In this document: one piece after another, positions 1 to 64,000 of the stretch | Numbering within the stretch: position 1 is the first letter of the stretch | Layout: each line of letters begins with the position of its first letter | Source: a virus | Length of the DNA stretch: 64,000 nt | Direction: 5' to 3' (one strand) | Virus record (IMG/VR): IMGVR_UViG_3300020202_000002 | Coordinates: 1-64,000 of that record | Program-made: the position numbers and the translations under genes | Notes under the pieces: generated by a model | Seen by the model: only the letters and a program-made list of their open reading frames with translations | Databases searched by the model: none | What the model was told of the DNA's origin: nothing

Positions 1-7
1 ACTGACG

Positions 8-676
8 ATGACACCGACACAACCAGAACGGAAGCCGAGCCCGGAGGAGAACCGACGCGTCTCTGAAATATGCGTAGCCCTCTTCGGCCATCGCTACATG
101 GACGATGAAGAATGGGGCAATGAGAAGCGGCTTCAGGTTCGCGACTTTATCCGTGCCGCAGAGGCTGACGCACGCCAGCCACTTGAGCAGCGCATCGCCG
201 AACTGGAAGCGTACATTGCCAAGCGGAATGGAGAACGGCCACGAGTGGAAACTGCGATAGCCCAGCGAGACGCCGCTTTGAAGGCCGTCTCTACCGCACG
301 CCAGGCGGCCCAGGATGCCGCAAGAGTGACGCCAGAGCAGCGAGCGGCCAAAGCAAGCAACGAGTGCCCAGGGCATGATCTGTGCAACGAGTGCACGGTC
401 TGCATCAACTGCGCTGCTGCCGCCATCCGCCAGGCCGAGGCTGACGCACGCCAAGCGGCCCAGGAAGAGATGCGGGAGCGCGCGGCGAAAGAGTGCCGCA
501 AGAATGCTGATCGTTGGAAAGAGTACTGCATCCATGATGCCAGTTGCGGTGACTACGAGAAAGCGGTCAAGTCCCAGCACCGTCAGAAGGCCTGCGAAGA
601 GTGCGAAACAGATATTCTTTGCTTGGATCTCACCATATCACCGCCCCCATCGTCTCCTGAGGAGGAACGGACATGA
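8..676 (+). CDS. hypothetical phage protein with internal repeats
   Basis: 222-aa ORF; IR.AEADARQ module repeated; stop overlaps the next start (ATGA). Confidence 0.6.
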   Translation: MTPTQPERKPSPEENRRVSEICVALFGHRYMDDEEWGNEKRLQVRDFIRAAEADARQPLEQRIAELEAYIAKRNGERPRVETAIAQRDAALKAVSTARQAAQDAARVTPEQRAAKASNECPGHDLCNECTVCINCAAAAIRQAEADARQAAQEEMRERAAKECRKNADRWKEYCIHDASCGDYEKAVKSQHRQKACEECETDILCLDLTISPPPSSPEEERT

Positions 677-1008
677 AGTATGTAGCAAAATCGGCGATCT
701 GGTTCTTCTGGTGGTCGGCCTGGCAGGTGCGCAAGTGCTTTGGGAAGCCGCACATGTTCCATGACTACATGTGGTGGACAATCAAGACATCTTTCCCGCC
801 CTGGTGGAAGTTCAGGCCATACTGCCACCACAACGAATATGGCAAGCAGTGGGAAGTATGGTTCGATAATGAAACTACGTATACAGAGTCGCGGACGATC
901 AGAGTGCAGGCGCACATTGGCATGGACTCTGGGAGGATCGTTGGCTTGACGATTTACGACGGCGCGTTGTCGTCTCCGGGTCCTGGCGCCCCAGGGAGGG
1001 AGTCGTGA
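673..1008 (+). CDS. hypothetical protein
   Basis: 111-aa ORF; GAGGA RBS; coupled at both ends. Confidence 0.6.
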   Translation: MKYVAKSAIWFFWWSAWQVRKCFGKPHMFHDYMWWTIKTSFPPWWKFRPYCHHNEYGKQWEVWFDNETTYTESRTIRVQAHIGMDSGRIVGLTIYDGALSSPGPGAPGRES

Positions 1009-1166
1009 GCGAAATCGACGTTGGCGCAACCATCACTATTCACAAGCGAACCATCGTGGCCGGCTATCTGAAACTTCTTGATGGAGAATCGGCACGGACA
1101 GTCGAGTTTGTCCCTGACGTTTTGCACGCGGATTACGACGCTCAGGGCAGACTTATCGGTAGGTAG
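1005..1166 (+). CDS. small DUF2283-like protein
   Basis: GTG-start 53-aa ORF translated by hand (below track cutoff): ...GYLKLLDGESARTVEFVPDVLHADYDAQGRLIGR resembles the DUF2283 pattern. Confidence 0.4.
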   Translation: MSEIDVGATITIHKRTIVAGYLKLLDGESARTVEFVPDVLHADYDAQGRLIGR

Positions 1167-1170
1167 TGCA

Positions 1171-1416
1171 ATGAGCGACCGTGAACTCGCCGTATTGGAG
1201 AAGGTCTTCGAGGCCGAGATTGCCCATGCTCTGGGCGAGGCTCCGTATCCGATCGTTCAGCTTCGCGCGGCCCAGCGACGTTTCGCTCCGAAACTGGTCA
1301 GCGACGGACTGATCGAGGAAGTGACGATCGTCGATCGCGGCTTGCACCTGAAGGGCTACGTGCTGACGCAATATGGGCGGATGGTGTACTGCCAGAATTG
1401 CAAGGAGAAACCATGA
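1171..1416 (+). CDS. hypothetical protein (possible winged helix)
   Basis: MSDRELAVLEKV...LVSDGLIEE...YVLTQYG; coupled to next ORF. Confidence 0.5.
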   Translation: MSDRELAVLEKVFEAEIAHALGEAPYPIVQLRAAQRRFAPKLVSDGLIEEVTIVDRGLHLKGYVLTQYGRMVYCQNCKEKP

Positions 1417-1619
1417 GCGATTGGCCACCAACGCAATTACCGACCACCATGAACGATGCCATTGACGAAAAATGTGCGGCAGAATCCAAAATAGCCGAAC
1501 TTGAGTTGGCCATTCGTGAACTACAGCAAAGGCGACGAGCATGGCTGAAGAGATATCGAAAGTGCATGGACGTAATGATGAAGATCCATCTCGACGCTGC
1601 GTGGGGAGAAAAACCATGA
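1413..1619 (+). CDS. hypothetical protein
   Basis: AAGGAG RBS; ATGA overlaps at both ends. Confidence 0.5.
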   Translation: MSDWPPTQLPTTMNDAIDEKCAAESKIAELELAIRELQQRRRAWLKRYRKCMDVMMKIHLDAAWGEKP

Positions 1620-2137
1620 ATTGCCCCCACGACATTCCGCCTGGGCTCTGCCAGGAGGACGACTGCAACGCCTGCGTGAAGTGCCTTGAACGCAAGACCG
1701 CCTTTGGCATTCCCATCGCCTCGACGCGCATGATCCTCTGTTCGACCTGTGGTAACAAGCGATGTCCGCGCGCGGCGGATCACAGGTTGGCCTGCACAGG
1801 AAGCAATGAACCTGGGCAGGTTGGTACGGCATGGGTTGACGCGATTCTTCGCATCGACCGAGAAGGAGAGCGAAAGACGGTTAGCGAACCGCCAAAACAG
1901 GACACCATCCTCGAAGAAGCCGCCAAGATCTACGGCTCTCCTGACGCGAACCTCAAGCGCATCGCTTCCATCTGGGGAGAAGTGCTGGGCCACGAGGTAT
2001 CGGTGGAACAGGTGTGCCTGATGATGATGGGGCTGAAACTGGCGCGGCTGGTGAACTCGCCGGCTCACAGGGATTCGCAGGTTGACGTGTGCGGGTATGC
2101 GAGGTTGCTGGAGATGGTGACAACGAAAGGAGCGTAG
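1616..2137 (+). CDS. Cys-rich N-terminus plus DUF6378-like phage domain
   Basis: CSTCGNKRCPRA motif; C-terminal YGSP..NL.RIA.IW...VCLMM..LKLARL......DS.VD.CGYA. Confidence 0.65.
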   Translation: MNCPHDIPPGLCQEDDCNACVKCLERKTAFGIPIASTRMILCSTCGNKRCPRAADHRLACTGSNEPGQVGTAWVDAILRIDREGERKTVSEPPKQDTILEEAAKIYGSPDANLKRIASIWGEVLGHEVSVEQVCLMMMGLKLARLVNSPAHRDSQVDVCGYARLLEMVTTKGA

Positions 2138-2596
2138 AGATGCAAAGTCCATATCTGGTTCAGCGCGGCACACTGAAGCCGCTCAAGGAAGTCACGGGGA
2201 TCGACGCTCTTGTGGCATTCGACTACATGGGCTCGTCCGAGTTCGAGTTTGGAGCATTGCCGAAAGCGTTAAAGAGCATCATTGGCGTCTTGCCGAAGCT
2301 TGGGTTCTTGCCGCTGCCGAATATCGAGTTTGAGGGCAAGCATCTGTGGGTGCTGTGTCTGACGGAAGACGAGGACGCGCTTCGAGAGTTTTTCGACATG
2401 ATCACGAAGGATAGGCCGGTGCGAATGAAGGAGGCCATGTACTGGGGGGACCGGCTGGGCGACAACAGAATCAACTTCTGGTGGGACCTGGAGAACAACT
2501 GGATGGCAACGTTCGGGGAGGACGAGATCCAGCAGGTTCACGATGCGCTGGTGGCCGTGAAGAAGAGAAAAGGTTGGTGACAACGAAGGGAGCGTA
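2115..2596 (+). repeat. 22-bp direct repeat pair bracketing one gene
   Basis: TGGTGACAACGAAAGGAGCGTA (2115-2136) vs TGGTGACAACGAAGGGAGCGTA (2575-2596), 21/22 identical. Confidence 0.85.
2140..2580 (+). CDS. hypothetical phage protein
   Basis: 146-aa ORF with FDYMGSSEFEFG motif; AAGGAG RBS. Confidence 0.65.
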   Translation: MQSPYLVQRGTLKPLKEVTGIDALVAFDYMGSSEFEFGALPKALKSIIGVLPKLGFLPLPNIEFEGKHLWVLCLTEDEDALREFFDMITKDRPVRMKEAMYWGDRLGDNRINFWWDLENNWMATFGEDEIQQVHDALVAVKKRKGW

Positions 2597-2598
2597 AC

Positions 2599-2838
2599 GT
2601 GACGGATACTCAGAAACTTGCTCTGAAGATGGCGGCCGATCCTGATTTGGTTGGCAAGACGTGGGACGAGGTTGTCGGGAACCAATCGCTTGATCCTTGG
2701 GAGTTTTGCTATGCGGTTCACTCAAGCTGGATCTACGCCAATTTCGCGGCCCTGATCCTTGAGGGTGATGACGCCAAGCTACAGGAGTTTATTGAGCAAG
2801 TCGATCCGAAGCGTGTTGTGCGCGCCGGGATTGCGTGA
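2599..2838 (+). CDS. hypothetical protein
   Basis: GTG start after GGGAG RBS. Confidence 0.5.
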   Translation: MTDTQKLALKMAADPDLVGKTWDEVVGNQSLDPWEFCYAVHSSWIYANFAALILEGDDAKLQEFIEQVDPKRVVRAGIA

Positions 2839-2869
2839 ACCACCACCCAGCCAAGTACAAGGAGAACTC

Positions 2870-3235
2870 ATGACCCACCCGACCAAAGCCGAACGGGACG
2901 AACTGCGGAAGCTGCTGGAGAAGGCTAGCCCGCCACCATGGGGCAAGGGCGGAAGTCGCACCATCGCTCAGGTTGACGCAGACGGAAAGCCTCTTGAGCG
3001 TGGGCAGCGATCGACGGGATCATCGTTCCCACTGGTCGGACAGGCATTCAGCTACGAGGACCGTGATCTCATTGCCGTCTCTCGCAACAGTCTCCCATCG
3101 CTCCTGGACAGCTACGAAGAGGCGCTGCGGGTGATACGGGGGCTGCGTGCGAACGCGATGACTGGTGACGACGGTTGGCATCCTGACGAAGAATGGGCTC
3201 AGGCTGCCGCCGATAAGATTCTGAAAGGCGAGTAA
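2870..3235 (+). CDS. Ead/Ea22-like phage protein
   Basis: LRKLLEKASPPPW...DRDLIAVSRNSLPSLLD pattern; AAGGAG RBS. Confidence 0.5.
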   Translation: MTHPTKAERDELRKLLEKASPPPWGKGGSRTIAQVDADGKPLERGQRSTGSSFPLVGQAFSYEDRDLIAVSRNSLPSLLDSYEEALRVIRGLRANAMTGDDGWHPDEEWAQAAADKILKGE

Positions 3236-3237
3236 CC

Positions 3238-3432
3238 ATGCTCACGAAAGAGCGGGACTGTTACCGTCATGCAAACGAATGCCTCATCAAGGCGGTGATG
3301 GAGTGGCGAGGACGCTGGACGACATCGGAGCATCGAGGCCAGGAACTTGCTTGCCAGATTCTTCTGAAGGAAATCGAGGAGCACCGAAAGGCTGTCGATG
3401 CGTACCGTGGCGCTACGCCTCCTGCCTGGTGA
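3238..3432 (+). CDS. hypothetical protein
   Basis: 64-aa ORF in the run of + genes. Confidence 0.45.
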   Translation: MLTKERDCYRHANECLIKAVMEWRGRWTTSEHRGQELACQILLKEIEEHRKAVDAYRGATPPAW

Positions 3433-3502
3433 GGATAGCCAAGCGTCCAGAGCACACGCGGAGTGTCTACGAGGAACAAGGATATCACGCAAGGAGTTGC
3501 GT

Positions 3503-3736
3503 ATGGTGCTGGCATTGATCAGGAACCGGTTTCGCGTCGAGAGAACCAAGGACTCGCGAACCAGCCGAGGTGCTGCCGGACCCCTGTTCCAGATTGTGCA
3601 GACGGCAACAGGGGTCGAACTGCACCAGGTAGTTCTGAACAGCAAAGGCGATCAGGAAAAGGACACGCTGGTGGGCAACTTCGCCAGCGAAAAGGCGGCG
3701 GAAGATGAGGTCAAAAGAAGGGGAGGCCACGGATGA
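3503..3736 (+). CDS. hypothetical protein
   Basis: AAGGAG RBS before ATG 3503; stop overlaps the methyltransferase start. Confidence 0.45.
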   Translation: MVLALIRNRFRVERTKDSRTSRGAAGPLFQIVQTATGVELHQVVLNSKGDQEKDTLVGNFASEKAAEDEVKRRGGHG

Positions 3737-5118
3737 GCAAACGTAAGCAGAAACGTCCGGCACGGACGCGCAAACAGGCAGCCGAATCGGCGCAGGACAT
3801 GCCACTGCGTTTGGAGTGGCGCACACCGCAAGAATTGGCTGATAATCCCGCGAACTGGCGCACCCATCCAACGGAGCAAATCAACGCGCTGACTGGAGTT
3901 CTTGCTGAAGTCGGCTGGGCTGGCGCCTGCCTGTACAACAGCCGAACGAATCGCCTGATCGACGGCCACGCGCGGAAGAAGGTCGCCCTTGAGCAGGGCA
4001 CGGACAAGATCCCTGTCCTGGTCGGCAACTGGACCGAGGAGCAGGAAAAGACCATCCTGGCTACCCTTGATCCGCTGGCATCCATGGCCCAAGCCGACAG
4101 CGAAGCGCTAGGCAAGCTGCTGGCGCAAATCGAGACCGACAACGAGGCCATTCGGGCGATGCTGGATGATTTGGGGCGAGAGAACGGCGTGGCGGTGGAA
4201 GCGGAGCCAGTGGAAGCGCCGGAGCCGCAAATAGACCGAGCTGCGGAACTTCAGAAACGATGGCAGACGGCAACAGGGCAATTGTGGGTGATTCCGTCAA
4301 AGTCGGTGCCAGGGAAGTCGCACCGGTTACTCTGCGGGGATTCGACGAACGAGGACGACGTTGGGCATGTGATGGATGGTCAGGTTGCCGACCTGTGCTT
4401 CACATCTCCTCCCTACGGCCAGCAGCGCGATTACGGGGAGAAGGCGAAAGAGCAGGTCCAAGACTGGCTCGCCATGATGTGCGGCGTGTTCGCGAATCTG
4501 CCGATGGCCGATGATGGGCAAGTTCTGGTGAACCTCGGCCTGATTCATCGTGATGGCGAGTGGGTGCCGTATTGGAATCCATGGATCGAATGGATGCGGT
4601 CGCAGGGTTGGCGGCGGTTCGGGTGGTACGTGTGGGATCAGGGACCTGGGCTTCCCGGTGATTGGAATGGTCGCCTCGCGCCATCTCACGAATTCGTTTT
4701 CCACTTCAATCGCGAGAGTGTTCGCCCGGACAAGTGGGTGGAGAAAAAGGAGGATAGTATCACGTTGCCACATGGAACCGGCATCCGCGAGAAAGATGGC
4801 TCAATGAAGGGGTGGTCATCGGCTGAGGCCTTTCTTCAGGCCAATAAAATTCCCGATTCAGTTTTACGGATCATGCGTCACAAAGCACGCGGAGACGAGT
4901 GCGAGCATCCTGCGGTGTTTCCTGTAGAGTTGCCAGAGTTTGTGATGCGGTGTTGGCCTGGAGTATCCTTTGAGCCGTTTGCTGGAAGCGGTTCGTCGTT
5001 TTGCGCCGCCGAGCGAGTGGGAACTATATGCTGCGGAATTGAGCTGGATGATGCTTACGTCGCAATAGGGCTTCAACGTCTCTCCGACATGGGCTTGTCC
5101 CCACGTTTGGCTGACTGA
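3733..5118 (+). CDS. ParB-like N-terminal domain fused to N4/N6 DNA methyltransferase (beta class)
   Basis: NPANWRTHP...LIDGHAR (ParB-like); LLCGDST; TSPPY catalytic motif precedes FEPFAGSGS SAM-binding motif; HPAVFP. Confidence 0.9.
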   Translation: MSKRKQKRPARTRKQAAESAQDMPLRLEWRTPQELADNPANWRTHPTEQINALTGVLAEVGWAGACLYNSRTNRLIDGHARKKVALEQGTDKIPVLVGNWTEEQEKTILATLDPLASMAQADSEALGKLLAQIETDNEAIRAMLDDLGRENGVAVEAEPVEAPEPQIDRAAELQKRWQTATGQLWVIPSKSVPGKSHRLLCGDSTNEDDVGHVMDGQVADLCFTSPPYGQQRDYGEKAKEQVQDWLAMMCGVFANLPMADDGQVLVNLGLIHRDGEWVPYWNPWIEWMRSQGWRRFGWYVWDQGPGLPGDWNGRLAPSHEFVFHFNRESVRPDKWVEKKEDSITLPHGTGIREKDGSMKGWSSAEAFLQANKIPDSVLRIMRHKARGDECEHPAVFPVELPEFVMRCWPGVSFEPFAGSGSSFCAAERVGTICCGIELDDAYVAIGLQRLSDMGLSPRLAD

Positions 5119-5158
5119 TCCGCTAGAATGCGAATAGGGAACAGACGCGAGGCAGATC

Positions 5159-5662
5159 ATGACGCAGGCAGGCAGAGAACCCAGAACAAGTGAACGTAGA
5201 CTGAAGGCGCTCGAAAAGCAGCGGCAGGCGCTCGAATTGCGCAAGGCTGGTGCCGATTTCCGGCAAATCGCCCAAAAATTGGGCTACGCCGGTCCCAGTG
5301 GCGCGCACAAGGCCGTGCTGGTGGCCATTGCCGAATCGCTCCGCGAGCCAGCCGAGGCGGTCATCGAACTGGAGGTAGCCCGTCTTGACAAGCTACTCAT
5401 GGGCGTGTGGTCTGCAGCTTGCGGTGGTGATCTGAACGCCATCGACCGCGTTCTGCAAATCGAAGGCATGCGCTGCAAGATCCTTGGAATGAACGCGCCA
5501 ACCAAGATTGCCCCAACGACTCCGGACGGCAAACCTCTTGTCTTTGCCTGGGAAAAACTATTCGCCCCTCCATCACGTCAGCACGAGATAGGCGATAGGA
5601 TAAAAGCAGTCGCGGAAAGTGGAACGACCGAGCGCAATGGAAGCGGTAGCTCCGGGCATTGA
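5159..5662 (+). CDS. terS: terminase small subunit
   Basis: ALELRKAGADFRQIAQKLGY HTH followed by helices; directly upstream of TerL. Confidence 0.7.
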   Translation: MTQAGREPRTSERRLKALEKQRQALELRKAGADFRQIAQKLGYAGPSGAHKAVLVAIAESLREPAEAVIELEVARLDKLLMGVWSAACGGDLNAIDRVLQIEGMRCKILGMNAPTKIAPTTPDGKPLVFAWEKLFAPPSRQHEIGDRIKAVAESGTTERNGSGSSGH

Positions 5663-7307
5663 CCTCTCACCAGAAACGGCCGCACGGCTGCGGGATCCGC
5701 TTCAGTTCGTCAATTTCCTCTGGCCTGACCTCCGGCTCTACGACAAGCAGTGGGACATTCTCTACTCCGTCGAGCACAACGGCGAGACGAACGTCTATTC
5801 GAGCAACATGGCCGGCAAGGACAAGGTTGCCGCGCTCGTGTGCCTGCGGGCGATCCTGTGCCACCGCGAGGCCCGCGTGGTGACGACGAGCGTTCGCGAC
5901 GACAGCATCAATCTGCTCTGGGCCGAAATCGACCAGTACATCAACGAGTCGAGTTATCCGTGGGACCGGTCCAAGACAGGCGTGCTCGATGCCGAACACG
6001 GCGGTCCACTGATTCGCAAGTACCACCACATCCGCATGGCGACGGAGATGGGCTACTCGTCGAAGAGCTATCTGATCGGCACGGTGAGCAAGAAGGGCGA
6101 GGGATTATCTGGCCACCACGCCGAGTTCACGATGCTGGTGGTAGACGAGGCGTCTGGCGTAGACGAAAAGGTGAAGATTTTCGCAGAGGGCTGGACCAAC
6201 AAACTGTTCGTGTTCGGCAACCCTAACGAGTGCAACAACTGGTGGCGCCGGGCGTACAAGGAAGGCAACATTCCTGCGGGGGAAGGCGACCTAGTGCAGT
6301 GGTGGAACGGCGAACTGGTTCAGCGCATGCATCGGTATAACATTCGGGTTCGTGCCGAGGACAGCCCCAACGTAAAGCTGGCGCTGGAGGAAATCGCCCG
6401 CGGCAAGAAGCCGTCGAACACCGTGATTCTTCCTGGGGTAATCAAGTACGAAGACGGGCTGAAGGGCTACGTCTACCGGCGCAAGCACTGGGACAAGGTT
6501 CGCCAGTGCATTGGCCTGGACGGCTCGTTTTACGAGGGGGCTGATTCGCTCCTGTTCCCTTCGGAATGGCTGGATCGGGCGGAACGGCTTGCGGACTCGC
6601 TGCGCGGCCAGCGGCGAATCGCCAAAGCGATGGGGCTGGATCCAGGGCAGGGCATTTCGAGCACGGTCTGGGCGGTTGTCGATGAGTTCGGCCTGATCGT
6701 CCTCGTGAGCATGAAGACGCCGGACACGAGTGTCATCGAAGGACGCACGCGGGCGCTGATGCACGAGTACAACGTTCATCCGTCGCGGGTTTGCATCGAC
6801 GTAGGCGGTGGTGGCAACAATATCGTGTCCCACCTGAATACGCAAAACGGTATCGGCGGTATGCAAAAACCACCGAGCGAATGGGTACGCGGCGTTTCGT
6901 TCGGCGAGTCACCGGCACTGCCACCGAAGCACGGCAGCCACACAGTCAAGCAACGGCTGACGGCAAGAGGCGAGCGGGCTGCGTACAAGAACCTTCGGCA
7001 CCAGATGTATGGCGACCTTCGTGACCTGTTGGATCCGTCACGAGAAGACGGTCGCAGTTTTGCGATTCCGGCCGAGTACACGGAACTGCGTCGGCAGATG
7101 GCCCCGATTCCGTACTGGACGGACGAGGAAGGCCGCTTGTTCGTTCCGCCGAAGCAGAGAGCATCGGACTCCAAGAACGAAAGCAAGGTTTACCTGGACA
7201 AGCTGATCGGCTGCTCTCCTGATGAGGTGGACGCCCTTGTTCTGGCGGTTCATGCCATGTTACATGCGCCAACGCAGCGGCTGGGAGGTGTGCTGTGCAC
7301 GGTGTAA
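5637..7307 (+). CDS. terL: terminase large subunit
   Basis: deviant Walker A SSNMAGKD; Walker B LVVDEA; FGNP motif; nuclease MGLDPG; C-terminal SPDEVDA. Confidence 0.9.
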   Translation: MEAVAPGIDLSPETAARLRDPLQFVNFLWPDLRLYDKQWDILYSVEHNGETNVYSSNMAGKDKVAALVCLRAILCHREARVVTTSVRDDSINLLWAEIDQYINESSYPWDRSKTGVLDAEHGGPLIRKYHHIRMATEMGYSSKSYLIGTVSKKGEGLSGHHAEFTMLVVDEASGVDEKVKIFAEGWTNKLFVFGNPNECNNWWRRAYKEGNIPAGEGDLVQWWNGELVQRMHRYNIRVRAEDSPNVKLALEEIARGKKPSNTVILPGVIKYEDGLKGYVYRRKHWDKVRQCIGLDGSFYEGADSLLFPSEWLDRAERLADSLRGQRRIAKAMGLDPGQGISSTVWAVVDEFGLIVLVSMKTPDTSVIEGRTRALMHEYNVHPSRVCIDVGGGGNNIVSHLNTQNGIGGMQKPPSEWVRGVSFGESPALPPKHGSHTVKQRLTARGERAAYKNLRHQMYGDLRDLLDPSREDGRSFAIPAEYTELRRQMAPIPYWTDEEGRLFVPPKQRASDSKNESKVYLDKLIGCSPDEVDALVLAVHAMLHAPTQRLGGVLCTV

Positions 7308-7495
7308 ATGTCACAATTCAGCGGGCTGAATTTGTCGTAAACGACGCACAGATGGCAAAGATTCAAGAGTTAGTCGCTGGCATCGTCTGGGAAGAAGTCA
7401 CGATCATCAACCCGCAGACGTTGCAGAGAATCCTTGAGGCGGAAGTGCAGCCGGACGTTGTTGTCACTGGTCCTGTTCGGGAGAATCTTCGATGA
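7295..7495 (+). CDS. hypothetical protein
   Basis: GGAGG RBS; coupled to next ORF. Confidence 0.45.
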   Translation: MHGVNVTIQRAEFVVNDAQMAKIQELVAGIVWEEVTIINPQTLQRILEAEVQPDVVVTGPVRENLR

Positions 7496-7797
7496 CCCAC
7501 ACCCGCCTAAAATTGCCCAACGCAGACGAGTTCGGCAACTACTGGTTCGGCGGCGCGCCCGGCAAGCTGCCGGCGATCCTGCCTCAGAAGGATCTCGTCA
7601 TCACCTACCAGAACCAGCAATCGCCAACGCGAGACGTGGTGTACACGGGACGGTTCAGCGTGCTGGTGTCGGAGGACGAAGGGTTTCTGACGACCGAGCG
7701 AGGCCAGCGAGAGCTGTTCGACGACGTGAAGCGGGCGTTGCGGGCGCTGAACGACCATCTGGACACCGCAACAAGGATTGGTTTGATGGGAGGGTGA
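7492..7797 (+). CDS. hypothetical protein
   Basis: 101-aa ORF with ATGA coupling. Confidence 0.55.
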   Translation: MTHTRLKLPNADEFGNYWFGGAPGKLPAILPQKDLVITYQNQQSPTRDVVYTGRFSVLVSEDEGFLTTERGQRELFDDVKRALRALNDHLDTATRIGLMGG

Positions 7798-8205
7798 ATG
7801 ATGCCGAGGAGCAACGAACACCGGCGTTTGGTTCCGTTCATGAACACCGTCGTCATGGAGCCGCGCACCGACGAGGAGTGTCTTGTCGGGGCCGACTATA
7901 CGGACGAGGAGAGAGAGTTTCTTCTGGCAGTGGACACCTACAAGCGGCGTGTCAATCCGAGGCCGTCGTGGGCGGAAGTTCTGCGCCTCGCGAAGGCGCT
8001 GGGCTATCGTAGGGTGGCCGAACGCTCTCCGGCCATTCCTGACGGGCACAGGCGCTGTCGGGGGTGCGGCGAGGACAAGCCGGCGACCACGGAGCACTTC
8101 TATCGGAACACCAAGGTGCCCGATGGCTGGAGTACACATTGCAAGGTCTGCGATTCCGAACGAACGTTGCTCTGGAAACAGCGGAGGCGAAATGTTCCAC
8201 GCTGA
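7798..8205 (+). CDS. planctomycete-type small domain plus Zn-finger
   Basis: YTDEEREFLLAVDTYKR....PSWAEVL...KALGYRR, recalled as a Planctomycetota conserved domain; CRGC...CKVC. Confidence 0.6.
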   Translation: MMPRSNEHRRLVPFMNTVVMEPRTDEECLVGADYTDEEREFLLAVDTYKRRVNPRPSWAEVLRLAKALGYRRVAERSPAIPDGHRRCRGCGEDKPATTEHFYRNTKVPDGWSTHCKVCDSERTLLWKQRRRNVPR

Positions 8206-8368
8206 ATTGCTCGAACGCCACCTGTTGCCTGAGGAATCTGAGAAGGTCCTGCGCGATCGCACCGGCAGCGATGAAGCGTCCGAAGGCGCGTTCGTATTCC
8301 TGCTGCTTTACCTAGTCGCTGCTGGTGGCTTTGTGGCCTGGGGGTGCGTGAAAACTTTGGCCCAGTGA
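8192..8368 (+). CDS. small membrane protein
   Basis: GGAGG RBS; C-terminal hydrophobic helix AFVFLLLYLVAAGGFVAW. Confidence 0.45.
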   Translation: MFHAELLERHLLPEESEKVLRDRTGSDEASEGAFVFLLLYLVAAGGFVAWGCVKTLAQ

Positions 8369-8406
8369 TAAGATAACGATACGTCGCAGAACAGGAACGG
8401 CACCGC

Positions 8407-10767
8407 ATGTCCACGAACCCCGCGACGCCAGCCACCAACGGCACGGCCAACGGCCATACTACGCCCCACGACCCCTACAGTGCCTTTCGCACACCGGCGC
8501 CGGACCCGCGCACCATCCAGGCCGTCCTCGATCGGCTGAGCACCAACGCCTACAGCATGCGGCGCGAGATCCTGAACCGTCTCATCGACCCGCGCCGCAA
8601 TATCGAAGCGGAATGCGGTTATCCGCAAAACGGCGACTGGATTCCTCCCCAGCTCTACCAGAATCTCTACGACCGTGAACCCATCGCAGCCCGCGTGGTC
8701 GACGTGTTCCCGAAAGAAGCCTGGCAGACCACACCCAGCGTGTTCGAGTCCGAGAAAAAAGGCAAGACCCCGTTCGACCAGGCGTGGAAGGAACTGAGCA
8801 AGCAACTGCGCGGCGAGAAGTGTTTTTATCAGGACGAAATTGGTTCGCCGGTGTGGGATTACCTGAAGCGGGCCAACATTCTCTCCGGCATCGGCAGCTT
8901 CGGAATCATCTTGCTGGGGTTGGACGACGGCGGCAGTCTGGACCAGCCGGTCATTTCTGCGGAACTAGCTGCGCAGGCAGCCAACCAAAAGCGGAAGACT
9001 AAGCGAAAGATTAGCTGGCAGGCCATGATGGCGCTGAACAAGCAGGTGGCAATGGAGAGGCCACAGACCGTCATGTTCAAGCCGGTGAAGTTGAAGGGGC
9101 GTGACCTCGAAGGCGTTGAGGTCGAACGCGAGATCGTCACAAACGAGCAGGCAAGCGCGCGGAACGCACATTTGGTGGCCGCGGCGAAACTCTGGGCCAA
9201 GAAAGACAAAACGCTGACAGCGAACGCCGTGGACAGCGTGGCGCCGGCGGTGATTCAGCCTGGCTACGGCCGGGGTGTGCCCGCTGACGACGACTGGGTG
9301 ATGCGGCAGTACGCCGAAGTTGGGACCGAGGCCCTGTACCAGCCAGCTGGTTTCAGCCCGCTCGGTCCAGGCGAGGAGCACAAGTCCGGCCCGCCAAAAC
9401 TGTTGTTCCTGCGAGTCTTTCCGGAGTCGCTTGTCCAGATCGTGCAGTACGAGTCCAACAGCCGCAGCCCGCGCTTTGGGCAACCCGTCCGCTACCTGGT
9501 CACGCTGAACGACCCTCGGGACCAGCACGCCGGCATCGGTCTGGCTCTCGCCACGGTCTATGTGCATTGGACTCGCATCATCCACATCGCGGACAACCTG
9601 GAGTCGTCCGAGGCGATCGGCGTCCCGCGCATGCGGCCTGTGCTCAACCGCCTCATCGATCTGCAGAAGCTGTACGGCGGTTCGGCCGAGATGTATTGGC
9701 GCGGGGCGTTTCCCGGCCTGGTGGCCGAATCGCAGCCCGGCTCGGATATCGTCACCGACATGGCGGACATGCGCAACCAGTTGGAAAACTGGACCAACAG
9801 TTTGCAGCGTGCCATGGCCACGGCTGGCTGGACCTTCCGGATGCTGTCGCCCACGGTGGTGGATCCGGGCTCACAGATCAACGTGCAGCTCGAAGCCATC
9901 TGCATCAAGATGGGCATCCCAAAGCGCGTCTTCATGGGGTCGGAGCGCGGCGAACTGGCCAGTAGCCAGGACGATAGCGCCTGGAACGACCGCCTGCGCG
10001 AGTACCGCGACAACTACATCACGCCCCGGATTATCACCCCGTTCGTGGACCGTTTGATAGCTGTCGGCGTGCTCCCCGAGCCCAAGGGGTACAGCATCAA
10101 GTGGGAGGATCTCGAAAGTCACGACGAGCAGACGAAGGCGCAGATTGCCGCAACCACGGTCGGTACGCTCGCGTCCTACGCAAACGGTGGCGTGGAGACT
10201 GTTCTACCTCTGCGCCGGCTGTACACGGACGTGCTGAAGATGGAGGACTCCCAGGCCGACGCCATCATTGACGAATTGGTGAAGTCTCAGGAGCAGGGCA
10301 TGATGACGCCTAGCGCCGACCAGCAGCAGACCGAGGCTGCAACCGCGAAACTACAGGCCGAGCAGATGCAGGCCGAAGGGCAGCCTGTCGAAGCAACGCC
10401 GGAGGAACAAGCGGCGCAGGCAAGCGAGCAGACGATGATTCAGGACCAGGCATCGCAATCGTCCTTGCAAACGATGCTCATGGAAGAGGAGGTCAAGCAG
10501 GCGCAGATTCAGACCAAGCAGATGGCGAAGGGACCGCCAGCCCAGAAGAAGCCAGCCGCCAACGCTCGCAAGAAATCGAACAAACAGGGCACCTTCGTCC
10601 AGAATCCCTTCAAGAGCAAGGCCCAGCGCCGGTTCATGTACGCGACCGATCCCGAGTTGGCCAAGGAGTTCGAGAAGAAGACCAAGGGCAAGAAGCTACC
10701 AGAGCGGGTGAGAAACGTCCTCGAAAAGATCCTGGCTTACCGCGCGAAAGAGAAGCAATCCGCATGA
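8407..10767 (+). CDS. portal protein (DUF1073-type) with internal insertion and C-terminal extension
   Basis: position after TerL; YDREPIAARVVD, RFGQP..Y, VHWTRIIH, GIPKRVF.GSERGELASSQD...W motifs. Confidence 0.85.
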   Translation: MSTNPATPATNGTANGHTTPHDPYSAFRTPAPDPRTIQAVLDRLSTNAYSMRREILNRLIDPRRNIEAECGYPQNGDWIPPQLYQNLYDREPIAARVVDVFPKEAWQTTPSVFESEKKGKTPFDQAWKELSKQLRGEKCFYQDEIGSPVWDYLKRANILSGIGSFGIILLGLDDGGSLDQPVISAELAAQAANQKRKTKRKISWQAMMALNKQVAMERPQTVMFKPVKLKGRDLEGVEVEREIVTNEQASARNAHLVAAAKLWAKKDKTLTANAVDSVAPAVIQPGYGRGVPADDDWVMRQYAEVGTEALYQPAGFSPLGPGEEHKSGPPKLLFLRVFPESLVQIVQYESNSRSPRFGQPVRYLVTLNDPRDQHAGIGLALATVYVHWTRIIHIADNLESSEAIGVPRMRPVLNRLIDLQKLYGGSAEMYWRGAFPGLVAESQPGSDIVTDMADMRNQLENWTNSLQRAMATAGWTFRMLSPTVVDPGSQINVQLEAICIKMGIPKRVFMGSERGELASSQDDSAWNDRLREYRDNYITPRIITPFVDRLIAVGVLPEPKGYSIKWEDLESHDEQTKAQIAATTVGTLASYANGGVETVLPLRRLYTDVLKMEDSQADAIIDELVKSQEQGMMTPSADQQQTEAATAKLQAEQMQAEGQPVEATPEEQAAQASEQTMIQDQASQSSLQTMLMEEEVKQAQIQTKQMAKGPPAQKKPAANARKKSNKQGTFVQNPFKSKAQRRFMYATDPELAKEFEKKTKGKKLPERVRNVLEKILAYRAKEKQSA

Positions 10768-11408
10768 GTGCAGTCCGCGATGGCACCGTGGGCTACGATC
10801 GCCGGCTGCAACGCCTGGAGCGCGTGCGCGACGATGAGGCTCGCAACGAGTTGGCCGAAAAGAACTGGAACCTCGTGCGTGCTGTCTGCAAGCGCCTCAT
10901 GTACCGCATCGAGGCGGCTCGCGTCGACCCGGACGATGTGATTGGTGCAGGATGGTTCGGCCTGTTGCGTGCCGCAGAGCTATATGAAGAGATTCAGCCT
11001 GACGGCCGGCGGATTCGCTTCTCGACCTACGCGAACTACTGGATCGAGCAATACATGGTTCGCGAGATGAACAGCCTAGCCCATTGCAATCTGGGCGTGA
11101 GCATTGACGCCGTGCTGCCGGAGAGACGTAGCTGGCAATCCAGGAACAAGACGCTCGCCGATTGCGTCGAGGAAGAGGACGGCGAAACGAACGTCCACGT
11201 TCCCTCGTCTGATTTGCGCGATTTGTTGTGTTCTCTGAAACCGCGCTATCGCCATGCTCTCGAATGCCGATTCGTCCTGAACATGGCCTTGCACGAGACG
11301 GGCCGCGAGCTGGGCGTCAGTAGGGAGCGAGCGAGGCAAATCATCGAGCAGGCGTTGAAGCTGGTGCGCAAGCGGGCGCAGGAAATTGGGCTGGATGCCA
11401 TAGCGTGA
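10764..11408 (+). CDS. RNA polymerase sigma-70 family sigma factor
   Basis: region 2 (DDVIGAGWFGLLRAAE...RFSTYANYWI); region 4 HTH (ETGRELGVSRERARQI). Confidence 0.9.
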   Translation: MSAVRDGTVGYDRRLQRLERVRDDEARNELAEKNWNLVRAVCKRLMYRIEAARVDPDDVIGAGWFGLLRAAELYEEIQPDGRRIRFSTYANYWIEQYMVREMNSLAHCNLGVSIDAVLPERRSWQSRNKTLADCVEEEDGETNVHVPSSDLRDLLCSLKPRYRHALECRFVLNMALHETGRELGVSRERARQIIEQALKLVRKRAQEIGLDAIA

Positions 11409-11605
11409 CCACAGAAGGCGGGGTGAATTGCTTGGTTCACTCCAAACTCAGCCGCTGGCCCGCCGGTGCCAGATGTGGAAAACCGGCAACAACACGAGAG
11501 GACCGTGGATGCCCAAGCGTCGCACCCGCGAACAGCGCCGCATCGTTGCTGACCTGATCGCCAGGTTCGACGCCTTGCTCTGCCCCTTCTGTCGGGAGTT
11601 CTTGC

Positions 11606-12370
11606 ATGTCTGCGACTGTTTCCCCCAGGATCAACCCGCTGCGGCTCGACCCGCAAAGGCTTGCTACCCTGCGCCGGCACATGACGGCCAACCTGCAAAA
11701 CCTCAAAGGAAACGCCCTGCTTAAGCACTGGTTCACATGCGTCCTGCGCGGCTACAGGACAGGTGTCGAACGCGGCTACGACGACGTGCACCGGCGAAAG
11801 CGAGCCATCCTGCGAACCCCGGTCGAGGTGGCCCGCTACGAAGCCTTGAAAGCAGACACGACGCGCCGCGTGCTCGTCGAAAAAGCCGTGCGCCGAGGTT
11901 ACGCCGATCTGACAGCCAACAGCATAACCCAGGCTGTATTGGACTTCATCGCTGGTCTTGACCTGACCGTTCTCATCGGCATCACGACAGCCATGGCGGC
12001 GCAAATCGTGGCGGCTCTGTATGACGGCGTGTTCTGGGGCAAGTCGCTGTCGCAGATCGTCCTCGACATTTACCAAGCCGGCGTCGACATGAACCGGGCG
12101 CGAGTGATTGCCGAGACGGAACTGACCCGTGCCTACGCTGAGGGGCAATTGGACGTGATCCAGCAGACCAGCCCGCTCGGCCCCAACGCACCTGTGACGG
12201 CCCTCGTCGAATACACGACCGCTGGCGACGGCAACGTCTGTCCGCAGTGTGCGAGTTTGCAGGGGCAGATTTTCACGGTGGCGTCGGCGCGCGGAGTGAT
12301 TCCAAGGCACCCGCGCTGCAGGTGTACCTGGAAAACTGCCTCGATTGTTCCCAAGCCGAAAGCCGCGTAG
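11606..12370 (+). CDS. head morphogenesis protein (Mu gpF / SPP1 gp7 family)
   Basis: RARVIAETELTRAY; TAGDGNVCPQC; IPRHPRCRCTW. Confidence 0.85.
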   Translation: MSATVSPRINPLRLDPQRLATLRRHMTANLQNLKGNALLKHWFTCVLRGYRTGVERGYDDVHRRKRAILRTPVEVARYEALKADTTRRVLVEKAVRRGYADLTANSITQAVLDFIAGLDLTVLIGITTAMAAQIVAALYDGVFWGKSLSQIVLDIYQAGVDMNRARVIAETELTRAYAEGQLDVIQQTSPLGPNAPVTALVEYTTAGDGNVCPQCASLQGQIFTVASARGVIPRHPRCRCTWKTASIVPKPKAA

Positions 12371-12378
12371 GAGCACTC

Positions 12379-12630
12379 ATGCCGATGGCCGCAAGGAAAG
12401 CGTTCACCGAGACGGAACAGAAGATGCTTGATGTTCTCGCGGATGGCGAGCCGCACACCTACAAGGAACTGCAGGGCTGTCTTTACGACGAGCAGGGCAC
12501 GTACCGCAACGTCGCCCGCCACATGTCCCGCATTCGCAAGCGTCTCAAGAAGAAGGGCGAAACGATCGTGTGCGTCTGGCATAAGCGGAAGCACTGCTAC
12601 CAACACGTTGCCTTCAAGCGCAAATCTTAG
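12379..12630 (+). CDS. winged-helix DNA-binding protein
   Basis: TETEQKMLDVLADG...NVARHMSRIRKRL resembles an OmpR-type effector domain; AGGAG RBS. Confidence 0.65.
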   Translation: MPMAARKAFTETEQKMLDVLADGEPHTYKELQGCLYDEQGTYRNVARHMSRIRKRLKKKGETIVCVWHKRKHCYQHVAFKRKS

Positions 12631-12679
12631 CCTCAAATCTTAGTCACATCTTACTGTGACAATGCCACACCTTACTGTG
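12621..12679. promoter_or_regulatory. tandem operator-like repeats upstream of the head operon
   Basis: CAAATCTTAG at 12621 and 12634, CACATCTTAC at 12645, CACACCTTAC at 12666; the last two sit in CACA-N6-TGTG palindromes 21 bp apart. Confidence 0.6.
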
Positions 12680-12731
12680 TAATCTGTTGCGCCGTCATTG
12701 GTTGCGTCAACCATAGCGTTAGAGTAAACGC

Positions 12732-14636
12732 ATGGAGTTGATCACATCCAATGATCTCGGCAAGGTGCGTCGCGAGTGGTCTAAGGGCCGCGAATACCTC
12801 GTCGCGCCAATGACGATGATCGTCGGGAATACGGTACTTTCTGGAAGTAAGGGAAGTTTACTATACCCGGCCGAAGAAGTCTCACGCGACGCGCACACCT
12901 GGAACGGCGTGCCCCTTCTGCTCAATCACCCGATGACGCCGGATGGTCGCCACATCAGCGGGCGTGACCCTGCTGTCTTGGAACGCCAACAGATCGGCCA
13001 CGTCTTCAACGCCTACTCCGACGGCAAGGATCTCAATGCCGAGGCGTGGTTCGACGTGAAGTGGTGCGAGGAGCTTGATCGCCGGGTGCTGATCGCGCTG
13101 CAGGAAGGTCGCCCGATCGAGCTGTCCACCGGACTGTTCACGGACGATACGCCTTCGCGAGGTGTAGCGAACGGTCGCCAGTATACGCACATCGCCCGGA
13201 ACTACAGGCCGGACCATCTGGCGATTTTGCTGACGCAGGCTGGGGCGTGCTCGGTGCCGGATGGGTGCGGGGTGCTGGTGAACCAGGAATACAAGCGCGA
13301 CGTGTGGGAGAAACTGGGAGAGGCGCTGGGGGTGATTGGAAACGGCGCGAATGATGTGACAACCGTCGAGAGCGACGACGATTTCTTCAAGCGCACCGGT
13401 GGCAAGGGAGAAAAGCTCATTCGCCGGATGTCGCAAGCCCAGTACGACCAAGAGCAGAAAGCAAAGAAGGCAGCCGAGAAGAAAACGACTGGCAAGAAGA
13501 AAACATCGTATCCATCACTAGCTGATCGTCTGGCGAAGGTCCAGGAAAAGGACGCAAAGGCCAGAGATCTTGCCAACCGCACTGTTGGTGGCCCACGCCC
13601 ACTGAGAACAGCGGCGCCGACCGGAGGGGTTTCGCCAAAGGCATCAGGTCCGAAAACGCCGGCGCCAGCGGCCAAGAAGCCAGCTGGCGCCACCCCCAAA
13701 CCACCCATCGCCAAGCCCAAGAAAAACGCCTTCGAGCAACTGATGGCTCGTCTGCCCGGCATGTCGCAGTCGCGCAACTTCGGCAAGTTCGGCCCGGTTA
13801 CCGGCGGCTACGGTTCGGGTCCGGTGCATCGCGCCAGCCAGAAGGGATTCGGCAGCGTGCAAGAGGTGTTCGCGCAGAACGCGCTGAACACGTTGGGCGA
13901 GGAGTTGCTGGGGAGGATTTTGGTCAATGCGGTGGAGAACGACGCCTCTGATGACGCCTTCGAGAAGGGGCTTAAATCGACAAAGTTCTACGAGCGCGTC
14001 AGTGGAAAAGATGTCGAGGTGACCGGCGCAAAGCGTGACGCTCGGCTGCAACAGGCGCGTTCTGAACGTCAAGAAAGAATCAAGAAGTTCGGAAAGTCGA
14101 AACCCCCACCTACGCCCCCGAAGCAGAAACCGACGCCGTACACAGGACCGAGCGGCAGTGGTGCCGAAACGACCGCCCAGGTGATGGCCCGCAAACGTCG
14201 CGAGAGCATGGGCATTTCCGACCCGAAGCCAACGGCAAAGAAGCCCGCAGGCCCCAAGCCCAAACCGCCCATCAAAAAGAACGCCTTCGAGCAACTCCTG
14301 GACCGCATGCGCGAAAACGCCGCGGCCATGAAGACGCCTGCCCAAATCACCACCGAACGCAACGCCAAGGCCAAAGCCGCTCGGGCGCAGATGGCGACGA
14401 AAACGACCGCTGACAAAGCCAAACGGGCGCAGGCTCGCACGGCCCAGAAAGCCGCCGTCACCAAGTCGCAGACAGCGCAGAAGGCCAAGGTCGCCACCGA
14501 TGTCACCGCTCGCACGCAGAAGCATGCCGCAGGCGTGGCAGCGACCAAAGCGAAGATGGCAGCCAAGCCAAAACTACCAGCAGCCGTCGCCACCAAGATC
14601 AAGCACAACCTCGCCGCCTTGTGTGCGGCCATTTAA
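12732..14636 (+). CDS. DUF2213-type prohead protease with long Lys/Ala/Pro-rich extension
   Basis: WNGVPLLLNHP, IELSTG, DHLAIL...GACS..DGCG in the first ~184 aa; remainder basic and low-complexity. Confidence 0.8.
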   Translation: MELITSNDLGKVRREWSKGREYLVAPMTMIVGNTVLSGSKGSLLYPAEEVSRDAHTWNGVPLLLNHPMTPDGRHISGRDPAVLERQQIGHVFNAYSDGKDLNAEAWFDVKWCEELDRRVLIALQEGRPIELSTGLFTDDTPSRGVANGRQYTHIARNYRPDHLAILLTQAGACSVPDGCGVLVNQEYKRDVWEKLGEALGVIGNGANDVTTVESDDDFFKRTGGKGEKLIRRMSQAQYDQEQKAKKAAEKKTTGKKKTSYPSLADRLAKVQEKDAKARDLANRTVGGPRPLRTAAPTGGVSPKASGPKTPAPAAKKPAGATPKPPIAKPKKNAFEQLMARLPGMSQSRNFGKFGPVTGGYGSGPVHRASQKGFGSVQEVFAQNALNTLGEELLGRILVNAVENDASDDAFEKGLKSTKFYERVSGKDVEVTGAKRDARLQQARSERQERIKKFGKSKPPPTPPKQKPTPYTGPSGSGAETTAQVMARKRRESMGISDPKPTAKKPAGPKPKPPIKKNAFEQLLDRMRENAAAMKTPAQITTERNAKAKAARAQMATKTTADKAKRAQARTAQKAAVTKSQTAQKAKVATDVTARTQKHAAGVAATKAKMAAKPKLPAAVATKIKHNLAALCAAI

Positions 14637-14651
14637 CCACGGAGCAAGACC

Positions 14652-15554
14652 ATGGGATTCCGACTGACCGACAAGGAACGCGAGGATGTCATCGACTTCC
14701 TGGCAGCCAACTGCGGCGATTGCGGCGGCAAGGAAGGACTCGCCACCCTGGACGATCACCAGCTGTCGCTCATCGTCGCCGACGAATACGGCGACCTCGA
14801 CCCCATCGTCTCCAACGAGGCCGACGACACCGAGAACGAGGAAGTCGACAACGAGGAGACGGCCGAAAACGACGACGAAAGCGCCGAGAACGAGGAGGGC
14901 GCGGCGGAAAACGAGGAAGTCGAGAACGAAGAGGACGCCGCCGAGAACGAGGAAGAGGTCGACAACGAGGAGCACTGCAACGCCGCCAGCATGGCCAAGG
15001 CCAAGGCGGACGCGGCGCTCGACAAGGTAGCCACGCCCAAGAAGAAGACCAGCATCCCGCCCGGCCACAAGACGCCCACCAAGAAGCAACCAAAGGCGAA
15101 GAAGCAGCCGAAGGCCAAGATCGCTACGGGCGGCGGTCTGCCCCCCGGCAAGGTGTACAAGGCCAACGTCGCCCTCGAAGAGTGGCTCGCCAATCCCGAT
15201 GGTCCGGCCCCGGACGAGGCCATCGAAGCCGTTCGCAACGCGCTCGCCATCAACCAGCAAGCCAAGATGGGCGTCATTCGCGACCTCGTGGTCAACGTCC
15301 ATGGGGACGCGCGTCTCGCCGTCATTTCGCGCCTGTCCAAGCTCGACCTCGACAACCCCGAAAGTGAACTCCCCACGCTGAAAGACCTGGCCCTCATGTT
15401 CGGCATCGACTCGCGGCGAGCGCGCCTTGACGTACCGGTCTTTCTCGGCAAGGGCGCACCTGTCGGCAACGCGGCCATGGATGACGACGACGGCAACGAG
15501 GCACCGTTGCGAATCCCGCAAACCTGTGGCGGCGAAGACGAATCCGCAGCCTGA
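14652..15554 (+). CDS. scaffold protein
   Basis: acidic xENEE repeats plus a basic segment; lies between protease and capsid genes. Confidence 0.7.
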   Translation: MGFRLTDKEREDVIDFLAANCGDCGGKEGLATLDDHQLSLIVADEYGDLDPIVSNEADDTENEEVDNEETAENDDESAENEEGAAENEEVENEEDAAENEEEVDNEEHCNAASMAKAKADAALDKVATPKKKTSIPPGHKTPTKKQPKAKKQPKAKIATGGGLPPGKVYKANVALEEWLANPDGPAPDEAIEAVRNALAINQQAKMGVIRDLVVNVHGDARLAVISRLSKLDLDNPESELPTLKDLALMFGIDSRRARLDVPVFLGKGAPVGNAAMDDDDGNEAPLRIPQTCGGEDESAA

Positions 15555-15645
15555 ACGACGACCGGGGCCGGCTGACGCAACCCCGCGGCTAGCTGGCCAA
15601 CCGGATCGGAAGCGCGGGGCGCTAACGCGAACAGGAGAAGAAACC

Positions 15646-16116
15646 ATGGCCGGAAGAGGTGCAGGAATCATCGTCAGCGCCGACCCTCAGGGCAAGTTCC
15701 TTGAGGGCATCATCGACGGCACGCCCAAGCCGGGCCAGGCCGTCAGTGTCAAAGCCGCCACCGAACCAGTCGGCGGCGCATTCACCTGGGAGCCGTGGGC
15801 GCTCGGCGACGGCGCGTACGGCATCACGGCGATTCTTCTGCCCGACCACATGCAGGGCAAGCTGGCGACCGACGCCTACGTCGATGCGGATCGCTGCTTC
15901 ATTTACGCCCCGATCGCGGGTGAGTTGATGAACATCTTGCTGGAGAACCAGTCCGGTACGGCCGACTCGTTCGCCATCGGTGATCTGCTCAGCCCGAAGT
16001 CGACCAACGGCAAGTTCATCGCCAACACCAGCGACGAGAAGCCGGCGTTCACGTGCATGCAGACCAAGGCGGCTCTCACGGCCGATGACCTCTGCTTGGC
16101 GATGTACAACGGCTGA
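15646..16116 (+). CDS. head decoration/cement protein
   Basis: 156-aa beta-rich ORF directly before the MCP; AGGAG RBS. Confidence 0.7.
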   Translation: MAGRGAGIIVSADPQGKFLEGIIDGTPKPGQAVSVKAATEPVGGAFTWEPWALGDGAYGITAILLPDHMQGKLATDAYVDADRCFIYAPIAGELMNILLENQSGTADSFAIGDLLSPKSTNGKFIANTSDEKPAFTCMQTKAALTADDLCLAMYNG

Positions 16117-16202
16117 TCCGAGCGGACGCAAGCATCAAGGTCGCAAGCCGCCCGACCTCGAACCCGGCGGCGGCTCGATCACGGAACAGGGAGAAACGGC
16201 AC

Positions 16203-17444
16203 ATGTACGCATTCACGGATTACGTTCAGAACGGCCGGGGCTTCGGCGAGGTCGGACAGATGCTGCAGGGCGTCCACTACGACCCCAACCTTCTGCGTCC
16301 CTACTGGCACAAGGGCAAGCAGATGGTCACCTACAACACCGGCCGGCGCGTGGCCAACGGCGGCAAGGACGACGGCGCATGGATCCTCAAGGAAGCCCCT
16401 ATCGCCGATCTTCGCGCCCGCTATGGCTGGAACCCTCCGGTGTGGAACGCCACGTCGCTCCGCAAGGAAGACTGGATTCACCTCGACACCACGGTCCGGC
16501 AAGCAGCCCGCCCGCGGCTCAAAGCGTGGAACGATCTCGCCAGCCGCTGCTCGGTGTCGGTTCCCAACGCCATGGGCAAGACCGTCTACGAATACGAAAC
16601 CTCCAGCGACCCCGGCTTCGCGCTGGTCGACATGGACGGCGTGAAGGAAGCGTGGGGCGATGACGAGCAGTTCCAGCTGCAGGCCGTGCCCCTGCCGATC
16701 ACGCACGCAGGGTTCCAGTGCACGGCCCGCCATCTTGCCGCGAGCAAAGGCAGCGGAGGCAGCTTCGATACCCGCATGGGCGAGAAGGCCGGCCGTCGCG
16801 TCGGCGAAGCCATCGAGCGGACCCTGATCGGCGTGCAAACGGGACTCGCGTTCGGCGGCACAGGACGATACGACTCCGGCATGGCCTATGGCCGCGCCTC
16901 GCAGGTCTACGGCTACACCAACTTCCCGCAGCGCCTCACCAAGACCAACCTGGTCAGCCCGACCGGTGGCTCCTGGACGCCCGACGACACCGTGAACGAT
17001 GTGCTGGCGATGATCGACCAGCTCACGGCCAACTTCTTCTACGGCCCGTTCATGGTGTACCACAGCAACGACTGGGACCGCTACATGAACGGCGACTACT
17101 ACGTGTCGTCCGGCGCTGGTCTCGTCGCCCCGTCCAAGACTCTCCGCCAGCGACTGAAGGACATCGAGGATGTCGTCGACGTGAAGCGCCTTGACTTCCT
17201 CACGTCGGCCGCACTTGGCGTCACCTCGCCGTACGGTCCGACCACGGCCAACCCGTTCACGCTAATCATGGTGCAGATGACGAAGGAAGTCGTGTGTGCC
17301 ATTAACGGCATGGACATCACGACCATCCAGTGGGAGGAGAAGGGCGGCATGCTCTTGAAGTTCAAGACGCTCGCCATCCAAGTGCCGCTGATTCAGGCGG
17401 ACTTTTACAACAACTGTGGGCTACTCCACGCCACTACGTCCTAA
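16203..17444 (+). CDS. major capsid protein (HK97 fold, encapsulin-like type)
   Basis: NATSLRKEDWIHLD; PLPITHAGF; YGYTNFP; FYGPFMVY; position in the head operon. Confidence 0.88.
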   Translation: MYAFTDYVQNGRGFGEVGQMLQGVHYDPNLLRPYWHKGKQMVTYNTGRRVANGGKDDGAWILKEAPIADLRARYGWNPPVWNATSLRKEDWIHLDTTVRQAARPRLKAWNDLASRCSVSVPNAMGKTVYEYETSSDPGFALVDMDGVKEAWGDDEQFQLQAVPLPITHAGFQCTARHLAASKGSGGSFDTRMGEKAGRRVGEAIERTLIGVQTGLAFGGTGRYDSGMAYGRASQVYGYTNFPQRLTKTNLVSPTGGSWTPDDTVNDVLAMIDQLTANFFYGPFMVYHSNDWDRYMNGDYYVSSGAGLVAPSKTLRQRLKDIEDVVDVKRLDFLTSAALGVTSPYGPTTANPFTLIMVQMTKEVVCAINGMDITTIQWEEKGGMLLKFKTLAIQVPLIQADFYNNCGLLHATTS

Positions 17445-17531
17445 TGCCTATGACCACCGCAGCGCCGGGGCGGGTTGTCTGCAATGACGCGGCACCCGCC
17501 CCATGCAGTCCCAAAACCGAGGAGAAAGCAG

Positions 17532-18041
17532 ATGAAGTTTCGGATTTTGATCGGTCGCCACATCGACGAGCAGGGACGCCTCTACGAAGGCCCCTTGCCA
17601 CCGCGCGGAGTTCCTGGCTCGCCGGACTACAGGCCAGGCAAAGAAGGCGATGTGATCGACACCACGCTTGATCTCGTTACCCGCTTCAACCAACCCAATT
17701 CGATCAAATTCGCCCAGGTCGACGAACTGACTCCGGCGAAGTACGAGGACCCGGCAAAGACCGGTGCCAACGAAGCGGCCTACCTGGAGAAGCAACTGGC
17801 TTCCGTGCAGGAGCGTCTCAACGCCGCCAGGGCTCGCGCAACGCCCGCACCTGTTCCCGATGCGGCGATTACCGACGCTGGCAGCACGGCTACGGCGGTC
17901 GCGGATCGTCCCAAGGTGCACGACAACATGAGCCTGAACGATCTTCGCCGCATGGCGCAAGCCGAGGAGATCGACGTGCCGGCCGACTGCGCCAACGACC
18001 GGAAGAAGTTGCTTGCGCATTTGCGATCGAAGGGCTTCTGA
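17532..18041 (+). CDS. post-capsid protein with C-terminal HeH/Rho-N-like motif
   Basis: NMSLNDLRRMAQAEEIDV...RKKLLAHLR; GAGGAG RBS. Confidence 0.6.
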   Translation: MKFRILIGRHIDEQGRLYEGPLPPRGVPGSPDYRPGKEGDVIDTTLDLVTRFNQPNSIKFAQVDELTPAKYEDPAKTGANEAAYLEKQLASVQERLNAARARATPAPVPDAAITDAGSTATAVADRPKVHDNMSLNDLRRMAQAEEIDVPADCANDRKKLLAHLRSKGF

Positions 18042-18098
18042 TCCACAGTGGTGGCCGCAGCTCGCCCCAGCGTCCGGCTGCCACACTGAGGATGGGTG

Positions 18099-18392
18099 AT
18101 GAATGAACACGTCTACGAGCAAATCAGCTGGATCGGTGCCATCATCGTTGCGCTAGGTGGGGGTACCGGCGTAGGCGCAATCATCAAAACCGTATGGGAC
18201 AAGTGGCGTGACTCGAACCGCGACGCCCACAAAGCGAAACGAGAAAACCGCGATGCCGTGATCAAGGAATGGGAGCGGCTGACGGACAGGTTGGGAGAGC
18301 GGATTCAAGAACTTGAAGCGCAACTGGAGCGGGCGCAGGACAAGATCACCGCCATCATCCTGGAGAACGCTCGGCTGAAAGGTGACGAATGA
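18099..18392 (+). CDS. single-TM coiled-coil protein (holin-like candidate)
   Basis: WIGAIIVALGGGTGVGAII then a coiled coil. Confidence 0.5.
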   Translation: MNEHVYEQISWIGAIIVALGGGTGVGAIIKTVWDKWRDSNRDAHKAKRENRDAVIKEWERLTDRLGERIQELEAQLERAQDKITAIILENARLKGDE

Positions 18393-18865
18393 CTCGGAAG
18401 CTGGACCGAGTTCTGGTCGTGGAAGACGAGAAGGAGGCAGCCGTCCTTCTCCGCGAGGTCATGGCCGAGGCTTACGAAGTCGCGACCGCCGGCACCATTG
18501 CCGAGGGTTTGACCAAGATGGAAGGAGTTCACGCCATCTTGCTTGACCTCAGGCTTCCCAATGGTCAAGGCTGTGCCGTCATCAGAAGTTTCCACGAACC
18601 CCACCCGAACGTTCCCATCGTTGTTCTGACCGGCTGCGATGTGAACGAGCCTGAGGCGAAAGCTGCCGGCGCTCGACGTATCCTGCGAAAGCCTCAAGAG
18701 TCGCTGGCGGTGATTGGCGCTCTGCACATGGCCATCGCTGGTCCGCAGGCTGCAGAGTCGGCCGCGCGGAAGGCCAAAGAGATGATGGAGCCCGCGCTGG
18801 CAACCGTGCAGGAAATCAAGTCCACGCAGGAATCGCTGGCCAGCACGGGGAAAGAGGGAAAGTAA
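18389..18865 (+). CDS. stand-alone response regulator receiver (CheY-like)
   Basis: VLVVEDE, ILLDLRLP phospho-acceptor, IVVLTG and LRKP all intact. Confidence 0.9.
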   Translation: MTRKLDRVLVVEDEKEAAVLLREVMAEAYEVATAGTIAEGLTKMEGVHAILLDLRLPNGQGCAVIRSFHEPHPNVPIVVLTGCDVNEPEAKAAGARRILRKPQESLAVIGALHMAIAGPQAAESAARKAKEMMEPALATVQEIKSTQESLASTGKEGK

Positions 18866-20649
18866 TGCGTGGCGTCGTCGCGGCAATCTGTTCGCTCATC
18901 TTCGCTGCGCCTCTTCTGGCGCAGGAACCCGTTAAGATCACGCGCCTACCCGGTCCGAATGAGGCCCTTGCGCTGGCCAAGGCCGACGCCGACACGCTGC
19001 CGCGCGAAATCTGCTGGTGCGCGCGCTACATCTGGATAACCTCAGGCGATATCGACGACGCCCGCGCCATCTCGGACGCCATCAACCGCGTGTCGCGCTC
19101 GGCGCGCATCTACCGGCCGGTTTTGATCGGTAAAGACAAGCTGCTGGTGGCTCGTGTCGAACTGCACAAGTATGCCCTGACCGACAGCGATTTGCAGGAA
19201 CTGACTGCGCTCTGGGAGGAGCTGCAATTCGATCCGGCGCTGAGCTTCTTCATCACGAAGGGCATGATCCGCCTGGCGCTCGAGCGTGAGTTGCCGCTGA
19301 AGGGTCACGGCACGGTCAAGCGGTGGATGGAGATTGCCGGCAAGAAACGGCTGATCAAAAAACGAGAGGCGTTCGACATCACCATTGACGCCGAGAACAT
19401 CGAACTGATCCGCACGCCTGATCCTGAACTGGACCCGGACCTGCTGGCGTCTCTCGTGGAACTGACTGGCTCGAATGCGCCGCTGGTGACGGACCGATAC
19501 TTCCTGGCCCGCGTCATGGCGACGATCCAGGGCAAACAGACGACATACAAGGAAATCTTCGGTGGGCTGTACTACCAGTTCGCGGGAATCAAGCGCGGCT
19601 TCAAGAAGGGAACGGATGAGGACAACTTCCTCGAATCGCTGGGCATCGGCAACGTCGCTCAGGGTGTGACGGCCAAGCAGGTTTTCGACAAGATCCCGTC
19701 GAACCAGAAAGTCGGCGTGGCTCACTCCCGTTTGCACGGCCGCCCGCGCATCGTGGAATACTTGCCCACGATCGCCGCTGAAGTCGGGCAGGCGGAAGGC
19801 TTGGCCGTGTTCACGCTGGACGGGTTCGACGAGGACATAGACGTTGACGAGAACCCGCTCGACAACCTGGCCAACTTCAAGGCCCGCGCGAAGGAGTGCA
19901 TCTACATCCGGTTGAACGGTATGCACGGCTACGCCCTGTTCGACGAGCAAGGAGCACTGGCCGACGAAGTGCCGTTCAACGTTGCGAACGACAGGAACAT
20001 CACGCAGCCGCGCACGATGCGATTGCAAGCGGCGGTTTCCTGCATCGGCTGCCATGAGGCCATGGGACAAGATGGCTGGCACCCGATCACCAACGACGTG
20101 GCGAAACTCGACGCGATCGGCCTGTTCCCGTTCGGCATCTCGCGGCTGAGCCGCCAAGAGCGCGAGAAACTGCGAGCCCAGTTCACCGGCAACCCTGAGC
20201 GGGCGCTGCAGAGGTCGCGGGACGACTTCAGTCTCTCGGTATTCCGCTGTACCACCGGCGAAGGGTATGGCCTGTGGAAGCAGTCGAAGACGCAGACCGA
20301 CGTGGTGAAGCTGAGCGCCGAACGCATCGCCAACGGCTGGCGGTCGTACTTCTACGACGCCGTGGGCGCACGGCAGGCGCTGTTGGAGTGCCGCATCCGA
20401 GTCGAAGCCAAGGACGCCGACGAAGAGGCAAAGAAGGCGCAGGCTCTCGTCAAGCAACTGATGGAAGCCACGATCCCGCCGATTACGCCCCTGCACCACC
20501 TGGGCGACCTGGTTGTCCAGGAAAGCAGGCCGATCGCGCATCTGGTGGCGGGAACGCCGATCACGCGAACCGATTGGGCGCTGGCGCGTCCGGTGTTTGC
20601 GGAGCGCGTGCGCAGGGCCATGAAGGTGATGTTCAAGGAGAGCAAATGA
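18865..20649 (+). CDS. secreted protein with a single CxxCH heme-c motif
   Basis: signal peptide ending PLLA-QE; SCIGCHE. Confidence 0.7.
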   Translation: MRGVVAAICSLIFAAPLLAQEPVKITRLPGPNEALALAKADADTLPREICWCARYIWITSGDIDDARAISDAINRVSRSARIYRPVLIGKDKLLVARVELHKYALTDSDLQELTALWEELQFDPALSFFITKGMIRLALERELPLKGHGTVKRWMEIAGKKRLIKKREAFDITIDAENIELIRTPDPELDPDLLASLVELTGSNAPLVTDRYFLARVMATIQGKQTTYKEIFGGLYYQFAGIKRGFKKGTDEDNFLESLGIGNVAQGVTAKQVFDKIPSNQKVGVAHSRLHGRPRIVEYLPTIAAEVGQAEGLAVFTLDGFDEDIDVDENPLDNLANFKARAKECIYIRLNGMHGYALFDEQGALADEVPFNVANDRNITQPRTMRLQAAVSCIGCHEAMGQDGWHPITNDVAKLDAIGLFPFGISRLSRQEREKLRAQFTGNPERALQRSRDDFSLSVFRCTTGEGYGLWKQSKTQTDVVKLSAERIANGWRSYFYDAVGARQALLECRIRVEAKDADEEAKKAQALVKQLMEATIPPITPLHHLGDLVVQESRPIAHLVAGTPITRTDWALARPVFAERVRRAMKVMFKESK

Positions 20650-20879
20650 CTTCGATTCTGCTGACAGTCCTCGGCACTGTCGTCATCGCAATGCTGGCCC
20701 GCGGATTGGCCAGCCTTGACGGTGCCGATTGGGGTGCAGTGGTTCTGGTCGCCGCCATTGGTCTGGTGGCGGTGCTGGTCGGCATGGCGTGGCTGGACAA
20801 CAACGTGGATGGCCTTCGTGCGGCTGGCGACCAAGGCGGGGTGGACAGCCGCTCGGCCTATATTCACGACAGTCGGTGA
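20646..20879 (+). CDS. two-TM small membrane protein (holin-like candidate)
   Basis: two hydrophobic helices; ATGA coupling. Confidence 0.5.
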   Translation: MTSILLTVLGTVVIAMLARGLASLDGADWGAVVLVAAIGLVAVLVGMAWLDNNVDGLRAAGDQGGVDSRSAYIHDSR

Positions 20880-20895
20880 TGTTCAAGGAGAAGAG

Positions 20896-21192
20896 ATGAC
20901 TAAGTTCCGCAAGAAACCTGTTGTGATCGAAGCTGTGCGTTGGACGGGGCGAGAAGCCGATTTGCCGTCCGTGCTTTCTCTTGTGAACTTCGACAAACTC
21001 CCGAACAATGGCCCCGAGATCAAGCCTGGCATTGGCTTCACGCCGCCACTTGGAACACTCGACATCCCCACCCTCGAAGGGACGATGACGGCTCAGCCTG
21101 GCGACTGGATCATTCGCGGTGTGAAGGGCGAGATTTACCCGTGCAAGCCCGACATTTTCGAGGCGACCTACGAGCCAGTGGAGACACCGTGA
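20896..21192 (+). CDS. conserved phage protein (KKPVVIEA / PGDWII family)
   Basis: KFRKKPVVIEA...IPTLEG.M.A.PGDWIIRGVKGE.YPCKPDIFEATYE. Confidence 0.85.
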   Translation: MTKFRKKPVVIEAVRWTGREADLPSVLSLVNFDKLPNNGPEIKPGIGFTPPLGTLDIPTLEGTMTAQPGDWIIRGVKGEIYPCKPDIFEATYEPVETP

Positions 21193-21287
21193 CCCCGCTA
21201 GTCATCCAAATTGCCTGGGGAGTATTCGCCGCAGTCGTCGTTGGCTGTGTGATCGAGCTGCTGCTGTATCTGGGAGAATCGAAATGA
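21189..21287 (+). CDS. 32-aa single-TM peptide
   Basis: GTGA/ATGA coupling on both sides; hydrophobic. Confidence 0.4.
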   Translation: MTPLVIQIAWGVFAAVVVGCVIELLLYLGESK

Positions 21288-22222
21288 GGACGTTCGCCTC
21301 GATCCTGCTCTTGTTCGCGGCCGGTGTCGCTTTCGCCGACGACGGTTACGTCCCCGTGGGCAACGGCATCTACCGCTACGGCAACGGGTCCGGCTACTAC
21401 AGGCGCAGCTACGTTCAGCCGTGCTACACCTGTGGACGGTATACCCCAGGCTACTTTCTCTACCAGCAGGTTGACTACACGCCGCCCGCTGCGAAGCCGC
21501 CCGAGCCCACGGACGACGACTTCGACACGAAGGTCATCGATTACCTGAGCCTCGAAGCGAAGCTGGCCCAACGTGCTGAGGTGATCAAAGCGCTCGCCTC
21601 GCGCCTGCCCGCGCGATCGCCGGTTCAATACGGGTACAACCTGACCGGCCAGAGCACGACGTACTACGGCGCTGTCCACGCCTACCAGCCGCCGCAAGCC
21701 CAACTGATCAACCCGAACGAGGCTTTGCACCAGTACGGGCGCATCGTGGAGAACGTGCAGACGGCGGGACGCGAAGCCGTGCAGGGTTTCGCCGGCGTCA
21801 CGGCCAACGTCACTGCGGAATCGACGAAGGCGGCACAGATCGCAGCGGCGCTGCACGGCGCGGCTCAGGTGGTCAAAGCCACGCAGGAAACCAAGGTACG
21901 AACGGAGCAGTTCCAGCTTCAGAGCGGTCCGGCCGATTTGCCACCGAAGCAGTTCGGACAAGGGAACGCCTGGGCCGCGAGCGCCCAGCGGTGCATCGCG
22001 TGTCACAGCGGAGCGAAGAAGGAAGGCGGCTTCGACGTGTCGACGTTCCCGACGATGGATGCGGAAGGCCAGCTAGGGGTGTTCAGGCGTCTCATGGAAA
22101 ACAAGCCTGGCAAACCGCGAATGCCGCTAAACGCAGATCGTTCGCCTGGGCAACTGCCCCCCAACGAACTGCACCTATGGATTCCCAAGCAGCCGGATGC
22201 CCAGCAGGCACCGGCGAAGTGA
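21284..22222 (+). CDS. secreted protein with C-terminal planctomycete-type cytochrome c domain
   Basis: signal peptide ending VAFA-DD; RCIACHSG...GGFDVS...RMP (distal Met). Confidence 0.75.
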   Translation: MRTFASILLLFAAGVAFADDGYVPVGNGIYRYGNGSGYYRRSYVQPCYTCGRYTPGYFLYQQVDYTPPAAKPPEPTDDDFDTKVIDYLSLEAKLAQRAEVIKALASRLPARSPVQYGYNLTGQSTTYYGAVHAYQPPQAQLINPNEALHQYGRIVENVQTAGREAVQGFAGVTANVTAESTKAAQIAAALHGAAQVVKATQETKVRTEQFQLQSGPADLPPKQFGQGNAWAASAQRCIACHSGAKKEGGFDVSTFPTMDAEGQLGVFRRLMENKPGKPRMPLNADRSPGQLPPNELHLWIPKQPDAQQAPAK

Positions 22223-22371
22223 ATGGTGCGACCGGGAATAAGGGGCTCCAGTACCGCACGCGAAGAGTGACCCTGAAAGACCCACAGGTGTAAGAGCGAA
22301 AGCCAAACACCGGTTGAAGCTCATAAGCGTGCCTTGGGTCGTACCTGGCTTTCTTTAACAAGGAGTTCGAC

Positions 22372-22539
22372 ATGAAGAAGTTTCTCGCTCTCGTTCTTGG
22401 CCTTGGCCTGCTCGCCGTATGCAGCGGTGACGCTGACGCCCGCGTGCGACGTGCCAAGGTGGTGGTCCGCCAGCAGGTGGTTCGCCAGGCCGTTGTGGTC
22501 GCGCCGGCCCGCACGGTGGTTCGCATCCGCACTCGCTGA
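22372..22539 (+). CDS. small secreted Arg/Val-rich peptide
   Basis: translated by hand: MKKFLALVLGLGLLAVCSGDADA-RVRRAKVVVRQQVVRQAVVVAPARTVVRIRTR; AAGGAG RBS. Confidence 0.6.
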   Translation: MKKFLALVLGLGLLAVCSGDADARVRRAKVVVRQQVVRQAVVVAPARTVVRIRTR

Positions 22540-22629
22540 GACAGGCAAGGCGATCGGCGTGGGGCTGATCGTCGTCTCGGTTCTCTGGCTCTGGCTCACT
22601 GCTGAGCCGTTCGTTTACTCGGAGGAACC

Positions 22630-22944
22630 ATGAAGAGGCTGATTCTCGCCGCTCTGCTGTGCCTGGCATTCGCGGGCAACGCATCGGCTCAGTTCGTTGA
22701 CGTGAGCGTGGGACGGCGGGTCTTCGCACCCCGCGTGTTCGTTCCTCGCGTCTTCGCCCCGCGCGTATTCGCGCCGCCGATCTACTCGGCCCCCGTGTTC
22801 TCCGCGCCCGTCTACTCGGCTCCGACGTTCGCCGATCCGTGCAGTGTGCCCCTGGGCACCTACAGCACGTTCTCGGTCCCGGTGTACTCCGCGCCGGCTT
22901 TCGTGCCGTTCCGCGCGTTCGGCACCACGATCATCGTGCGCTAG
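22630..22944 (+). CDS. small secreted protein with RVFAP/VYSAP pentapeptide repeats
   Basis: signal peptide ending ASA-QF; RVF[AV]P x4; [VI][YF]SAP repeats; GGAGG RBS. Confidence 0.7.
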   Translation: MKRLILAALLCLAFAGNASAQFVDVSVGRRVFAPRVFVPRVFAPRVFAPPIYSAPVFSAPVYSAPTFADPCSVPLGTYSTFSVPVYSAPAFVPFRAFGTTIIVR

Positions 22945-22978
22945 CGGCCTCAGACCACCCCAAGGCCGCTACCTGGGC

Positions 22979-23012
22979 CTCCCCGGCTGGCTTTCGTCAG
23001 TCGGGGAGTTTT
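22979..23012 (+). terminator. rho-independent terminator candidate
   Basis: CTCCCCGGCTGGC-TTTC-GTCAGTCGGGGAG followed by TTTT. Confidence 0.55.
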
Positions 23013-23023
23013 AAGGAACAGAG

Positions 23024-23947
23024 ATGGCGAAGCGACGACAATTCATTCCCTGCACCGCGAAGGACACGCTTCCGACACCGGAACTGCGACTGCTCGCCGC
23101 CCAAAAGGCAGTCGAGGTCAACCCGGCCAACGCCGCGCCTGAGTTCGGCCTGCAACGCGCCATGGGACTTACGATGTCGGCCCTTGGCGCCGTCACCGAA
23201 CATGTGGCAGCGACCGCCGAACATTTGGCTCTCATAACCTCGAAGTGGTGGGGGCCGAAGGTGCGCCTCACCGTGTCGTTCATGGACACGAACGACCAAG
23301 CTCTCATCCAAATGATCCTGTCGCACCTGAATGCCTGGGGGCAGTACGGCGACATCGTGTTCTCCTGGACTCAACGCAATGGACAGGTGCGGATCGCTCG
23401 CGACCGACCGGAGAACTGGTCATTCATGGGGACGGACATCCTCGCGATCCCTCCGAACCAACCAACGATGATGCTGGGTGGTATGACGCTGAAAACGCCT
23501 GAGAGAGAACGAAGGCGAGTGATACGTCACGAAGCTGGTCACACCCTCGCATTCCCCCACGAACACTGTTTGCCGGAGATCATCGCCAAGATCGACCCGG
23601 CCAAAGCCATCCCCAAATTCATGCGGGAACAAGGATGGACGGCTCAGGAAGTTAAGAATCAAGTGCTCACGCCGCCCGATCCTCGCCACCTGCGAATGAC
23701 GGTGCACGCGAACCAGAACGGCATAATGTGCTACCGCATTACGGGAGACATCACATACGACGGCAAAGACATTCCAGGTGGCGAGGATATCGACGCCATC
23801 GACGGAGAGTTTTGCGGCAAGCAGTACCCGCTGACCGTGCCGCCATCGCCGCCAGTTTCCCTTGACGGCATCACGTTCGCCATAGCCACCGACCTTATCA
23901 CCGTCACGGCCCCGGCCAAGTACAAGACGAAACGAATCACAACCTGA
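23024..23947 (+). CDS. zinc metallopeptidase (metzincin, M12A/astacin-like)
   Basis: HEAGHTLAFPHEH; Met-turn IMCY; WSFMGTDIL.IP..QPTM. Confidence 0.85.
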   Translation: MAKRRQFIPCTAKDTLPTPELRLLAAQKAVEVNPANAAPEFGLQRAMGLTMSALGAVTEHVAATAEHLALITSKWWGPKVRLTVSFMDTNDQALIQMILSHLNAWGQYGDIVFSWTQRNGQVRIARDRPENWSFMGTDILAIPPNQPTMMLGGMTLKTPERERRRVIRHEAGHTLAFPHEHCLPEIIAKIDPAKAIPKFMREQGWTAQEVKNQVLTPPDPRHLRMTVHANQNGIMCYRITGDITYDGKDIPGGEDIDAIDGEFCGKQYPLTVPPSPPVSLDGITFAIATDLITVTAPAKYKTKRITT

Positions 23948-23958
23948 AAGGATTGATC

Positions 23959-24264
23959 ATGAACCAAGAAGCCCTCAACATCTGCGCCCACGAGCTGGAA
24001 GAACTGCACGCCCACTTCCAGCCCCCCGAAGGAGCGCAGGCCGCGCCCGACGTATTCGGCTTGCTGAAGTTCATCCGCGACCTGACCGCTGCCATCAAGG
24101 CCGGCGACTACTGGGCCATCTTCGAAGCCGTGTACGAGATCATGGGCCAGTTCCGCAGAAAGCCCGAAACGGATGGGGGTGTTGCGTTCGCTCTGGGTGA
24201 TGGGACCTTGCGAAAGAAGCTGCTGGCGATCATCGCCAAGATCCTGGCCAGCCTGGGAGAGTAA
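23959..24264 (+). CDS. hypothetical protein
   Basis: AAGGA RBS; amphipathic C-terminus LLAIIAKILASL. Confidence 0.55.
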   Translation: MNQEALNICAHELEELHAHFQPPEGAQAAPDVFGLLKFIRDLTAAIKAGDYWAIFEAVYEIMGQFRRKPETDGGVAFALGDGTLRKKLLAIIAKILASLGE

Positions 24265-24353
24265 GCCAGCCTCGGTCCCCCGGCCGAGTCCCTGCTTTCC
24301 GCGACGCGCATACTCGGTTCGGGGGATTTTAGCACAAACGAGCGGAGAACACG

Positions 24354-24773
24354 ATGGCGGTCCGAACGACGGCAAATGCGGTCAAGAGTCTTCTGGAGGG
24401 CGACTACGACAAGAAGAACTCACCCAGCCTGACCCGCCACATTTTGTCCGCCTCGAAGATTATCGATCAGGTCGTGATATGCGCCACAAGGAAGGGACAG
24501 TCACACGACGATGAGACGCTTGAGAACTTGGAATGCTGGCTCGCTGCCTACTTCTACACGAAAGTGGACCGCATCCGCTCCAGCCAAAACACCGGCGGAG
24601 CAGGCGGGGCCATCATCCAGGGGACGACGGACCCCGAGCCTTACAAAGCTGCAGTAATGGAACTCGACACGACCGGCTGTCTGGCCGCGCTGCTCAAGGG
24701 TCAGCGCGGCAGCATCGTGTGGCTCGGCAAGACAGCTGGCGAACAACTGACCTACGACCAGAGGAATCCCTGA
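24354..24773 (+). CDS. head-tail adaptor protein
   Basis: LE.WLAAYF and ELDTTGCL pattern; first gene of the neck block. Confidence 0.65.
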   Translation: MAVRTTANAVKSLLEGDYDKKNSPSLTRHILSASKIIDQVVICATRKGQSHDDETLENLECWLAAYFYTKVDRIRSSQNTGGAGGAIIQGTTDPEPYKAAVMELDTTGCLAALLKGQRGSIVWLGKTAGEQLTYDQRNP

Positions 24774-25162
24774 TGCCACCGATCGAGCGTGACAGTCGGG
24801 CCTGGGAGAAGGTGGTGCTCTGGCCGGTCAAGCCAGGAGAGATGACGGAAGACGGCAAACCGGTGCTTGGTGACCCGATCGAGATCGATTGCCAGTGGCA
24901 CGAGGGGCGGAGCGAATCGGGCAGCCCACAACTTGATGGGACCATCGTCGTCGACGCCTGGGGTCTGGTCGATGTGCCAATCGAAATTGGCAGCGGCATC
25001 TGGCGCGGCGAGTTGACCGACTGGCACGGCACTGGACCAGCGGCTGACTCGAATCAGGCCATGCGGGTTTGTGGGTTCCGAGAAACGTGGGACTCGAAAG
25101 GTCGCGAAGCGGAGCGACGTGTCGACATGCGGAGGGCGAACGACCTATGGCCTTCAGCCTGA
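24773..25162 (+). CDS. head closure/stopper protein
   Basis: position; DPIEIDCQW; TGATG coupling. Confidence 0.55.
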   Translation: MPPIERDSRAWEKVVLWPVKPGEMTEDGKPVLGDPIEIDCQWHEGRSESGSPQLDGTIVVDAWGLVDVPIEIGSGIWRGELTDWHGTGPAADSNQAMRVCGFRETWDSKGREAERRVDMRRANDLWPSA

Positions 25163-25515
25163 AGTTCGACAGGGCGAGCGTCGAACGGCTTCGCGCCAAG
25201 CTGTTCAACGACGCCAAGAAGTACCGCGACTGTCCCGCGATCTTCGTCGAGTACACGGCCCCTTATGCGATTTGGGTGCACGAGAAGACCTGGGTGCAGC
25301 ATCGCATCGGGCAGGCAAAGTTCCTTGAGGCGGCGGCCAAGCGTTCGCGCGAGCGCATGAAAAATGCCATCGCGGAGGACTTGAAGGCGGGCAAGAGTTT
25401 TCGGCAGGCCAACCGCAGGGCCGCGCAGATCTTGCTGTACGACAGTTCCCGGCTGGTGCCAGTGGACACAGGCGAGTTGCGGCGAAGCGGACGGGTCCGG
25501 GTGGAGGAAGTCTGA
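25147..25515 (+). CDS. HK97 gp10-like neck protein
   Basis: YTAPYAIWVHE, QAKFLE, VPVDTGELRRSG. Confidence 0.8.
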   Translation: MAFSLKFDRASVERLRAKLFNDAKKYRDCPAIFVEYTAPYAIWVHEKTWVQHRIGQAKFLEAAAKRSRERMKNAIAEDLKAGKSFRQANRRAAQILLYDSSRLVPVDTGELRRSGRVRVEEV

Positions 25516-25979
25516 TGCTGCTCAAGAAGGATACAGCCCGAACACGGGTGTTCAGTTTTGCGAGCGTGACCGGCACGTTGGCCGTCACTGTCTCCAAAGC
25601 TGGAGCCGCATTCGCTTCTCCGTCCGGGACCCTGACGCAGATAACCGGCACCTACTACGCGCTGGCCCTGGCTGCGGGCGACACCAATACGCTCGGCGAT
25701 CTCGCGTACAAGTTCACCGACAACAGCGGCACGATCTTTCCCCACGGCGACACGGTTGACGAGGTGGTGACCGGCATAGTCGGCGAAGGGGCGACCGGGG
25801 CGCTGGAAACCGGCTACAGTTCGGCGGACCTGCTGAAGCTGATATCGGCGGCAACCTTGGGTCGCGTGAGCATCAGTAACAACATCGTGACGATCCGCGA
25901 CGTGAACAACACCGCTGACCGGATTGTGGCGACAGTGGACGACGACGGGCAGCGAACATCGGTGGTGCTGACTCCATGA
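25515..25979 (+). CDS. putative virion structural protein
   Basis: VTVSKAGAAFA; C-terminal RIVATVDDDGQRTSV. Confidence 0.6.
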   Translation: MLLKKDTARTRVFSFASVTGTLAVTVSKAGAAFASPSGTLTQITGTYYALALAAGDTNTLGDLAYKFTDNSGTIFPHGDTVDEVVTGIVGEGATGALETGYSSADLLKLISAATLGRVSISNNIVTIRDVNNTADRIVATVDDDGQRTSVVLTP

Positions 25980-26131
25980 TGCGCGGCAACTACTGGTATC
26001 TGGGCTACTGGAACCGCAGCTACTTCGGCGGTACGTGGCTACGCGCTGGCAGCGCGTTTGGCCCTGCACAACTGGTGTTCGGTATCGGCTATGTTCCCGG
26101 CCTGAAACTGGGGGTGGTGCGTGCCGATTGA
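25976..26131 (+). CDS. small aromatic-rich protein
   Basis: 51 aa translated by hand (MMRGNYWYLGYWNRSYFGGTW...); fills the gap and overlaps both neighbours. Confidence 0.5.
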   Translation: MMRGNYWYLGYWNRSYFGGTWLRAGSAFGPAQLVFGIGYVPGLKLGVVRAD

Positions 26132-26534
26132 TTTCGTCGAATGCCGCTGGCGCGAAAACGGCTCGGCGACCGTCTACGGACTCCTCGTGTCGCGCGACGG
26201 ATCCGGCGCAACCGTCGACGGGCAAGGCCGCTACCTGAAGCGAGCGGACATCTCGTCCATCACCTACGCCGTGTGGGACGACGACAACCTGACGACAGCA
26301 GTGGCGACGGGGATAGTGACCATCAGCAGCAGCGTGTTCGATACGCCCCAGACGAACAGCGACGACCCGATCTGGAAATACAGCCATGGATTCAATTTTC
26401 GCCACGACCTGGGGCCATCTAATTTTCCGACCGGGGACCACACGTACACGGTGGAGTACAAGATCACGGGCGCAGGCGGAACAATCTCGTGGGCGAGGTT
26501 TCGCGGGGTAGCGGCAGAGGTTCTGACGGAGTGA
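26121..26534 (+). CDS. putative virion structural protein
   Basis: beta-rich 137-aa ORF in the neck/tail block. Confidence 0.55.
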   Translation: MPIDFVECRWRENGSATVYGLLVSRDGSGATVDGQGRYLKRADISSITYAVWDDDNLTTAVATGIVTISSSVFDTPQTNSDDPIWKYSHGFNFRHDLGPSNFPTGDHTYTVEYKITGAGGTISWARFRGVAAEVLTE

Positions 26535-26540
26535 TGATGA

Positions 26541-27014
26541 GTGTCCAACAGGCTTTATCACTCGCCGGCGCACATCATGCGGCCCATCGTGCAGGGCATC
26601 CAGGAGGCGCCCTTCTGGGTGGTGACAGTGTTGCGCCAGCCCGACATGAAAGCCGGGACCAATGCCGTGACGGTGTTCAACGCGCCGGGGCTCGGGCAAG
26701 AGCATTTGATGATCGGCGAACGCATGGAGCAAAGCGGCGTGCAGGTGATGGTCAGGGCCAGCGACTACAACACGGGCTTTCGCAAGGCGGATGCCATCGC
26801 CAAGGCCCTGGACGACCAATGGCTGACCAGCGTGGTGTTGCGGAACCAGAACGGCGAAGCCGTGATCTACCAGCTATGGAGTTTCGAGAGGACGACGAAT
26901 GTGATCTGCTTGCCGGTCACCAAGATTACCGGCGGCTACGTCGACGAAAAACATGCGGATGACCAGATTCACTTCGTCGTCAACGGGCTGGCGACGTTGA
27001 GCGTGATTGACTGA
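26541..27014 (+). CDS. tail terminator-like protein
   Basis: GVQVMVRASDY..G..KA.AI; directly before the tail tube. Confidence 0.65.
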   Translation: MSNRLYHSPAHIMRPIVQGIQEAPFWVVTVLRQPDMKAGTNAVTVFNAPGLGQEHLMIGERMEQSGVQVMVRASDYNTGFRKADAIAKALDDQWLTSVVLRNQNGEAVIYQLWSFERTTNVICLPVTKITGGYVDEKHADDQIHFVVNGLATLSVID

Positions 27015-27043
27015 CCACGGAACTTTGAGAGAGGAGCCTATCC

Positions 27044-27517
27044 ATGGCCGCACCAACCCTGACCGCTCGCCAGGCCCCGGCTGGCATCAAACTGCGCGAC
27101 GGCTTCGCCGCGTTCTACGCCTTCGCACTCGACCCGGACATTTCCATCTGGGAAACCGAGGTGCAACTACCTTCCTTCGACGGTGGCGATCCCATCGACA
27201 CGACGACGATGTGGAACGACGCGTGGATGACGAAGGCGCTTCAGCAACTCGTCGACCACGGCGAGGCGTCCGGAGTCTGCGGCTACGACCCGGCCTGCCT
27301 CACGCAAATCCTGTCCATTCTGAACCGAAACGGAAGCGTGACGTGTCACCTGCCCGACACGTCGACGTACACCTTCTGGGGCGGCTTGACCAAGTTCGAG
27401 CCGGAAGCGTTCAAGAAGGGCGAATTCCCCACGGCGAACTTCACGATTGTCGTCACCAACACCGACACGTCCGGCAACGAAGCCGGCCCCGTGCTGGTCA
27501 GCGCAGCCAATACCTAA
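27044..27517 (+). CDS. tail tube protein
   Basis: DPIDTTTM, TYTFWGGLTKFEP...ANFTI; followed by chaperone and tape measure genes. Confidence 0.75.
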   Translation: MAAPTLTARQAPAGIKLRDGFAAFYAFALDPDISIWETEVQLPSFDGGDPIDTTTMWNDAWMTKALQQLVDHGEASGVCGYDPACLTQILSILNRNGSVTCHLPDTSTYTFWGGLTKFEPEAFKKGEFPTANFTIVVTNTDTSGNEAGPVLVSAANT

Positions 27518-27588
27518 GCCCTGCGCGGTCGTGAGGCGCACGGAACAGAGCCTCCGGCCGCAGGGCGCTTTCAACCGAGGAGAAAGGC

Positions 27589-28050
27589 ATGGAAGAACCG
27601 CTTGTTTTCACGGACGCCACGAAGTATCACGAAGAACCCGTCAAAGTCGACGGCGCGTTGTACACTTTGCGCGAAGCGTTTGGCGACGCCGCTATCAAGT
27701 TCAAGAGCGCACAGGCCCGTGCCATGCGCTTTGTCGACGGCAAGCCAACCCTGATCGAGGGAGCCGCCGAGGTCGAGCCATTGCTGGTTCACCTGTGCCT
27801 TTTCGAGTCCTATGGGGACCCCAACAATCCGCGCGAGCGCAACGTGTCCATGGCCACGATCAAGACGTGGAAAGCGCACGTCATCACTAAGATTTTCGAG
27901 CGCGCCAAGAAGATTAGCCGCCTGGACGAGACGCTTACCAGCGCCGATGTCCGCAAGAAGATCGCCGAGTTGCAAAAGCAACTTGAAGACATGGAAAGGG
28001 CGGAAGAGGAAAAAAACTCGCCGCCTACCGAGCTGGCTGGTTCCACCTAG
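27589..28050 (+). CDS. tail assembly chaperone (gpG-like)
   Basis: between tail tube and tape measure; ends EEEKN over a slippery site. Confidence 0.8.
   Translation: MEEPLVFTDATKYHEEPVKVDGALYTLREAFGDAAIKFKSAQARAMRFVDGKPTLIEGAAEVEPLLVHLCLFESYGDPNNPRERNVSMATIKTWKAHVITKIFERAKKISRLDETLTSADVRKKIAELQKQLEDMERAEEEKNSPPTELAGST
28011..28017 (+). other. programmed -1 frameshift heptamer A AAA AAC
   Basis: X XXY YYZ heptamer; the -1 frame is open as LAAYRAGWFHLAREFGLDPFEM... to 28409. Confidence 0.8.
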
Positions 28051-28409
28051 CTCGGGAATTCGGCCTTGACCCGTTCGAGATGCAGAGAACGTGGACCAAC
28101 CGGCAATACATGGAGGCCATGGCATGGCTTGTGGAGCAGCGCAACCATCCGACCGTCGATCAGCAGTACCAGATGCAAATCGCCATGCTGGTGGACAGCA
28201 TCGTACCGCGGATCTTCGGCAGGACGTATCAGGGCAAGCTGCAAGACAAGAAGCTCGTGTGGAGAACGGAAGAGGACGACGACCCGCAATCGCTGGAAGA
28301 GCGCAAACGGGTCTTCAGCCAGATGATGCTGGCGCGCTGGAGGGCGGTGGCCGAAGGTGGCGGTAAACGAGCAAGAAGTCGGACGGATGGTCGTACGATT
28401 GCTGGGTGA
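28017..28409 (+). CDS. gpT-like frameshifted extension of the tail chaperone
   Basis: no stop in the -1 frame from 28011 to 28409; WFHLAREFG resembles gpT. Confidence 0.75.
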   Translation, partial: LAAYRAGWFHLAREFGLDPFEMQRTWTNRQYMEAMAWLVEQRNHPTVDQQYQMQIAMLVDSIVPRIFGRTYQGKLQDKKLVWRTEEDDDPQSLEERKRVFSQMMLARWRAVAEGGGKRARSRTDGRTIAG

Positions 28410-31035
28410 CTCCAGCAGTTATGAGGCCATGATGCGCCAAGCGGCCGCCACCACACGCGCCGCCGTCGCCTCCATGGGAACCGCCATGACGGCTGGCATA
28501 ACCGCTCCGTTCGCTGGCGCTGGCGTGATGGCCGTCAGCGCTGCCGCGCAGATGGAACAGGCTCAAGTCCAGTTTTCGACCATGCTGCAGTCCGAAGCCA
28601 AGGGCATGCAGATGGTCAAGGACCTCATCCAATTCGCGGCTGCCACCCCGCTGACGACGCCGGAAGTGACGACGGCGGCTCGCACGCTGCTGCAGTTCGG
28701 CGTTGAGGGCGAAAGGGTCATCGAAACGTTGCGCATGCTCGGCGACGCTGCCGGCGGCGACTCCCAGCGCTTCCAGTCCATGTCGCTGGCGTTCGGGCAG
28801 ATGTCCGCGGCCGGCCGGCTGATGGGGCAAGACTTGCTGCAAATGATCAATGCCGGTTTCAACCCGCTTCAGGAGATTTCACGGACAACCGGCAAGTCGA
28901 TGGGGCAACTGAAAAAGGAGATGGAGGATGGCAAGATTTCGGCGGCGATGGTGACGGCAGCGTTTCGCTCGGCCACGAGTCAAGGCGGGCGATTCTTCAA
29001 CATGATGGAGAAGCAGTCGCAGACGGTCACTGGCCTGTGGTCCACGATGCGCGACAACGCCAGCCTCTTCCTGGTCACGCTGGGCGACATGATCATCAAG
29101 CAGCTTCACGTCAAGGACGCCATCAAGGCCGTATCTGCCGCCGCAGGGGACGTTGGCAACTGGCTCAAGTCGCTGAGCCCGATGGCTCAGAAAGCAATGT
29201 TGGCCGTGGCGCTGATCGCATCAACCCTGGGGCCGCTGCTGATCGTCCTTTCGGCCGTTGGCCCGGCTGTCGTCGCCGGCTTCGGCTTGTTCATGTCGAC
29301 TGTCCTGCCCATCGTTGGTGTCGTCGGCGTGGCGGTCGCTGCGGTCGCTCTCTGGGTTCGCTCAGTGGGTGGCCTGGGGCCAGCGTGGGCGCTCGTAGCG
29401 GAGAAGGCAGGGGCGGCGTGGGCGTTGATTAAGGACGCGGCCATGTCGGCATGGACGTGGATCACCACCAACTTCGGCAGCATTGCTTCGTGGATTGCGC
29501 CCCTGTTTGCGGGCGCTGGAATAGAGATACTCGCCACGATCACGCTGATAATCGCGGCAGTGAAGGCAGTCGGAGCAATCTTCACGTACCTCAAGGGTGT
29601 TTTCTTCGAGAACTACGATGCCATCAAGGCAGTCAGCGATGGCTACTTGACACTCGCTGGGCGCGTGCTGATGGCTATCGGCATCACCAAACTGTTCCTG
29701 TTCGCGGCTGGCCTCGTCATTGGGGTTCTTAAGGCTCTCGGCATCGTCCAGTTGGCCACGAACATTCTGTGGGTCGGCTGGGCTATCAGTTTGGCGACCG
29801 TCAAGGGACTCGTCGCCATAGTCACAGGCGTCATGCTGGTTGCTCAGGCGGCGACGTGGCTGTGGAACGGCGCTCTGACGGTCATGAACATACTGCTCTC
29901 GCCGGTCGCCATTCTTGGAGTGGTTGCGGCGATCGGCGTACTGGTGGCGATTCTCGCTGTCGCCGGCTCGGCGCTCTACGGGCTGTACAGCGCTGGCCAG
30001 CAGCTTATCGGCACGCTCACAGGGCTCAGTAACACCACGCTCGGCACGCACCTGTCTTCCGTCTTCGGCGAGTGGAAGACGATCCTCACGGATGTGTTCA
30101 ACCTCGCCAAGTCGGGCGACTTCTCCGGCGCGTTCGAGATGCTGAAACTCGGCGCGGACCTGGCGATCAACCAGGTGAAGGACCTGTGGCCGCCCTTGTG
30201 GAACTTTATCAGAGATGGTTTCGGGCATTTGTGGACCATCGTCTCGACGACGTTCATGGTGGAAATGCAGCGTGCGCTGATCAACGTCAGCAACAGGACA
30301 CTTGACTTCCTGACAAGTTGGGACAAGACAGGGATGCTCACGAGTGGCCTGCGATCCGGTGTCGGCACACTGCTCAATAGTTGGAACGCCGGTCTGTCGC
30401 AAAGCGAGAACAACGTCAACCGGTCCACCTTCGCGCTGGGCCAGATGGCAAATCAGTTTCAGGCGGTCGAATCAGCCGCAACTCAAGCCTCGCGAGCGAA
30501 CGTCGAGGTGGCCAATCTCGAACGTGAGTACGCGAACTTCTTCCGCGATCGCGACGCCGCTGACGACATGAATCACTGGGTCGTCAACGCCACGGAACAG
30601 TTCGACGAGTTCGGCAATGTCGTCGCCAGTTCGGACGCAGCAAGCCAAGCCAGCCGTCTCGGCGCGCAAACCGGCGAAGCACTCGCCACCGGGGTCAAGA
30701 AGCATGCCGGCCATGCAATGGACAGTTTTCAGGCTGCAGCAGTCGGCAGTGCCGAAGCCATCGCCCGCATGAATGCCTACCGGGACACCTTCCGGCAGAT
30801 GGGTTTCTCCGCGAACGCCCTGGCAGGCGGGACGACGCCAGCGACAACTCTGGCGGGAGCGAGCACAGCCGCCAGCCCCACGACATTAGCTAACGTGGTA
30901 TCGCCTCCGGGACGAACCGACAACACCCAAGAACACCTCGCTGTTCTCAAGGATATCCTGCATCAAGCCAAGCTGCAGACCGCCATCATGCAGCGCGAAA
31001 CCGGTGTGATTCTGGAGGAAGTGGACCTGGAATGA
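28357..31035 (+). CDS. tape measure protein
   Basis: 892 aa, Ala-rich; FAAATP...GQDLLQMINAGFNPL tape-measure domain; hydrophobic middle. Confidence 0.92.
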   Translation: MAVNEQEVGRMVVRLLGDSSSYEAMMRQAAATTRAAVASMGTAMTAGITAPFAGAGVMAVSAAAQMEQAQVQFSTMLQSEAKGMQMVKDLIQFAAATPLTTPEVTTAARTLLQFGVEGERVIETLRMLGDAAGGDSQRFQSMSLAFGQMSAAGRLMGQDLLQMINAGFNPLQEISRTTGKSMGQLKKEMEDGKISAAMVTAAFRSATSQGGRFFNMMEKQSQTVTGLWSTMRDNASLFLVTLGDMIIKQLHVKDAIKAVSAAAGDVGNWLKSLSPMAQKAMLAVALIASTLGPLLIVLSAVGPAVVAGFGLFMSTVLPIVGVVGVAVAAVALWVRSVGGLGPAWALVAEKAGAAWALIKDAAMSAWTWITTNFGSIASWIAPLFAGAGIEILATITLIIAAVKAVGAIFTYLKGVFFENYDAIKAVSDGYLTLAGRVLMAIGITKLFLFAAGLVIGVLKALGIVQLATNILWVGWAISLATVKGLVAIVTGVMLVAQAATWLWNGALTVMNILLSPVAILGVVAAIGVLVAILAVAGSALYGLYSAGQQLIGTLTGLSNTTLGTHLSSVFGEWKTILTDVFNLAKSGDFSGAFEMLKLGADLAINQVKDLWPPLWNFIRDGFGHLWTIVSTTFMVEMQRALINVSNRTLDFLTSWDKTGMLTSGLRSGVGTLLNSWNAGLSQSENNVNRSTFALGQMANQFQAVESAATQASRANVEVANLEREYANFFRDRDAADDMNHWVVNATEQFDEFGNVVASSDAASQASRLGAQTGEALATGVKKHAGHAMDSFQAAAVGSAEAIARMNAYRDTFRQMGFSANALAGGTTPATTLAGASTAASPTTLANVVSPPGRTDNTQEHLAVLKDILHQAKLQTAIMQRETGVILEEVDLE

Positions 31036-32438
31036 GCGGCACGTACCGAGGACCGTTCGGCATCAGCGGCTCGATCGACGCCGAAGGCTACCGCACGTAC
31101 AAGGTCAAGCACAGGGTGGAATTAGAACCGGGCGAATCCGCCCTGACGGCGCTGCTGACTCCGGGCTTGCCGCTGCCTGGGGCTATCTTCTCTCTTGCCT
31201 CCATGGGCGTGGCGTCGTCGGAAGTCGACCCGTGGGTCTGGTGTCTCCCCGAGATGGAAGCCAGCAAACTCGGCCGTGATACCGAAACCGGCGGTATATG
31301 GGTCGTTGAACAGACGTTCTCGAACAAGCCACCCAAGCGTTGCGCCTCGTTCCAGTTCGACAATCCTCTGCTTGAGCCGCAGAAGGTATCCGGCGACTAT
31401 CGCATGAACCGGGTCGAGGCCACGCACGACATTTACGGTGACCCCATCACCAACAGCGCCCACGAGCAGATTCGCGGCCCGCAAGTCGAGTTTGACGACG
31501 GCTCGCCCACCATCAAGATCGAACAGAACGTCGCCATTCTTGATCTGCCACTACTCACGCAGATGCAGAACGCCGTGAACGCCTTTCCGATGTGGGGGCT
31601 GCCGGCGCGGACGATTAAGATATCGAAGATCTCCTGGGAGCGAAAATTCCATGGGGCCTGCTTCGTCTACTTCACGCGCAAGTTCGAGTTCGACTGTTCC
31701 GAGAGAAAACAGCAGCGAATTAAGGGTGCTCCGGCCACGTCATCGTTCGACCGCGAGGTGGTGGACGAAGGTACGAAGGCACTCCGGGGAAAGTGGGCCT
31801 CAAACGGCACATGGGAACTGATCAACATCAATGGTCAACCACCGGACCCGTCGAATCCATCGCACTTCGACCGCTACAAGGATAAAAACGGCGAGAACGC
31901 GAAGGTCATCCTTGACGGCCACGGCAAGCCCTACATCCCCGAAATCGAATACGTCCCCGGCAGCGGCAACTGCTCCGAATGCACGTCGACCCCCAAGTAT
32001 TTCGTCGTGCGCGGCTTCACCGATTTCGAGGCGCGAAACAGCAGTGCCGTCACGACAAGCATTCGCGGGACACTGTGGAACGACGTGCAGCTGGAATACG
32101 TCAGCGGTTGTGATTGGGTGGCCACCGTCGACATGGGTAACAGCCAGACGGCTAACCTGCAAATCAGCGTCTCGGGCGACACGGCGACGCTGACGATCAG
32201 TTTCGCCGGCTACACCTTCGAGTTCGAGGGCGACTTCTCCTGCACCGGCCAATTTGCCCTGGACGACATCACGAGCGAGAGCCAGTTCTTGTTGAACGAC
32301 GTGCCAGACAATTTGCCGACGACGGTGCAGATTTCCTCCCCCGGCGGCGATCCGCCCGGATCGATCAGCGTGCAGTATTACCAGGAAGCCGACTTCAGCC
32401 TGCTACGGATTCCGATGGACCTGCAGGTGCAGATTTAG
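31032..32438 (+). CDS. tail hub/distal tail protein
   Basis: directly after the tape measure gene; PITNSAHE; ends YQEADFSLL. Confidence 0.6.
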   Translation: MSGTYRGPFGISGSIDAEGYRTYKVKHRVELEPGESALTALLTPGLPLPGAIFSLASMGVASSEVDPWVWCLPEMEASKLGRDTETGGIWVVEQTFSNKPPKRCASFQFDNPLLEPQKVSGDYRMNRVEATHDIYGDPITNSAHEQIRGPQVEFDDGSPTIKIEQNVAILDLPLLTQMQNAVNAFPMWGLPARTIKISKISWERKFHGACFVYFTRKFEFDCSERKQQRIKGAPATSSFDREVVDEGTKALRGKWASNGTWELININGQPPDPSNPSHFDRYKDKNGENAKVILDGHGKPYIPEIEYVPGSGNCSECTSTPKYFVVRGFTDFEARNSSAVTTSIRGTLWNDVQLEYVSGCDWVATVDMGNSQTANLQISVSGDTATLTISFAGYTFEFEGDFSCTGQFALDDITSESQFLLNDVPDNLPTTVQISSPGGDPPGSISVQYYQEADFSLLRIPMDLQVQI

Positions 32439-32445
32439 GTGAGCC

Positions 32446-32871
32446 ATGGCCAATGAGATTCAGGCGCGCGTAAGCCTCTTCGTCAGTGCCGACAACGTGC
32501 GCTATCAGTCTCCGCAGCAAGCCTTCAATGTGACGATGACGGGACGCAAGGGGCCGACTCCTGCCCTCGTCGAGGCCACCACGAACGGCACCGACGTGAA
32601 TCTGAGTTTGCTTGACACTCCCGGTATGTGCGAGGTCATCAACCAGGACTCGTCGAACTACATCACGCTGGGGCGCTGGGATTCGACCACCAGCACGTTC
32701 TACCCCTTCATGGAGGTCGGGCCTGGCGAAAACTACATCTGGAAGCTGCCGCGCGATATCAACGACGAATACTCCGGGACAGGTACAGGAACAGGCAGCA
32801 ACACAAGCACGCTTCGCATCAAGGCTGCCAATGCGCCGTGCAGCGTACTGCTGAACGCCTTCGAGCGCTGA
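32446..32871 (+). CDS. tail-associated protein with GTGTGTG tract
   Basis: beta-rich; YSGTGTGTGSNT; lies in the tail block. Confidence 0.6.
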   Translation: MANEIQARVSLFVSADNVRYQSPQQAFNVTMTGRKGPTPALVEATTNGTDVNLSLLDTPGMCEVINQDSSNYITLGRWDSTTSTFYPFMEVGPGENYIWKLPRDINDEYSGTGTGTGSNTSTLRIKAANAPCSVLLNAFER

Positions 32872-32878
32872 GGACATT

Positions 32879-33295
32879 ATGCCGCGCCTGATCGAAACCG
32901 AGGCTATCTATCTCGAAGGCGTGCAGGATGCGCAGCCCGTCGAGCACGTCGGCATTTACCAGGTGACCAGCAGCGAACAACTATTCGGCCCGCGGCACAT
33001 CGTCGTCCTGCAAACGAAGACGGCGCTGCTGGAATTGACCGGTGGCTGCTGGGTCAAGGATGCGGCAACGTTGCGGATCGCCAACAACACAGGCACGAAC
33101 CTGCAGGTGCGACCAACAGCGGAAGAGCGCGCCCGTCTCGACGCAGCCGTTGTCGAGGTGTTTCTGGGTGACGAACTGCTCGGCTACGTTCGCCCTGGCC
33201 GTTCGCTGCGATATGAACCGAGTGACTTGTCCCGGCTGTCGTTGCGGTGCCAGAAGGGCGGCGCGCGCTGTGTCGTGGTCGTCTACCCACGGTGA
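32879..33295 (+). CDS. tail-associated protein
   Basis: size and pattern similar to the preceding ORF. Confidence 0.55.
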   Translation: MPRLIETEAIYLEGVQDAQPVEHVGIYQVTSSEQLFGPRHIVVLQTKTALLELTGGCWVKDAATLRIANNTGTNLQVRPTAEERARLDAAVVEVFLGDELLGYVRPGRSLRYEPSDLSRLSLRCQKGGARCVVVVYPR

Positions 33296-33298
33296 CCC

Positions 33299-33508
33299 AT
33301 GGGCAGGAAAAGGCGGCCCCGAAAAGTCCGGATATGGGTGCGCTGCCTGGGTCCAGGACCGGAACACACGTTTGTGACGAGCGACCCGATAGGCCACCGC
33401 ATCTGCCGCGACTGCAAGAAGGCAATCGAGGCGAAGCGGATCTGTGACCGGTACGAGCCCTACCTGCGGGCGCAGGACGTGCGGAACGGATTCTTCAAGG
33501 AAACGTGA
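33299..33508 (+). CDS. small basic Zn-binding protein
   Basis: RCLGPGPEH...HRICRDC. Confidence 0.5.
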   Translation: MGRKRRPRKVRIWVRCLGPGPEHTFVTSDPIGHRICRDCKKAIEAKRICDRYEPYLRAQDVRNGFFKET

Positions 33509-34302
33509 TGGTGCGGGTACTCACGAGAGCGGACATCGGCAAGCTGGGGCGCTTTGTGCGCGACCAGCGAACCAGCCGCCCGCGCATGCGCCCGCGTCAT
33601 CCCGAAGTGCTCGGCTCGTCGCCCGACCGCTACATTGTCGGCACCGGGGAAGGTATCACGAGCTGTCGCGGTACGGCGGATTGCCAGGTGTACCGGCTCA
33701 ACGATGGGACGCTGGAGGCTGTTGACGGGCTGACGGTGCTCGTCACGAACCCGGACGGAACGGATATTCCGGCGAGCAGCTACGCCTTGGCCGTGCGTGA
33801 CAAGTTCGGGCAGTGGGTGACGAAGAAGGTGTTCGAGTGCCCGCAGTGGTATTGCGTGGAGGCACCGGAAAGTACAGGGACAGGTACGGACATCGACTGT
33901 GGCAGTCCGACTTGTTGGGTGTTCGTGCTCAGTAGCGACCTTCACAACGGCGAGTCGTTTCCCGGCGATTTCCAGTGCGGCAGCGATCCGAATATACCTG
34001 GTATCCTCAAGTTCGTCAGCACATGTCGCTGGGGCGGTGGTGGCGTCTGCCTTCCCTGCAACCAGGTTGGCGGCAGCAATGCGAACCTCCAATACAACTT
34101 TGCGGAACTGGTTTGGGAGTTCCAAATCGACACGCTGGTGTACAGGTTCAGCGGAGAACTGTCGCGATCCACGCAAAACGTATTCACGCTATACTCGACG
34201 GGCGTCCCATATAACACGAATCCTGGCGCTTTGGTTCCTAATTTCGTAACGGTTTATGACGGCGACACCTACCTTGGCAGCAACTGGTGTTCATCTTGTT
34301 AG
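33505..34302 (+). CDS. Cys-rich tail-tip protein
   Basis: CQVYRL.DG.LEAVDGL...RDKFG.WV module; STGTGT linker. Confidence 0.6.
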   Translation: MMVRVLTRADIGKLGRFVRDQRTSRPRMRPRHPEVLGSSPDRYIVGTGEGITSCRGTADCQVYRLNDGTLEAVDGLTVLVTNPDGTDIPASSYALAVRDKFGQWVTKKVFECPQWYCVEAPESTGTGTDIDCGSPTCWVFVLSSDLHNGESFPGDFQCGSDPNIPGILKFVSTCRWGGGGVCLPCNQVGGSNANLQYNFAELVWEFQIDTLVYRFSGELSRSTQNVFTLYSTGVPYNTNPGALVPNFVTVYDGDTYLGSNWCSSC

Positions 34303-34311
34303 TGGAACACG

Positions 34312-34821
34312 ATGGCCAAAAAGATTCCCGTCCTTACTGACGACGCCGCGGCAAAACTGCAGGACGCCTACGACCAGTGGGCCAAGTCGCCACCACCGAA
34401 CATCAACCGCCGAGATCCGGGTTGGGATGATCAGGACCTCCAGGCACCCGAAGAATATCTGGCCATCACGCAGACGGCGCTCGTCGCCGCGGAAGACTGC
34501 GATACCGGGTTCGACAGTGCCGAATGCCAAGTTTACCGGCTGGTGGACGGCGATCTGGAAGCCGTCGACGGCTTGGAGATTACCGCATGGAACCTGCTCT
34601 CGGAGGCAATCGCGTCTGGTACGCTCGTGCTCATCAGCCGCGACAAGTTCGGCTCCTGGGTCATCTCCGCAGTGTATGGCGAATGCGACACCGGAGCTGG
34701 CACTGCTACGGCTACCGCCACCAGCACCGATGACGGCTTGGACGCCGAAGGCGCGTGGTGGGCCGCGACACCTCCGAGCGGCGGTCAGTCTGGTGGGGCG
34801 TGGTGGGCGGGGACACCGTGA
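34312..34821 (+). CDS. tail-tip protein (paralogous modules)
   Basis: shares its N module with 33505 and its C module with 34821. Confidence 0.6.
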   Translation: MAKKIPVLTDDAAAKLQDAYDQWAKSPPPNINRRDPGWDDQDLQAPEEYLAITQTALVAAEDCDTGFDSAECQVYRLVDGDLEAVDGLEITAWNLLSEAIASGTLVLISRDKFGSWVISAVYGECDTGAGTATATATSTDDGLDAEGAWWAATPPSGGQSGGAWWAGTP

Positions 34822-35045
34822 TGGAGTGTCGACGGCTGACGATAGCGGAGAAGAATGCGCTGGTTGCCGATGGGTACACCGTGCTGGGTGGCCCCTACGA
34901 CTCGGAAGACCTTTGCACGGCAGCATGTGCAGCAGGCACGGCGACCTCGACGGACGATGGCCTAGACGCCGAAGGGTCCTGGTGGGCTGCAACGCCGCCA
35001 TCGGGTGGACAAACGGGCGGCGCGTGGTGGGCAGGAGAGGATTGA
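34821..35045 (+). CDS. small tail-tip protein
   Basis: GPYDSEDLC module shared with 35047; WWAATPPSGGQ.GGAWWAG shared with 34312. Confidence 0.55.
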   Translation: MECRRLTIAEKNALVADGYTVLGGPYDSEDLCTAACAAGTATSTDDGLDAEGSWWAATPPSGGQTGGAWWAGED

Positions 35046-35046
35046 T

Positions 35047-36858
35047 ATGGCAGAGTGCCTATTTCTGACGGATCAAGCGAAGGCCGATCTGGAATCTCTG
35101 GGCTGGACCTTCGTGGGACCTTACGAATCCGAAGACGCCTGCGTGAGCCAGAACCAGGAAACCGGCACTGGCACGTCCACTGGCACAGGGCACGTGTACG
35201 TCGACCTCACCTGTCCGGGCGAGCAACTGACCGGCGACCAGGAGGTAACGTTCGCCATCGGCGTCAGTGCCCCACACGTCACGACCCTGGAGGTGGATCT
35301 CGTCAGTACCGGCTGCTTCAGCATCACCTTCGCGACCACGACTGGGATCTCGTGGAGCGTCGGCGCGAACGGCGGGACGATCCAGTCCTTTCAGGGCAGC
35401 GTGTCGGCTGTCGCGAATGCGCTTGCGAGTATCACGGTGGTGACGACCACGCCATCGGCTACCGTCGACTTCACGGTCGCCGACATCGAGAACAGCAGCT
35501 ACGCCTTCGACGAATGCAACGTCGTCATCACGGCGACCGACACGGGGACGGGAACTGGCACTGGCACTAGTACTGGTAGCCCGTCGTCGGGATGCGGATC
35601 GCCAACGGAGCTACCGGCACCACCATTCAGCTACGAAGACAATAACATCGACGCGCAGAAGTGGTACCACGTCGAATTGGACCCTGGTACGACGTATGCG
35701 CTTTCGCTCATTGCAATAGCAGGTCACGACACCGTACGGCTGGAACTGTACACCGGCTGTGACGGCCACGGACGAGGAACAGGGTTTTTTGGCGCTGTAG
35801 ACACTGAATTCTCTGGACCCAACGAGTTCAGCTGCGGGGAGATAACTGGTATCTCCGACCTATGGATGCTGGCGGTCACTGTTGGAGCTACGTATCGCAT
35901 CGACATGGATCCTGGCACTTGCGGCAGCCAGACGGGGACAGGAACTGGCACGCTCACTGGTTGTGAAGAAGCGACCTCACTCACTCTCGGTGCTATCCAA
36001 GCTGGCAGCATCACTGGCACGTCGGAGCGTGACTGGTACGTCATGACAGGCCTGGACCCTGATACGCAGTACAGCATCAACCTGTGGACACAGGGCACAC
36101 CAGCTGGCGTTCTGACAGGGGCGCTGTACACGACATGCGAGCGCACCGGCGAAGGCTCAGGCGTGGGTGGGGTTCCCCAAATTCTGACGGCCGACAGCAG
36201 CGACTACGGCCAATGCTCGAACATCGTCGTGGGCGTGACGACGCTGTACATCGAGGTGCAGTACAACAACGCCGGCTCTGCGGATTACGAGCTGGCGGTT
36301 TACGAGGGGCTTTGCACGGATACCGGGACGGGAACAGGAACGGGGAGTGATGGGGGTGGCGCTGAGAGCCCACAGGGTCCACTGTTCCCAGGTACTGGCG
36401 CTAGCGATGCGTCGGTCGGCGTCACTGCGTGGACCAATCCTGGGAATATATCCGCTGATGATGGAGTGTACGCGACGTGTACGTCCAATTCGCCGCAATA
36501 CCTCAAAGCTACCAACTTCGGCTTCTCCATTCCCGATGGCGCGACAATCGACGGTATCGAGGTCAAGATTCAGCTGTTCAGGACCGGACCGCGCGTGCAC
36601 ACCGTGAGCAACGTTCGCATGGTTAAGGCGGACGGATCGATATCGACGACCAATCGCGCCTCCGACAACACGGTGATCAACACCACAGAAACTGAGAACA
36701 CGTACGGCGGCGACTCGATCCTGTGGGGGGAGACATGGACGGCGGCGGACATCAACGACGCTGACTTCGGAGTCGTTTTCAACTCCGCGCCCGGTGGAGG
36801 CAAGGGCATTCCCACGATCAGCGTGGATTGCATCACTGTGAAAGTTTGGTTCCATTGA
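35047..36858 (+). CDS. multi-domain tail fibre/receptor-binding protein with Thr-Gly linkers
   Basis: four TGTG tracts separate beta-rich domains; C-terminal AWTNPGNI...LKATNFGFSIP.GATIDGIEV domain. Confidence 0.65.
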   Translation: MAECLFLTDQAKADLESLGWTFVGPYESEDACVSQNQETGTGTSTGTGHVYVDLTCPGEQLTGDQEVTFAIGVSAPHVTTLEVDLVSTGCFSITFATTTGISWSVGANGGTIQSFQGSVSAVANALASITVVTTTPSATVDFTVADIENSSYAFDECNVVITATDTGTGTGTGTSTGSPSSGCGSPTELPAPPFSYEDNNIDAQKWYHVELDPGTTYALSLIAIAGHDTVRLELYTGCDGHGRGTGFFGAVDTEFSGPNEFSCGEITGISDLWMLAVTVGATYRIDMDPGTCGSQTGTGTGTLTGCEEATSLTLGAIQAGSITGTSERDWYVMTGLDPDTQYSINLWTQGTPAGVLTGALYTTCERTGEGSGVGGVPQILTADSSDYGQCSNIVVGVTTLYIEVQYNNAGSADYELAVYEGLCTDTGTGTGTGSDGGGAESPQGPLFPGTGASDASVGVTAWTNPGNISADDGVYATCTSNSPQYLKATNFGFSIPDGATIDGIEVKIQLFRTGPRVHTVSNVRMVKADGSISTTNRASDNTVINTTETENTYGGDSILWGETWTAADINDADFGVVFNSAPGGGKGIPTISVDCITVKVWFH

Positions 36859-36859
36859 G

Positions 36860-37495
36860 ATGGGAGTCGTCGTACCAGTCGTAGGACCGATGAGGAGCGG
36901 CACAAGCCTCGTCAGCAGCATCGTCCATGTTCTCGGCGTCTGCATGGGCGAGCGGTGGATAACCGAAGACCCAGAGTGGTGCAGGGACGGCTTCTGGTGC
37001 GATGACGAGTTCCACGAGCTATTTGTCGAGGTGCTCGGAGGATATCCCGGCCACTTCACCGTCGACACGTTCAACCGCGATGCGCTACCCAAGTTGAAGG
37101 ACCAGGTAGCCAAGAGGGAGGGGACCTACGTTCGCTGGGGCGTCAAGAGTCACCTGCTGTCCTTCGTCTGGCCTCACTGGTGGCCGCTGTGCTCGCACGA
37201 GATTCGAGCTATCTTCCCGTGCAGACCGCCCGCCGAGTCGATTGCGTCACTGGCGGCTAGAACCGGACACACCGAAGAATGGGCTGCGGACTACCTGCAA
37301 CCCTTCTTCGCGTCAGTGGCAGAAGCCAAGAGATTCCACGGGGAAAAGCTGTTCGTCGACTACGACACGCTCTTGGCTGACCCGGTAGCCGAGGTGGGCC
37401 GCATAGCGGAGTTCCTTGGCGTCAGCGTGACGCAGTACGCCATCGCCAGAGTCAAGCCGGAGTTGAGGCGATTCAATCAGCGCCTTCACATTTGA
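36860..37495 (+). CDS. sulfotransferase family protein
   Basis: PAPS-binding loop VGPMRSGTS; WGVK; R.P.ESIAS; VDYDTLLADP. Confidence 0.8.
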   Translation: MGVVVPVVGPMRSGTSLVSSIVHVLGVCMGERWITEDPEWCRDGFWCDDEFHELFVEVLGGYPGHFTVDTFNRDALPKLKDQVAKREGTYVRWGVKSHLLSFVWPHWWPLCSHEIRAIFPCRPPAESIASLAARTGHTEEWAADYLQPFFASVAEAKRFHGEKLFVDYDTLLADPVAEVGRIAEFLGVSVTQYAIARVKPELRRFNQRLHI

Positions 37496-37664
37496 CGACG
37501 ATCGTGCTGCCGCCGGACGCGCGAGACACCTCGAAACCGTCGACGATCACGACAACGTCCTTCTTGCGCGATCCGGACGCCTCCGCGATCACCATAAACG
37601 TGAAGCACGCGAAAGCGAGCAAAAGAGAGATCCACCAGGATTCGGCTTTCAGATAGGTGAGCAT
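37473..37664 (-). CDS. small membrane protein (moron)
   Basis: GGAGGA RBS on the minus strand; TM helix WWISLLLAFACFTFMVIA. Confidence 0.5.
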   Translation of the reverse strand: MLTYLKAESWWISLLLAFACFTFMVIAEASGSRKKDVVVIVDGFEVSRASGGSTIVVKCEGAD

Positions 37665-37812
37665 AGATCCTCCAAGTCGGGCAAGTGTGTTCGGCATGGT
37701 GACTTCCTAAGTGAATCATTCGAACGTTTCAGACCGGCATTTGCCCGATGTGGGTTTTCTTGCGGCGCACCGAATCGCGGTCTGTGGCAGAGGCCGAGCG
37801 GCGAAAGATTGA

Positions 37813-37841
37813 TTGCATGCCTAGCAGCCGCTAGCCATAAT
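37813..37841 (+). promoter_or_regulatory. sigma-70-type promoter
   Basis: TTGCAT-N17-CATAAT; ATG 37848 lies 6 nt downstream with no RBS. Confidence 0.5.
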
Positions 37842-37847
37842 TGGCTC

Positions 37848-38141
37848 ATGGAATCATGGCTCGCAAATCCAGAGTGCGAATGGTATCCGCAGAAGTGGAT
37901 CGGATGCCTTCGCTGTGAATGCCGCTACCCCGAGGATCTCGTTGTCTCCGAGTTGTGTGCGGTGTGCCGATATATTGCCTTGAAACACTCTGGATATCGA
38001 TTTGGGGCCAATGACAACCGTCTACTTGCCGAGGCTGCGGACATGATGCGTCACTATCGCGACAACTCTCCTAACAACAAAGCCGTTCGACTCGCCGAAA
38101 TACTCGCCGACATGGAGGAAGCCTTCCGCGTAATCAACTGA
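37848..38141 (+). CDS. hypothetical Cys-rich protein (moron)
   Basis: CLRC...CAVC; more AT-rich than neighbours. Confidence 0.5.
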   Translation: MESWLANPECEWYPQKWIGCLRCECRYPEDLVVSELCAVCRYIALKHSGYRFGANDNRLLAEAADMMRHYRDNSPNNKAVRLAEILADMEEAFRVIN

Positions 38142-38263
38142 TGTGCGTTTGTGTCGTTTGGTGTGGTGGCCATCGCATTTCGACAAATTCGAAAAATCGT
38201 CCCTGACGCCAGCTGCACGCGCCCGATAGGATAGAGTCAGCGTCGCAGAATGGATTTCTGCAA

Positions 38264-39034
38264 ATGAAGTGGTCCTACGGCATCACCACCGTCCCGACAC
38301 GACGGCTGGACCTCTTGCCGCGCACGCTCGCCTCTCTCGCCGCCGCAGGGTTCGATAGACCACGCCTCTTCGTCGATGGTGGACTTCCCGGAAGCCAGCT
38401 CTACCGCGATCTCGGATTGCCGACCACCATCCGGGACCGCATCTCACGTGAAGTCAACGACCGCCCAAACACCACGGCCTATGGTCATCCGTTCGGCAAC
38501 TGGATGCTGGGGCTGCTCGAACTGTACGTCCGCGAGCCGCACGCCGATCGCTACGCGATGTTCCAGGACGATATTGTCGCCTGCCGCAATCTGCGGTCAT
38601 TCCTTGAGGCGTCCCCGTATCCGGACCGCGCCTATCTGAACCTGTACACGGTCCACTTTAACTACCGATTTTGCCCCAAGGATTCCCAGAAGTTGCCCCA
38701 GCGCGGCTGGTTCGTCACCTCGCAGCGCGGCCTGGGGGCAGTGGCAACCGTGTTCAGCCGAGATGCGTTGCTGGCGCTCTTCTCGAACGACCACATGGTC
38801 CGCCGGCCGATCGACAAGGGCCGCGGGCACAAGGCGGTCGACGGGGGAATCGTCGAGTCGATGAAGAAGGCGGGCTGGCGCGAATACTGCCATCACCCAA
38901 GCCTCGTGCAGCACATCGGCGACAAGAGCGCCATCGGCAACAACCTGAAGAACGACGACCCGGACAAGCACCACGCGACCTCGCCGACGTTTCCTGGCGA
39001 GAGCCACGATGCCCTGGAATTCCTCAGGGGGTGA
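38264..39034 (+). CDS. GT-A fold glycosyltransferase
   Basis: RLFVDG; YAMFQDD acidic motif; PSLVQHIG. Confidence 0.75.
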   Translation: MKWSYGITTVPTRRLDLLPRTLASLAAAGFDRPRLFVDGGLPGSQLYRDLGLPTTIRDRISREVNDRPNTTAYGHPFGNWMLGLLELYVREPHADRYAMFQDDIVACRNLRSFLEASPYPDRAYLNLYTVHFNYRFCPKDSQKLPQRGWFVTSQRGLGAVATVFSRDALLALFSNDHMVRRPIDKGRGHKAVDGGIVESMKKAGWREYCHHPSLVQHIGDKSAIGNNLKNDDPDKHHATSPTFPGESHDALEFLRG

Positions 39035-39037
39035 GCC

Positions 39038-39298
39038 ATGGCGTGGAAGTGGGGCGACAAACTGAAGTCGGCATTCGAGCTGGTGGGCATCACCGAGGAT
39101 CGCGCCGCGAAGTTTCTGGGCGAGCATTGCAACTGCCCGAAGCGCCGAGAGGCTCTGAACGCCTTCAGCGACTGGGCCGAACGACTGGCAAGCCGCCTGA
39201 TGGGCGCGAAAGAGGAGCACGAAAAGGAAATCGTCAAGGATCAGGGCTTGCAGGAGCTGGAAGTCCTGATGGACCGACCACCGAGGAGCAACAAATGA
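39038..39298 (+). CDS. small conserved phage protein
   Basis: GDKL...CNCPKRREALN motif. Confidence 0.6.
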   Translation: MAWKWGDKLKSAFELVGITEDRAAKFLGEHCNCPKRREALNAFSDWAERLASRLMGAKEEHEKEIVKDQGLQELEVLMDRPPRSNK

Positions 39299-39981
39299 AG
39301 TGGGCCTACGGTGTGACCACTGTGCCCGAGCGTCGCAAGGATCTTCTGCCGCGAACGCTGGCCAGCCTTGAGAAAGCAGGATTTCCGGCCCCGCGGTTGT
39401 TTGTTGACGGGGCCACGTCTGGCGTCGAGTGGTCCGGACTGTTCGGTCTGGAAATCACGTTTCGCCACCCGAGGATGCACGCCTTCGGCAACTGGTTGCT
39501 CAGCCTACAGGAGCTTCTCATCCGCGAGCCGGCAGCAGATCGCTACGCCATGTTCCAGGACGATCTTGAGGCGTGCCGGGGGCTGAGGAGTTATCTGGAA
39601 AAGACCAGCATGGAAGGGCCGGTGTACCTGAACTGCTTCACGACGGCAGCAAGCGCCAACGGCGACGGCTGGCATCCATCCAAGCGTCCGGGAACCGGAG
39701 CTGTCGCCCTGGTGTTCAATCGTGAGACGGTAACGACTCTCCTTCAGCAGTCCTGGCTGCACGGTCAGCCGCTCGATGGCATCCGCCGCAAGGCTTACAT
39801 CGACGACTGCGTGAGGCGCTGCCTGCAACCGCTGTTCTACGTCGAAATGGTGCACGGCCCGAGCCTGGTGCAGCACACCGGTGCTTTGTGCTCCACAGTC
39901 GGCAGCAGTATGCAGCTGGTAGCGGATGGATGGAGCGAGAACGTGTTGGACGGCGCTGGCGCTTTGGTAGGACAAACATAG
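39295..39981 (+). CDS. GT-A fold glycosyltransferase (paralog of 38264)
   Basis: MKWAYGVTTVP.RR.DLLPRTLASL; YAMFQDD; PSLVQHTG. Confidence 0.75.
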   Translation: MKWAYGVTTVPERRKDLLPRTLASLEKAGFPAPRLFVDGATSGVEWSGLFGLEITFRHPRMHAFGNWLLSLQELLIREPAADRYAMFQDDLEACRGLRSYLEKTSMEGPVYLNCFTTAASANGDGWHPSKRPGTGAVALVFNRETVTTLLQQSWLHGQPLDGIRRKAYIDDCVRRCLQPLFYVEMVHGPSLVQHTGALCSTVGSSMQLVADGWSENVLDGAGALVGQT

Positions 39982-40006
39982 GGGGCCGGAACGCAAGGAG
40001 TCGCGG

Positions 40007-40804
40007 ATGAGGCTTGGGGTTGTTGGTGGGGGCGTAGTCGGCCACGCTATGGCGCGGGCGTTCATGGAGCATTCCGAAGGTGGCACTCGTGTCTACGACG
40101 TGGTGCCGGAGCGATGCACGCACTCACTTGAAGATGTTCTTTCCTGCGACCTGATCTTCGTCTGTCTGCCGACACCGGCGAATGAAGACGGGTCGTGCAA
40201 GACTTCGTTTGTCGAACAATTCTTTCGGGACGTTGGCACGTCCGCTTTCGCCGATCGCAACTTTGTGCTGCGGTCCACGGTGCCGGTCGGCACAACCAAG
40301 AAGCTGGGCGAACGCTACGGCGTCAAGAATCTGGTGCACTCGCCTGAGTTTCTGACGGCGCGATGTTCGGTGGCCGATGCGCAGGTACCGGCGCGGAACA
40401 TCGTGGGCATACCGCACCCCAGCGCGGCAACCAGCCTTCTCGCAGAGTTGTACAAGCGGCGCTTCCCAGGCATTCCCGTCCACATCACGACGAGCGACGA
40501 GAGCGAGGCCGTGAAGCTCATGCAAAACAGCTTTTTCCTTACGAAAATCGCCATTTTCAACGAGTTCTACCAGTTTGCCCAGGCGCGAGGGATGAACTGG
40601 TCTCGCGTACTGGCTGGGCTACTCAGCGACGGGCGGATTGCGCACGCCCACACTCAGGTTCCTGGTGTGGACGGCTTATTTGGCGCGGGCGGAGCCTGTT
40701 TGCCAAAGGACATCGCGAACCTCGTGCACTGCATGGGTGACGAAGCTGTCGTCATCCGCGCGGCGATGGAGAGGAATAAGCGGGACAGGGAGAGGGTGGC
40801 ATGA
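40007..40804 (+). CDS. UDP-glucose/GDP-mannose dehydrogenase family (short form)
   Basis: GGGVVG, FVCLPTP, STVPVGTT, PEFL, catalytic GGACLPKD; C-terminal domain absent. Confidence 0.88.
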   Translation: MRLGVVGGGVVGHAMARAFMEHSEGGTRVYDVVPERCTHSLEDVLSCDLIFVCLPTPANEDGSCKTSFVEQFFRDVGTSAFADRNFVLRSTVPVGTTKKLGERYGVKNLVHSPEFLTARCSVADAQVPARNIVGIPHPSAATSLLAELYKRRFPGIPVHITTSDESEAVKLMQNSFFLTKIAIFNEFYQFAQARGMNWSRVLAGLLSDGRIAHAHTQVPGVDGLFGAGGACLPKDIANLVHCMGDEAVVIRAAMERNKRDRERVA

Positions 40805-40980
40805 CGCTTGAAAATCGCATCGACGACATCCCATACGGTGGTGGCTGGTGGAAGTCGGCAGGTCGTGACATGTTCCTTGAACTTGCTCGCGAGATGATGC
40901 GCAAAGGTCTGACAGAGGAGGATGCCATTGGCATCCTCACATCGGCTTACTGCACAGTGGCAGCGGAGTTTGGCAATTGA
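40801..40980 (+). CDS. hypothetical protein
   Basis: 59-aa ORF coupled on both sides. Confidence 0.5.
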   Translation: MTLENRIDDIPYGGGWWKSAGRDMFLELAREMMRKGLTEEDAIGILTSAYCTVAAEFGN

Positions 40981-42248
40981 ACATCATCACCCACACAACC
41001 TGCCGCTGCTGCGGCTCCGAGAACATGACGCCCCTGTTTTCGCTGGGCGAGCATTTCGTGTCGGATTTCGTGGACCGCGAGCACATCTACGACGGTACCG
41101 AGTGCCCGATCGATCTGGAACAATGCCGCGATTGCACGCTGGTGCAGATGAAGCACACCGCGCCCCAGGAGTTGCTCTACAGCGGCCACTACTGGTACGT
41201 GTCGGGCCGGACGCAAACCATGCGAGATGCCCTGCGCGACGTTGCCGCAGCAGCCGAGCGCGTGGCCAACCTCAAGGCTGGTGACGTGGTGCTCGACATC
41301 GGCTCCAACGACGGAACGTTTCTGCGATCCTACGAAGTTTCCGGACTGATCAAGGTAGGCGTTGAACCGGCCAAGAACCTCGCTGAAGAAGGGGCGAAGG
41401 GCGTCGGCTACTTCTTCCAGGAGTTCTGGCCTCTGTCCGAGAGGACGCTGGAGAACATGCGTCTGGGCGGCGTCGATCTCTCCGGGGAGCGGAAGGCCAA
41501 GGTCATCACGGCGCTGGGGATGCTTTACGATGCCGAGGACCCGAATGCCTTCGTCGCTGGTGTTGCCAGGTGCCTAGCGAAAGACGGGGTCTTCATCGCG
41601 CAACTGATGTGCGCCAAGAACATGCTGGCCGTGGCTGACGTTGGCAACCTGTGCCACGAGCACCTGCTTTTCTTTTCATTGAGATCCCTCGAATCTCTCT
41701 TCGCCAAGCACGGGCTGGAAATCTTCGACATCGAGACGAATGCGGTCAACGGCGAAAGCTACCGTCTGTACGTTCGGCACAAGGATTCATGGATCGGCGC
41801 ATCGCCAGAAGCGTCCAACAGGTGGATAGACGCTTTCAACGCCGAGGCCAGCATTGGACTGAACGGTCCGGACGCGATGATGTTCTTCTACCGGCGCGCG
41901 TGCGAGAACCGACAAGCCGTCGTGGACTGCGTGCGCTCGGCTGTAGCGGACGGAAAGACCGTGGCAGTGCTTGGCGCGAGCACCAAAGGTAACACTTTGT
42001 TGCAGTGGTGGAGCTTCGATTCGTCCGTCATCTCGTTCGCAGCGGAGCGCTCGCCGGAGAAGCACGGCAAGTTCACGATCGGCACAGGCATCCCCATCGT
42101 CAGCGAAGAGGAGTTTCGGCGACGGCAGCCGGATTTCGCTTTGATACTCCCATACGCTTTTGAGGCAGAGATTCGCGAGCGCGAGCGCGAATGGCACGAG
42201 CGGGGAGGCAGGTTTATCTTACCCCTACCAGAAGTGAGGATCACATGA
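40977..42248 (+). CDS. NDP-hexose C-methyltransferase
   Basis: Zn site CRCC...CRDCTLVQ; LDIGSNDG; CHEH; GASTKGNTLL. Confidence 0.88.
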   Translation: MNIITHTTCRCCGSENMTPLFSLGEHFVSDFVDREHIYDGTECPIDLEQCRDCTLVQMKHTAPQELLYSGHYWYVSGRTQTMRDALRDVAAAAERVANLKAGDVVLDIGSNDGTFLRSYEVSGLIKVGVEPAKNLAEEGAKGVGYFFQEFWPLSERTLENMRLGGVDLSGERKAKVITALGMLYDAEDPNAFVAGVARCLAKDGVFIAQLMCAKNMLAVADVGNLCHEHLLFFSLRSLESLFAKHGLEIFDIETNAVNGESYRLYVRHKDSWIGASPEASNRWIDAFNAEASIGLNGPDAMMFFYRRACENRQAVVDCVRSAVADGKTVAVLGASTKGNTLLQWWSFDSSVISFAAERSPEKHGKFTIGTGIPIVSEEEFRRRQPDFALILPYAFEAEIREREREWHERGGRFILPLPEVRIT

Positions 42249-42403
42249 TGAGAACCGTGTGCGCGGCGTTTGCCGGTGTCCTACTAGCTAGCCTTTTCGG
42301 GTGGCCTAGTGTGCTCGTTCTCATCGTGTTCGTGCTGTGGGATATGCACAACGAGCTCTCCGCCACTGCGAAACCGACGCGACGGGAGCCGTTGCGTGAC
42401 TGA
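42245..42403 (+). CDS. small membrane protein
   Basis: hydrophobic; coupled. Confidence 0.4.
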
Positions 42404-42584
42404 CGCCAGCAACTACGCCTTGGCGCTTAGCAAGGCTCAGCGAGCCGTCAAACGCTTGTCCAACTTCAAGCCACCAGTTCGCAGGGGCCGGTCGTTGCGA
42501 ATGATGCAGCGAATCGGGCGTAACGATCCGTGCCCCTGCGGCAGTGGGGTGAAGTTCAAGCGGTGCCACGGAGCAAGGGAATGA
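42396..42584 (+). CDS. SEC-C motif protein
   Basis: [20 protein letters not shown]. Confidence 0.7.
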
Positions 42585-43573
42585 CGCAACGTGCGCTAAT
42601 AACCGGATGCGGTGGCCAGGACGGATCGTTCCTGTGTGACCTACTGTTGGAACGCGGCTATGAGGTCCACGGCATCGTCCGCCGTTCGTCCCTGGACAAC
42701 CTCGCCCGCATCGCCCACTGCCGCGACAAGATCATCCTGCACCAAGGCGACGTGACGGACGCCAGCTGCCTCGAAGGCATCATTGCTGACGTATCCCCGC
42801 ATGAGGTCTACCACGAAGCGGACCAGGACTCCGTAGGCTGGTCGCACGTCACCCCCGCGTACCAGGTCGAGGTCACCGTCAAGGCCACGGTGCATCTGCT
42901 CGAAGCCTGCCGCGTTCAGTGCCGCGAGGCGAGAATCTTCCTGCCATGCTCAGCCATGATGTTCGGCGACCCGGCATTTACCGACCTCACGGGCATGCAA
43001 GACGAGCAATCGCCGTTGAACCCGCAGAGCCCGTACGGCGTGGCGAAATGCCACGTCTTTTACATGGGGCGCATGTATCGCCAGCGGCACGACATGTTCG
43101 TGGCCAACGGGATCCTGTTCAACCACGACAGCGAGCGTCGTTCCGAGCACTACCTTCTGCACAAGATCTGCCGCGGCGTGAAACGCATCGCCGCCGGCCA
43201 GCAGCACACACTCGCTCTGGGCAACCTCGACGGCCGCGTGGACGTGGGCTATGCCCGCGATTACATGGAAGCTGCCATCGCCATGTTGCAGTTCAAGAAG
43301 CCCGACGACTTCGTGATCGCCACGGCGCAGGCGCATTCGGTGGAGGACATGGTGCACTTCGCCTTCCAGCGGGCGGGCATGAAGATCGGGCCGCGCGATC
43401 TGAGCAACTACATCACCGTGGATCCGCAGTTTTACTACCAGGCAAGGGGCATTCTGCGAGGCAATCCGGAGAAGGCGTGGAACTGCCTCAACTGGCGGGC
43501 GACAACGCACATCAAGGACCTCATCGGCATCATCATGGACGGCGAGAGGGCGGAAGGGGGCAAGGCAGCATGA
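42581..43573 (+). CDS. gmd: GDP-mannose 4,6-dehydratase-like protein
   Basis: [34 protein letters not shown]...[14 protein letters not shown]. Confidence 0.82.
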
Positions 43574-43848
43574 GTGTTACCCACATCGCGGGGCGACCCG
43601 TTGCTCTCCGCGGGCATCTGAACCGTGTCATCCAGCGGTGCGCCCTGTGCGGAGCGATGATGGACGACCGCAGCATCGGACTGATGATCGTGAAGGCGGG
43701 GCATGCGGGCCTGACGCCGTACCCCGAGGGCCACCTGATCCGGTTCAAGACGGAAGAGGGGCCGACCGTTCGCAGCGACCTGGGGCCGATCAATCAGCGG
43801 AACGAGTTGCCGGCCGACTTCTGCCTGAGGGATGTGGACAAGCAATGA
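43570..43848 (+). CDS. hypothetical protein
   Basis: VTHIAG...QRCALCG; coupled. Confidence 0.55.
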   Translation: MSVTHIAGRPVALRGHLNRVIQRCALCGAMMDDRSIGLMIVKAGHAGLTPYPEGHLIRFKTEEGPTVRSDLGPINQRNELPADFCLRDVDKQ

Positions 43849-44636
43849 GAGCACTATCGTGTCCGAAGATTATAGTTGATGGTCGCCAAGCAGAAGACTT
43901 GAGAGGCCGCGTATTCAACAGATTGACAGTGGAATCGCTGGGAGAAAGAGACCGACAGGGCAGGCTGCAATGGAAGTCTCGTTGTACGTGCGGCAATGTT
44001 GTCGTTTGTCGCCGTGATCATCTTACGTCAGGAAACACGCAAAGCTGCGGGTGTTTGCAGTACGAAATGTTTGTTAGGCGTATCACCACTCATGGTATGT
44101 CTGGAGGCAGGCGCGGCAGGATTCCCGAATACATAGTCTGGAACAACATGCACCAGCGTTGCTTCAATCCGGACAACCCGCGATGGCCACACTACGGTGG
44201 CCGCGGCATCTCTGTGTGCGATCGTTGGCAATCATTCTCGGCGTTCTTGGCTGACATGGGGCGAAGACCTGGCAAGGAGTATCAAATAGAACGCAAGGAT
44301 AATAACTCTGGATATTCGCCAGACAACTGCATTTGGGCAACATCGCACAAGCAAACCAGAAACACGCGGCGAAATCTGTTTCTCTCATTTGCTGGCAGAA
44401 CAATGTGCTTGACGGATTGGGCTAGCGAAATGTCATTGAGACCTGGATGCATACGCAAGCGACTTGCTCTAGGCTGGCCCATTGGTGACGCTTTGACATT
44501 GCCAGCCAAGCAAGCCGGTCCCCACTGGGAGCAATCGAAACTCAAGATTGGTGCAGCACATCGTGGTCGACAGTTAACCATTCGCCACCGAGCAAAACTT
44601 CGAGCCTCATGGTTAAGACGTAAAGGAGGCCAGTAA
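43845..44636 (+). CDS. free-standing HNH-type homing endonuclease
   Basis: DLRG.VFNRLTV, C.CGN, SCGC, YGGRGISVCDRW, IERKDNN.GYSPDNC.WAT. Confidence 0.85.
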   Translation: MRALSCPKIIVDGRQAEDLRGRVFNRLTVESLGERDRQGRLQWKSRCTCGNVVVCRRDHLTSGNTQSCGCLQYEMFVRRITTHGMSGGRRGRIPEYIVWNNMHQRCFNPDNPRWPHYGGRGISVCDRWQSFSAFLADMGRRPGKEYQIERKDNNSGYSPDNCIWATSHKQTRNTRRNLFLSFAGRTMCLTDWASEMSLRPGCIRKRLALGWPIGDALTLPAKQAGPHWEQSKLKIGAAHRGRQLTIRHRAKLRASWLRRKGGQ

Positions 44637-45679
44637 TGCTTCGCGTGGGGTCCGTGTCATACGCCTGCGAGCAAGGTTTAGGGCGTCTCATGAAGTCGTT
44701 CTACGCCGCTGGCATCGTCGACGATGTGATGGTCTACCGCCACACGAGTCCGAGCCGACCTACCCTCATGTCTTGGTATCCGCCAAGCACATTGGAGCTG
44801 GTTAACCGCCCGTTCAACGGTCCGACGGTCGACGCCTTCCTGAAGACAGTGGACGTGATGCTGTTCTGGGAGACGCCGTTCGACTGGGGCTTCATGGACT
44901 ACTGCCGGGCTCGCGGTGTGCGCACGGCTCTTGTGCCCATGAGCGAGTGGACCCCCCGGCGCCCACCCGCATGGTTCGATATCGTCATCAGCCCCAGCCT
45001 GGAGGACCACGACTACTTCAAGGACGGTCGGTTTGCCGGCTTCACGTTCCGCGAATGCTTCCTACCGATACCCGTTGACCCGTCGACCTGGCGTCAGCGA
45101 ACCGTGGCGAAGAGGTTTCTGCACAATGCCGGCCACCTGGGACACGGAGAGCACAAGGGTACGCGGCAGCTGCTTGAAGCCATGAAGCACGTCAAGAGCG
45201 ACCTGACGCTGACGGTTCGTGGTCAGCACGACAGCGGGCTACAGAACGTGCTGCGTCAGGTGTTCGGTGGCAACGGCACGCATCCGAAGGTCGAGGTCGT
45301 GGCGCGAGAGATCCCGTACGAGGAGTTGTTCACCGAGCACGACGTGTACGTGGCCCCGGAGAAGTGGAATCCGATTAGCCTACCGTTGCAAGAGGCGCGC
45401 GCTGCAGGAATGCTGGTGCTGACCACCGATCGGTATCCGATGAATACATGGCTGCCCAAGGAAGGCTTGATACCTGCCGAGACGATTCGAAGGGGCTGCG
45501 TGAGCCGGAATTACCTGGAAGTGTGCGAGGCAGTCGTGCGTCCTGAGGCGATCGCCGCCAAGATGGACGCCTGCTACGGCACCGATATCACCGCCTATTC
45601 GCAATCGGGCAAGGCGTGGGCCGAAGAACATTCGTGGGCGAACATGGCCCCGAAGTGGAGAGCATCACTGGAACTATGA
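44636..45679 (+). CDS. GT-B (GT4-like) glycosyltransferase
   Basis: HKGTRQLLEA; DVYVAP...LPLQEARAAGMLVLTTD; HSW. Confidence 0.8.
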   Translation: MLRVGSVSYACEQGLGRLMKSFYAAGIVDDVMVYRHTSPSRPTLMSWYPPSTLELVNRPFNGPTVDAFLKTVDVMLFWETPFDWGFMDYCRARGVRTALVPMSEWTPRRPPAWFDIVISPSLEDHDYFKDGRFAGFTFRECFLPIPVDPSTWRQRTVAKRFLHNAGHLGHGEHKGTRQLLEAMKHVKSDLTLTVRGQHDSGLQNVLRQVFGGNGTHPKVEVVAREIPYEELFTEHDVYVAPEKWNPISLPLQEARAAGMLVLTTDRYPMNTWLPKEGLIPAETIRRGCVSRNYLEVCEAVVRPEAIAAKMDACYGTDITAYSQSGKAWAEEHSWANMAPKWRASLEL

Positions 45680-46044
45680 CCATGGAGCGTGCGATGAGCA
45701 AGGAACTAGATCTTCTCGCGTCAGGACCTCAGGGAGACTACCAGCAATGGTTCGACAGTCTCGCAAAGGCCCATCTTGAAGATCATCCGCCGAGAACCAG
45801 AGCGGAAGAGGCCAGCGAAACATACGCAAAGGTGCTTCGCTACATCGCCTCTCTCCCGTGGTACAGGTGCCTGAGAATACCGTCCATCGTGGACCTAGTG
45901 ATTCGACGACGGGAGATATTCGACAAGGCTTCCAAGAAGGGGTCAGGATCTTACTTGGCGTACCTCGAGCTGGCGGCGAAGGGCTACGACAAGTGTCGGT
46001 TGACAAAGGAAGAAGCCGACGCCCTGAAGGGGTGTCTGTCATGA
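45676..46044 (+). CDS. hypothetical protein
   Basis: coupled ORF. Confidence 0.45.
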   Translation: MTMERAMSKELDLLASGPQGDYQQWFDSLAKAHLEDHPPRTRAEEASETYAKVLRYIASLPWYRCLRIPSIVDLVIRRREIFDKASKKGSGSYLAYLELAAKGYDKCRLTKEEADALKGCLS

Positions 46045-46313
46045 CACCAACAGAAGTCCACGTTCGCAGCACCATGTACACGGCCATCCTGGGATACGTC
46101 GCATCGCTCTGTCACGGCGTCAACGCCGCAGTTTATTGGAAGTTTGGACAAGACGGTGCACTTGCAGGCATATGGCTCGCTGGCTGCATTGCCTGGGGGC
46201 CGTCCGCAATCATCAATACGTCGTCCTGGCGTTTCCAGCAAAAATGGAGAAACGATGACTACATGGCGCAAGTGGCGTCGAAAGTCAACCACATCAAGGT
46301 GCATCGGCAATGA
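46041..46313 (+). CDS. hypothetical membrane protein
   Basis: two hydrophobic segments; coupled. Confidence 0.45.
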   Translation: MTPTEVHVRSTMYTAILGYVASLCHGVNAAVYWKFGQDGALAGIWLAGCIAWGPSAIINTSSWRFQQKWRNDDYMAQVASKVNHIKVHRQ

Positions 46314-47062
46314 AACCCCTCACCGTCTCCGAACAACTTCGCCTGATGACCAGCTGGCTCAAGGAGGGCCGTCCGTTCTTCCACACGCGCTACAACGACG
46401 GTGAAGCAACCGCCATGTTCGGGCTGAAGGGCGAGAACGACGTGAACACGGACGGGCACCGGTACTTCCGTGACATGGGGAGACGGCTAACGCAGACGTA
46501 TCATCGCGTCTGCTGCGCCTCCGCTTGGAAGGACAATATCATTGTCGGCTCATGGTGGCCGGAGGATCCTACTCATGAAGCCGCCGAACTACTGCAAGCT
46601 GTGGACGCGGCCATATATGTTCGTTGGTGCCACAGCGACCTCTGGTTCGACGAGCAGGCCGAAGCGATAGGGGAGTGCGCTGGCGAGGAGTTGATGGAGT
46701 TCTTGGGCGCTTTGCTGACGCGTCCGCTCGTAGTCGTCGGTTGCGAAGCGTTGTTCGGCCACGCGGAGCACGTGCCAACTGAGGCTGACAATGCGTGGGA
46801 CGAACACAACACGATAATCAGAGAGGCTATGCAGGCCGCTAACGGCACCTACAACAACGTATTCTTGTGGGCCTGCGGTTTCACTGGCAAAGTAGCGTCC
46901 GAAGCGGTATGGAACGCTTACCCGAACACGACCCACATCGACGTTGGGGCGTTGCTCTCAGCGCTGGCGGGCAACCCGATCCGCGACTGGATGAAGAAAC
47001 CCAACGGCACGCACTGGCGTTATCTGCAAGACGTGGTGGTGCCGAAACTGAGGAGCGTGTAA
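46310..47062 (+). CDS. GT-D fold (DUF1792)-like protein
   Basis: FFHTRYNDGE; C-terminal LWACG..GK...IDVG. Confidence 0.55.
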   Translation: MKPLTVSEQLRLMTSWLKEGRPFFHTRYNDGEATAMFGLKGENDVNTDGHRYFRDMGRRLTQTYHRVCCASAWKDNIIVGSWWPEDPTHEAAELLQAVDAAIYVRWCHSDLWFDEQAEAIGECAGEELMEFLGALLTRPLVVVGCEALFGHAEHVPTEADNAWDEHNTIIREAMQAANGTYNNVFLWACGFTGKVASEAVWNAYPNTTHIDVGALLSALAGNPIRDWMKKPNGTHWRYLQDVVVPKLRSV

Positions 47063-47421
47063 TGACTATTGTAAGAATCAGCGATGATCTAAAACTCGAA
47101 AACACCATAGTGTCGGTAAAAGGTGTCGAGAGCACCAGAAAGGAGATTTGCAAAGGTTCTGGTAGTCGGCAGTTACGATATGATGTGTGGCGAGTTTACG
47201 GACCTACGATATCGACGGGATGGTTCATTTTCAAATCTTACATAATTCATGCGTTGGCTGAAGTCCACATGCATCCAACCGACAAGGAAATCTGGTGCTA
47301 CGGACGACAACACATTCCTTTATGCCAAAAACTGGCCGAGGCATTACGAGACTACGGGGACTTTCAGGTTGTGCTTGTCACAGAAGACGAGCATAAGTGG
47401 ACGCCAGCAATGCGAGACTGA
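47062..47421 (+). CDS. hypothetical protein
   Basis: TAATG coupling; AT-richer. Confidence 0.45.
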   Translation: MTIVRISDDLKLENTIVSVKGVESTRKEICKGSGSRQLRYDVWRVYGPTISTGWFIFKSYIIHALAEVHMHPTDKEIWCYGRQHIPLCQKLAEALRDYGDFQVVLVTEDEHKWTPAMRD

Positions 47422-47454
47422 AACATCGTTTTCCGAAACTGAGGAGTATGTGAC

Positions 47455-47700
47455 ATGAAACTATGGAACATGTGGTCGGCGTTCTTTGTTGTCATGTTCG
47501 TCCCGATGATGCTATGCGCGTTATTTGTGGCTGGGTGCTCCAACAACAGAGTAACTGATCAAGACTTCGTCGGCGCAGACACCGAGGTTAAGCTAATCTC
47601 AGAGTTTGACGGCGTTAAGTTGTATCGCGTCAAACAGACTAAACCATACGTGCACTTTTGGTACATCGTGAAAACGGAAAACGGCGTGGCGCTACGATAG
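47455..47700 (+). CDS. putative lipoprotein
   Basis: hydrophobic leader ending in lipobox VAGC; GAGGAG RBS. Confidence 0.55.
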   Translation: MKLWNMWSAFFVVMFVPMMLCALFVAGCSNNRVTDQDFVGADTEVKLISEFDGVKLYRVKQTKPYVHFWYIVKTENGVALR

Positions 47701-47708
47701 AGAAACAC

Positions 47709-48434
47709 ATGATTCACCGCGAAGGCCTATCGTTCTATCTCGACAAGCTCCGCTCCGGCGAGCCGTTCAGCTCATATCTCTGGGGCGACGGCGAGTTCGC
47801 AGTTGCCGCGCGCCAGCGTACTGGCCGCACGATGCAGAACGGCGAGGTGGTCACCATCCAGCTGGAAGACGAGCTACGCGCCGCCCTGGCCATCGACGAG
47901 CCCAACGTCCTGCACGCCACGGACCCATTCCTTGCCGAGCCGTGGACGTACGCCGGCAACGACAAGCATTCGGTCAACAGCATCGCCGCCATGGTGCCAC
48001 CGCATCGCGACTGGTACGACGGAACGATCTGGGACACGGCGTCAAGGGAGGGGACGCTGGGGCCGCTACTGAAGGTGCTCAACGAACGAAAAGTTGTTTT
48101 TATCGGGAACAATGCACTCTTGAAAGCGCGGCCATTCGAGTACGGCGTATGGATCCGCGTGCCAGACACTAACGCTTGTTCACATAACTTTGAGCCGCCA
48201 TTCAAGTGGGACTGCTTTCAAAACGACTTGGTGTTTGTTGCTTGCATGGGAATCAGCGCCATCCCAACTCTTGCCAGGATACGCAGGTTGCGCCCAGGCT
48301 GTACCTTCCTCGACCTCGGCTCCACCTTCGACGTGTTCGCCAAGATCGGGGCTGAACGCGGCTGGAGGCAGGAATTGTACCGGGACGAACAGCGCTGGCA
48401 GGAACTGATCGCCAAGCACCGGGAGGGCGCATGA
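47709..48434 (+). CDS. GT-D fold (DUF1792)-like protein
   Basis: FSSYLWGDGE; VFIGN; VACMG; FLDLGS.FD. Confidence 0.6.
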   Translation: MIHREGLSFYLDKLRSGEPFSSYLWGDGEFAVAARQRTGRTMQNGEVVTIQLEDELRAALAIDEPNVLHATDPFLAEPWTYAGNDKHSVNSIAAMVPPHRDWYDGTIWDTASREGTLGPLLKVLNERKVVFIGNNALLKARPFEYGVWIRVPDTNACSHNFEPPFKWDCFQNDLVFVACMGISAIPTLARIRRLRPGCTFLDLGSTFDVFAKIGAERGWRQELYRDEQRWQELIAKHREGA

Positions 48435-48640
48435 TCGACTTTCTAACCAAGAGCGATGCCGACAAGCTGTACGCACCAAGTAAAGCGTGGATTGGCGATT
48501 TCGTGTGCATCTATGCGCCACTGTTAGTCGTTCTGTTTGCAAGTATCGCTAAGCTTGAAAAGAGCGTCCAAGACATCGAAGAGCGTATCGAGAAACTGTC
48601 AGCGGAGGTGGCTAAGTCGCCACAAAGGGAGGGCAAGTGA
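48431..48640 (+). CDS. small TM/coiled-coil protein
   Basis: coupled on both sides. Confidence 0.45.
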   Translation: MIDFLTKSDADKLYAPSKAWIGDFVCIYAPLLVVLFASIAKLEKSVQDIEERIEKLSAEVAKSPQREGK

Positions 48641-49332
48641 TGCCCATGGTTCGTATGCTCGACGGCAGCACGATGGACACCATGGATCCTGTTTTCGACC
48701 CGAACAACGCGGATCCGTCGCAGTTCGACCCGTCTCCTGAAGATCCGCTGGGCGTGCTGGCACCGTTCCTGACGCATTCGCCGAAGTGGGTCATTATGGC
48801 CGGCCTGGGTGATGTGGACGAAATCGGCCCGGCGCGAAAACGGTGGCCGCGGGCAAGGTATCTGGGCATCGAGCCGGACCCGCGAGCGATCACCTGGCAG
48901 CGCGAGCGCAGCTGGCCACCGGAGCAGCCCATCGTCTGCGCGGCTCTGTCCGGCAAGATAGGCACAGCGACCATCCGCATGGACTCGATTTGCTGCCCAA
49001 GCATGCACCCGGAAAACATCGCTGCCGCGCCGCCGGAGCAGTTGCAGACGGTGACCACGACGACACTGGACACATTGGACCGCGAATATGGTCCGTTCGT
49101 TCGCGCCATTCTCTGGCTCGACTGCGAAGGCTGGGACTACACGGCACTCTTGGGAGCAAAGAACCTGCTCGCGTCCGGGCGCGTCGACATGGTGAACGTG
49201 GAGATCTGGTATCGCCAACCAGAGACGAACGAGAAGATGCGACGGCTGCTGGCTGACGCTGGGTATGTGCGGGTGTTGACGTGGTTCCGCCAGTGGTGGG
49301 GGTGCAACGAAGCGTATCGGAGGGTGCCGTGA
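48637..49332 (+). CDS. FkbM-family methyltransferase
   Basis: GIEPDP, AALS, TTTLDTL, LWLDCEGWD..ALLGA. Confidence 0.8.
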   Translation: MMPMVRMLDGSTMDTMDPVFDPNNADPSQFDPSPEDPLGVLAPFLTHSPKWVIMAGLGDVDEIGPARKRWPRARYLGIEPDPRAITWQRERSWPPEQPIVCAALSGKIGTATIRMDSICCPSMHPENIAAAPPEQLQTVTTTTLDTLDREYGPFVRAILWLDCEGWDYTALLGAKNLLASGRVDMVNVEIWYRQPETNEKMRRLLADAGYVRVLTWFRQWWGCNEAYRRVP

Positions 49333-49802
49333 TGGACCGGTGGACAGTCGGGTTCTGGCACGAACGAATTCGCGCTGCCATGCAAGGCGGCAAGGGACTG
49401 CGCGAGGCGATCAGCGATTGCGGATCGGATGTCAACTACTGGAAGCGCATTGACGGACAGGCACAGGCGATTCTTGCGGAACACGTCCAGCCCGGAGACA
49501 AGGTTCTCGATGTCGGCTGCGGCCTGGGCGACTTGTCGGCGCTGTTGCCTCCTGACGTGGTGTATGTGGGCGTGGATTTTGTCCCTGAGTTCGTGGCCGA
49601 GGCCGAGCGGAGATTCCCGAGCAGAGAGTTTGTTGGCGGCGACCTTCACGACTTGAGCAGGTTTGCTGACCGCTCGTTTGACTGGGTCATCGCCAGAGGA
49701 GGCACCAGCGAAGTCAACCCCGAGATGCGACGGGTGGCTTGTGGAGCAGTCCTGATGTCGTTTTCGGATCCGGTGCAAGCTGATGTGGCCAGGTGGGGGT
49801 GA
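49332..49802 (+). CDS. class I SAM-dependent methyltransferase
   Basis: VLDVGCGLG, YVGVD, SFDWVI. Confidence 0.85.
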   Translation: MDRWTVGFWHERIRAAMQGGKGLREAISDCGSDVNYWKRIDGQAQAILAEHVQPGDKVLDVGCGLGDLSALLPPDVVYVGVDFVPEFVAEAERRFPSREFVGGDLHDLSRFADRSFDWVIARGGTSEVNPEMRRVACGAVLMSFSDPVQADVARWG

Positions 49803-49805
49803 CGG

Positions 49806-50456
49806 ATGCTGAACGGAATCAAAAAAGCCGCCGCCTTCTTCTGCCACCAGGACGACGAAATGGTGGCGGCTGGCACGCTTCATCGCCTTGCCAGCGCCGG
49901 CTGCGAGGTGCATGTCGTATCGTTCTCGCCATGCGCCACGATTAATGACCGCATGGGAACCGAAGTATCGTCTCGTCTTGTTCTGCCGGAATGGCACCTA
50001 TCGATGGACCTGATCGGCGTAGGGCAGGAGCAACGGCACTTTCTCAACTACACGCCAAGCGTGAGCATTGCTGATCGTCGTCAGGACGTGGCCAACTATG
50101 TATTCGACTTCTGCGAGCGCGAGCGGCCGGACGTGGCGTTCGTCTTGTCGCCAGAGGATGAAAACACGGCGCATGCAGTGGTCGGCGTCGAGTGTGAGCG
50201 GGTCATGCGCGGCCGCGTTCCCATGGTGGTTCGGTGTAACTTCGCGTGGAACTATTCCATCGGCAGGCCGAACCTGTTCGTGGCGCTCTCGGACAAGGAC
50301 CTGGACATCAAGCGGCGCGTGATCAATGCCTACCAATCGCAGAAATTTAGGTACGACTACGGTGCCATGTTGATGGCGTACTGCATCGGCGATGGCAAGA
50401 GCGTCAAGGTCGCGGCGGCGGAGCGTTTCGAGATCATCAGGAGCGTCGTTACATGA
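49806..50456 (+). CDS. PIG-L/LmbE family deacetylase
   Basis: HQDDE...GTL; AH; K...INAYQSQ; ERF. Confidence 0.8.
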   Translation: MLNGIKKAAAFFCHQDDEMVAAGTLHRLASAGCEVHVVSFSPCATINDRMGTEVSSRLVLPEWHLSMDLIGVGQEQRHFLNYTPSVSIADRRQDVANYVFDFCERERPDVAFVLSPEDENTAHAVVGVECERVMRGRVPMVVRCNFAWNYSIGRPNLFVALSDKDLDIKRRVINAYQSQKFRYDYGAMLMAYCIGDGKSVKVAAAERFEIIRSVVT

Positions 50457-51112
50457 GCCACATCGTCATTGCCGGCGCATCCGGGGCCATCGGCACGGCT
50501 CTCGTTCGGAAGTATCTGGACGAAGGGCATGTGGTGACGGCACTGATCAATAGAAGCTACCTTGAATTCGGACACAAGCATTTGCACGAGAGGCTTATCA
50601 ACACTGACGAGATTGACGTGCCCCAAAAGGTAGACGCTCTGATAACGCTGACTGCCGACACGAGGAACAAGAAACTTGGCAAGATGGACATCAACGAGTG
50701 GGAATCGGTGCTACGCTCGACTCTGACATCACCGTTTCAGTGCATAAACGCGCTGGCGTCAACGTTGGTAACCGGCGCGTCCATTGTCGTCGTCGGTTCT
50801 ATTGTCGGCAGCCTTGGGGGGTACGGCTGCGCGAACTACGCCGCGGCCAAGGCCGGACTCGTGGGCCTTGTCCGCGCGGCTGCAAACGAGCTGGCCGGCC
50901 GCAAGATCCGCGTGAACCTGCTTGAGTTGGGCTACGTCAACGCCGGCATGGGCGAGCGTCTGTCGGACGACATCAAGGCCAAGGTGACCGAGACGATTCC
51001 GCTGAAGCGGTTTGCTGAGGTTGACGAGGTGTTGCACGCGATCGAGTTCTTGAGGACGGCCACGTACATGACTGGCAACACGCTAACTGTAGCAGGAGGG
51101 CTAAGGGCATGA
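50453..51112 (+). CDS. SDR oxidoreductase (FabG-like)
   Basis: GASGAIG, NYAAAKAG, IPLKRF...EV. Confidence 0.85.
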   Translation: MSHIVIAGASGAIGTALVRKYLDEGHVVTALINRSYLEFGHKHLHERLINTDEIDVPQKVDALITLTADTRNKKLGKMDINEWESVLRSTLTSPFQCINALASTLVTGASIVVVGSIVGSLGGYGCANYAAAKAGLVGLVRAAANELAGRKIRVNLLELGYVNAGMGERLSDDIKAKVTETIPLKRFAEVDEVLHAIEFLRTATYMTGNTLTVAGGLRA

Positions 51113-51540
51113 AGGTATATGTAGCAACCGAGGGATCGTATGCGGATTATCACATCAGCGCCATCTTCTCTTCGCGGGAGAAGGCGGAAGAGTACATGGG
51201 CAACATGCCCGACCGGTTCAACGAGATCGAAGAGTATGAGCTGGACTCTGAGCCGCCGCGAGTGTTCGGTCAACAGTGGGTTGCGGCATTGAAACTGGAT
51301 GGGAGCGTTGATGCGCACTACACGCATATGTATATCACGGACGTTCCGGTTGAACACAGACAAGGCGAGCGGGGCTGGGGTGAGACGAAGGATTATGGGT
51401 TTATGAAGGCTGACCGGTTTAACTATGCGTGGTTCAGCGGACGTTCGTTCGTCAGCGCTGAGCACGCCCACAAGCTTGCCGTCGAGCAGCGACAGAAAGC
51501 CCTGGTGGAGCATCCGGAATGGTTCGAGGGTGTCAAGTAG
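51109..51540 (+). CDS. hypothetical phage protein
   Basis: MKVYV..GSY.DYHI.AIFSSREKAEEY. Confidence 0.6.
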   Translation: MKVYVATEGSYADYHISAIFSSREKAEEYMGNMPDRFNEIEEYELDSEPPRVFGQQWVAALKLDGSVDAHYTHMYITDVPVEHRQGERGWGETKDYGFMKADRFNYAWFSGRSFVSAEHAHKLAVEQRQKALVEHPEWFEGVK

Positions 51541-51882
51541 ATGACCTCCCCCACCACCTTAGGTAAAGGAGCAGCCATGAATAAAAAACCGACAACTAAG
51601 CCTCTGAATGTCACCATAAAAGGCAAGACGTTCAAGATGTCGGCTGTGAAGAATGTTTACAACACAACCAGGGACTGGTGGGAATGCGCACCGTTCTCGG
51701 TGACGCGGTGGTTAGACACGCGAAAGTCCGGCTTACCGCCATGGGAAATAACCATGTCCGGACCCTGGTACGGCGACAGCGATCCGCAAGGCATGGGAGC
51801 TACATTGGAAGAGGCTGTCTCAAACTTTGAAGATGCCATCGACCGTTGGGTCAGCTATTTGCAGACATTAGGCCAGAAATGA
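51541..51882 (+). CDS. hypothetical protein
   Basis: AT-richer ORF; alternative start at 51577 after AAGGAG. Confidence 0.5.
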   Translation: MTSPTTLGKGAAMNKKPTTKPLNVTIKGKTFKMSAVKNVYNTTRDWWECAPFSVTRWLDTRKSGLPPWEITMSGPWYGDSDPQGMGATLEEAVSNFEDAIDRWVSYLQTLGQK

Positions 51883-52460
51883 ACAGCCCAGCCACCGTCG
51901 AATTCTGGCTAGACCGCATCCGCGCGGCCGTCGCTGAAGACCGCCACGACCCCGTACGTGCCGCGCTGGGCTACGCTGGTGCTGCCGAGACGCTGCGCAA
52001 CGTCAAGAACAGCATTCGCATCCTGGACCGCTACGTTCGCCATGGGGACCGCGTTCTCGAAATCGGCTGCGGCTGCGGTGACCTGTATCCGCTCATGCCA
52101 GAAGGCGTGGACTACTGGGGCATCGATCTTGTGCCGGACTTCATCGAGGAAGCGAGGAAAGCCTACGTCGAGCCACGATCGCTGCACATGCGCGACTCGT
52201 GCCGGTTCGACGTAATCGACATCGTGAAGGACCACTGGGACTTTCGCGACAACCTGAACAGCCACAATTGGGACGTGGTTGTCGGCAAGATGGTGGAGGC
52301 AACCATCGGCGGGTCAGTCGGCAAAGATACGTGGCACGAGGTCATGACGACGCTAGTCTGCGTCGGCAGAAAGGTGATCTTGTGGTCCAGCCATCACACG
52401 GTTCCCAGCGTGTTCGTCGCGGCCGGCGGCAAGCCGATTCAGACGCAGGAGGCGAAATGA
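51879..52460 (+). CDS. class I SAM-dependent methyltransferase (paralog of 49332)
   Basis: TVEFWLDRIRAA N-terminus shared with 49332; VLEIGCGCG; YWGID. Confidence 0.8.
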   Translation: MNSPATVEFWLDRIRAAVAEDRHDPVRAALGYAGAAETLRNVKNSIRILDRYVRHGDRVLEIGCGCGDLYPLMPEGVDYWGIDLVPDFIEEARKAYVEPRSLHMRDSCRFDVIDIVKDHWDFRDNLNSHNWDVVVGKMVEATIGGSVGKDTWHEVMTTLVCVGRKVILWSSHHTVPSVFVAAGGKPIQTQEAK

Positions 52461-53341
52461 CGACGGAGCATTATCCCGGCATGGCCATCTCGCCCGGCAG
52501 CGTTCGCACCGTCTACCGCCCGCAGGTTCGCTCGGGCAAGTTCCACGCCGGCAAGGATTGCACCATCGGCGAGAACGTGGTGGTCGACGTGGCGGAAGAG
52601 TGCGTCATCGGGGACCGCTGCGTCATTCCGGACAACGCCTACCTGTGCGGGCGGCGAATCGAAATAGGCAACGATTTTTTCGGCTACACCCACTGGAACC
52701 GTCGTCTCGAAGTCGGTCTGGGGCGGCGCGACGACGAGTTTGCCATTCTCAAGGTCGGCTCACGATGTACGTTCCATGACAACCGAATCGACCTGGCCCG
52801 CGAAGTGACCATCGGCGATGACGTTGGGCTGTCGCCCGAAGTGACTCTGTATACGCATTTTTATTGGCTCTCGGAATTGGAAGGGTTTCCGGTTGGCTAT
52901 GCCCCAATCGAGGTTAAGTCCGGGGCCATCATCGGCTATAGGTCAACTTTGCTGCCAGGCTGCGTTGTGGGCATGAAGTGCGTCGTGGGTGCAGGCAGTA
53001 TTGTCAAAGGGCACCTTGCCGACGAAACAGTCAACGCTGGAAACCCGGCACAATACATTCGGCACATCGACACTCCGGACCTTGGCTGGCAGAAAGCCAC
53101 GATGATGAGGATTCTCGACGAATATAAAGCCTCGTGCGAATATAGGAAATGCGGCCACCATGTGCAGATGGACGAATGGCCGATCGTCAAGTCCGGTGCG
53201 GCGTCGTTCGATGTTAAGGCATGCAAGATCGTGAGCGGTCACGAAAACGACCTTACGGATGATCTTCGCGACTGGCTGTTTCGGCATGGAATTAGGATAT
53301 ACACACAACGACCTTTTCGGAAACTATCAAAGGTGTCATGA
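52457..53341 (+). CDS. left-handed beta-helix acyltransferase
   Basis: hexapeptide repeats; VTIGDDV; LPGCVVG..CVVGAGSIV; AGNPA. Confidence 0.85.
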   Translation: MTTEHYPGMAISPGSVRTVYRPQVRSGKFHAGKDCTIGENVVVDVAEECVIGDRCVIPDNAYLCGRRIEIGNDFFGYTHWNRRLEVGLGRRDDEFAILKVGSRCTFHDNRIDLAREVTIGDDVGLSPEVTLYTHFYWLSELEGFPVGYAPIEVKSGAIIGYRSTLLPGCVVGMKCVVGAGSIVKGHLADETVNAGNPAQYIRHIDTPDLGWQKATMMRILDEYKASCEYRKCGHHVQMDEWPIVKSGAASFDVKACKIVSGHENDLTDDLRDWLFRHGIRIYTQRPFRKLSKVS

Positions 53342-54090
53342 TGGTAGCTTTTAAGGAAGCAAATGGATTCCCCGGATATCGTGTCGGTGACGATGGCAGC
53401 GTGTGGACGTGCTGGAAAACTAATGGCCAAAAACCATCTGTGATGTCGAATGCATGGAAGCGAATGCGTCCTGGTCATCTCAAGAACGGATACCTGCAAG
53501 TGGCGCTTTCCAGAGGCGGCAAGAGGTTTCAAAAGAAGGTCCACCATCTTGTTTTGGAGGCGTTCGTCGGCGTTCGCGCCCATGGGCAGGAAACGCGGCA
53601 CAAGAATGGCATCCCAAGCGACAATCGATTGGACAATTTGTGCTGGGGCACGCATTCCGAAAACTACCAGGATCGTGTTCGACATGGCACCGACAATAGA
53701 GGCGACAGAAACGGTCCATCTATACTGACGGACGATGATGTGAAGGACATCGTGGCGCTTCTTAGAACCACAGACCAATCTCAAGAACAAATAGCCAAGA
53801 CGTTTGGTGTGACGCAAGGAACCATCGCTCATATCAACAATGGCAGAAGTTGGGGCCATCTCACCGGAGCGTCTCGCGGGCCACTCGTGAGTCGACGGAG
53901 GCCTCTTGGCACTGGAGTCGTGGCAAAAATGCTGGGCGTCGGTTCCACCGCAGTGCAACGGTGGATGGACACGGGAATACTTCAGTCATGGCGTGTCAAC
54001 TCTCATCGGAGAACGTCGCTAGATCACGTTCGGGCGTTTGCCAAACAGCGAGGCATCGTGATCCAGGAGGGCGCGTTGTGCCGCGTGTGA
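53338..54090 (+). CDS. NUMOD4-type HNH endonuclease with C-terminal HTH domains
   Basis: FPGYRVGDDG.V; VHHLVLEAF; RHKNG..SDNRLDNL.W. Confidence 0.85.
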   Translation: MMVAFKEANGFPGYRVGDDGSVWTCWKTNGQKPSVMSNAWKRMRPGHLKNGYLQVALSRGGKRFQKKVHHLVLEAFVGVRAHGQETRHKNGIPSDNRLDNLCWGTHSENYQDRVRHGTDNRGDRNGPSILTDDDVKDIVALLRTTDQSQEQIAKTFGVTQGTIAHINNGRSWGHLTGASRGPLVSRRRPLGTGVVAKMLGVGSTAVQRWMDTGILQSWRVNSHRRTSLDHVRAFAKQRGIVIQEGALCRV

Positions 54091-54950
54091 TGCTAGCTAC
54101 GCTCTGTCTAAACGAGATGGAGTTTTTGCGTGTTTTGGTCGAACAACATCGCGACTGGCCGGGCCTTAGCCGCTGGATCTTCGTAGAAGCCTGCGACGGC
54201 GCGTACGGGAGCGCCAACCCCGACATGGTGACCAACGCTGGCCTATCGGTCGACGGTACGTCGGAGTTCCTCGCCGACCTCGCTGCGAAAGACTCGCGCG
54301 TGACCTACATCCCGTACGGTTACAGCCACAGCTTCGCGTTTCCCGGCGAACCGGAGAAGGGTAAGTGCGGGGCGCGGCAGGCGTATCTTGACGTGGCGGA
54401 AACCATCCGGCCGGATTACGTCATCAGCATCGACGCCGACGAATTTTACACTCGCGACCACCAGCACCGCATCATCGAGGTGATGGATGCCCACCGGGAC
54501 TACGATTCGTTCATCTTCAACCGCCGCGAGATTTGGCGACCGCCGCTATGCTCCGAAATGGCCCTGTTCAGCTACGAGGTCGTGGGTGGCTTCTGGTCGA
54601 TCCCATGCTGTCACTGGTGGCGCTGGCAGCCTGGCATGCACCATCGCACCTGCCACAACACCCCGCACACGGCAGACGGCAAGCCGATGAACGACCGCAT
54701 CTTCGACGCGCGCGAGCATCCGGGCATGCCCGAGATGATCCACATGGGATTCGCGGCGTCTGCGCGAACCAGGCTGGCGAAGAATAACTACTACGCCCAG
54801 CGCGGAGAGTCTGCGGATCCCAAACGACGCTGGTACGTGGAGAGCCGCGCGGCGTGGGCACGCTGGCACGCGGGGAAGACGCTGCCGCGGGATGCGAAGG
54901 TTTTGCCGTTTGTGGGCGATATCCCGGAATGTTTTAGAGGAATCGCCTGA
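54078..54950 (+). CDS. GT-A (GT2-like) glycosyltransferase
   Basis: LNE..FL; SVDGTSE; ISIDADEFY DxD motif. Confidence 0.8.
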   Translation: MPRVMLATLCLNEMEFLRVLVEQHRDWPGLSRWIFVEACDGAYGSANPDMVTNAGLSVDGTSEFLADLAAKDSRVTYIPYGYSHSFAFPGEPEKGKCGARQAYLDVAETIRPDYVISIDADEFYTRDHQHRIIEVMDAHRDYDSFIFNRREIWRPPLCSEMALFSYEVVGGFWSIPCCHWWRWQPGMHHRTCHNTPHTADGKPMNDRIFDAREHPGMPEMIHMGFAASARTRLAKNNYYAQRGESADPKRRWYVESRAAWARWHAGKTLPRDAKVLPFVGDIPECFRGIA

Positions 54951-54983
54951 TTCCAGAGTGTTGTCTGGCAAGGGAGATAGCAC

Positions 54984-55364
54984 ATGGCCAAGTTGCTTCT
55001 GATGTTTGGGTTCTGCGCCACGATGGTCGTAATGTGGAGGCATAGAGAATACAAGGACGAGTTTTACACAACGGAGTTGTCCCACAAGGTTGTGTCTCTT
55101 ATGAAACAGCCTGGGTGGAAGCTCGACGGAGACATTTGCCGCAACGCCTCCATTGGAATGTCGGTCGTGGCATCGCCAACTCGATTCTGGAATTTCGAAC
55201 AAGGAACGCTTTACGCCGTAACCGTAACTGTCGACGGCCAGGCGGAGATCAACCTTGTCGACGGCAGAGCTGCCGACAGCAGAGCCATTCTCAAAGAGTA
55301 CAAACGCTTGGTTCGCGAACTGCAGCAGGACGCTATCAACAAACTCCACGGCGAGCCAGAATGA
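54984..55364 (+). CDS. hypothetical protein with N-terminal TM anchor
   Basis: GGGAG RBS; hydrophobic N-terminus. Confidence 0.5.
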   Translation: MAKLLLMFGFCATMVVMWRHREYKDEFYTTELSHKVVSLMKQPGWKLDGDICRNASIGMSVVASPTRFWNFEQGTLYAVTVTVDGQAEINLVDGRAADSRAILKEYKRLVRELQQDAINKLHGEPE

Positions 55365-56275
55365 GAGTTTTCTTCCCCCGCTACCTGATCGAATCCCACC
55401 GCGAGCCGTGGCAATCGGCCAAGCTGGTCTGCGAACTGGCCAAGCTCGACGTGCATTGCCTGCTCGAAATGGACCGCTCGATCGACGTGGTGTTCTGCGG
55501 GGGCATCTCCGTCGTCGAAGATGCAGCCAACGGGTTCAAGAAGGATCCCTACGGACGACTGGTTCCCGGATATCGCGATTTCCCCAAGGTGCCGGTAGTG
55601 CACTACTGCTGGGACCTGTACCCGTGGGTGGTGACAAACAAGGACTACCCCGACCATCGGCGCTGGGTCCACTACATGCGGGAACTGCGGCGGGCCAAAG
55701 AGGTCTGGGTGCCGACCACGCCGGTAGTGAAGCGCGTCGAGCAGTTCCTGAAGCGTGACGCGCACGTGGTCAAGTGCCCGGTGCCGTTCTGGGATCCTGA
55801 CGAGCCAGCCCGAGACGGCGGTTACGTTGTCGACGTGATGAGGCGATACCCGAAAGAACCGAATGTGGGCCTGGTGACCAAGGTGTGCGCCGAACTGGGC
55901 ATACCGCACGCCGAGACGGGGGCCTCGCTTTCCTGGGACGACTACCGCCGCACGATCGCCAACGCGAGGCTGCTGGTGTCGTCGTACTACGAGGCGTCAA
56001 CGGGGAGCCTGGCGCTGCTCGAAGGCTACCGGCTGGGGAAACCGGTGCTGCTGTCGGATTCGCCATGGCATGGGGGGCGGGACTTGTTCGGGGACCGGGC
56101 GACGTATTTCCGGTGGGATGACGAGCAGGAGTTCGCCGCGACGCTCAACATCGTGTACCAGGCTGGCGTCACAGCGCCCGAGGACTCTGCCTACTGGGCT
56201 GAAGCAACCTACGGCGAGACGGCTTTCGCGCACCGGATGGCGGAGAGGCTGCGGGAGGTGGTAGGTGGACGGTGA
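55361..56275 (+). CDS. GT-B (GT4-like) glycosyltransferase
   Basis: HYCWDLYP; S.YE...LALLEGY.LGKPVLLSD. Confidence 0.8.
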   Translation: MRVFFPRYLIESHREPWQSAKLVCELAKLDVHCLLEMDRSIDVVFCGGISVVEDAANGFKKDPYGRLVPGYRDFPKVPVVHYCWDLYPWVVTNKDYPDHRRWVHYMRELRRAKEVWVPTTPVVKRVEQFLKRDAHVVKCPVPFWDPDEPARDGGYVVDVMRRYPKEPNVGLVTKVCAELGIPHAETGASLSWDDYRRTIANARLLVSSYYEASTGSLALLEGYRLGKPVLLSDSPWHGGRDLFGDRATYFRWDDEQEFAATLNIVYQAGVTAPEDSAYWAEATYGETAFAHRMAERLREVVGGR

Positions 56276-56756
56276 GGAAGTTCCTCTGATTGGCTGCAAA
56301 AGGCATGGAGGATTCTGGCTGAAGTTCGCGCCAGCGGTCAAGATCAATGGCAACTGGCAATGCTCGCTGTGCCCGGAAGTCCTCTTTACCAAGGTCGAAC
56401 CTTATGAGGGCTGCGACTTCATCAATGATGTGCGCGGCTACATCGTCTGGCGGCGCGGCACTGGCGACAACACCGAGCTGCTGCACATCAAGACGACGGA
56501 ACACGGCAAAGGTTACGGCCGGCAACTGGTGTACGGGATGCTCGACAAGCTGCGCGAGCGTCCCCCTTACCACTCTGTCTACGGCTTCACGCGCGTCAGC
56601 AACACGGAGGCCCAGGCGTTCTACGGGGCACTGGGGTTCAGTTTGCAGGAGATTCAAGGCGTCTACGCCGACGGCCGGGCCGTGCTGTTCTGGGCGGCGT
56701 ACAAGGACCTGCTGGCGAAGCGAGAGGAATGGGAGAATGAGCAGCGACGATCTTGA
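56265..56756 (+). CDS. GNAT acetyltransferase with Zn-ribbon-like N-terminus
   Basis: GKGYGRQL; SN..AQAFY..LGF. Confidence 0.85.
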   Translation: MDGEEVPLIGCKRHGGFWLKFAPAVKINGNWQCSLCPEVLFTKVEPYEGCDFINDVRGYIVWRRGTGDNTELLHIKTTEHGKGYGRQLVYGMLDKLRERPPYHSVYGFTRVSNTEAQAFYGALGFSLQEIQGVYADGRAVLFWAAYKDLLAKREEWENEQRRS

Positions 56757-56910
56757 GCCAGGTGACATCGTTGCCCTTCGCTCTGGCGGTCCGGACATGA
56801 CCGTCATGGAGATTTACCAGGATGGCACGGTTCGCTGTTTCTGGATGAACGATGAAGGCGAAACGGACCACGATGTGTTTGCCGTGGCGTGCTTGGAGAA
56901 AAGCGAATGA
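56737..56910 (+). CDS. YodC/DUF2158 family protein
   Basis: GDIVALRSGGPDMTV...VRCFW. Confidence 0.8.
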   Translation: MSSDDLEPGDIVALRSGGPDMTVMEIYQDGTVRCFWMNDEGETDHDVFAVACLEKSE

Positions 56911-57824
56911 CACCTCTCCGCATCGTCTACATTGGGCGCCATGGGCAGGTCGGCTCAAGTAACGACGACGAGGGCGCTGTCGCCTACGCCCTTCGGCAGC
57001 TGGGGCACGAGGTCGTCTGCGTTCCAGAGCAGCCCGCCCGCAAGGTGTTCGACGGGCCACCAGCAGACCTATGCCTGTTCAACAAATGGTCCGACTGGGA
57101 GGCGATACGGCAGATTCAGTGCCCCAAGGTCTTCTGGTACTGGGACCTCGTGGACTACCCGAAAGACCCCTCGCTCGCCCGGCGCTGCGCCCAGCGTCGT
57201 TCCTGGATGCAACAGGCCACAGCGATCGCAGACCTTGGCTTCTGCACTGATGGCGACTGGGTTGCCAAGGACACGACCGGCAAGCTGCACTGGCTCATGC
57301 AGGGCTTCGATGAGCGGCTGCAACCTGCGGAGCGGACCACGGAGGACATTGATATCCTGCTGCCGTGCAGCGTCATCAAGTGCGGCGAGGGCAGGGCACG
57401 CTTCGTGGCGGCGATGAAGGAACGCTGGGGGCCGAGGGTGCACCATGTCGAGGGCGGGGTGCACGGCAAAAGACTGGCCGAACTGGTGGCGCGGAGCAAG
57501 GTGGTGGTTTGTCCGGATGAGCCACATGGGGCGCGATACTGGAGCAACAGACTGTATTTGATGTCTGGCCTTGGTGGCGTGATTGTGCATCCGTTATGTG
57601 TCGGGTTTTGGCCTATGTCGCCCGATGCACTCTTCGCCGTGCAAGGTGTCTCCTACTACATTCCTGGCAGCAATATTCGCGACGACATCGCGCACCTGCT
57701 TGAGTATCACGACGCTCGCATTGAAGGTGGGCAAATCGCCAGAAAAGACGTGCTGGCTCACCACCTTTACCGCCATCGCTGCGAGCAACTGATTCAGACA
57801 GTCCGGGACAGGCTCAAGATTTGA
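56907..57824 (+). CDS. CgeB-like GT-B glycosyltransferase
   Basis: ALRQLGHEV; YWSNRLY..SG.GG; IA...VLAHHLYRHR. Confidence 0.8.
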   Translation: MTPLRIVYIGRHGQVGSSNDDEGAVAYALRQLGHEVVCVPEQPARKVFDGPPADLCLFNKWSDWEAIRQIQCPKVFWYWDLVDYPKDPSLARRCAQRRSWMQQATAIADLGFCTDGDWVAKDTTGKLHWLMQGFDERLQPAERTTEDIDILLPCSVIKCGEGRARFVAAMKERWGPRVHHVEGGVHGKRLAELVARSKVVVCPDEPHGARYWSNRLYLMSGLGGVIVHPLCVGFWPMSPDALFAVQGVSYYIPGSNIRDDIAHLLEYHDARIEGGQIARKDVLAHHLYRHRCEQLIQTVRDRLKI

Positions 57825-57835
57825 GGAGGATACGG

Positions 57836-58966
57836 ATGAGGACGATTCAGGGAGCGGCGTGCTGCATCGTGGGTGGTGCTGGATTTTTAGGCAGCCATGT
57901 TGTCAACCATTTGGTGAACGACAGGTCCTGCAAAGTTCTCGTCATCGACAACCTGGTGGCCGGTCGGCGTGAATTCGTGCACCCCAAGGCAACGTTCAAG
58001 CACGCCGACATCACCGCGAGCGAGGAGTACCTTCGTCAGTTGTTCGAGCAGCACAAGATCAAGTATGTCCTGAACTACGCCGCTTGGCCGTACGTCGTTG
58101 ATTCATTCTCGCGGCCGCTGCACGTTTTCAACGTGAATGCGACCGGAGCGCTCAAGATCATCAACGCAGCGCAGGCGGCCGGGTGCAAGGGCATCCTCCA
58201 GATCAGCAGTGCGGAGATCTACGGTGATGCTGGACAAGTTCGCCACGCCACTATGCGTGGCAACCCGTTGGACCCTGACTCGTGCGAAATCGTTGGATAT
58301 AAGTACGAAGGCATCAAGATAGGCGAGACATCTCGCGTTGCGCCCCACAGCAGCTACGGCGCAGCCAAAGCCGCCATTGATGCCATGGTCCAAGTTCGCT
58401 GGCGAGAAGCGAAGACGCCCTGCATTGCGCTCCGCCAGTTTAACGCAGTGGGGGAGCGCGAGACGCACGAGTACGTGGTGCCAGAGATAATCCGGCAACT
58501 CGATAAGCAGCGTCGACTCATAAGGTACACAAGTGCGCGCGCTGGCAAAAACAGATTCGCAACGCCAGAGAACGCCACCGTCAACCTTGGCAATGACAGT
58601 CTTCGTGACTTCATTTACGCCGGCGACCAGGCCCGCATGGCGGTCGAACTGCTCGAAAAGGGCCAGTTCGGCGAGGTCTACAACCTGGGAAGCGAAACCG
58701 GCATCAAGATCTACGACCTCGCGAAACTTATCGGCAAACTGATGGGCTTCGAGAACGTGACGGTTGAGAAGGATCCCTCCCGCGTGCGACCCTGGGAAAT
58801 CTGGCATCTCCAGAGCGACAACAGCAAGATTCACAGCGTCATCGACGCGCGGCCGCAGGTGGACCTTGAGGAAGCGCTGCGCCGGACGATCGCGTGGTAT
58901 GAGAGCAACGGCCGACGATGGCCATGGGAAGCAAGGAGCGCGGATGGAATCCTATCAGCGTCTTGA
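57836..58966 (+). CDS. NAD-dependent nucleotide-sugar epimerase/dehydratase
   Basis: GGAGFLGS, ISSAEIYG, SSYGAAK, RDFIY, GEVYNLGS. Confidence 0.88.
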   Translation: MRTIQGAACCIVGGAGFLGSHVVNHLVNDRSCKVLVIDNLVAGRREFVHPKATFKHADITASEEYLRQLFEQHKIKYVLNYAAWPYVVDSFSRPLHVFNVNATGALKIINAAQAAGCKGILQISSAEIYGDAGQVRHATMRGNPLDPDSCEIVGYKYEGIKIGETSRVAPHSSYGAAKAAIDAMVQVRWREAKTPCIALRQFNAVGERETHEYVVPEIIRQLDKQRRLIRYTSARAGKNRFATPENATVNLGNDSLRDFIYAGDQARMAVELLEKGQFGEVYNLGSETGIKIYDLAKLIGKLMGFENVTVEKDPSRVRPWEIWHLQSDNSKIHSVIDARPQVDLEEALRRTIAWYESNGRRWPWEARSADGILSAS

Positions 58967-59993
58967 GCGCGCTTTCGCCGAGTGGAACAACCTCGATCCA
59001 GTCGGCATGGTCGCCTGCAGCTCGGGTTCGAGCGCGCTCCACCTCGCCCTCGAATCACTCCGCCTGCCCAACGGCTGCGAAGTCCTGACGAGCGACTTCA
59101 ATATGATCGCCGTGCCGCGCGCCTGCACTCTGGCCGGTCTGACTCCGGTGCTCGTTGATTGCACTGACGATTTGCTGATAAGCACGGAATTGATGGTACA
59201 AGCCCTCACCGAGGGAGGGTCCAACTGGGATCGCGACATCCGCAGCACTGGATTCGGGCTCCCTCGCAAGCAGGCCATTGGGGCAATCGTGCTTGTCCAT
59301 ATTTATGGTCGACGGTACGAATGGCAGCGACTCACGTCCGAGTTGCCGTTTTACGGGCCACGCATCATCGAAGACCTCGCCGAAGCCCACGGCGTGCGCC
59401 CGCACCCGGAAACCGACGCGGCCTGTTGGTCGTTCTTCAAAAACAAGATCATCGCCGGACATGAAGGCGGGGCCGTCTGGTTCAAGAACCACGAGCACGC
59501 CGCGCTCGCCCGCCAGCTCCGCTGCCTGGGTTTCACGGACAAGCACGATTTCATGCATGTTCCAAGAGGGCACAACTACCGCATGTCGAACGCCCACGCC
59601 GAACTGATCCTGGATTCGCTGGCCAAGGTCGACGAAAACGTGGCCCGACGGCGCGAAGCCGAAAGCTGGTACGACGCGGAGTGCCCGGACCAGTGGAAGA
59701 TGCCCGCCCGTACGTCGCCTTGGGTGTACGACCTCAGAATCCCCGGCATGACAGCCGAGCAGCAGGACCACGCCGTTCGGCTCTTGCAAGAGCACGGCAT
59801 CCAGGCGAGGCACGCCTTTCGGCCCATGTCTTGGCAGGAAGAGTACCGCAACGGCCGATTGGTGCGCGGCCCAGAGCACGTTGCCGCACGCATGGGGCGC
59901 GAGGTGATCTACCTGCCGCTGATGGGGGTTATCGAGGAAGACGCGAAATTGGCTTTCCAGATATTGCGTGGGTTGCTCGGTTCACTAGAATAA
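58944..59993 (+). CDS. DegT/DnrJ/EryC1/StrS sugar aminotransferase (perosamine synthase-like)
   Basis: SSGSSALHLAL, VHIYG, IEDLAEAHG, SFFKNKII..EGG, GHNYRMSN. Confidence 0.9.
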   Translation: MESYQRLERAFAEWNNLDPVGMVACSSGSSALHLALESLRLPNGCEVLTSDFNMIAVPRACTLAGLTPVLVDCTDDLLISTELMVQALTEGGSNWDRDIRSTGFGLPRKQAIGAIVLVHIYGRRYEWQRLTSELPFYGPRIIEDLAEAHGVRPHPETDAACWSFFKNKIIAGHEGGAVWFKNHEHAALARQLRCLGFTDKHDFMHVPRGHNYRMSNAHAELILDSLAKVDENVARRREAESWYDAECPDQWKMPARTSPWVYDLRIPGMTAEQQDHAVRLLQEHGIQARHAFRPMSWQEEYRNGRLVRGPEHVAARMGREVIYLPLMGVIEEDAKLAFQILRGLLGSLE

Positions 59994-60491
59994 CGGTGAA
60001 GAAGCCGTGCCATCTGGGCCGTAAGCTCTACGTGCAGGATGGCTGGTTTCGGCAAGACACTCCGAATTGGGCCAGCCGCAGTTAGCACGAGCCCTGCCGC
60101 TGACCAGCACCTTGTCTTCCCATTTCTTCGTGGGCCTCTGCCCGACGGTGGAGGTTCCATTCGCGCAGCTAGTTACGAGCCAAAAGGCAAACGCTTTACA
60201 GCCGTGGTTCTTTTCATGCGTTTCCTGCCCGGCTCGCTACGTCAGCGCCCAAACGCGCGCTGAGGGTTCACGAGGGAAACGGCCTCGCCAGCCGTCGATT
60301 TGCCGGAAGCGAACGCATTTGAATCTCGGGCAACGTCCCACCGTGACGACCCGGCCTCACGAATGCTTCCGGACCGGCCATGCTCGCCATGGTTTGAACT
60401 GCGCGGAGAACTGCGAAAGCGAGTGCCCTTTTCGGCTTAGCCCATTCTTTTGGCTGAGGTGAGGGTAGACGGGGGCGGTGCGCCTTAGGCG

Positions 60492-60785
60492 TCATGGTAC
60501 GATCTCGACGCCAAGACGTGCCAGATCGGCCTCGTCAGCTTCGCCGTGCCAGTCAATTTCCCAGCCGTCTAGACCGGACGGCTTGAATCCCCAGCCAAGA
60601 ACGTGACAGATGCGCTCGACATTGGGCCTCGTACCGCACCCGTAGCCGATGTCCTGGCCGGTCAGAGCGAAGAACAACCCACGGATCCGGCCTTCACGGT
60701 GTGCGATCTGTGCCTCAGTCGGTCCGACCTTGGTCAGAAGGAGTGAGGCGAGATGGGTTTTCAGAATGCTCGCTGGGGGTGTCAT
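60492..60785 (-). CDS. hypothetical protein
   Basis: minus-strand operon with ATGA coupling. Confidence 0.55.
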   Translation of the reverse strand: MTPPASILKTHLASLLLTKVGPTEAQIAHREGRIRGLFFALTGQDIGYGCGTRPNVERICHVLGWGFKPSGLDGWEIDWHGEADEADLARLGVEIVP

Positions 60786-61057
60786 CGGCTGTCCTCGTTG
60801 TTGACGACGTGCTCGACCAATTCCAGGACTTCCCCGTCAGCCGTGATGGTCTTGTCGAATCCGATCGACAAATCGTAGGTGCCACTCGGCTCGAAAACAC
60901 ACGCTGATCGGTTTACGTTGAGGCCGCACCATACGTGCCCTGGGGAAACGCATTTTTGGTTGACGGCAGTAACGATGCCAAGCTCGCCACTGGCGCGGTG
61001 GCGAACCTTGTCGCCGGTCGTAAACGTGGCGCTCGTGGTGCGTTCGGGTTCGGTCAT
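60782..61057 (-). CDS. hypothetical protein (SH3-like)
   Basis: FTTGDKVRHRASGELGIV; coupled. Confidence 0.55.
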   Translation of the reverse strand: MTEPERTTSATFTTGDKVRHRASGELGIVTAVNQKCVSPGHVWCGLNVNRSACVFEPSGTYDLSIGFDKTITADGEVLELVEHVVNNEDSR

Positions 61058-61245
61058 GTCTTTTTCCTCTTCGGATCGTCTTGCTCGGCCGCTTTCTCAA
61101 GCATGAGCCTGGCGTATTCCGACACGCTTGACGCGCCAGCTGCGAGCGAGGCCCGCGTAAGGCTATCAAGCCATTCCAGCGACGGAATGCGGATCTCAAG
61201 TCTCAGATACTTCTTCTTCTTGCCCGGCTTTCGCGATGCTGGCAT
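61054..61245 (-). CDS. ribbon-helix-helix transcriptional regulator
   Basis: 63 aa; beta strand LRLEIRI then helices, ...SVSEYARLML; GGAGGA RBS. Confidence 0.65.
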   Translation of the reverse strand: MPASRKPGKKKKYLRLEIRIPSLEWLDSLTRASLAAGASSVSEYARLMLEKAAEQDDPKRKKT

Positions 61246-61260
61246 AGTTCCTCCACACGA

Positions 61261-61289
61261 ATTGTAGCCGCAAGTGCTTGTACGGACAA
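61261..61289 (-). promoter_or_regulatory. leftward sigma-70 promoter
   Basis: minus strand TTGTCC-N17-TACAAT; overlaps TGTACGGACA (61279-61288). Confidence 0.65.
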
Positions 61290-61324
61290 GAGAAAATATT
61301 TCTGGGAAAACCACCGCTTTTCTA

Positions 61325-61353
61325 TTGACTTTGTACGTACACCATGCGATACT
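61325..61353 (+). promoter_or_regulatory. rightward sigma-70 promoter
   Basis: TTGACT-N17-GATACT with TGn extended -10; palindrome TGTACGTACA (61332-61341) in the spacer. Confidence 0.7.
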
Positions 61354-61359
61354 AGAAGC

Positions 61360-61515
61360 ATGAAGAACAACGAACACAACAACGGAGCGACGAACATGAC
61401 CAGCACGACGATTCGCGAGCAGATCGAAAACGGGACGTTCATCGCGGTCGACCTGATCTACCGCGTGGTCTGTGCGGTGGTCGTGATCAGCTTCGTGTGC
61501 TGGATTCTTGGCTAA
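61360..61515 (+). CDS. small membrane protein, probably leaderless
   Basis: 51-aa ORF translated by hand; C-terminal TM; ATG at the predicted transcription start. Confidence 0.45.
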   Translation: MKNNEHNNGATNMTSTTIREQIENGTFIAVDLIYRVVCAVVVISFVCWILG

Positions 61516-61587
61516 CGAGAAAATGTTGGGCTCGGCGCGACTGGTACTCGCCCGAGCCCTGGTCCCAACTGGTAAGGAGTCAGGACA

Positions 61588-62043
61588 ATGACCATGTTAT
61601 CGACGATCCCGGTGGACGTGAAGGACCTGGTGGCCGTGGCGATGACGAAGAAGCTCGACACCGAACCGCTGCCCGCGGGAGAATACACGATTCAGGGCGT
61701 GGCTCTGGTGAAAGTGGACGTTACGATCAAGAAGGCCCCAGCGACCACCTACCGGCCGACGTGTCACCTGCCGCTGAAGGCCGTTCTGGCGGTTGCTCTC
61801 CGCAAGGCCGGCGTCCAGGCGGGGAACATCGCTGCGGTGATCGCGGAGGCAGCACAGGAAGCCCTGGCGCTCGGCGAGAAGGTTGGCGAGGAGCTGGAGG
61901 CGACCGAAGCGGCCATCAAGCAGGTCGAGGCGATGCTGGACAAGTTGCCGCCGCAGAAGCGGGAAGGGGCTACGCGGGTCGAGGGCAGCGTGCAGGTGGT
62001 CGGGATGGTCGATGCGGACAGCGATGTGCGGCAGGTGGCGTGA
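61588..62043 (+). CDS. hypothetical protein
   Basis: 151 aa; AAGGAG RBS. Confidence 0.65.
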   Translation: MTMLSTIPVDVKDLVAVAMTKKLDTEPLPAGEYTIQGVALVKVDVTIKKAPATTYRPTCHLPLKAVLAVALRKAGVQAGNIAAVIAEAAQEALALGEKVGEELEATEAAIKQVEAMLDKLPPQKREGATRVEGSVQVVGMVDADSDVRQVA

Positions 62044-62125
62044 TGAGCCGTCGCAGAATGACGCTTGACGCGGAATAGCTAGTGCGTGGCCGGCGCGTTA
62101 CAAAATCTCTTTGGAGGGTAGGACA

Positions 62126-62335
62126 ATGGCAAAGCGGAGAACATGGCGGGTGAGCGGAACAAGGCGAGGCGAGCGCGTTACTGTTGACGTTGAGGCGACG
62201 GACTGCAATGAAGCCACCAAACTCGGCAGCCACGCTCCGCATATGCTGGTCATCGACGAGGTTGTACTGCTGACCAGCGGGCACACCGAAACATTCTTCG
62301 GCCTCACGATACCTGCAGAGCAAGCTGACGTTTAG
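62126..62335 (+). CDS. hypothetical protein
   Basis: GGAGG RBS. Confidence 0.5.
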   Translation: MAKRRTWRVSGTRRGERVTVDVEATDCNEATKLGSHAPHMLVIDEVVLLTSGHTETFFGLTIPAEQADV

Positions 62336-62428
62336 GCGAAACGCTTTTATGGCCAGCGCGTTACACTGGCCGAACCCGACCCGCCTCGGGTGTTGTAGGC
62401 GGGAGGACGCTTTTTCGGAGATAGGACC

Positions 62429-62620
62429 ATGGCTCAAGACATCATCATCAAAGCTCGTGCGAAGGCTTTCAGCGGCGAGAACATCCGCCAGCACAAATTT
62501 GCCGTGGCCAGCGACGGGACCGTCCGCGTGTGGGATTCGATCGCGGGCCATTACACGACCTGCCACTCGATGACGCCTGCCACGCAACGGCGCATCCGCA
62601 AATTGGCATCGGCCAAGTGA
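62429..62620 (+). CDS. hypothetical protein
   Basis: GGAG RBS; VRVWDSIAGHYTTCH. Confidence 0.55.
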   Translation: MAQDIIIKARAKAFSGENIRQHKFAVASDGTVRVWDSIAGHYTTCHSMTPATQRRIRKLASAK

Positions 62621-62720
62621 TACTTGCCGACTGATCTCCGAAGTTCCGCGCCACCGGCCCCGTCCAGGAGCGGGCCAGCGCAAGCAGCTCGGCGGGGGCG
62701 TCCTTTGGAGGGCCAGCACA

Positions 62721-62915
62721 ATGGCACAGCAATTTCAGGCTGGCGACGTGGTGAAGTGCCTGGACGACAACAACCATGCGTGGTTTCTCAAGGTTGGCAA
62801 GCTATTCACCGTCGAATCGACGCAACTCGACTCGCACGGCAATCTGCGGCTCAATCTCGTGGGCATGGCGCGAGCGTGGGAAGCTGAGAGATTCGTGCTT
62901 GTGCGCGAGGCGTGA
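62721..62915 (+). CDS. hypothetical protein (SH3-like)
   Basis: FQAGDVVKC...LKVGKLFTV...W.AERF. Confidence 0.55.
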   Translation: MAQQFQAGDVVKCLDDNNHAWFLKVGKLFTVESTQLDSHGNLRLNLVGMARAWEAERFVLVREA

Positions 62916-62974
62916 TACGGGCCAGCGTATGGCCTGGGGGTTTCTCTAGCGAGCGAGGGGGAGGACAGTGAACC

Positions 62975-63223
62975 ATGGACACGTTTATCGACCCAGACAA
63001 GGTCCCGAAGATGCCTACGATGGACGAGTTGCTTGAGACGGCTCGCAAAGGCCGCGAACTGGCCGATCATCACCGGATGGAGATGGCTCGCGCGTTGCTG
63101 ATGGGCGGCATCCAGTTGATCCCGAGCGACTTGCTCAATGACAACCAATTTATGGTGTCGACAGCCATCTACGAAGCGGCGAAGAAACTGCCGTCCGCGC
63201 ATGTGGCACACAAAACTGCATAG
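62975..63223 (+). CDS. hypothetical protein
   Basis: GGAGGA RBS. Confidence 0.5.
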   Translation: MDTFIDPDKVPKMPTMDELLETARKGRELADHHRMEMARALLMGGIQLIPSDLLNDNQFMVSTAIYEAAKKLPSAHVAHKTA

Positions 63224-63324
63224 CTCTTCGTTGCGCCCGGTCTGCGCCGTACCGGGAAGTAAGCACACGGCCCGCGCGCCGCTCCGAAAAGTGTGGCGCA
63301 TCACCATCGGCAGTCACTCCTGAA

Positions 63325-63553
63325 CATTTCCCCCGCATTTCTCCCGACATTTCAAATTCGACGTAAGTCATTACCCCCGACAGGACTCGAACCTGTGACC
63401 GACGGTTTAGAAAACCGATTCGGCACGCGACAAACGTTCAGAGCGCACAAGTGAGCACTTCATTTTACCCATGTTTTTTGGGGTGAATGCGCTTGCCAAG
63501 CATCCGCTCGCGCGGCATTATCAACCAAAACATTTCCCCGCGCATTTCCCCGG
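63325..63553 (+). repeat. integrase arm-type direct repeats flanking the att core
   Basis: CATTTCCCCCG (63325), CATTTCTCCCG (63336), CATTTC (63348), CATTTCCCCG (63531), CATTTCCCCG (63543). Confidence 0.65.
63372..63417 (-). other. att core: 3' half of tRNA-Arg(TCT)
   Basis: minus strand CGGT-TTTCTAA-ACCG anticodon arm, ACAGGTTCGAGTCCTGT T arm, CGGGGGTA acceptor strand; no D arm or 5' acceptor strand. Confidence 0.8.
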
Positions 63554-63562
63554 TGAAGCAGG

Positions 63563-64000
63563 ATGTCGAACCGACTCGCGTTCACGCAATCGAATATCGC
63601 AGCAATCAAACCGCCCGAAACTGGGCGCGCGTTCGCCTACGACGCGAAGACGCCTGGACTGGCGCTCGTCACGACCAGTGGTGGCGTCAAGAGCTTCTAC
63701 TTCATCCGGTGGGTTCAGGGGCGATCGCTCAAGCTCTTTCTCGGCCACTTCCCAGCCATGACGATCTCGGCCGCACGCAAAACCGCCACATCCATGCTCG
63801 ACCAGGCGAACCGCGGGCAGGTTCCGAAGAAGATCGGGGCCGGCCAGCTGACGCTCGGCCAGCTGTGGGCCACGTTCGAGAAACACTGGATGCCCTACCT
63901 CCGCGAACGCACGCGCAAGACCGACACCGACCGCTACAACGCCTGCCTGAAGTCCTTGGAAAGAAAGAGGCTGAGCGCTATCACTCGTGAGCATGTGGTC
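63563..64000 (+). CDS. int: tyrosine integrase, 5' part (runs off window)
   Basis: translated by hand: MSNRLAFTQSNIAAIKPP...YDAKTPGLALVTTSGGVKSFYF...LGHFPAMTISAAR, an arm-DNA-binding (DUF4102-type) domain next to att. Confidence 0.85.
   Translation, partial: MSNRLAFTQSNIAAIKPPETGRAFAYDAKTPGLALVTTSGGVKSFYFIRWVQGRSLKLFLGHFPAMTISAARKTATSMLDQANRGQVPKKIGAGQLTLGQLWATFEKHWMPYLRERTRKTDTDRYNACLKSLERKRLSAITREHVV

Follow-up and report, generated by a model that had tools for sequence, protein, structure and literature searches.

The window analysed here is a stretch of 64,000 nucleotides (64 kb) from the complete 88.7-kb genome of an uncultured siphovirus. The tape measure gene (28357-31035; PHROG tape measure, E 1.3e-59) lies directly 5' of a set of plus-strand tail-tip genes, the first of which (31032..32438) encodes the conserved tail-tip protein p468. 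The latter is free of Thr-Gly (TG) tracts in this phage, while TG insertions are found in the p468 of some relatives (e.g., L008 and L014). The eight Thr-Gly tracts that a sequence-only reading of this DNA had claimed are all present, in five consecutive genes 3' of the tape measure gene. The small protein p141 (32446..32871, 141 aa) carries SGTGTGTGS (32773-32799, aa 110-118). In p265 (33505..34302), a conserved N-terminal domain (..CQVYRL..RDKFGxW..) is followed by STGTGT (33871-33888) and a variable Cys-rich C-terminal part. Its N-terminal domain has a paralogue (repeat D4) in p169 (34312..34821), where it is followed by TGAGTATATATST (34690-34728) and a Trp-rich tail (AWWAATPPSGGQSGGAWWAG). 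The three-frame translation shows, in a different frame, the 75-aa ORF pS (34818..35045), in which AAGTATST (34929-34952) stands between an N-terminal module resembling the N-terminus of the fibre and a Trp-rich tail of the p169 type; p169 and pS share a 98-nt direct repeat (D2, 34714-34811 and 34938-35035, 70% identity). The related contig L005 has a homologue of pS as well as one of p169, the latter with the tract SAGTATATST. The tail fibre (35047..36858, 603 aa counted from the ATG at 35047, the frame being open from a GTG at 35005) contains the remaining four tracts, TGTGTSTGTG (35161-35190), TGTGTGTGTSTGS (35542-35580), TGTGTGT (35932-35952), and TGTGTGTGS (36322-36348).

The glycosyltransferase cluster noted beside the tracts is real and starts one base past the stop codon of the fibre, with all of its genes on the plus strand. 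Its first gene (36860..37495), absent from L005, encodes a sulfotransferase-like protein (Pfam Sulfotransfer_3, 27.4 bits with a cut-off of 27; Sulfotransfer_1, 25.5 bits with a cut-off of 22). Then come GTA1 (38264..39034), a glycosyltransferase of predicted GT-A fold that we propose as the initiating enzyme, and its paralogue GTA2 (39295..39981, 46% identity). Comparison with Pfam and PHROGs identifies a UDP-glucose dehydrogenase-like protein (40007-40804), a sugar C-methyltransferase (40977-42248), a GDP-mannose 4,6-dehydratase (42530-43573), an inserted HNH endonuclease (43638-44636), and a GT-B glycosyltransferase (44636-45679), and the gene order from 40007 to 45679 is shared with L005 and, in parts, with many related loci. 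Further downstream are an SDR reductase (50453-51112), a hexapeptide acyltransferase (52199-53341), a weakly GT2-like protein (53850-54950; 21.5 bits, under the Pfam cut-off of 23.3), a GT1-like protein (56889-57824), and a DegT aminotransferase (58764-59993).

The AlphaFold2 (AF2) model of GTA1 (pLDDT 86.4, pTM 0.87) consists of a single Rossmann-like alpha/beta/alpha domain with an acidic DxD-type motif after the central beta-strand, the two features that define a GT-A enzyme. Of the 341 PDB structures that Foldseek matched to this model (E<=1e-3), those ranking highest (POMGnT1, GnT-I, mimivirus R655/R699, LH3, and heparosan synthase) are all GT-A proteins, with query TM-scores of 0.43-0.60. 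D102 and D103 of the sequence FQDD are invariant in 19 aligned members of the GTA1 family, and the position of FQDD suggests that it is the catalytic DxD-type motif for metal and nucleotide-sugar binding. The model thus predicts a GT-A fold for GTA1, and the label "GT-A" earlier given to the gene pair is borne out by this fold and by the invariant Asp pair. GTA1 and GTA2 have no family match in Pfam or PHROGs at E<=0.01, nor in NCBIfam, and a profile of the 19 members retrieved no PDB sequence at E<=1. The family has at least 972 relatives, all unnamed; none of the best 120 carries a Pfam domain or any name other than "hypothetical". Most relatives are single-copy, with two copies in seven of 80 loci; both copies are present on L005 too.

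Close relatives of the phage were found neither by megablast of the 31-38 kb region against deposited phages nor by scans of viral contigs with single proteins (p468 and p265) or with a two-sequence fibre alignment. Two candidate indications of the host were not accepted as evidence, namely a weak Pfam match to a planctomycete cytochrome domain and the only two GT-A matches in a prokaryote collection, which are phage-sized contigs binned in Opitutaceae and Dehalococcoidia MAGs.

The tracts have a period of two residues and runs of 5-13 residues. Alternating TG runs of at least five residues occur six times in the five proteins, compared to an expectation of 0.065 when residues are shuffled within each protein, and none of 20,000 shuffles reached six. 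A six-frame scan of the whole window for ([TS][GA])x3 or longer gave nine matches, of which five are in frames of at least 142 aa, all within 32.7-36.4 kb, and the remaining four are in short frames (38-86 aa). Only tail-tip proteins carry the tracts, and no [ST]-Gly bias was found in the fibre outside the runs (17/67 for an S+T content of 0.23). The suggestion that GTG/GTA motifs in the capsid, decoration, and head-closure proteins are additional sites is not supported, as such motifs occur there at chance level (capsid, 1 observed vs 1.08 expected). None of the remaining head and tail-shaft proteins tested, with 0-2 motifs each, reached p < 0.05.

Each of the four Thr codons and each of the four Gly codons occurs inside the tracts, which confirms the codon variation described before. 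The Thr codons ACG, ACA, ACT, and ACC occur 11, 8, 8, and 7 times (208, 46, 23, and 140 times in 15 reference genes), and the Gly codons GGC, GGG, GGA, and GGT occur 9, 7, 6, and 3 times (324, 88, 67, and 85 times in the same genes). Slippage at a simple-sequence contingency tract can be rejected because the codon order is scrambled and rare codons are enriched. Such a tract would consist of perfect or nearly perfect tandem DNA repeats, and Tandem Repeats Finder returned a single weak 23-nt array (35554-35576, score 32). The tracts are accordingly real and selected at the protein level, in agreement with the sequence-only reading. A collagen-like Gly-X-Thr repeat of the BclA type, with long stretches having Gly at every third residue, was also considered and rejected on the basis of the period and the run length.

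The label "exposed linker", which had been given to all tracts, holds for the fibre and fails for p141. The fibre starts with an N-terminal adaptor, continues with three ~120-aa domains, and ends in a C-terminal domain that is widespread (aa 440-603; nearly every one of the best 150 among 8,964 matches is to this domain), with a TG tract between each pair and the tract starts 381, 390, and 390 nt (~125-130 aa) apart. When the fibre is aligned with its closest relative (P0002, 57% identity), the tracts prove to be conserved; tract 2 is the site of an insertion of two additional domains, and the C-terminal domain is replaced by another immediately past tract 4. All four tracts thus have the character of interdomain linkers, being located at domain borders where insertion and exchange take place. 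The p141 protein, on the other hand, is modeled as a small all-beta, jelly-roll-like fold (AF2 pLDDT 78.7; only weak jelly-roll-like matches and none in the PDB at E<=1e-3), in which the tract falls within a loop, modeled at low confidence, that connects strands 96-100 and 122-127. According to this model, the run is a surface loop inside one domain. Of 45 unique homologues, 36 retain this loop, GTGTGT in this phage, as GTGT/TGTG; an initial set of eight homologues shares 34-42% identity with p141.

The architecture of the fibre raises the question of whether the runs are mainly recombination joints, at which similar short ACN-GGN stretches would promote the shuffling of fibre domains for host-range change, any modification being incidental. 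The insertion exactly at tract 2 and the exchange past tract 4 fit this proposal, as do the identity of 67-83% among six 30-nt tract segments and the recurrence of the adaptor and Trp-rich tail modules in varied combinations around the tracts. However, the scrambled order and the enrichment of rare codons lower the DNA identity, which argues against selection for DNA homology, and the proposal leaves unexplained both the p141 loop and the link to one particular transferase family described below. We therefore consider it improbable.

Another alternative is that the runs serve only as flexible linkers or hinges, being a joint style of tail-fibre modules that is particular to the lineage and never modified, and that the sugar cluster acts elsewhere. 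The cluster would in that case target a host envelope polysaccharide or receptor, leading to the exclusion of other phages or a serotype change, or another virion protein, and would adjoin the fibre genes by gene order alone. The regular spacing of the fibre tracts exactly at domain borders with insertion and exchange is what such joints would give, and in the model the tracts occupy flexible stretches of low confidence. The p141 run, located within a domain, is more difficult to accommodate, since a mere spacer is expected to drift while this loop is conserved in most homologues. The genomic distribution of the runs, presented in the following, bears on this alternative in both directions.

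We collected 80 viral loci with GT-A, 65 of them non-redundant at 90% identity, and searched 8 kb on each side of the enzyme for runs of at least 5 aa. Upstream of GT-A, 48 of 64 non-redundant loci have TG runs (122 runs in 506 kb), at a median distance of 2.0 kb from the enzyme; downstream, a single run was found in 370 kb, at 1 of 47 loci. Sixteen of the 64 loci have no such run upstream; L173 has only TGTAT, and L141 has a poly-Gly joint at the equivalent position while keeping GT-A, as the unmodified-linker alternative would allow. Against that alternative, runs also occur in unrelated upstream proteins where GT-A is present, as seen at 14 of 17 GT-A loci (GC 0.34-0.60) whose encoded upstream proteins share no BLAST-detectable homology with p468, p141, or the N-terminal domain of p265/p169. 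In the opposite direction, when 80 viral loci with (TG)4 were fetched at random, out of at least 121 that exist, 79 had no GT-A within reach and one (L023) did, which is in favor of plain linkers; in 36 of the 80, the tract is within an open frame of at least 200 aa. A link between the Thr-Ala variant and a second GT-A copy was considered and dropped, with TA runs upstream at 1 of 65 non-redundant loci and seven two-copy loci having none.

A comparison with relatives lacking the transferase gene was made in the phage group for which p468 serves as the marker. The p468 alignment was used to scan the collection, and relatives of p468 are encoded at 45 viral loci. TG runs are found at 21 of 26 loci with GT-A and at 0 of 8 without, which favors the earlier reading, and p141 follows the same pattern (19/26 vs 0/8); the absence of both from the GT-A-negative relatives is not what the linker alternative would lead one to expect. 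In the whole records of five GT-A-negative phages, GT-A was found in none (0/5; positive control 5/5). A DNA search of these records for TGTGT gave six matches in two records, none of them within the tail-tip stretch examined: two are in open frames of 100 and 140 aa that are doubtful as coding, and four are in shorter frames. Five GT-A-positive records gave 17 matches in four records, in all four clustered 0.6-2.9 kb upstream of the enzyme. It should be stressed that some contigs contribute to both the set of 45 p468 loci and that of 80 GT-A loci, such that the samples are not independent. The p468 tree yields one independent contrast on well-supported branches and three to four on the best tree, all in the predicted direction and in a number too small for significance or for excluding shared descent. 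The fibre and transferase genes, being neighbors, may travel jointly as one cassette.

The joint itself changes where the enzyme does. Poly-Thr runs are present at all eight loci having a GT2-methyltransferase fusion as the first transferase, compared to 0 of 27 others, while TG runs are absent from these eight (0/8). The poly-Thr occupies the position equivalent to the TG tract, after the RDKFGxW domain, and at L171, where another transferase is present, the same domain is followed by STG[AV]S repeats. Tract type tracks enzyme type at this position, and the tracts and the GT-A enzyme are found together in many phages. The precise coincidence of poly-Thr joints with a different first transferase also speaks against plain linkers, and we judge that alternative to be possible but rather unlikely.

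On balance, we lean toward the interpretation that the (Thr-Gly)n runs are acceptor tags for cytoplasmic O-glycosylation of the tail-tip proteins, as the Thr-Ala variants probably are too. The original proposal of O-glycosylation sites is in this respect partly supported by comparative genomics, as in the asymmetry between the upstream and downstream regions of GT-A, while the few independent contrasts and the many (TG)4 loci without the enzyme count against it. We infer the modification of Thr, as well as the enzyme responsible, the sugar, and the purpose, which could be protection from proteases or antibodies, or adhesion. In the suggested mechanism, the soluble phage enzymes GTA1 and GTA2 would attach the initial sugar to Thr residues in the flexible TG runs, either ahead of tail assembly or while it proceeds, and the GT-B, GT2-like, and GT1-like enzymes encoded downstream would lengthen the glycan. 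Unusual sugars would be supplied by the dehydratase, the C-methyltransferase, the aminotransferase, the acyltransferase, and perhaps the sulfotransferase. Because the fibre runs would double as flexible interdomain joints, the fibre would have sugar-coated hinges.

A broader and much more tentative proposal, which we put forward as a conjecture, is that the phage-specific GT-A family (at least 972 proteins) reads a portable (Thr-Gly)n tag, and that tag and transferase form exchangeable pairs in one siphovirus group, namely TG with GT-A, poly-Thr with the GT2-methyltransferase fusion, and STGxS with a third enzyme. By means of such a short peptide code, the phages would direct glycans to particular loops and hinges of the tail tip. 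As part of this conjecture, the glycan chain of the present phage, whose cluster encodes sulfotransferase-like and UDP-glucose-dehydrogenase-like proteins, may also be acidic and sulfated, giving a proteoglycan-like fibre.

To our knowledge, a few mycobacteriophages are the only phages in which glycosylation of the phage's own particle has been demonstrated to date. Should the TG runs prove to be acceptor sites, sugars on the tail tip would be a common trait of a broad uncultured phage group, and about a thousand "hypothetical proteins" could be assigned a function. Such sites would also offer a very short, portable tag and the soluble enzyme that goes with it, which could be used for cytoplasmic glyco-engineering and for the shielding of therapeutic phages. 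The co-variation of TG and poly-Thr with the enzyme provides built-in specificity controls for tag-enzyme experiments.

Virion glycosylation in mycobacteriophages (Che8, Corndog, and Myrna) is reportedly described by Freeman et al. (2023, Cell Host Microbe 31:1216). The literature covered, which does not extend to the supplements of that study, where glycosylated peptides are perhaps listed, nowhere describes (Thr-Gly)n runs as sites of phage glycosylation, nor does it mention the GTA1 family. Two reports that cite the study place the phage-made glycans of mycobacteriophages on the capsid and tail tube, at the C-termini of the subunits (PMC12619734; PMC13445384). Glycosyltransferases of these phages reportedly O-glycosylate the phage's own structural proteins in the cytoplasm, with the glycan gene clusters in the phage genome, and the same is proposed here, whereas the candidate sites in the present phage are internal (TG)n runs of the tail tip and fibre. 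Homology of the transferase to those of characterized phages is not seen, as GTA1 has no tblastn match (E<=1e-3) in 50,697 deposited phage records.

A further precedent comes from Clostridioides difficile, in which SgtA adds O-GlcNAc to Thr in the Gly-rich repeats of the exosporium glycoprotein BclA3 (PMC7157674). There, a dedicated soluble transferase attaches an O-linked sugar to Thr within the repetitive, Gly-rich part of a fibre protein at the surface, as GTA1 and GTA2 would do in this phage. The BclA3 repeat is nevertheless a collagen-like Gly-X-Y triplet, while the present one is a dipeptide repeated over only 5-13 residues. Secreted cellulases have O-glycosylated Pro/Thr-rich linkers, and the core protein of the proteoglycan serglycin bears its chains on a Ser-Gly repeat. 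These share with the tracts short stretches rich in hydroxy amino acids that would be at once a flexible joint and a glycan carrier, and serglycin, moreover, alternates a hydroxy residue with Gly. Their modification takes place in secretory compartments by unrelated enzymes, whereas the enzyme of this phage would need to act in the bacterial cytoplasm.

The virus record, of 88,746 bp with direct terminal repeats and estimated to be complete, begins with the 64 kb of the window, where nearly all genes lie on the + strand in the order terminase, portal, capsid-like protein, and then tape measure gene (28357-31035; PHROG tape measure, E 1.3e-59). The tape measure gene is followed on its 3' side by p468 (31032-32438), p141, p138, a 69-aa ORF, p265, p169, a 75-aa ORF (34818-35045), and the fibre, the tail-tip proteins being named by their length in residues. 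The fibre ORF can be read from GTG 35005 onwards, with translation probably beginning at ATG 35047, as the first residues of the closest relative are likewise MAECLFL. No DNA-level similarity to deposited phages was found over 31-38 kb. The sole hint of host lineage comes from a structural-region protein (21284-22222) that weakly matches PSCyt1, a planctomycete cytochrome c domain (23.7 bits against a cut-off of 22).

Eight Thr-Gly tracts had been listed in the sequence-only reading as probable O-glycan acceptor sites, and each is found at its claimed position. A six-frame scan of the whole window gives nine matches to ([TS][GA])x3, of which five lie in frames of at least 142 aa, all within the 4-kb tail-tip stretch, while the remaining four sit in frames of 38-86 aa. 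Six alternating Thr-Gly runs (TG runs) of at least 5 aa are observed in five proteins, compared to 0.065 expected by residue shuffling, and none of 20,000 shuffles reaches six. The variation of codons remarked on earlier is confirmed, as none of the four Thr or the four Gly codons is missing from the tracts; ACA and ACT together account for 16/34 Thr codons in the tracts vs 69/417 in reference genes. Tandem Repeats Finder reports a single, weak array of 23 nt. Because the shuffles fall far below the observed number, the codons are mixed, and the tandem array is single and weak, the tracts are, to judge from the sequence, maintained at the protein level and are not products of slippage. Outside the TG runs, this phage has no general [ST]-Gly bias. 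The further GTG/GTA sites proposed for the head proteins are not borne out, the capsid protein having one observed vs 1.08 expected; only p141, p265, p169, and the fibre exceed the shuffles for such motifs.

The tracts of the fibre start at a spacing of 381, 390, and 390 nt. In the alignment with P0002, the closest fibre relative (57% identity), they are kept; an insertion of two extra domains falls exactly at tract 2, and a swap of the C-terminal domain immediately after tract 4. Since the spacing is regular and both the insertion and the swap fall at tracts, the fibre tracts are module junctions. A role as recombination joints is thus visible in the P0002 alignment; that the runs exist primarily for recombination is nevertheless quite improbable, as the scrambled tract codons argue against it. 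In a full HMMER search against 1.84 billion representatives, the fibre has 8,964 matches, and for 148 of the best 150 of these the match is strongest over the C-terminal domain (aa ~440-603), the other two being the query itself and P0002. Among the same best 150, this domain, which is without a Pfam family, often occurs as tandem copies in large proteins.

Shared parts are also found in the neighboring proteins. An N-terminal domain (..CQVYRL..RDKFGxW..) is common to p265 and p169, in which it is followed by a tract and then by unrelated C-terminal parts. A Trp-rich tail after the tract, STDDGLDAEG(A/S)WWAATPPSGGQ(S/T)GGAWWAG, forms the C-terminus of both p169 and the 75-aa ORF and is encoded by a 98-nt direct repeat (34714-34811 and 34938-35035, 70% identity); the same pair of proteins with this tail is present on L005, the contig of P0002. 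Possibly, the tail is an aromatic peptide that binds sugar or the wall. The 75-aa ORF (34818-35045) and, at 35047-35160, the fibre have in common an N-terminal module of ~32 aa before the first tract, with the pattern M-x-E-C-x-x-L-T..K..L...G-W/Y-T..G-P-Y..E-D-x-C, which looks like a shared attachment adaptor.

The reading of the tracts as linkers fits the fibre, with its module junctions, but fails for p141. The AF2 model of this protein (pLDDT 78.7) has one all-beta domain, where the tract falls in the low-confidence loop joining strands 96-100 and 122-127, and the tract is therefore predicted to be a loop inside a single domain rather than a module junction. At the loop position, GTGT or TGTG is present in 36/45 unique homologues and at least GTG or TGT in 40/45; in four of the five homologues lacking GTG/TGT, the loop is deleted or strongly shortened. 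This conserved loop weakens the alternative that the TG runs are pure linkers and the sugar cluster acts elsewhere, which we regard as possible but rather doubtful.

The sugar cluster opens with a sulfotransferase-like gene (36860-37495) beginning one base past the fibre stop codon, with Pfam scores barely over the cut-offs and the N-terminal loop PMRSGTSL. Next comes a paralogous pair of 228-256 aa, GTA1 (38264-39034) and GTA2 (39295-39981), followed in order by a UDP-glucose-dehydrogenase-like gene, a sugar C-methyltransferase, a GDP-mannose 4,6-dehydratase, an HNH endonuclease, and a GT-B. The endonuclease (43638-44636; PHROG 374, E 1.9e-61) is inserted between dehydratase and GT-B. An SDR, a hexapeptide acyltransferase, a GT2-like, a GT1-like, and a DegT aminotransferase gene lie further 3'.

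The pair gives no match to Pfam, PHROGs, NCBIfam, or PDB sequences, nor to deposited phages by tblastn. The model of GTA1, built from 19 family members (pLDDT 86.4, pTM 0.87), matches 341 PDB chains at E<=1e-3, and the top matches are all GT-A enzymes, namely POMGnT1, GnT-I, mimivirus R655/R699, LH3, COLGALT1, and heparosan and chondroitin synthases. An F-Q-D-D pattern is conserved in the family, with both Asp residues invariant. On the basis of these model matches and the invariant Asp pair, the "GT-A pair" named earlier stands at the level of the predicted fold. The family, otherwise undescribed, comprises no fewer than 972 proteins at E<=1e-5; none of the best 120 carries a name, and their longest contig has ~104 kb.

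L005, a 10.2-kb metagenome contig, has the gene order of the window: p169 homologue, small ORF, fibre, GT-A pair, dehydrogenase, C-methyltransferase, dehydratase, and GT-B. It is without the sulfotransferase-like gene, and a 102-aa ORF occupies the place of the HNH endonuclease. The GT-A alignment scan yielded 13 viral loci and the p468 alignment scan 45, both having tail genes in common with the window. TG runs were counted in all + frames of at least 70 aa between p468 and either the first transferase or the +8 kb point, in 46 rows (the 45 loci and the window), 12 of which were left out for having <5.8 kb downstream and no GT-A in view. Relatives without GT-A lack TG runs of at least 5 aa, which are present in 21/26 loci with GT-A vs 0/8 without (raw Fisher p 7e-5); for runs of at least 4 aa, the numbers are 24/26 vs 3/8. 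The p141 gene is present in 19/26 GT-A-positive and 0/8 GT-A-negative loci. In the whole records of five GT-A-negative phages (three at least 90% complete), no GT-A was found (0/5), the same search on positive controls giving 5/5. In one relative, L010 (7916-9244), the joint after the RDKFGxW-type domain has grown to >20 copies of TGTGS, followed by (PPTGSE)n, this very long tract lying directly upstream of GT-A and a GT-B.

At eight loci, what lies directly 3' of the fibre is a protein of ~630-850 aa whose Pfam domains are GT2, methyltransferase, and DUF6171 (the GT2 fusion), usually with a second GT2. The fibres of these loci carry 2 to 19 poly-Thr runs (T4 or longer) beginning right after the RDKFGxW domain; such runs occur in 8/8 GT2-fusion loci vs 0/27 other loci, and none of the eight has a TG run. 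In two of them (L151 and L161), a GT-A is present as well, further downstream, and only a 4-residue GTGT is kept in p141 or p468. At L171, which has a different transferase set, STG[AV]S repeats stand in place of the tract after the RDKFGxW domain, and L145, a complete genome with a GT8-like gene only, is without a Thr-rich joint. Poly-Thr runs and the GT2 fusion are thus a candidate second tag-enzyme pair, and this switching of tract type with enzyme type also weakens the pure-linker alternative. Seven loci (L153, L166, L178, L151, L161, L162, and L163) have fibres rich in Cys, in which poly-Thr/Thr-Pro runs are numerous and reach 28 consecutive Thr, and the GT2 fusion immediately 3' plus a second GT2.

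A wider scan with the 19-sequence GT-A alignment gave 117 relatives, from which 80 loci were kept, forming 65 clusters at 90% enzyme identity; this sample shares contigs with the p468 group. TG runs of at least 5 aa are found within 8 kb upstream of GT-A in 48/64 clusters whose sequence extends far enough (122 runs over 506 kb; 16/64 are without), and within 8 kb downstream in 1/47 (1 run over 370 kb), the median position being 2.0 kb upstream. No run is seen in the three clusters that have the GT2 fusion in reach (0/3). Among 17 clusters without a detectable p468, p141, or p265/p169 N-domain homologue upstream, 14 carry runs, in varied proteins and at GC 0.34 to 0.60; this recurrence in unrelated proteins is a further point against pure linkers. 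DNA encoding (TG)4 forms at least 121 stretches in viral contigs; in 80 fetched loci, the tract is in an open frame of at least 200 aa in 36, and a GT-A is beside it in one (L023, directly downstream with a GT-B). GT-A thus nearly always comes with TG runs, and TG runs mostly occur without GT-A.

The best-supported reading, towards which we lean somewhat, takes the TG runs as acceptor tags of the adjoining GT-A enzymes; the fibre runs would double as hinges, as glycosylated linkers do in other systems. The O-glycan interpretation is supported in part, on comparative grounds, for the tail tip, and not for the head-protein sites. On the p468 tree, obtained by a quick method with 6/40 inner branches well supported, GT-A changes state 3 times and "first transferase = GT2 fusion" 4 times. 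Counting well-supported branches alone gives 1 independent pair, and the best tree gives 3-4; none goes in the wrong direction, and a sign test on them cannot reach 0.05. As the fibre and transferase genes adjoin, they may move as one cassette, which would give co-occurrence without a biochemical link.

In the literature searched, (Thr-Gly)n was nowhere found reported as a site of glycosylation in phages. As cited in PMC12619734 and PMC13445384, mycobacteriophage virions are self-glycosylated by phage enzymes, the capsid and tail tube proteins carrying the glycans at their C-termini, and PMC7157674 describes SgtA as a dedicated soluble enzyme glycosylating Thr in the Gly-rich fibre repeats of BclA3. 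The present phage departs from both systems in its enzyme family, which is unannotated and matches no deposited phage, in its proposed tag, a short run of a dipeptide, and in its proposed targets, the tail-tip proteins.

Follow-up and report, generated by a model that had tools for sequence, protein, structure and literature searches.

A tail-linked block of sugar-building genes in a soil siphovirus and its possible role in virion glycosylation

A complete siphovirus genome from a soil metagenome (88.7 kb, with 127-bp terminal repeats) devotes about a quarter of its length to genes that build or attach sugars, which lie directly 3′ of the tail-fibre gene. Sequence comparisons indicate that this block, at positions 36860–59993 of the window (i.e., the whole 64,000-nucleotide stretch of DNA that was analysed), is an enlarged version of a module that a lineage of uncultured siphoviruses shares and that is recognized here for the first time. 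A shorter version of the tail-linked arrangement recurs in many uncultured relatives. With moderate confidence, we regard the block as a probable cytoplasmic glycan factory of the phage, most likely serving the glycosylation of its own virion, specifically the tail.

Gene content of the block

According to the ORF list of the window, the block is one contiguous run of genes on the + strand, the strand also of the distal tail genes and the integrase described below, and a gap of 1 nt separates the last tail ORF (35005–36858, 617 aa) from the ORF at 36860. The initial annotation had described a ~23-kb glycan cluster joined to the tail operon, and the 1-nt gap, the common strand, and the confirmed gene families agree with this description. 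Searches with Pfam, NCBIfam, and PHROGs, supplemented for individual ORFs by the ESM Atlas, AlphaFold, and Foldseek, also showed that its gene inventory was right. The GC3 values of the block genes (0.73–0.82) resemble those of the structural genes (0.70–0.86), which marks the block genes as long-term residents. Scans for promoters and terminators gave results at chance level.

Approximately eight glycosyltransferases of three folds had been proposed; six are supported, and those at 47709 and 55361 are only probable. The GT-A glycosyltransferase whose conserved gene heads the module in relatives (38264–39034) had, like the product of 39295, no match in the Pfam search, and its GT-A fold was assigned with the ESM Atlas, an AlphaFold model (pLDDT 84.9), and Foldseek. 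This unnamed, mainly viral family, which is new here and has no Pfam entry, comprises 439 database homologues at ~50% identity with invariant “QDD” and HxPSLxQH motifs in the alignment. No sequence relative was found among 50,697 GenBank phage records, so the enzyme has no detectable sequence relative in the phages with reported virion glycosylation. Its fold neighbours in Foldseek, at TM-scores of only ~0.5, include COLGALT1, POMGNT1, and LH3, which glycosylate proteins or protein-linked glycans, together with Mimivirus R655/R699 and actinophage glycosyltransferases. The second GT-A enzyme (39295–39981) is a paralogue of the first (42% identity, E 9e-56). A GT-B enzyme of the GT4 type (44636–45679) matched Glyco_trans_1_4 and Glycos_transf_1 in Pfam and has homologues in 41 of 83 loci. 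The GT-D-fold glycosyltransferase (46310–47062) was assigned by feature and structure matches in the ESM Atlas, which were GT-D or GT-D-like clusters mostly from Uroviricota; in the same resource, the GT-A and GT-D families of the block are mainly viral. The probable second GT-D-like protein (47709–48434) matched PF22882 weakly (E 0.042), and its WGDGE motif corresponds to RYNDGE of 46310. A GT2-like GT-A glycosyltransferase (54078–54950; homologues in 18 loci at 42–51% identity) matched PF00535 weakly, just under the cut-off (22.3 vs. 23.3 bits). The possible GT-B enzyme at 55361–56275 had a weak match to Glyco_trans_1_4 (GT1_4; E 0.019), an uninformative single-sequence fold model (pLDDT 34.8), and homologues in 3 loci, and a further GT-B-type enzyme (56889–57824) belongs to Glyco_trans_1_2 (PF13524, E 2.2e-8; homologues in 19 loci).

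The sulfotransferase, nucleotide-sugar enzymes, and tailoring enzymes listed previously were likewise recovered with Pfam, NCBIfam, and PHROGs. The sulfotransferase (36860–37495, 211 aa) matched Pfam Sulfotransfer_3 and Sulfotransfer_1 at the cut-off (27.4 bits vs. 27); its N-terminal sequence VVGPMRSGTS is presumably a PAPS 5′-PSB-like motif, and no homologue was found among 80 related loci. A short UDP-glucose/GDP-mannose dehydrogenase-like enzyme (40007–40804, 265 aa; Pfam and NCBIfam) carries GxGxxG and GGACLPKD and lacks the C-terminal domain, and the short form (252–340 aa) also occurs in 12 relatives. It is followed by a nucleotide-sugar C-methyltransferase (40977–42248; Methyltransf_13/23/14, E 2.6e-36), which in 17 relatives adjoins the gene for GDP-mannose 4,6-dehydratase (GMD); the GMD of the block (42530–43573; PF16363, E 2.5e-84) scored 273 bits against TIGR01472, under the 415-bit cut-off. 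The tailoring enzymes include an FkbM methyltransferase (48637–49332; PF05050, E 1.2e-13), a SAM methyltransferase with Pfam Methyltransf_25/11 matches (49281–49802; homologues in 19 loci), and another with weak class I methyltransferase matches under the cut-offs (51846–52460; homologues in 11 loci). A PIG-L family de-N-acetylase (49806–50456; PF02585, E 1.8e-9), a FabG-like short-chain dehydrogenase (50453–51112; adh_short_C2, E 9.6e-30), and a GNAT acetyltransferase (56265–56756; PF00583, homologues in 7 loci) were also identified, as was a left-handed beta-helix O/N-acyltransferase (52457–53341; Hexapep and WcaF/WbbJ-like NCBIfam matches), the ORF of which opens at 52199 with a probable real start at 52457. 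The block ends with an NDP-sugar 4,6-dehydratase/epimerase (57821–58966; Epimerase, E 2e-40; dTDP-glucose 4,6-dehydratase-like and LegB-like in NCBIfam) and a DegT/PseC/LegC-type sugar aminotransferase (58764–59993; PF01041, E 3e-43), whose homologues in 20 loci are usually the last gene of the cassette. No nucleotidyltransferase is encoded in the block.

Conservation of the module across the lineage

Comparison with related phages showed that almost all members of the lineage carry the module, appended to the tail operon on the same strand. In 80 viral loci, the GT-A gene lies on the same strand and 2–5 kb downstream of homologues of the window's tail genes; these loci were collected via GT-A itself, and its presence in 80/80 is therefore by construction. 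The tblastn counts of block and tail genes cover 83 loci, and because the loci found with GT-A also supplied alignment A2, the counts are not fully independent. In the reverse search via a tail gene, GT-A was present in 31 of the 33 loci with at least 7 kb downstream, and in 6 of the 8 contigs added by this search. GT-A is usually the first recognizable gene behind the tail genes and is followed by a variable glycan cassette, commonly in the order GT-A, C-methyltransferase, GMD, GT4, GT2, methyltransferase, GNAT, dehydratase, and DegT. The conservation of GT-A (~50% identity) exceeds that of the tail proteins (30–47%), which fits a constant acceptor.

The tape measure gene (28357–31035) precedes the gene for a 468-aa distal tail protein (31032–32438), assigned by its position 3′ of the tape measure gene, which serves as the lineage marker; its homologues (32–47% identity) lie upstream of GT-A in 56/83 loci. 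A small distal tail protein with an SGTGTGTG tract (32446–32871, 141 aa) has homologues in 44/83 loci, and the tail gene at 27044 in 41/83. The 617-aa product of the last tail gene contains several (Thr-Gly)n linkers and is a putative tail fibre or receptor-binding protein, named by position because Pfam and PHROG searches gave no match; relatives of its C-terminal 150 aa were found in 3 viral contigs. Repeats of (T/S-G)n with n of at least 3 occur in only two ORFs of the genome, this gene and 32446. Such tracts were present in 50 of 80 related GT-A loci and absent from the other 30, and all 89 of the 89 + strand tracts lay upstream of GT-A, with none downstream; among loci without GT-A, 0/5 had one. 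In a control sample of 80 viral loci with ACNGGNx4, (TG)4 fell inside an ORF in 58 and a GT-A homologue occurred within 8 kb in only 1, and the linkers were consequently rejected as a lineage-specific feature.

Predicted role of the block

Whereas gene content, synteny, conservation, and the missing export genes are observed, the acceptor, the timing of expression, and the reaction at each step are inferred as follows. The phage would take GDP-mannose and UDP/dTDP-hexoses from the host, and the block enzymes would convert them to 6-deoxy-4-keto sugars, C-methyl branched sugars, N-acylated 4-amino-4,6-dideoxy sugars, and perhaps uronic acids. From these donors, soluble transferases of the GT-A, GT-B, and GT-D folds would assemble an oligosaccharide, which would then be O-methylated, acylated and, in the window phage, sulfated; the earlier description of a “methylated, acylated, sulfated amino-deoxy-sugar” glycan derives from the enzyme families present rather than from pathways. 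The conserved GT-A may perform a step common to all relatives, while the variable cassette would set the glycan type. The likeliest acceptor is the phage's own particle, chiefly the distal tail and tail-fibre proteins encoded just upstream, whose (Thr-Gly)n linkers offer candidate sites for O-glycosylation. A precedent comes from mycobacteriophages, in which capsid and tail-tube subunits are glycosylated by the phages' own glycosyltransferases, according to the passages of PMC12619734 and PMC12363180 that cite Freeman (2023).

Most genomes that carry this lineage-wide module lack an integrase, and none of 27 relatives has a phosphoglycosyl transferase or Wzx, which favours a cytoplasmic role in the lytic cycle. 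The virion glycosylation proposed in the initial annotation thus gains indirect support from the synteny, the rarity of integrases, and the lack of these membrane components, but the phage itself is temperate. It encodes a LexA-like repressor and, outside the cluster, a tyrosine integrase (63563–64750, past the window end at 64000; Phage_integrase, Arm-DNA-bind_3), which starts 3.5 kb downstream of the block. The slot beside an integrase is a classic place for lysogenic-conversion genes, and host-surface conversion therefore stays a rival, which we judge unlikely. The soluble enzymes would then supply new sugars to undecaprenyl-linked assembly of host LPS, EPS, or S-layer glycans, with the membrane steps performed by the initiating transferase, flippase, and polymerase of the host. 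The cell surface would be altered either during lysogeny, as serotype conversion or superinfection exclusion, or at a late stage of infection. GMD, DegT, the WcaF/WbbJ-like acyltransferase, FkbM, and GT2/GT4 are the content of O-antigen and capsule loci, and the cassette is hypervariable among relatives, as such O-antigen loci are. An excerpt of PMC12801897 interprets cyanomyoviruses that carry as many as 13 glycosyltransferases as host-surface modifiers.

Against envelope remodelling, a tyrosine integrase was found in only 2/27 relatives (2/21 of those at least 90% complete) and a serine recombinase in 0/28 lineage genomes, and 19 of the 21 near-complete relatives keep the module without either. 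The module is bound to the tail genes rather than to an integrase, which lies within 10 kb in only 1/83 loci, and its function appears to be independent of lysogeny. GT-A is also highly conserved, although the hosts and their glycans should differ. As claimed previously, export and lipid-carrier components are missing: PF02397, PF00953, PF01943, and PF04138 had 0 matches in the six-frame translation of the complete genome, no phosphoglycosyl transferase, Wzx, or GtrA was found anywhere in it, and PF02397 or PF01943 occurred in 0/27 relatives. A hydropathy scan detected no polytopic membrane ORF except the tape measure protein; three small ORFs of the block have a single helix (42191–42403, 47455–47700, and 48431–48640). 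The missing membrane genes are not decisive, because lipid-linked intermediates are also substrates of soluble glycosyltransferases, and those of the host could equally be used.

Improbable, in our assessment, is a glycan built on another cytoplasmic acceptor, i.e., a non-virion phage protein, a host protein (for takeover or the masking of receptors or defences), or a small molecule, with the tail linkage reflecting no more than a hot spot for insertions where the late operon ends. The region behind tail fibres is a known accessory-gene hot spot, and GT-A is accompanied by a conserved 86-aa protein of no known family (39038–39298), matches to which adjoin GT-A in 23/83 loci (tblastn). In Planctomycetota/Verrucomicrobiota, chromosomal relatives form a GT-A/GT4/GT-A trio in non-phage contexts, beside Ser/Thr-kinase and FGE-sulfatase-domain proteins and outside prophages and polysaccharide loci, in the 3 flanks examined of 40 loci. 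However, the near-universal GT-A, fixed first behind the tail genes in 31/33 loci, exceeds the hot-spot expectation, and neither carrier proteins nor core enzymes of natural-product synthesis (PKS/NRPS) turned up in Pfam scans of the phage.

In T-even phages, sugars are placed on modified DNA bases, and the transferases could similarly glycosylate phage DNA and block restriction and CRISPR. Viral DNA glycosyltransferases were described by Pyle et al. (2024), as referenced in PMC12619734. The phage encodes four DNA methyltransferases, a heavy investment in DNA modification, and a divergent gene of the ThyA family is present in 18 of the 28 genomes of the lineage (partial match 56–216 of 266, in frames of 300–470 aa), where it adjoins dNMP-kinase-like and deoxyribonucleotidase genes, a set that could make hydroxymethyl-pyrimidines, so a DNA target is conceivable for those genomes. 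A TET/JBP search gave no match, but its control was equally silent, so this result carries no weight. A DNA target is nevertheless very improbable, since the ThyA-family gene is absent from the window phage and 9 other GT-A-bearing lineage genomes, is labelled thymidylate synthase by PHROGs, and lies far from the module (e.g., 13 kb in genome G011), the module sits behind the tail fibres and outside the replication/nucleotide block, and sulfation and amino-sugar N-acylation are, to our knowledge, not known as DNA modifications.

Inserted genes and other observations

Several features had been absent from the initial annotation: small ORFs of the block matching SEC-C, DUF7336, and DUF2158, the shortness (265 aa) of the dehydrogenase, the integrase at 63563, and two HNH endonuclease genes that interrupt the block. 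One of these two, which also has an HTH domain, lies at 53338–54090 (HNH_3 and HTH_17 in Pfam; phrog_59, E 1.1e-42). The other (43638–44636; phrog_374, E 1.9e-61) is inserted between GMD and GT4, which are directly adjacent in relatives, and its GC3 is 0.50 vs. ~0.75 for its neighbours.

Genome Setting and Gene Content of the Cluster

The virus record, the first 64 kb of which make up the window, was 88,746 bp long, carried direct terminal repeats of 127 bp, and had a CheckV completeness of 100%. Its structural genes, on the + strand, encoded a ParB-methyltransferase, the large terminase (5619), the portal (8407), a Mu-F-like head protein, and a capsid-family protein (16203), followed by the tape measure protein (28357–31035) and the distal tail genes, which extended to 36858. 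A tyrosine integrase gene (63563–64750), i.e., the temperate nature of the phage, had gone unmentioned in the initial annotation; it started 3.5 kb downstream of the glycan synthesis and tailoring block (36860–59993, + strand). A LexA-like repressor, a PD-(D/E)XK nuclease, DnaB, several DNA methyltransferases, and a DUF5131 gene were found beyond the window. Based on the terminal repeats, the structural genes, and the integrase and repressor content, we conclude that the phage is a complete temperate siphovirus. No near-identical DNA and no close relative was present among 50,697 GenBank phage records, in which the best matches of the terminase, from phages of Bacillus, Parageobacillus, and Enterococcus, were 22–26% identical. 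A tRNA scan found no tRNA, and no endolysin or holin was recognized anywhere in the genome. The junction between the tail fiber and the cluster was present in two DNA sequencing runs, both of soil metagenomes. An assembly chimera was rejected by reason of the terminal repeats, the phage genes on both sides of the block, and the synteny common to the relatives.

The inventory of glycan genes in the initial annotation proved essentially correct when compared with Pfam, NCBIfam, and PHROGs, and the block does lie directly behind the tail fiber: the last tail ORF (35005–36858, 617 aa) and the sulfotransferase ORF, which starts at 36860, are separated by 1 nt. The sulfotransferase matched its family at the cut-off and has the N-terminal sequence VVGPMRSGTS. 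The confirmed nucleotide-sugar enzymes were a UDP-glucose/GDP-mannose-dehydrogenase-like protein, a sugar C-methyltransferase, a GDP-mannose 4,6-dehydratase (GMD, 42530), a 4,6-dehydratase/epimerase, and a DegT aminotransferase, and the confirmed tailoring enzymes were FkbM, two SAM methyltransferases, PIG-L, a FabG-like SDR, an LbH acyltransferase, and a GNAT. Of the eight genes that had been called glycosyltransferases, six were supported. Two of these were assigned by family, a GT4-type enzyme (44636) and one of the Glyco_trans_1_2 type (56889). The genes at 38264 and 39295 are paralogues with 42% identity, neither of which matched a Pfam family; the GT-A fold of the former (38264–39034) was found in the ESM Atlas and in an AlphaFold model (23-sequence alignment, pLDDT 84.9) using Foldseek. 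The gene at 46310 has a GT-D fold according to the ESM Atlas. Three calls rest on weak matches: 54078 (GT2, one bit under the cut-off), which is conserved in relatives and is the sixth of the supported genes, 47709 (GT-D-like, E 0.042), and 55361 (E 0.019). For 55361, a single-sequence AlphaFold model (pLDDT 34.8) was unusable, and BLASTP detected no similarity to 56889. A PDB sequence search with 54078, 55361, 47709, and 36860 gave no match with an E below 0.0075.

The earlier list did not contain two genes for HNH endonucleases that interrupt the block. One (43638–44636) lies between the GMD and GT4 genes, which adjoin in relatives, and the other (53338–54090) lies between the LbH acyltransferase and the GT2 gene (54078). 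The GC3 of the cluster genes matched that of the structural genes; the value for the HNH gene at 43638 was 0.50 versus ~0.75 in its neighbors, which suggests from base composition that it may be a recent invader. A third HNH gene (7798–8202) was observed between the terminase and the portal. The dehydrogenase (40007–40804, 265 aa) has the Rossmann motif and the catalytic Cys and is without the canonical C-terminal nucleotide-sugar-binding domain. Because a short form (252–340 aa) recurs in 12 relatives (loci L010, L012, L014, L028, L034, L040, L044, L052, L053, L069, L071, and L072), we rejected a pseudogene and regard it as the form of the lineage, not a broken gene. No nucleotidyltransferase was detected in the Pfam and NCBIfam scans of the block. 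Promoter and terminator scans of 34–64 kb gave results at or below the shuffled expectation, and no operon boundaries were called.

An Unnamed Glycosyltransferase Family Marks a Tail-Linked Module

The GT-A enzyme at 38264 had 439 database relatives at E ≤ 1e-3, mostly with 45–53% identity among the matches listed, on contigs of up to ~100 kb. These relatives, for which there is no Pfam domain, define an unnamed, highly conserved viral family with a clear genomic signature. A tblastn search of the 50,697 GenBank phage records with GT-A gave no match at E 1e-3. A family profile identified 112 relatives in IMG/VR, 80 loci of which were fetched, and all proteins of the phage were compared by tblastn with the fetched loci, 83 being tested. 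In these loci, GT-A lies on the same strand as homologues of the tail genes of the phage and 2–5 kb downstream of them: the distal tail protein gene (31032–32438) had a homologue in 56 of the 83, the gene for the 141-aa distal tail protein (32446–32871) in 44, and the tail genes at 27044 and 27589 in 41 and 34, respectively. GT-A was ≤ 20 nt from the preceding ORF in 24 of 79 relatives.

As a rule, GT-A opens a variable cassette as its first recognizable gene, and a frequent order in this cassette is GT-A, (the 86-aa protein), C-methyltransferase, GMD, GT4, GT2, methyltransferase, (GNAT), dehydratase, and DegT. Across the 83 loci, GT4 was found in 41, DegT in 20, and the C-methyltransferase/GMD pair in 16–17. 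Each of the two GT-D genes had 1–2 relatives, and none was detected for the sulfotransferase, PIG-L, SDR, LbH acyltransferase, DUF7336, SEC-C, or the HNH gene at 53338. Because these genes had few or no matches in the loci tested, the 23-kb block is taken to be an enlarged form of a module with a usual size of ~6–10 kb. When the search was reversed and started from a profile of the 31032 tail gene, GT-A was present in 31 of the 33 loci that had ≥ 7 kb downstream, a set in which many contigs were already in the GT-A set and for which the profile was built from GT-A-bearing loci; among the new contigs, GT-A was present in six of eight. These results indicate that the glycan module is a trait of the lineage, not a one-off. 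In single-protein scans, no relatives were found for the distal tail protein at 31032, and the tail fiber (35005–36858) had three partial relatives only.

The 86-aa protein (39038–39298) has a CNCP motif, belongs to no family, and lies just before or after GT-A in 23 of the 83 loci; a role as a partner of the transferase, its chaperone, or its regulator is conceivable.

Chromosomal Relatives and the Probable Host

We searched bacterial contigs, with one genome per species, for GT-A. The matches with 38–49% identity were on phage-like contigs with the same synteny in assorted MAG bins, and those with 26–36% identity were almost all in Planctomycetota and Verrucomicrobiota, to which 36 of the 40 record titles belonged, three of the matches being very weak and unrecovered by tblastn. 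A GT-A/GT4/GT-A trio recurs on their contigs, some of which are Mb-sized (L241:7729-10627, L243:7873-10621, L220:9482-10678, and similar loci in L221–L245; 27–36% identity to the phage GT-A), and L241 has a fusion of GT-A with GT4. In the three flanks examined, the neighbors of the trio were Ser/Thr-kinase, STAND, and FGE-sulfatase-domain proteins, and there were no prophage or polysaccharide genes. The phage also has planctomycete hints of its own, a planctomycete-cytochrome-c domain in the protein at 21284 and a DUF1580 match. The host is likely a PVC bacterium.

Candidate Targets of the Glycan

The initial annotation had noted that the cluster is without export machinery, and this observation stands. 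Both phosphoglycosyl-transferase families, Wzx, and GtrA (PF02397, PF00953, PF01943, and PF04138) gave no matches in six frames of the whole genome in searches in which the controls matched, and no Wzy or ABC family was detected in Pfam scans of the ORFs. A hydropathy scan found no multi-helix or polytopic membrane ORF besides the tape measure protein. Similarly, PF02397 or PF01943 was present in none of 27 relatives. The phage therefore has the feature of encoding soluble glycosyltransferases, six of them supported, with no lipid-carrier or export genes.

These results bear on host-surface remodeling, in which the sugars would be placed on the bacterial envelope. Lysogenic serotype conversion in Shigella and Salmonella phages is based on GtrABC and O-acetylases, with one to three genes, and GtrA, GtrB, and Gtr(type) are membrane proteins. 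Like those phages, this phage is temperate and has genes for glycan modification toward the integrase end of its late region; unlike them, it has none of GtrA, GtrB, and Gtr(type), and relatives that have no integrase still carry the module. A tyrosine integrase was present in the full records of two of 27 relatives (two of the 21 that were ≥ 90% complete), and no serine recombinase was found in these records, so the adjacency of the integrase seen here is rare in the lineage. Because apparently non-integrating phages keep the module, lysogenic conversion is disfavored as its conserved role, and we consider remodeling of the host surface to be rather unlikely. If it is the function, this would be the largest conversion cassette that we know of in a siphovirus, and one that would operate with no membrane component encoded in it.

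Foldseek placed GT-A among GT25/GT13/GT2-type enzymes at a TM of ~0.5, with collagen galactosyltransferase, POMGNT1, LH3, Mimivirus R655/R699, and actinophage and giant-virus glycosyltransferases as fold neighbors. The GT-A fold is thus confirmed, and the modeled structure would be compatible with a protein-linked acceptor, of which it is no proof.

Attachment to a cytoplasmic acceptor other than the virion is, in our estimation, improbable, and the phage DNA is a very improbable target. The thymidylate-synthase family PF00303 gave no match in this genome, and a search for the TET/JBP family gave no match, with its control silent too. Among 28 lineage genomes, GT-A was present in all and a PF00303-family gene in 18 (G001, G003, G004, G007–G009, G011, G013, G015–G017, G019–G021, G023, and G025–G027; e.g., L299–L303). 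The ThyA-like proteins are divergent (300–470 aa; phrog_5131, named thymidylate synthase in PHROGs) and could be plain synthases or pyrimidine hydroxymethylases; their genes adjoin dNMP-kinase-like and 5'-3' deoxyribonucleotidase genes, away from the glycan module. Because all 28 genomes have GT-A and only 18 have the ThyA-like gene, which is remote from the module, DNA is unlikely to be the common target in the lineage, and is conceivable for the ThyA-bearing relatives.

The chances that the target is instead the virion, probably its tail, are in our judgment about even. The earlier proposal that the phage glycosylates its own particle is supported in part, and indirectly, by the lineage-wide tail linkage, the rarity of the integrase, and the lack of export genes, whereas the failure of a sequence marker in a reverse control (see below) and the lack of a GT-A homologue in GenBank phages count against it.

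Thr-Gly Linkers as Candidate Acceptors

In this genome, tracts of ≥ 3 (Thr/Ser-Gly) units occur only in the 32446 protein and, three times, in the tail fiber, the domains of which are also separated by shorter TG runs. Such tracts were found in 50 of 80 related loci, and all 89 tracts on the + strand were in tail-fiber ORFs 0–8 kb upstream of GT-A, with none downstream. In five loci without GT-A (two lineage members and three contigs sharing only the C-terminal domain of the fiber), no tract was found. As a reverse control, we scanned IMG/VR for DNA encoding (TG)4, which gave at least 121 stretches, 80 of which were fetched. The (TG)4 was in an ORF of ≥ 60 aa in 58 of these 80 sampled loci, and a GT-A homologue was within 8 kb in a single one, on a contig already in the GT-A set. 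The idea that (TG)n marks the system specifically was therefore rejected: Thr-Gly linkers are common in phage proteins at large and provide no signature. As judged from their sequence, the linkers of this phage are plausible, candidate O-glycosylation sites. In the IMG/VR sample (L089–L168), tracts of 4 to > 25 (Thr-Gly) units were common in the large ORFs of many unrelated viral contigs, including giant-virus bins.

Proposed Pathway

The donors would be host GDP-mannose and UDP- or dTDP-hexoses, which must come from the host because the phage encodes no nucleotidyltransferase. The conserved pair of GMD and C-methyltransferase would produce a C-methyl-branched 6-deoxyhexose, and the conserved set of 4,6-dehydratase, DegT, and GNAT or LbH an N-acylated 4-amino-4,6-dideoxyhexose. 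A hydroxyacyl group may come from the FabG-like SDR and a uronic acid from the short dehydrogenase, and PIG-L would deacetylate a HexNAc. The GT-A, GT-B, and GT-D transferases would then assemble an oligosaccharide, to be finished by the sulfotransferase, FkbM, and the SAM methyltransferases. The strongest candidate for a step shared by every relative is the conserved GT-A, which may carry out the transfer to the acceptor.

It is possible, if doubtful, that a dedicated system for protein O-glycosylation forms part of the tail module in a widespread, wholly uncultured lineage of siphoviruses from soil and freshwater, the hosts of which are probably Planctomycetota/Verrucomicrobiota. GT-A would prime the threonines of the (Thr-Gly)n linkers in the tail fibers and distal tail, and the O-antigen-like hypervariable cassette would give each phage a "virion serotype" of its own; in this phage, the cassette would have grown to 23 kb and would produce a sulfated, methylated, and acylated glycan.

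Comparison With Known Systems

Giant viruses glycosylate the surface proteins of their virions self-sufficiently in the cytoplasm, as in the fibril glycans of Mimivirus and the capsid glycans of chlorovirus PBCV-1. They themselves encode a 4,6-dehydratase, an aminotransferase, an N-acetyltransferase, methyltransferases, and a number of soluble glycosyltransferases, in clusters that vary between lineages. Similarly, GMD, 4,6-dehydratase, DegT, GNAT/LbH, C-/O-methyltransferases, and GT-A/B/D enzymes are present in one cluster here. Those viruses are eukaryotic with much larger genomes, whereas this is a bacterial siphovirus devoting 26% of its genome to sugar chemistry, and the homology is at the fold level only. 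If protein O-glycosylation is the function, this would be the nearest counterpart to the giant-virus machineries that we know of among bacterial viruses, and its glycan would, to our knowledge, be the first from a phage to carry sulfate.

In mycobacteriophages, glycosylation of the virion by phage enzymes is established (Che8, Corndog, and Myrna; Freeman et al., 2023, as cited in PMC12619734, PMC12363180, and PMC13313380). As in our phage, soluble glycosyltransferases and a methyltransferase are encoded with no export machinery, and cytoplasmic decoration of structural proteins by them is proposed or shown. The acceptors in those phages are the C-termini of capsid and tail-tube proteins; any acceptors here would be tail or fiber linkers. 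GT-A resembles the actinophage Ardmore Gp87-type glycosyltransferase at the fold level only (TM ~0.5), with no sequence homology in the tblastn search of GenBank phages, and the probable host of our phage is a PVC bacterium instead of an actinobacterium. Moreover, the mycobacteriophage systems reportedly have only a few genes, whereas ~27 genes, with nucleotide-sugar pathways of their own and a sulfotransferase, are found here, in a module fixed behind the tail fibers.

The cyanomyoviruses S-SCSM2R and P-SSM2 likewise combine many glycosyltransferases (up to 13) with NDP-sugar epimerases in a tailed phage genome, and their "cell wall synthesis and modification" genes are interpreted as acting on the host LPS/surface, a putative target (PMC12801897). 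They are T4-like lytic myoviruses with partly dispersed genes and the export-related pgaA and kds; in contrast, the genes here form one operon-like block behind the tail fiber, without export genes.

A search of the open-access literature, including O-glycosylated tail fibers and phages of Planctomycetes, found nothing on this lineage. Several features are apparently new, in that we found no description of them in that literature: a lineage-wide, tail-fixed module, an unnamed viral GT-A at its head, O-antigen-like cassette turnover, and, in this temperate siphovirus, a size of 23 kb with a sulfotransferase included. If the glycan is on the tail fibers, particle glycan coats, instead of being an actinophage curiosity, would rank among the core traits of a large environmental lineage and would evolve fast, and this would bear on host recognition, sticking to EPS and soil matrices, protease resistance, and the modeling of receptor-binding proteins.

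Other Features of the Genome and Closer Relatives

Several cargo genes were observed among the structural genes (10764–11405, 18389–18862, 18865–20649, 21284–22222, and 23024–23947). They encode a sigma-70-like factor, a response-regulator receiver domain, a protein with a HEAGHxxxxxH zinc-protease motif, and two proteins with signal-peptide-like N-termini, one of which has the planctomycete cytochrome-c domain. In the head region, a 634-aa protein (12732–14636) contains a Lys/Pro/Ala-rich segment twice, each copy ending in KKNAFEQL, and the ORF at 14652–15554 contains a run of acidic ENEE-type repeats. These repeats account for the AT-skew spike (0.385) at 14–16 kb, and the two proteins are probably scaffold or protease-associated. 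Finally, two closer relatives were observed: a 20-kb contig (L149, IMGVR_UViG_3300025687_000448), the portal of which is 74% identical, and a 55-kb MAG-binned contig encoding a GT-A (protein P0002) with 71% identity.
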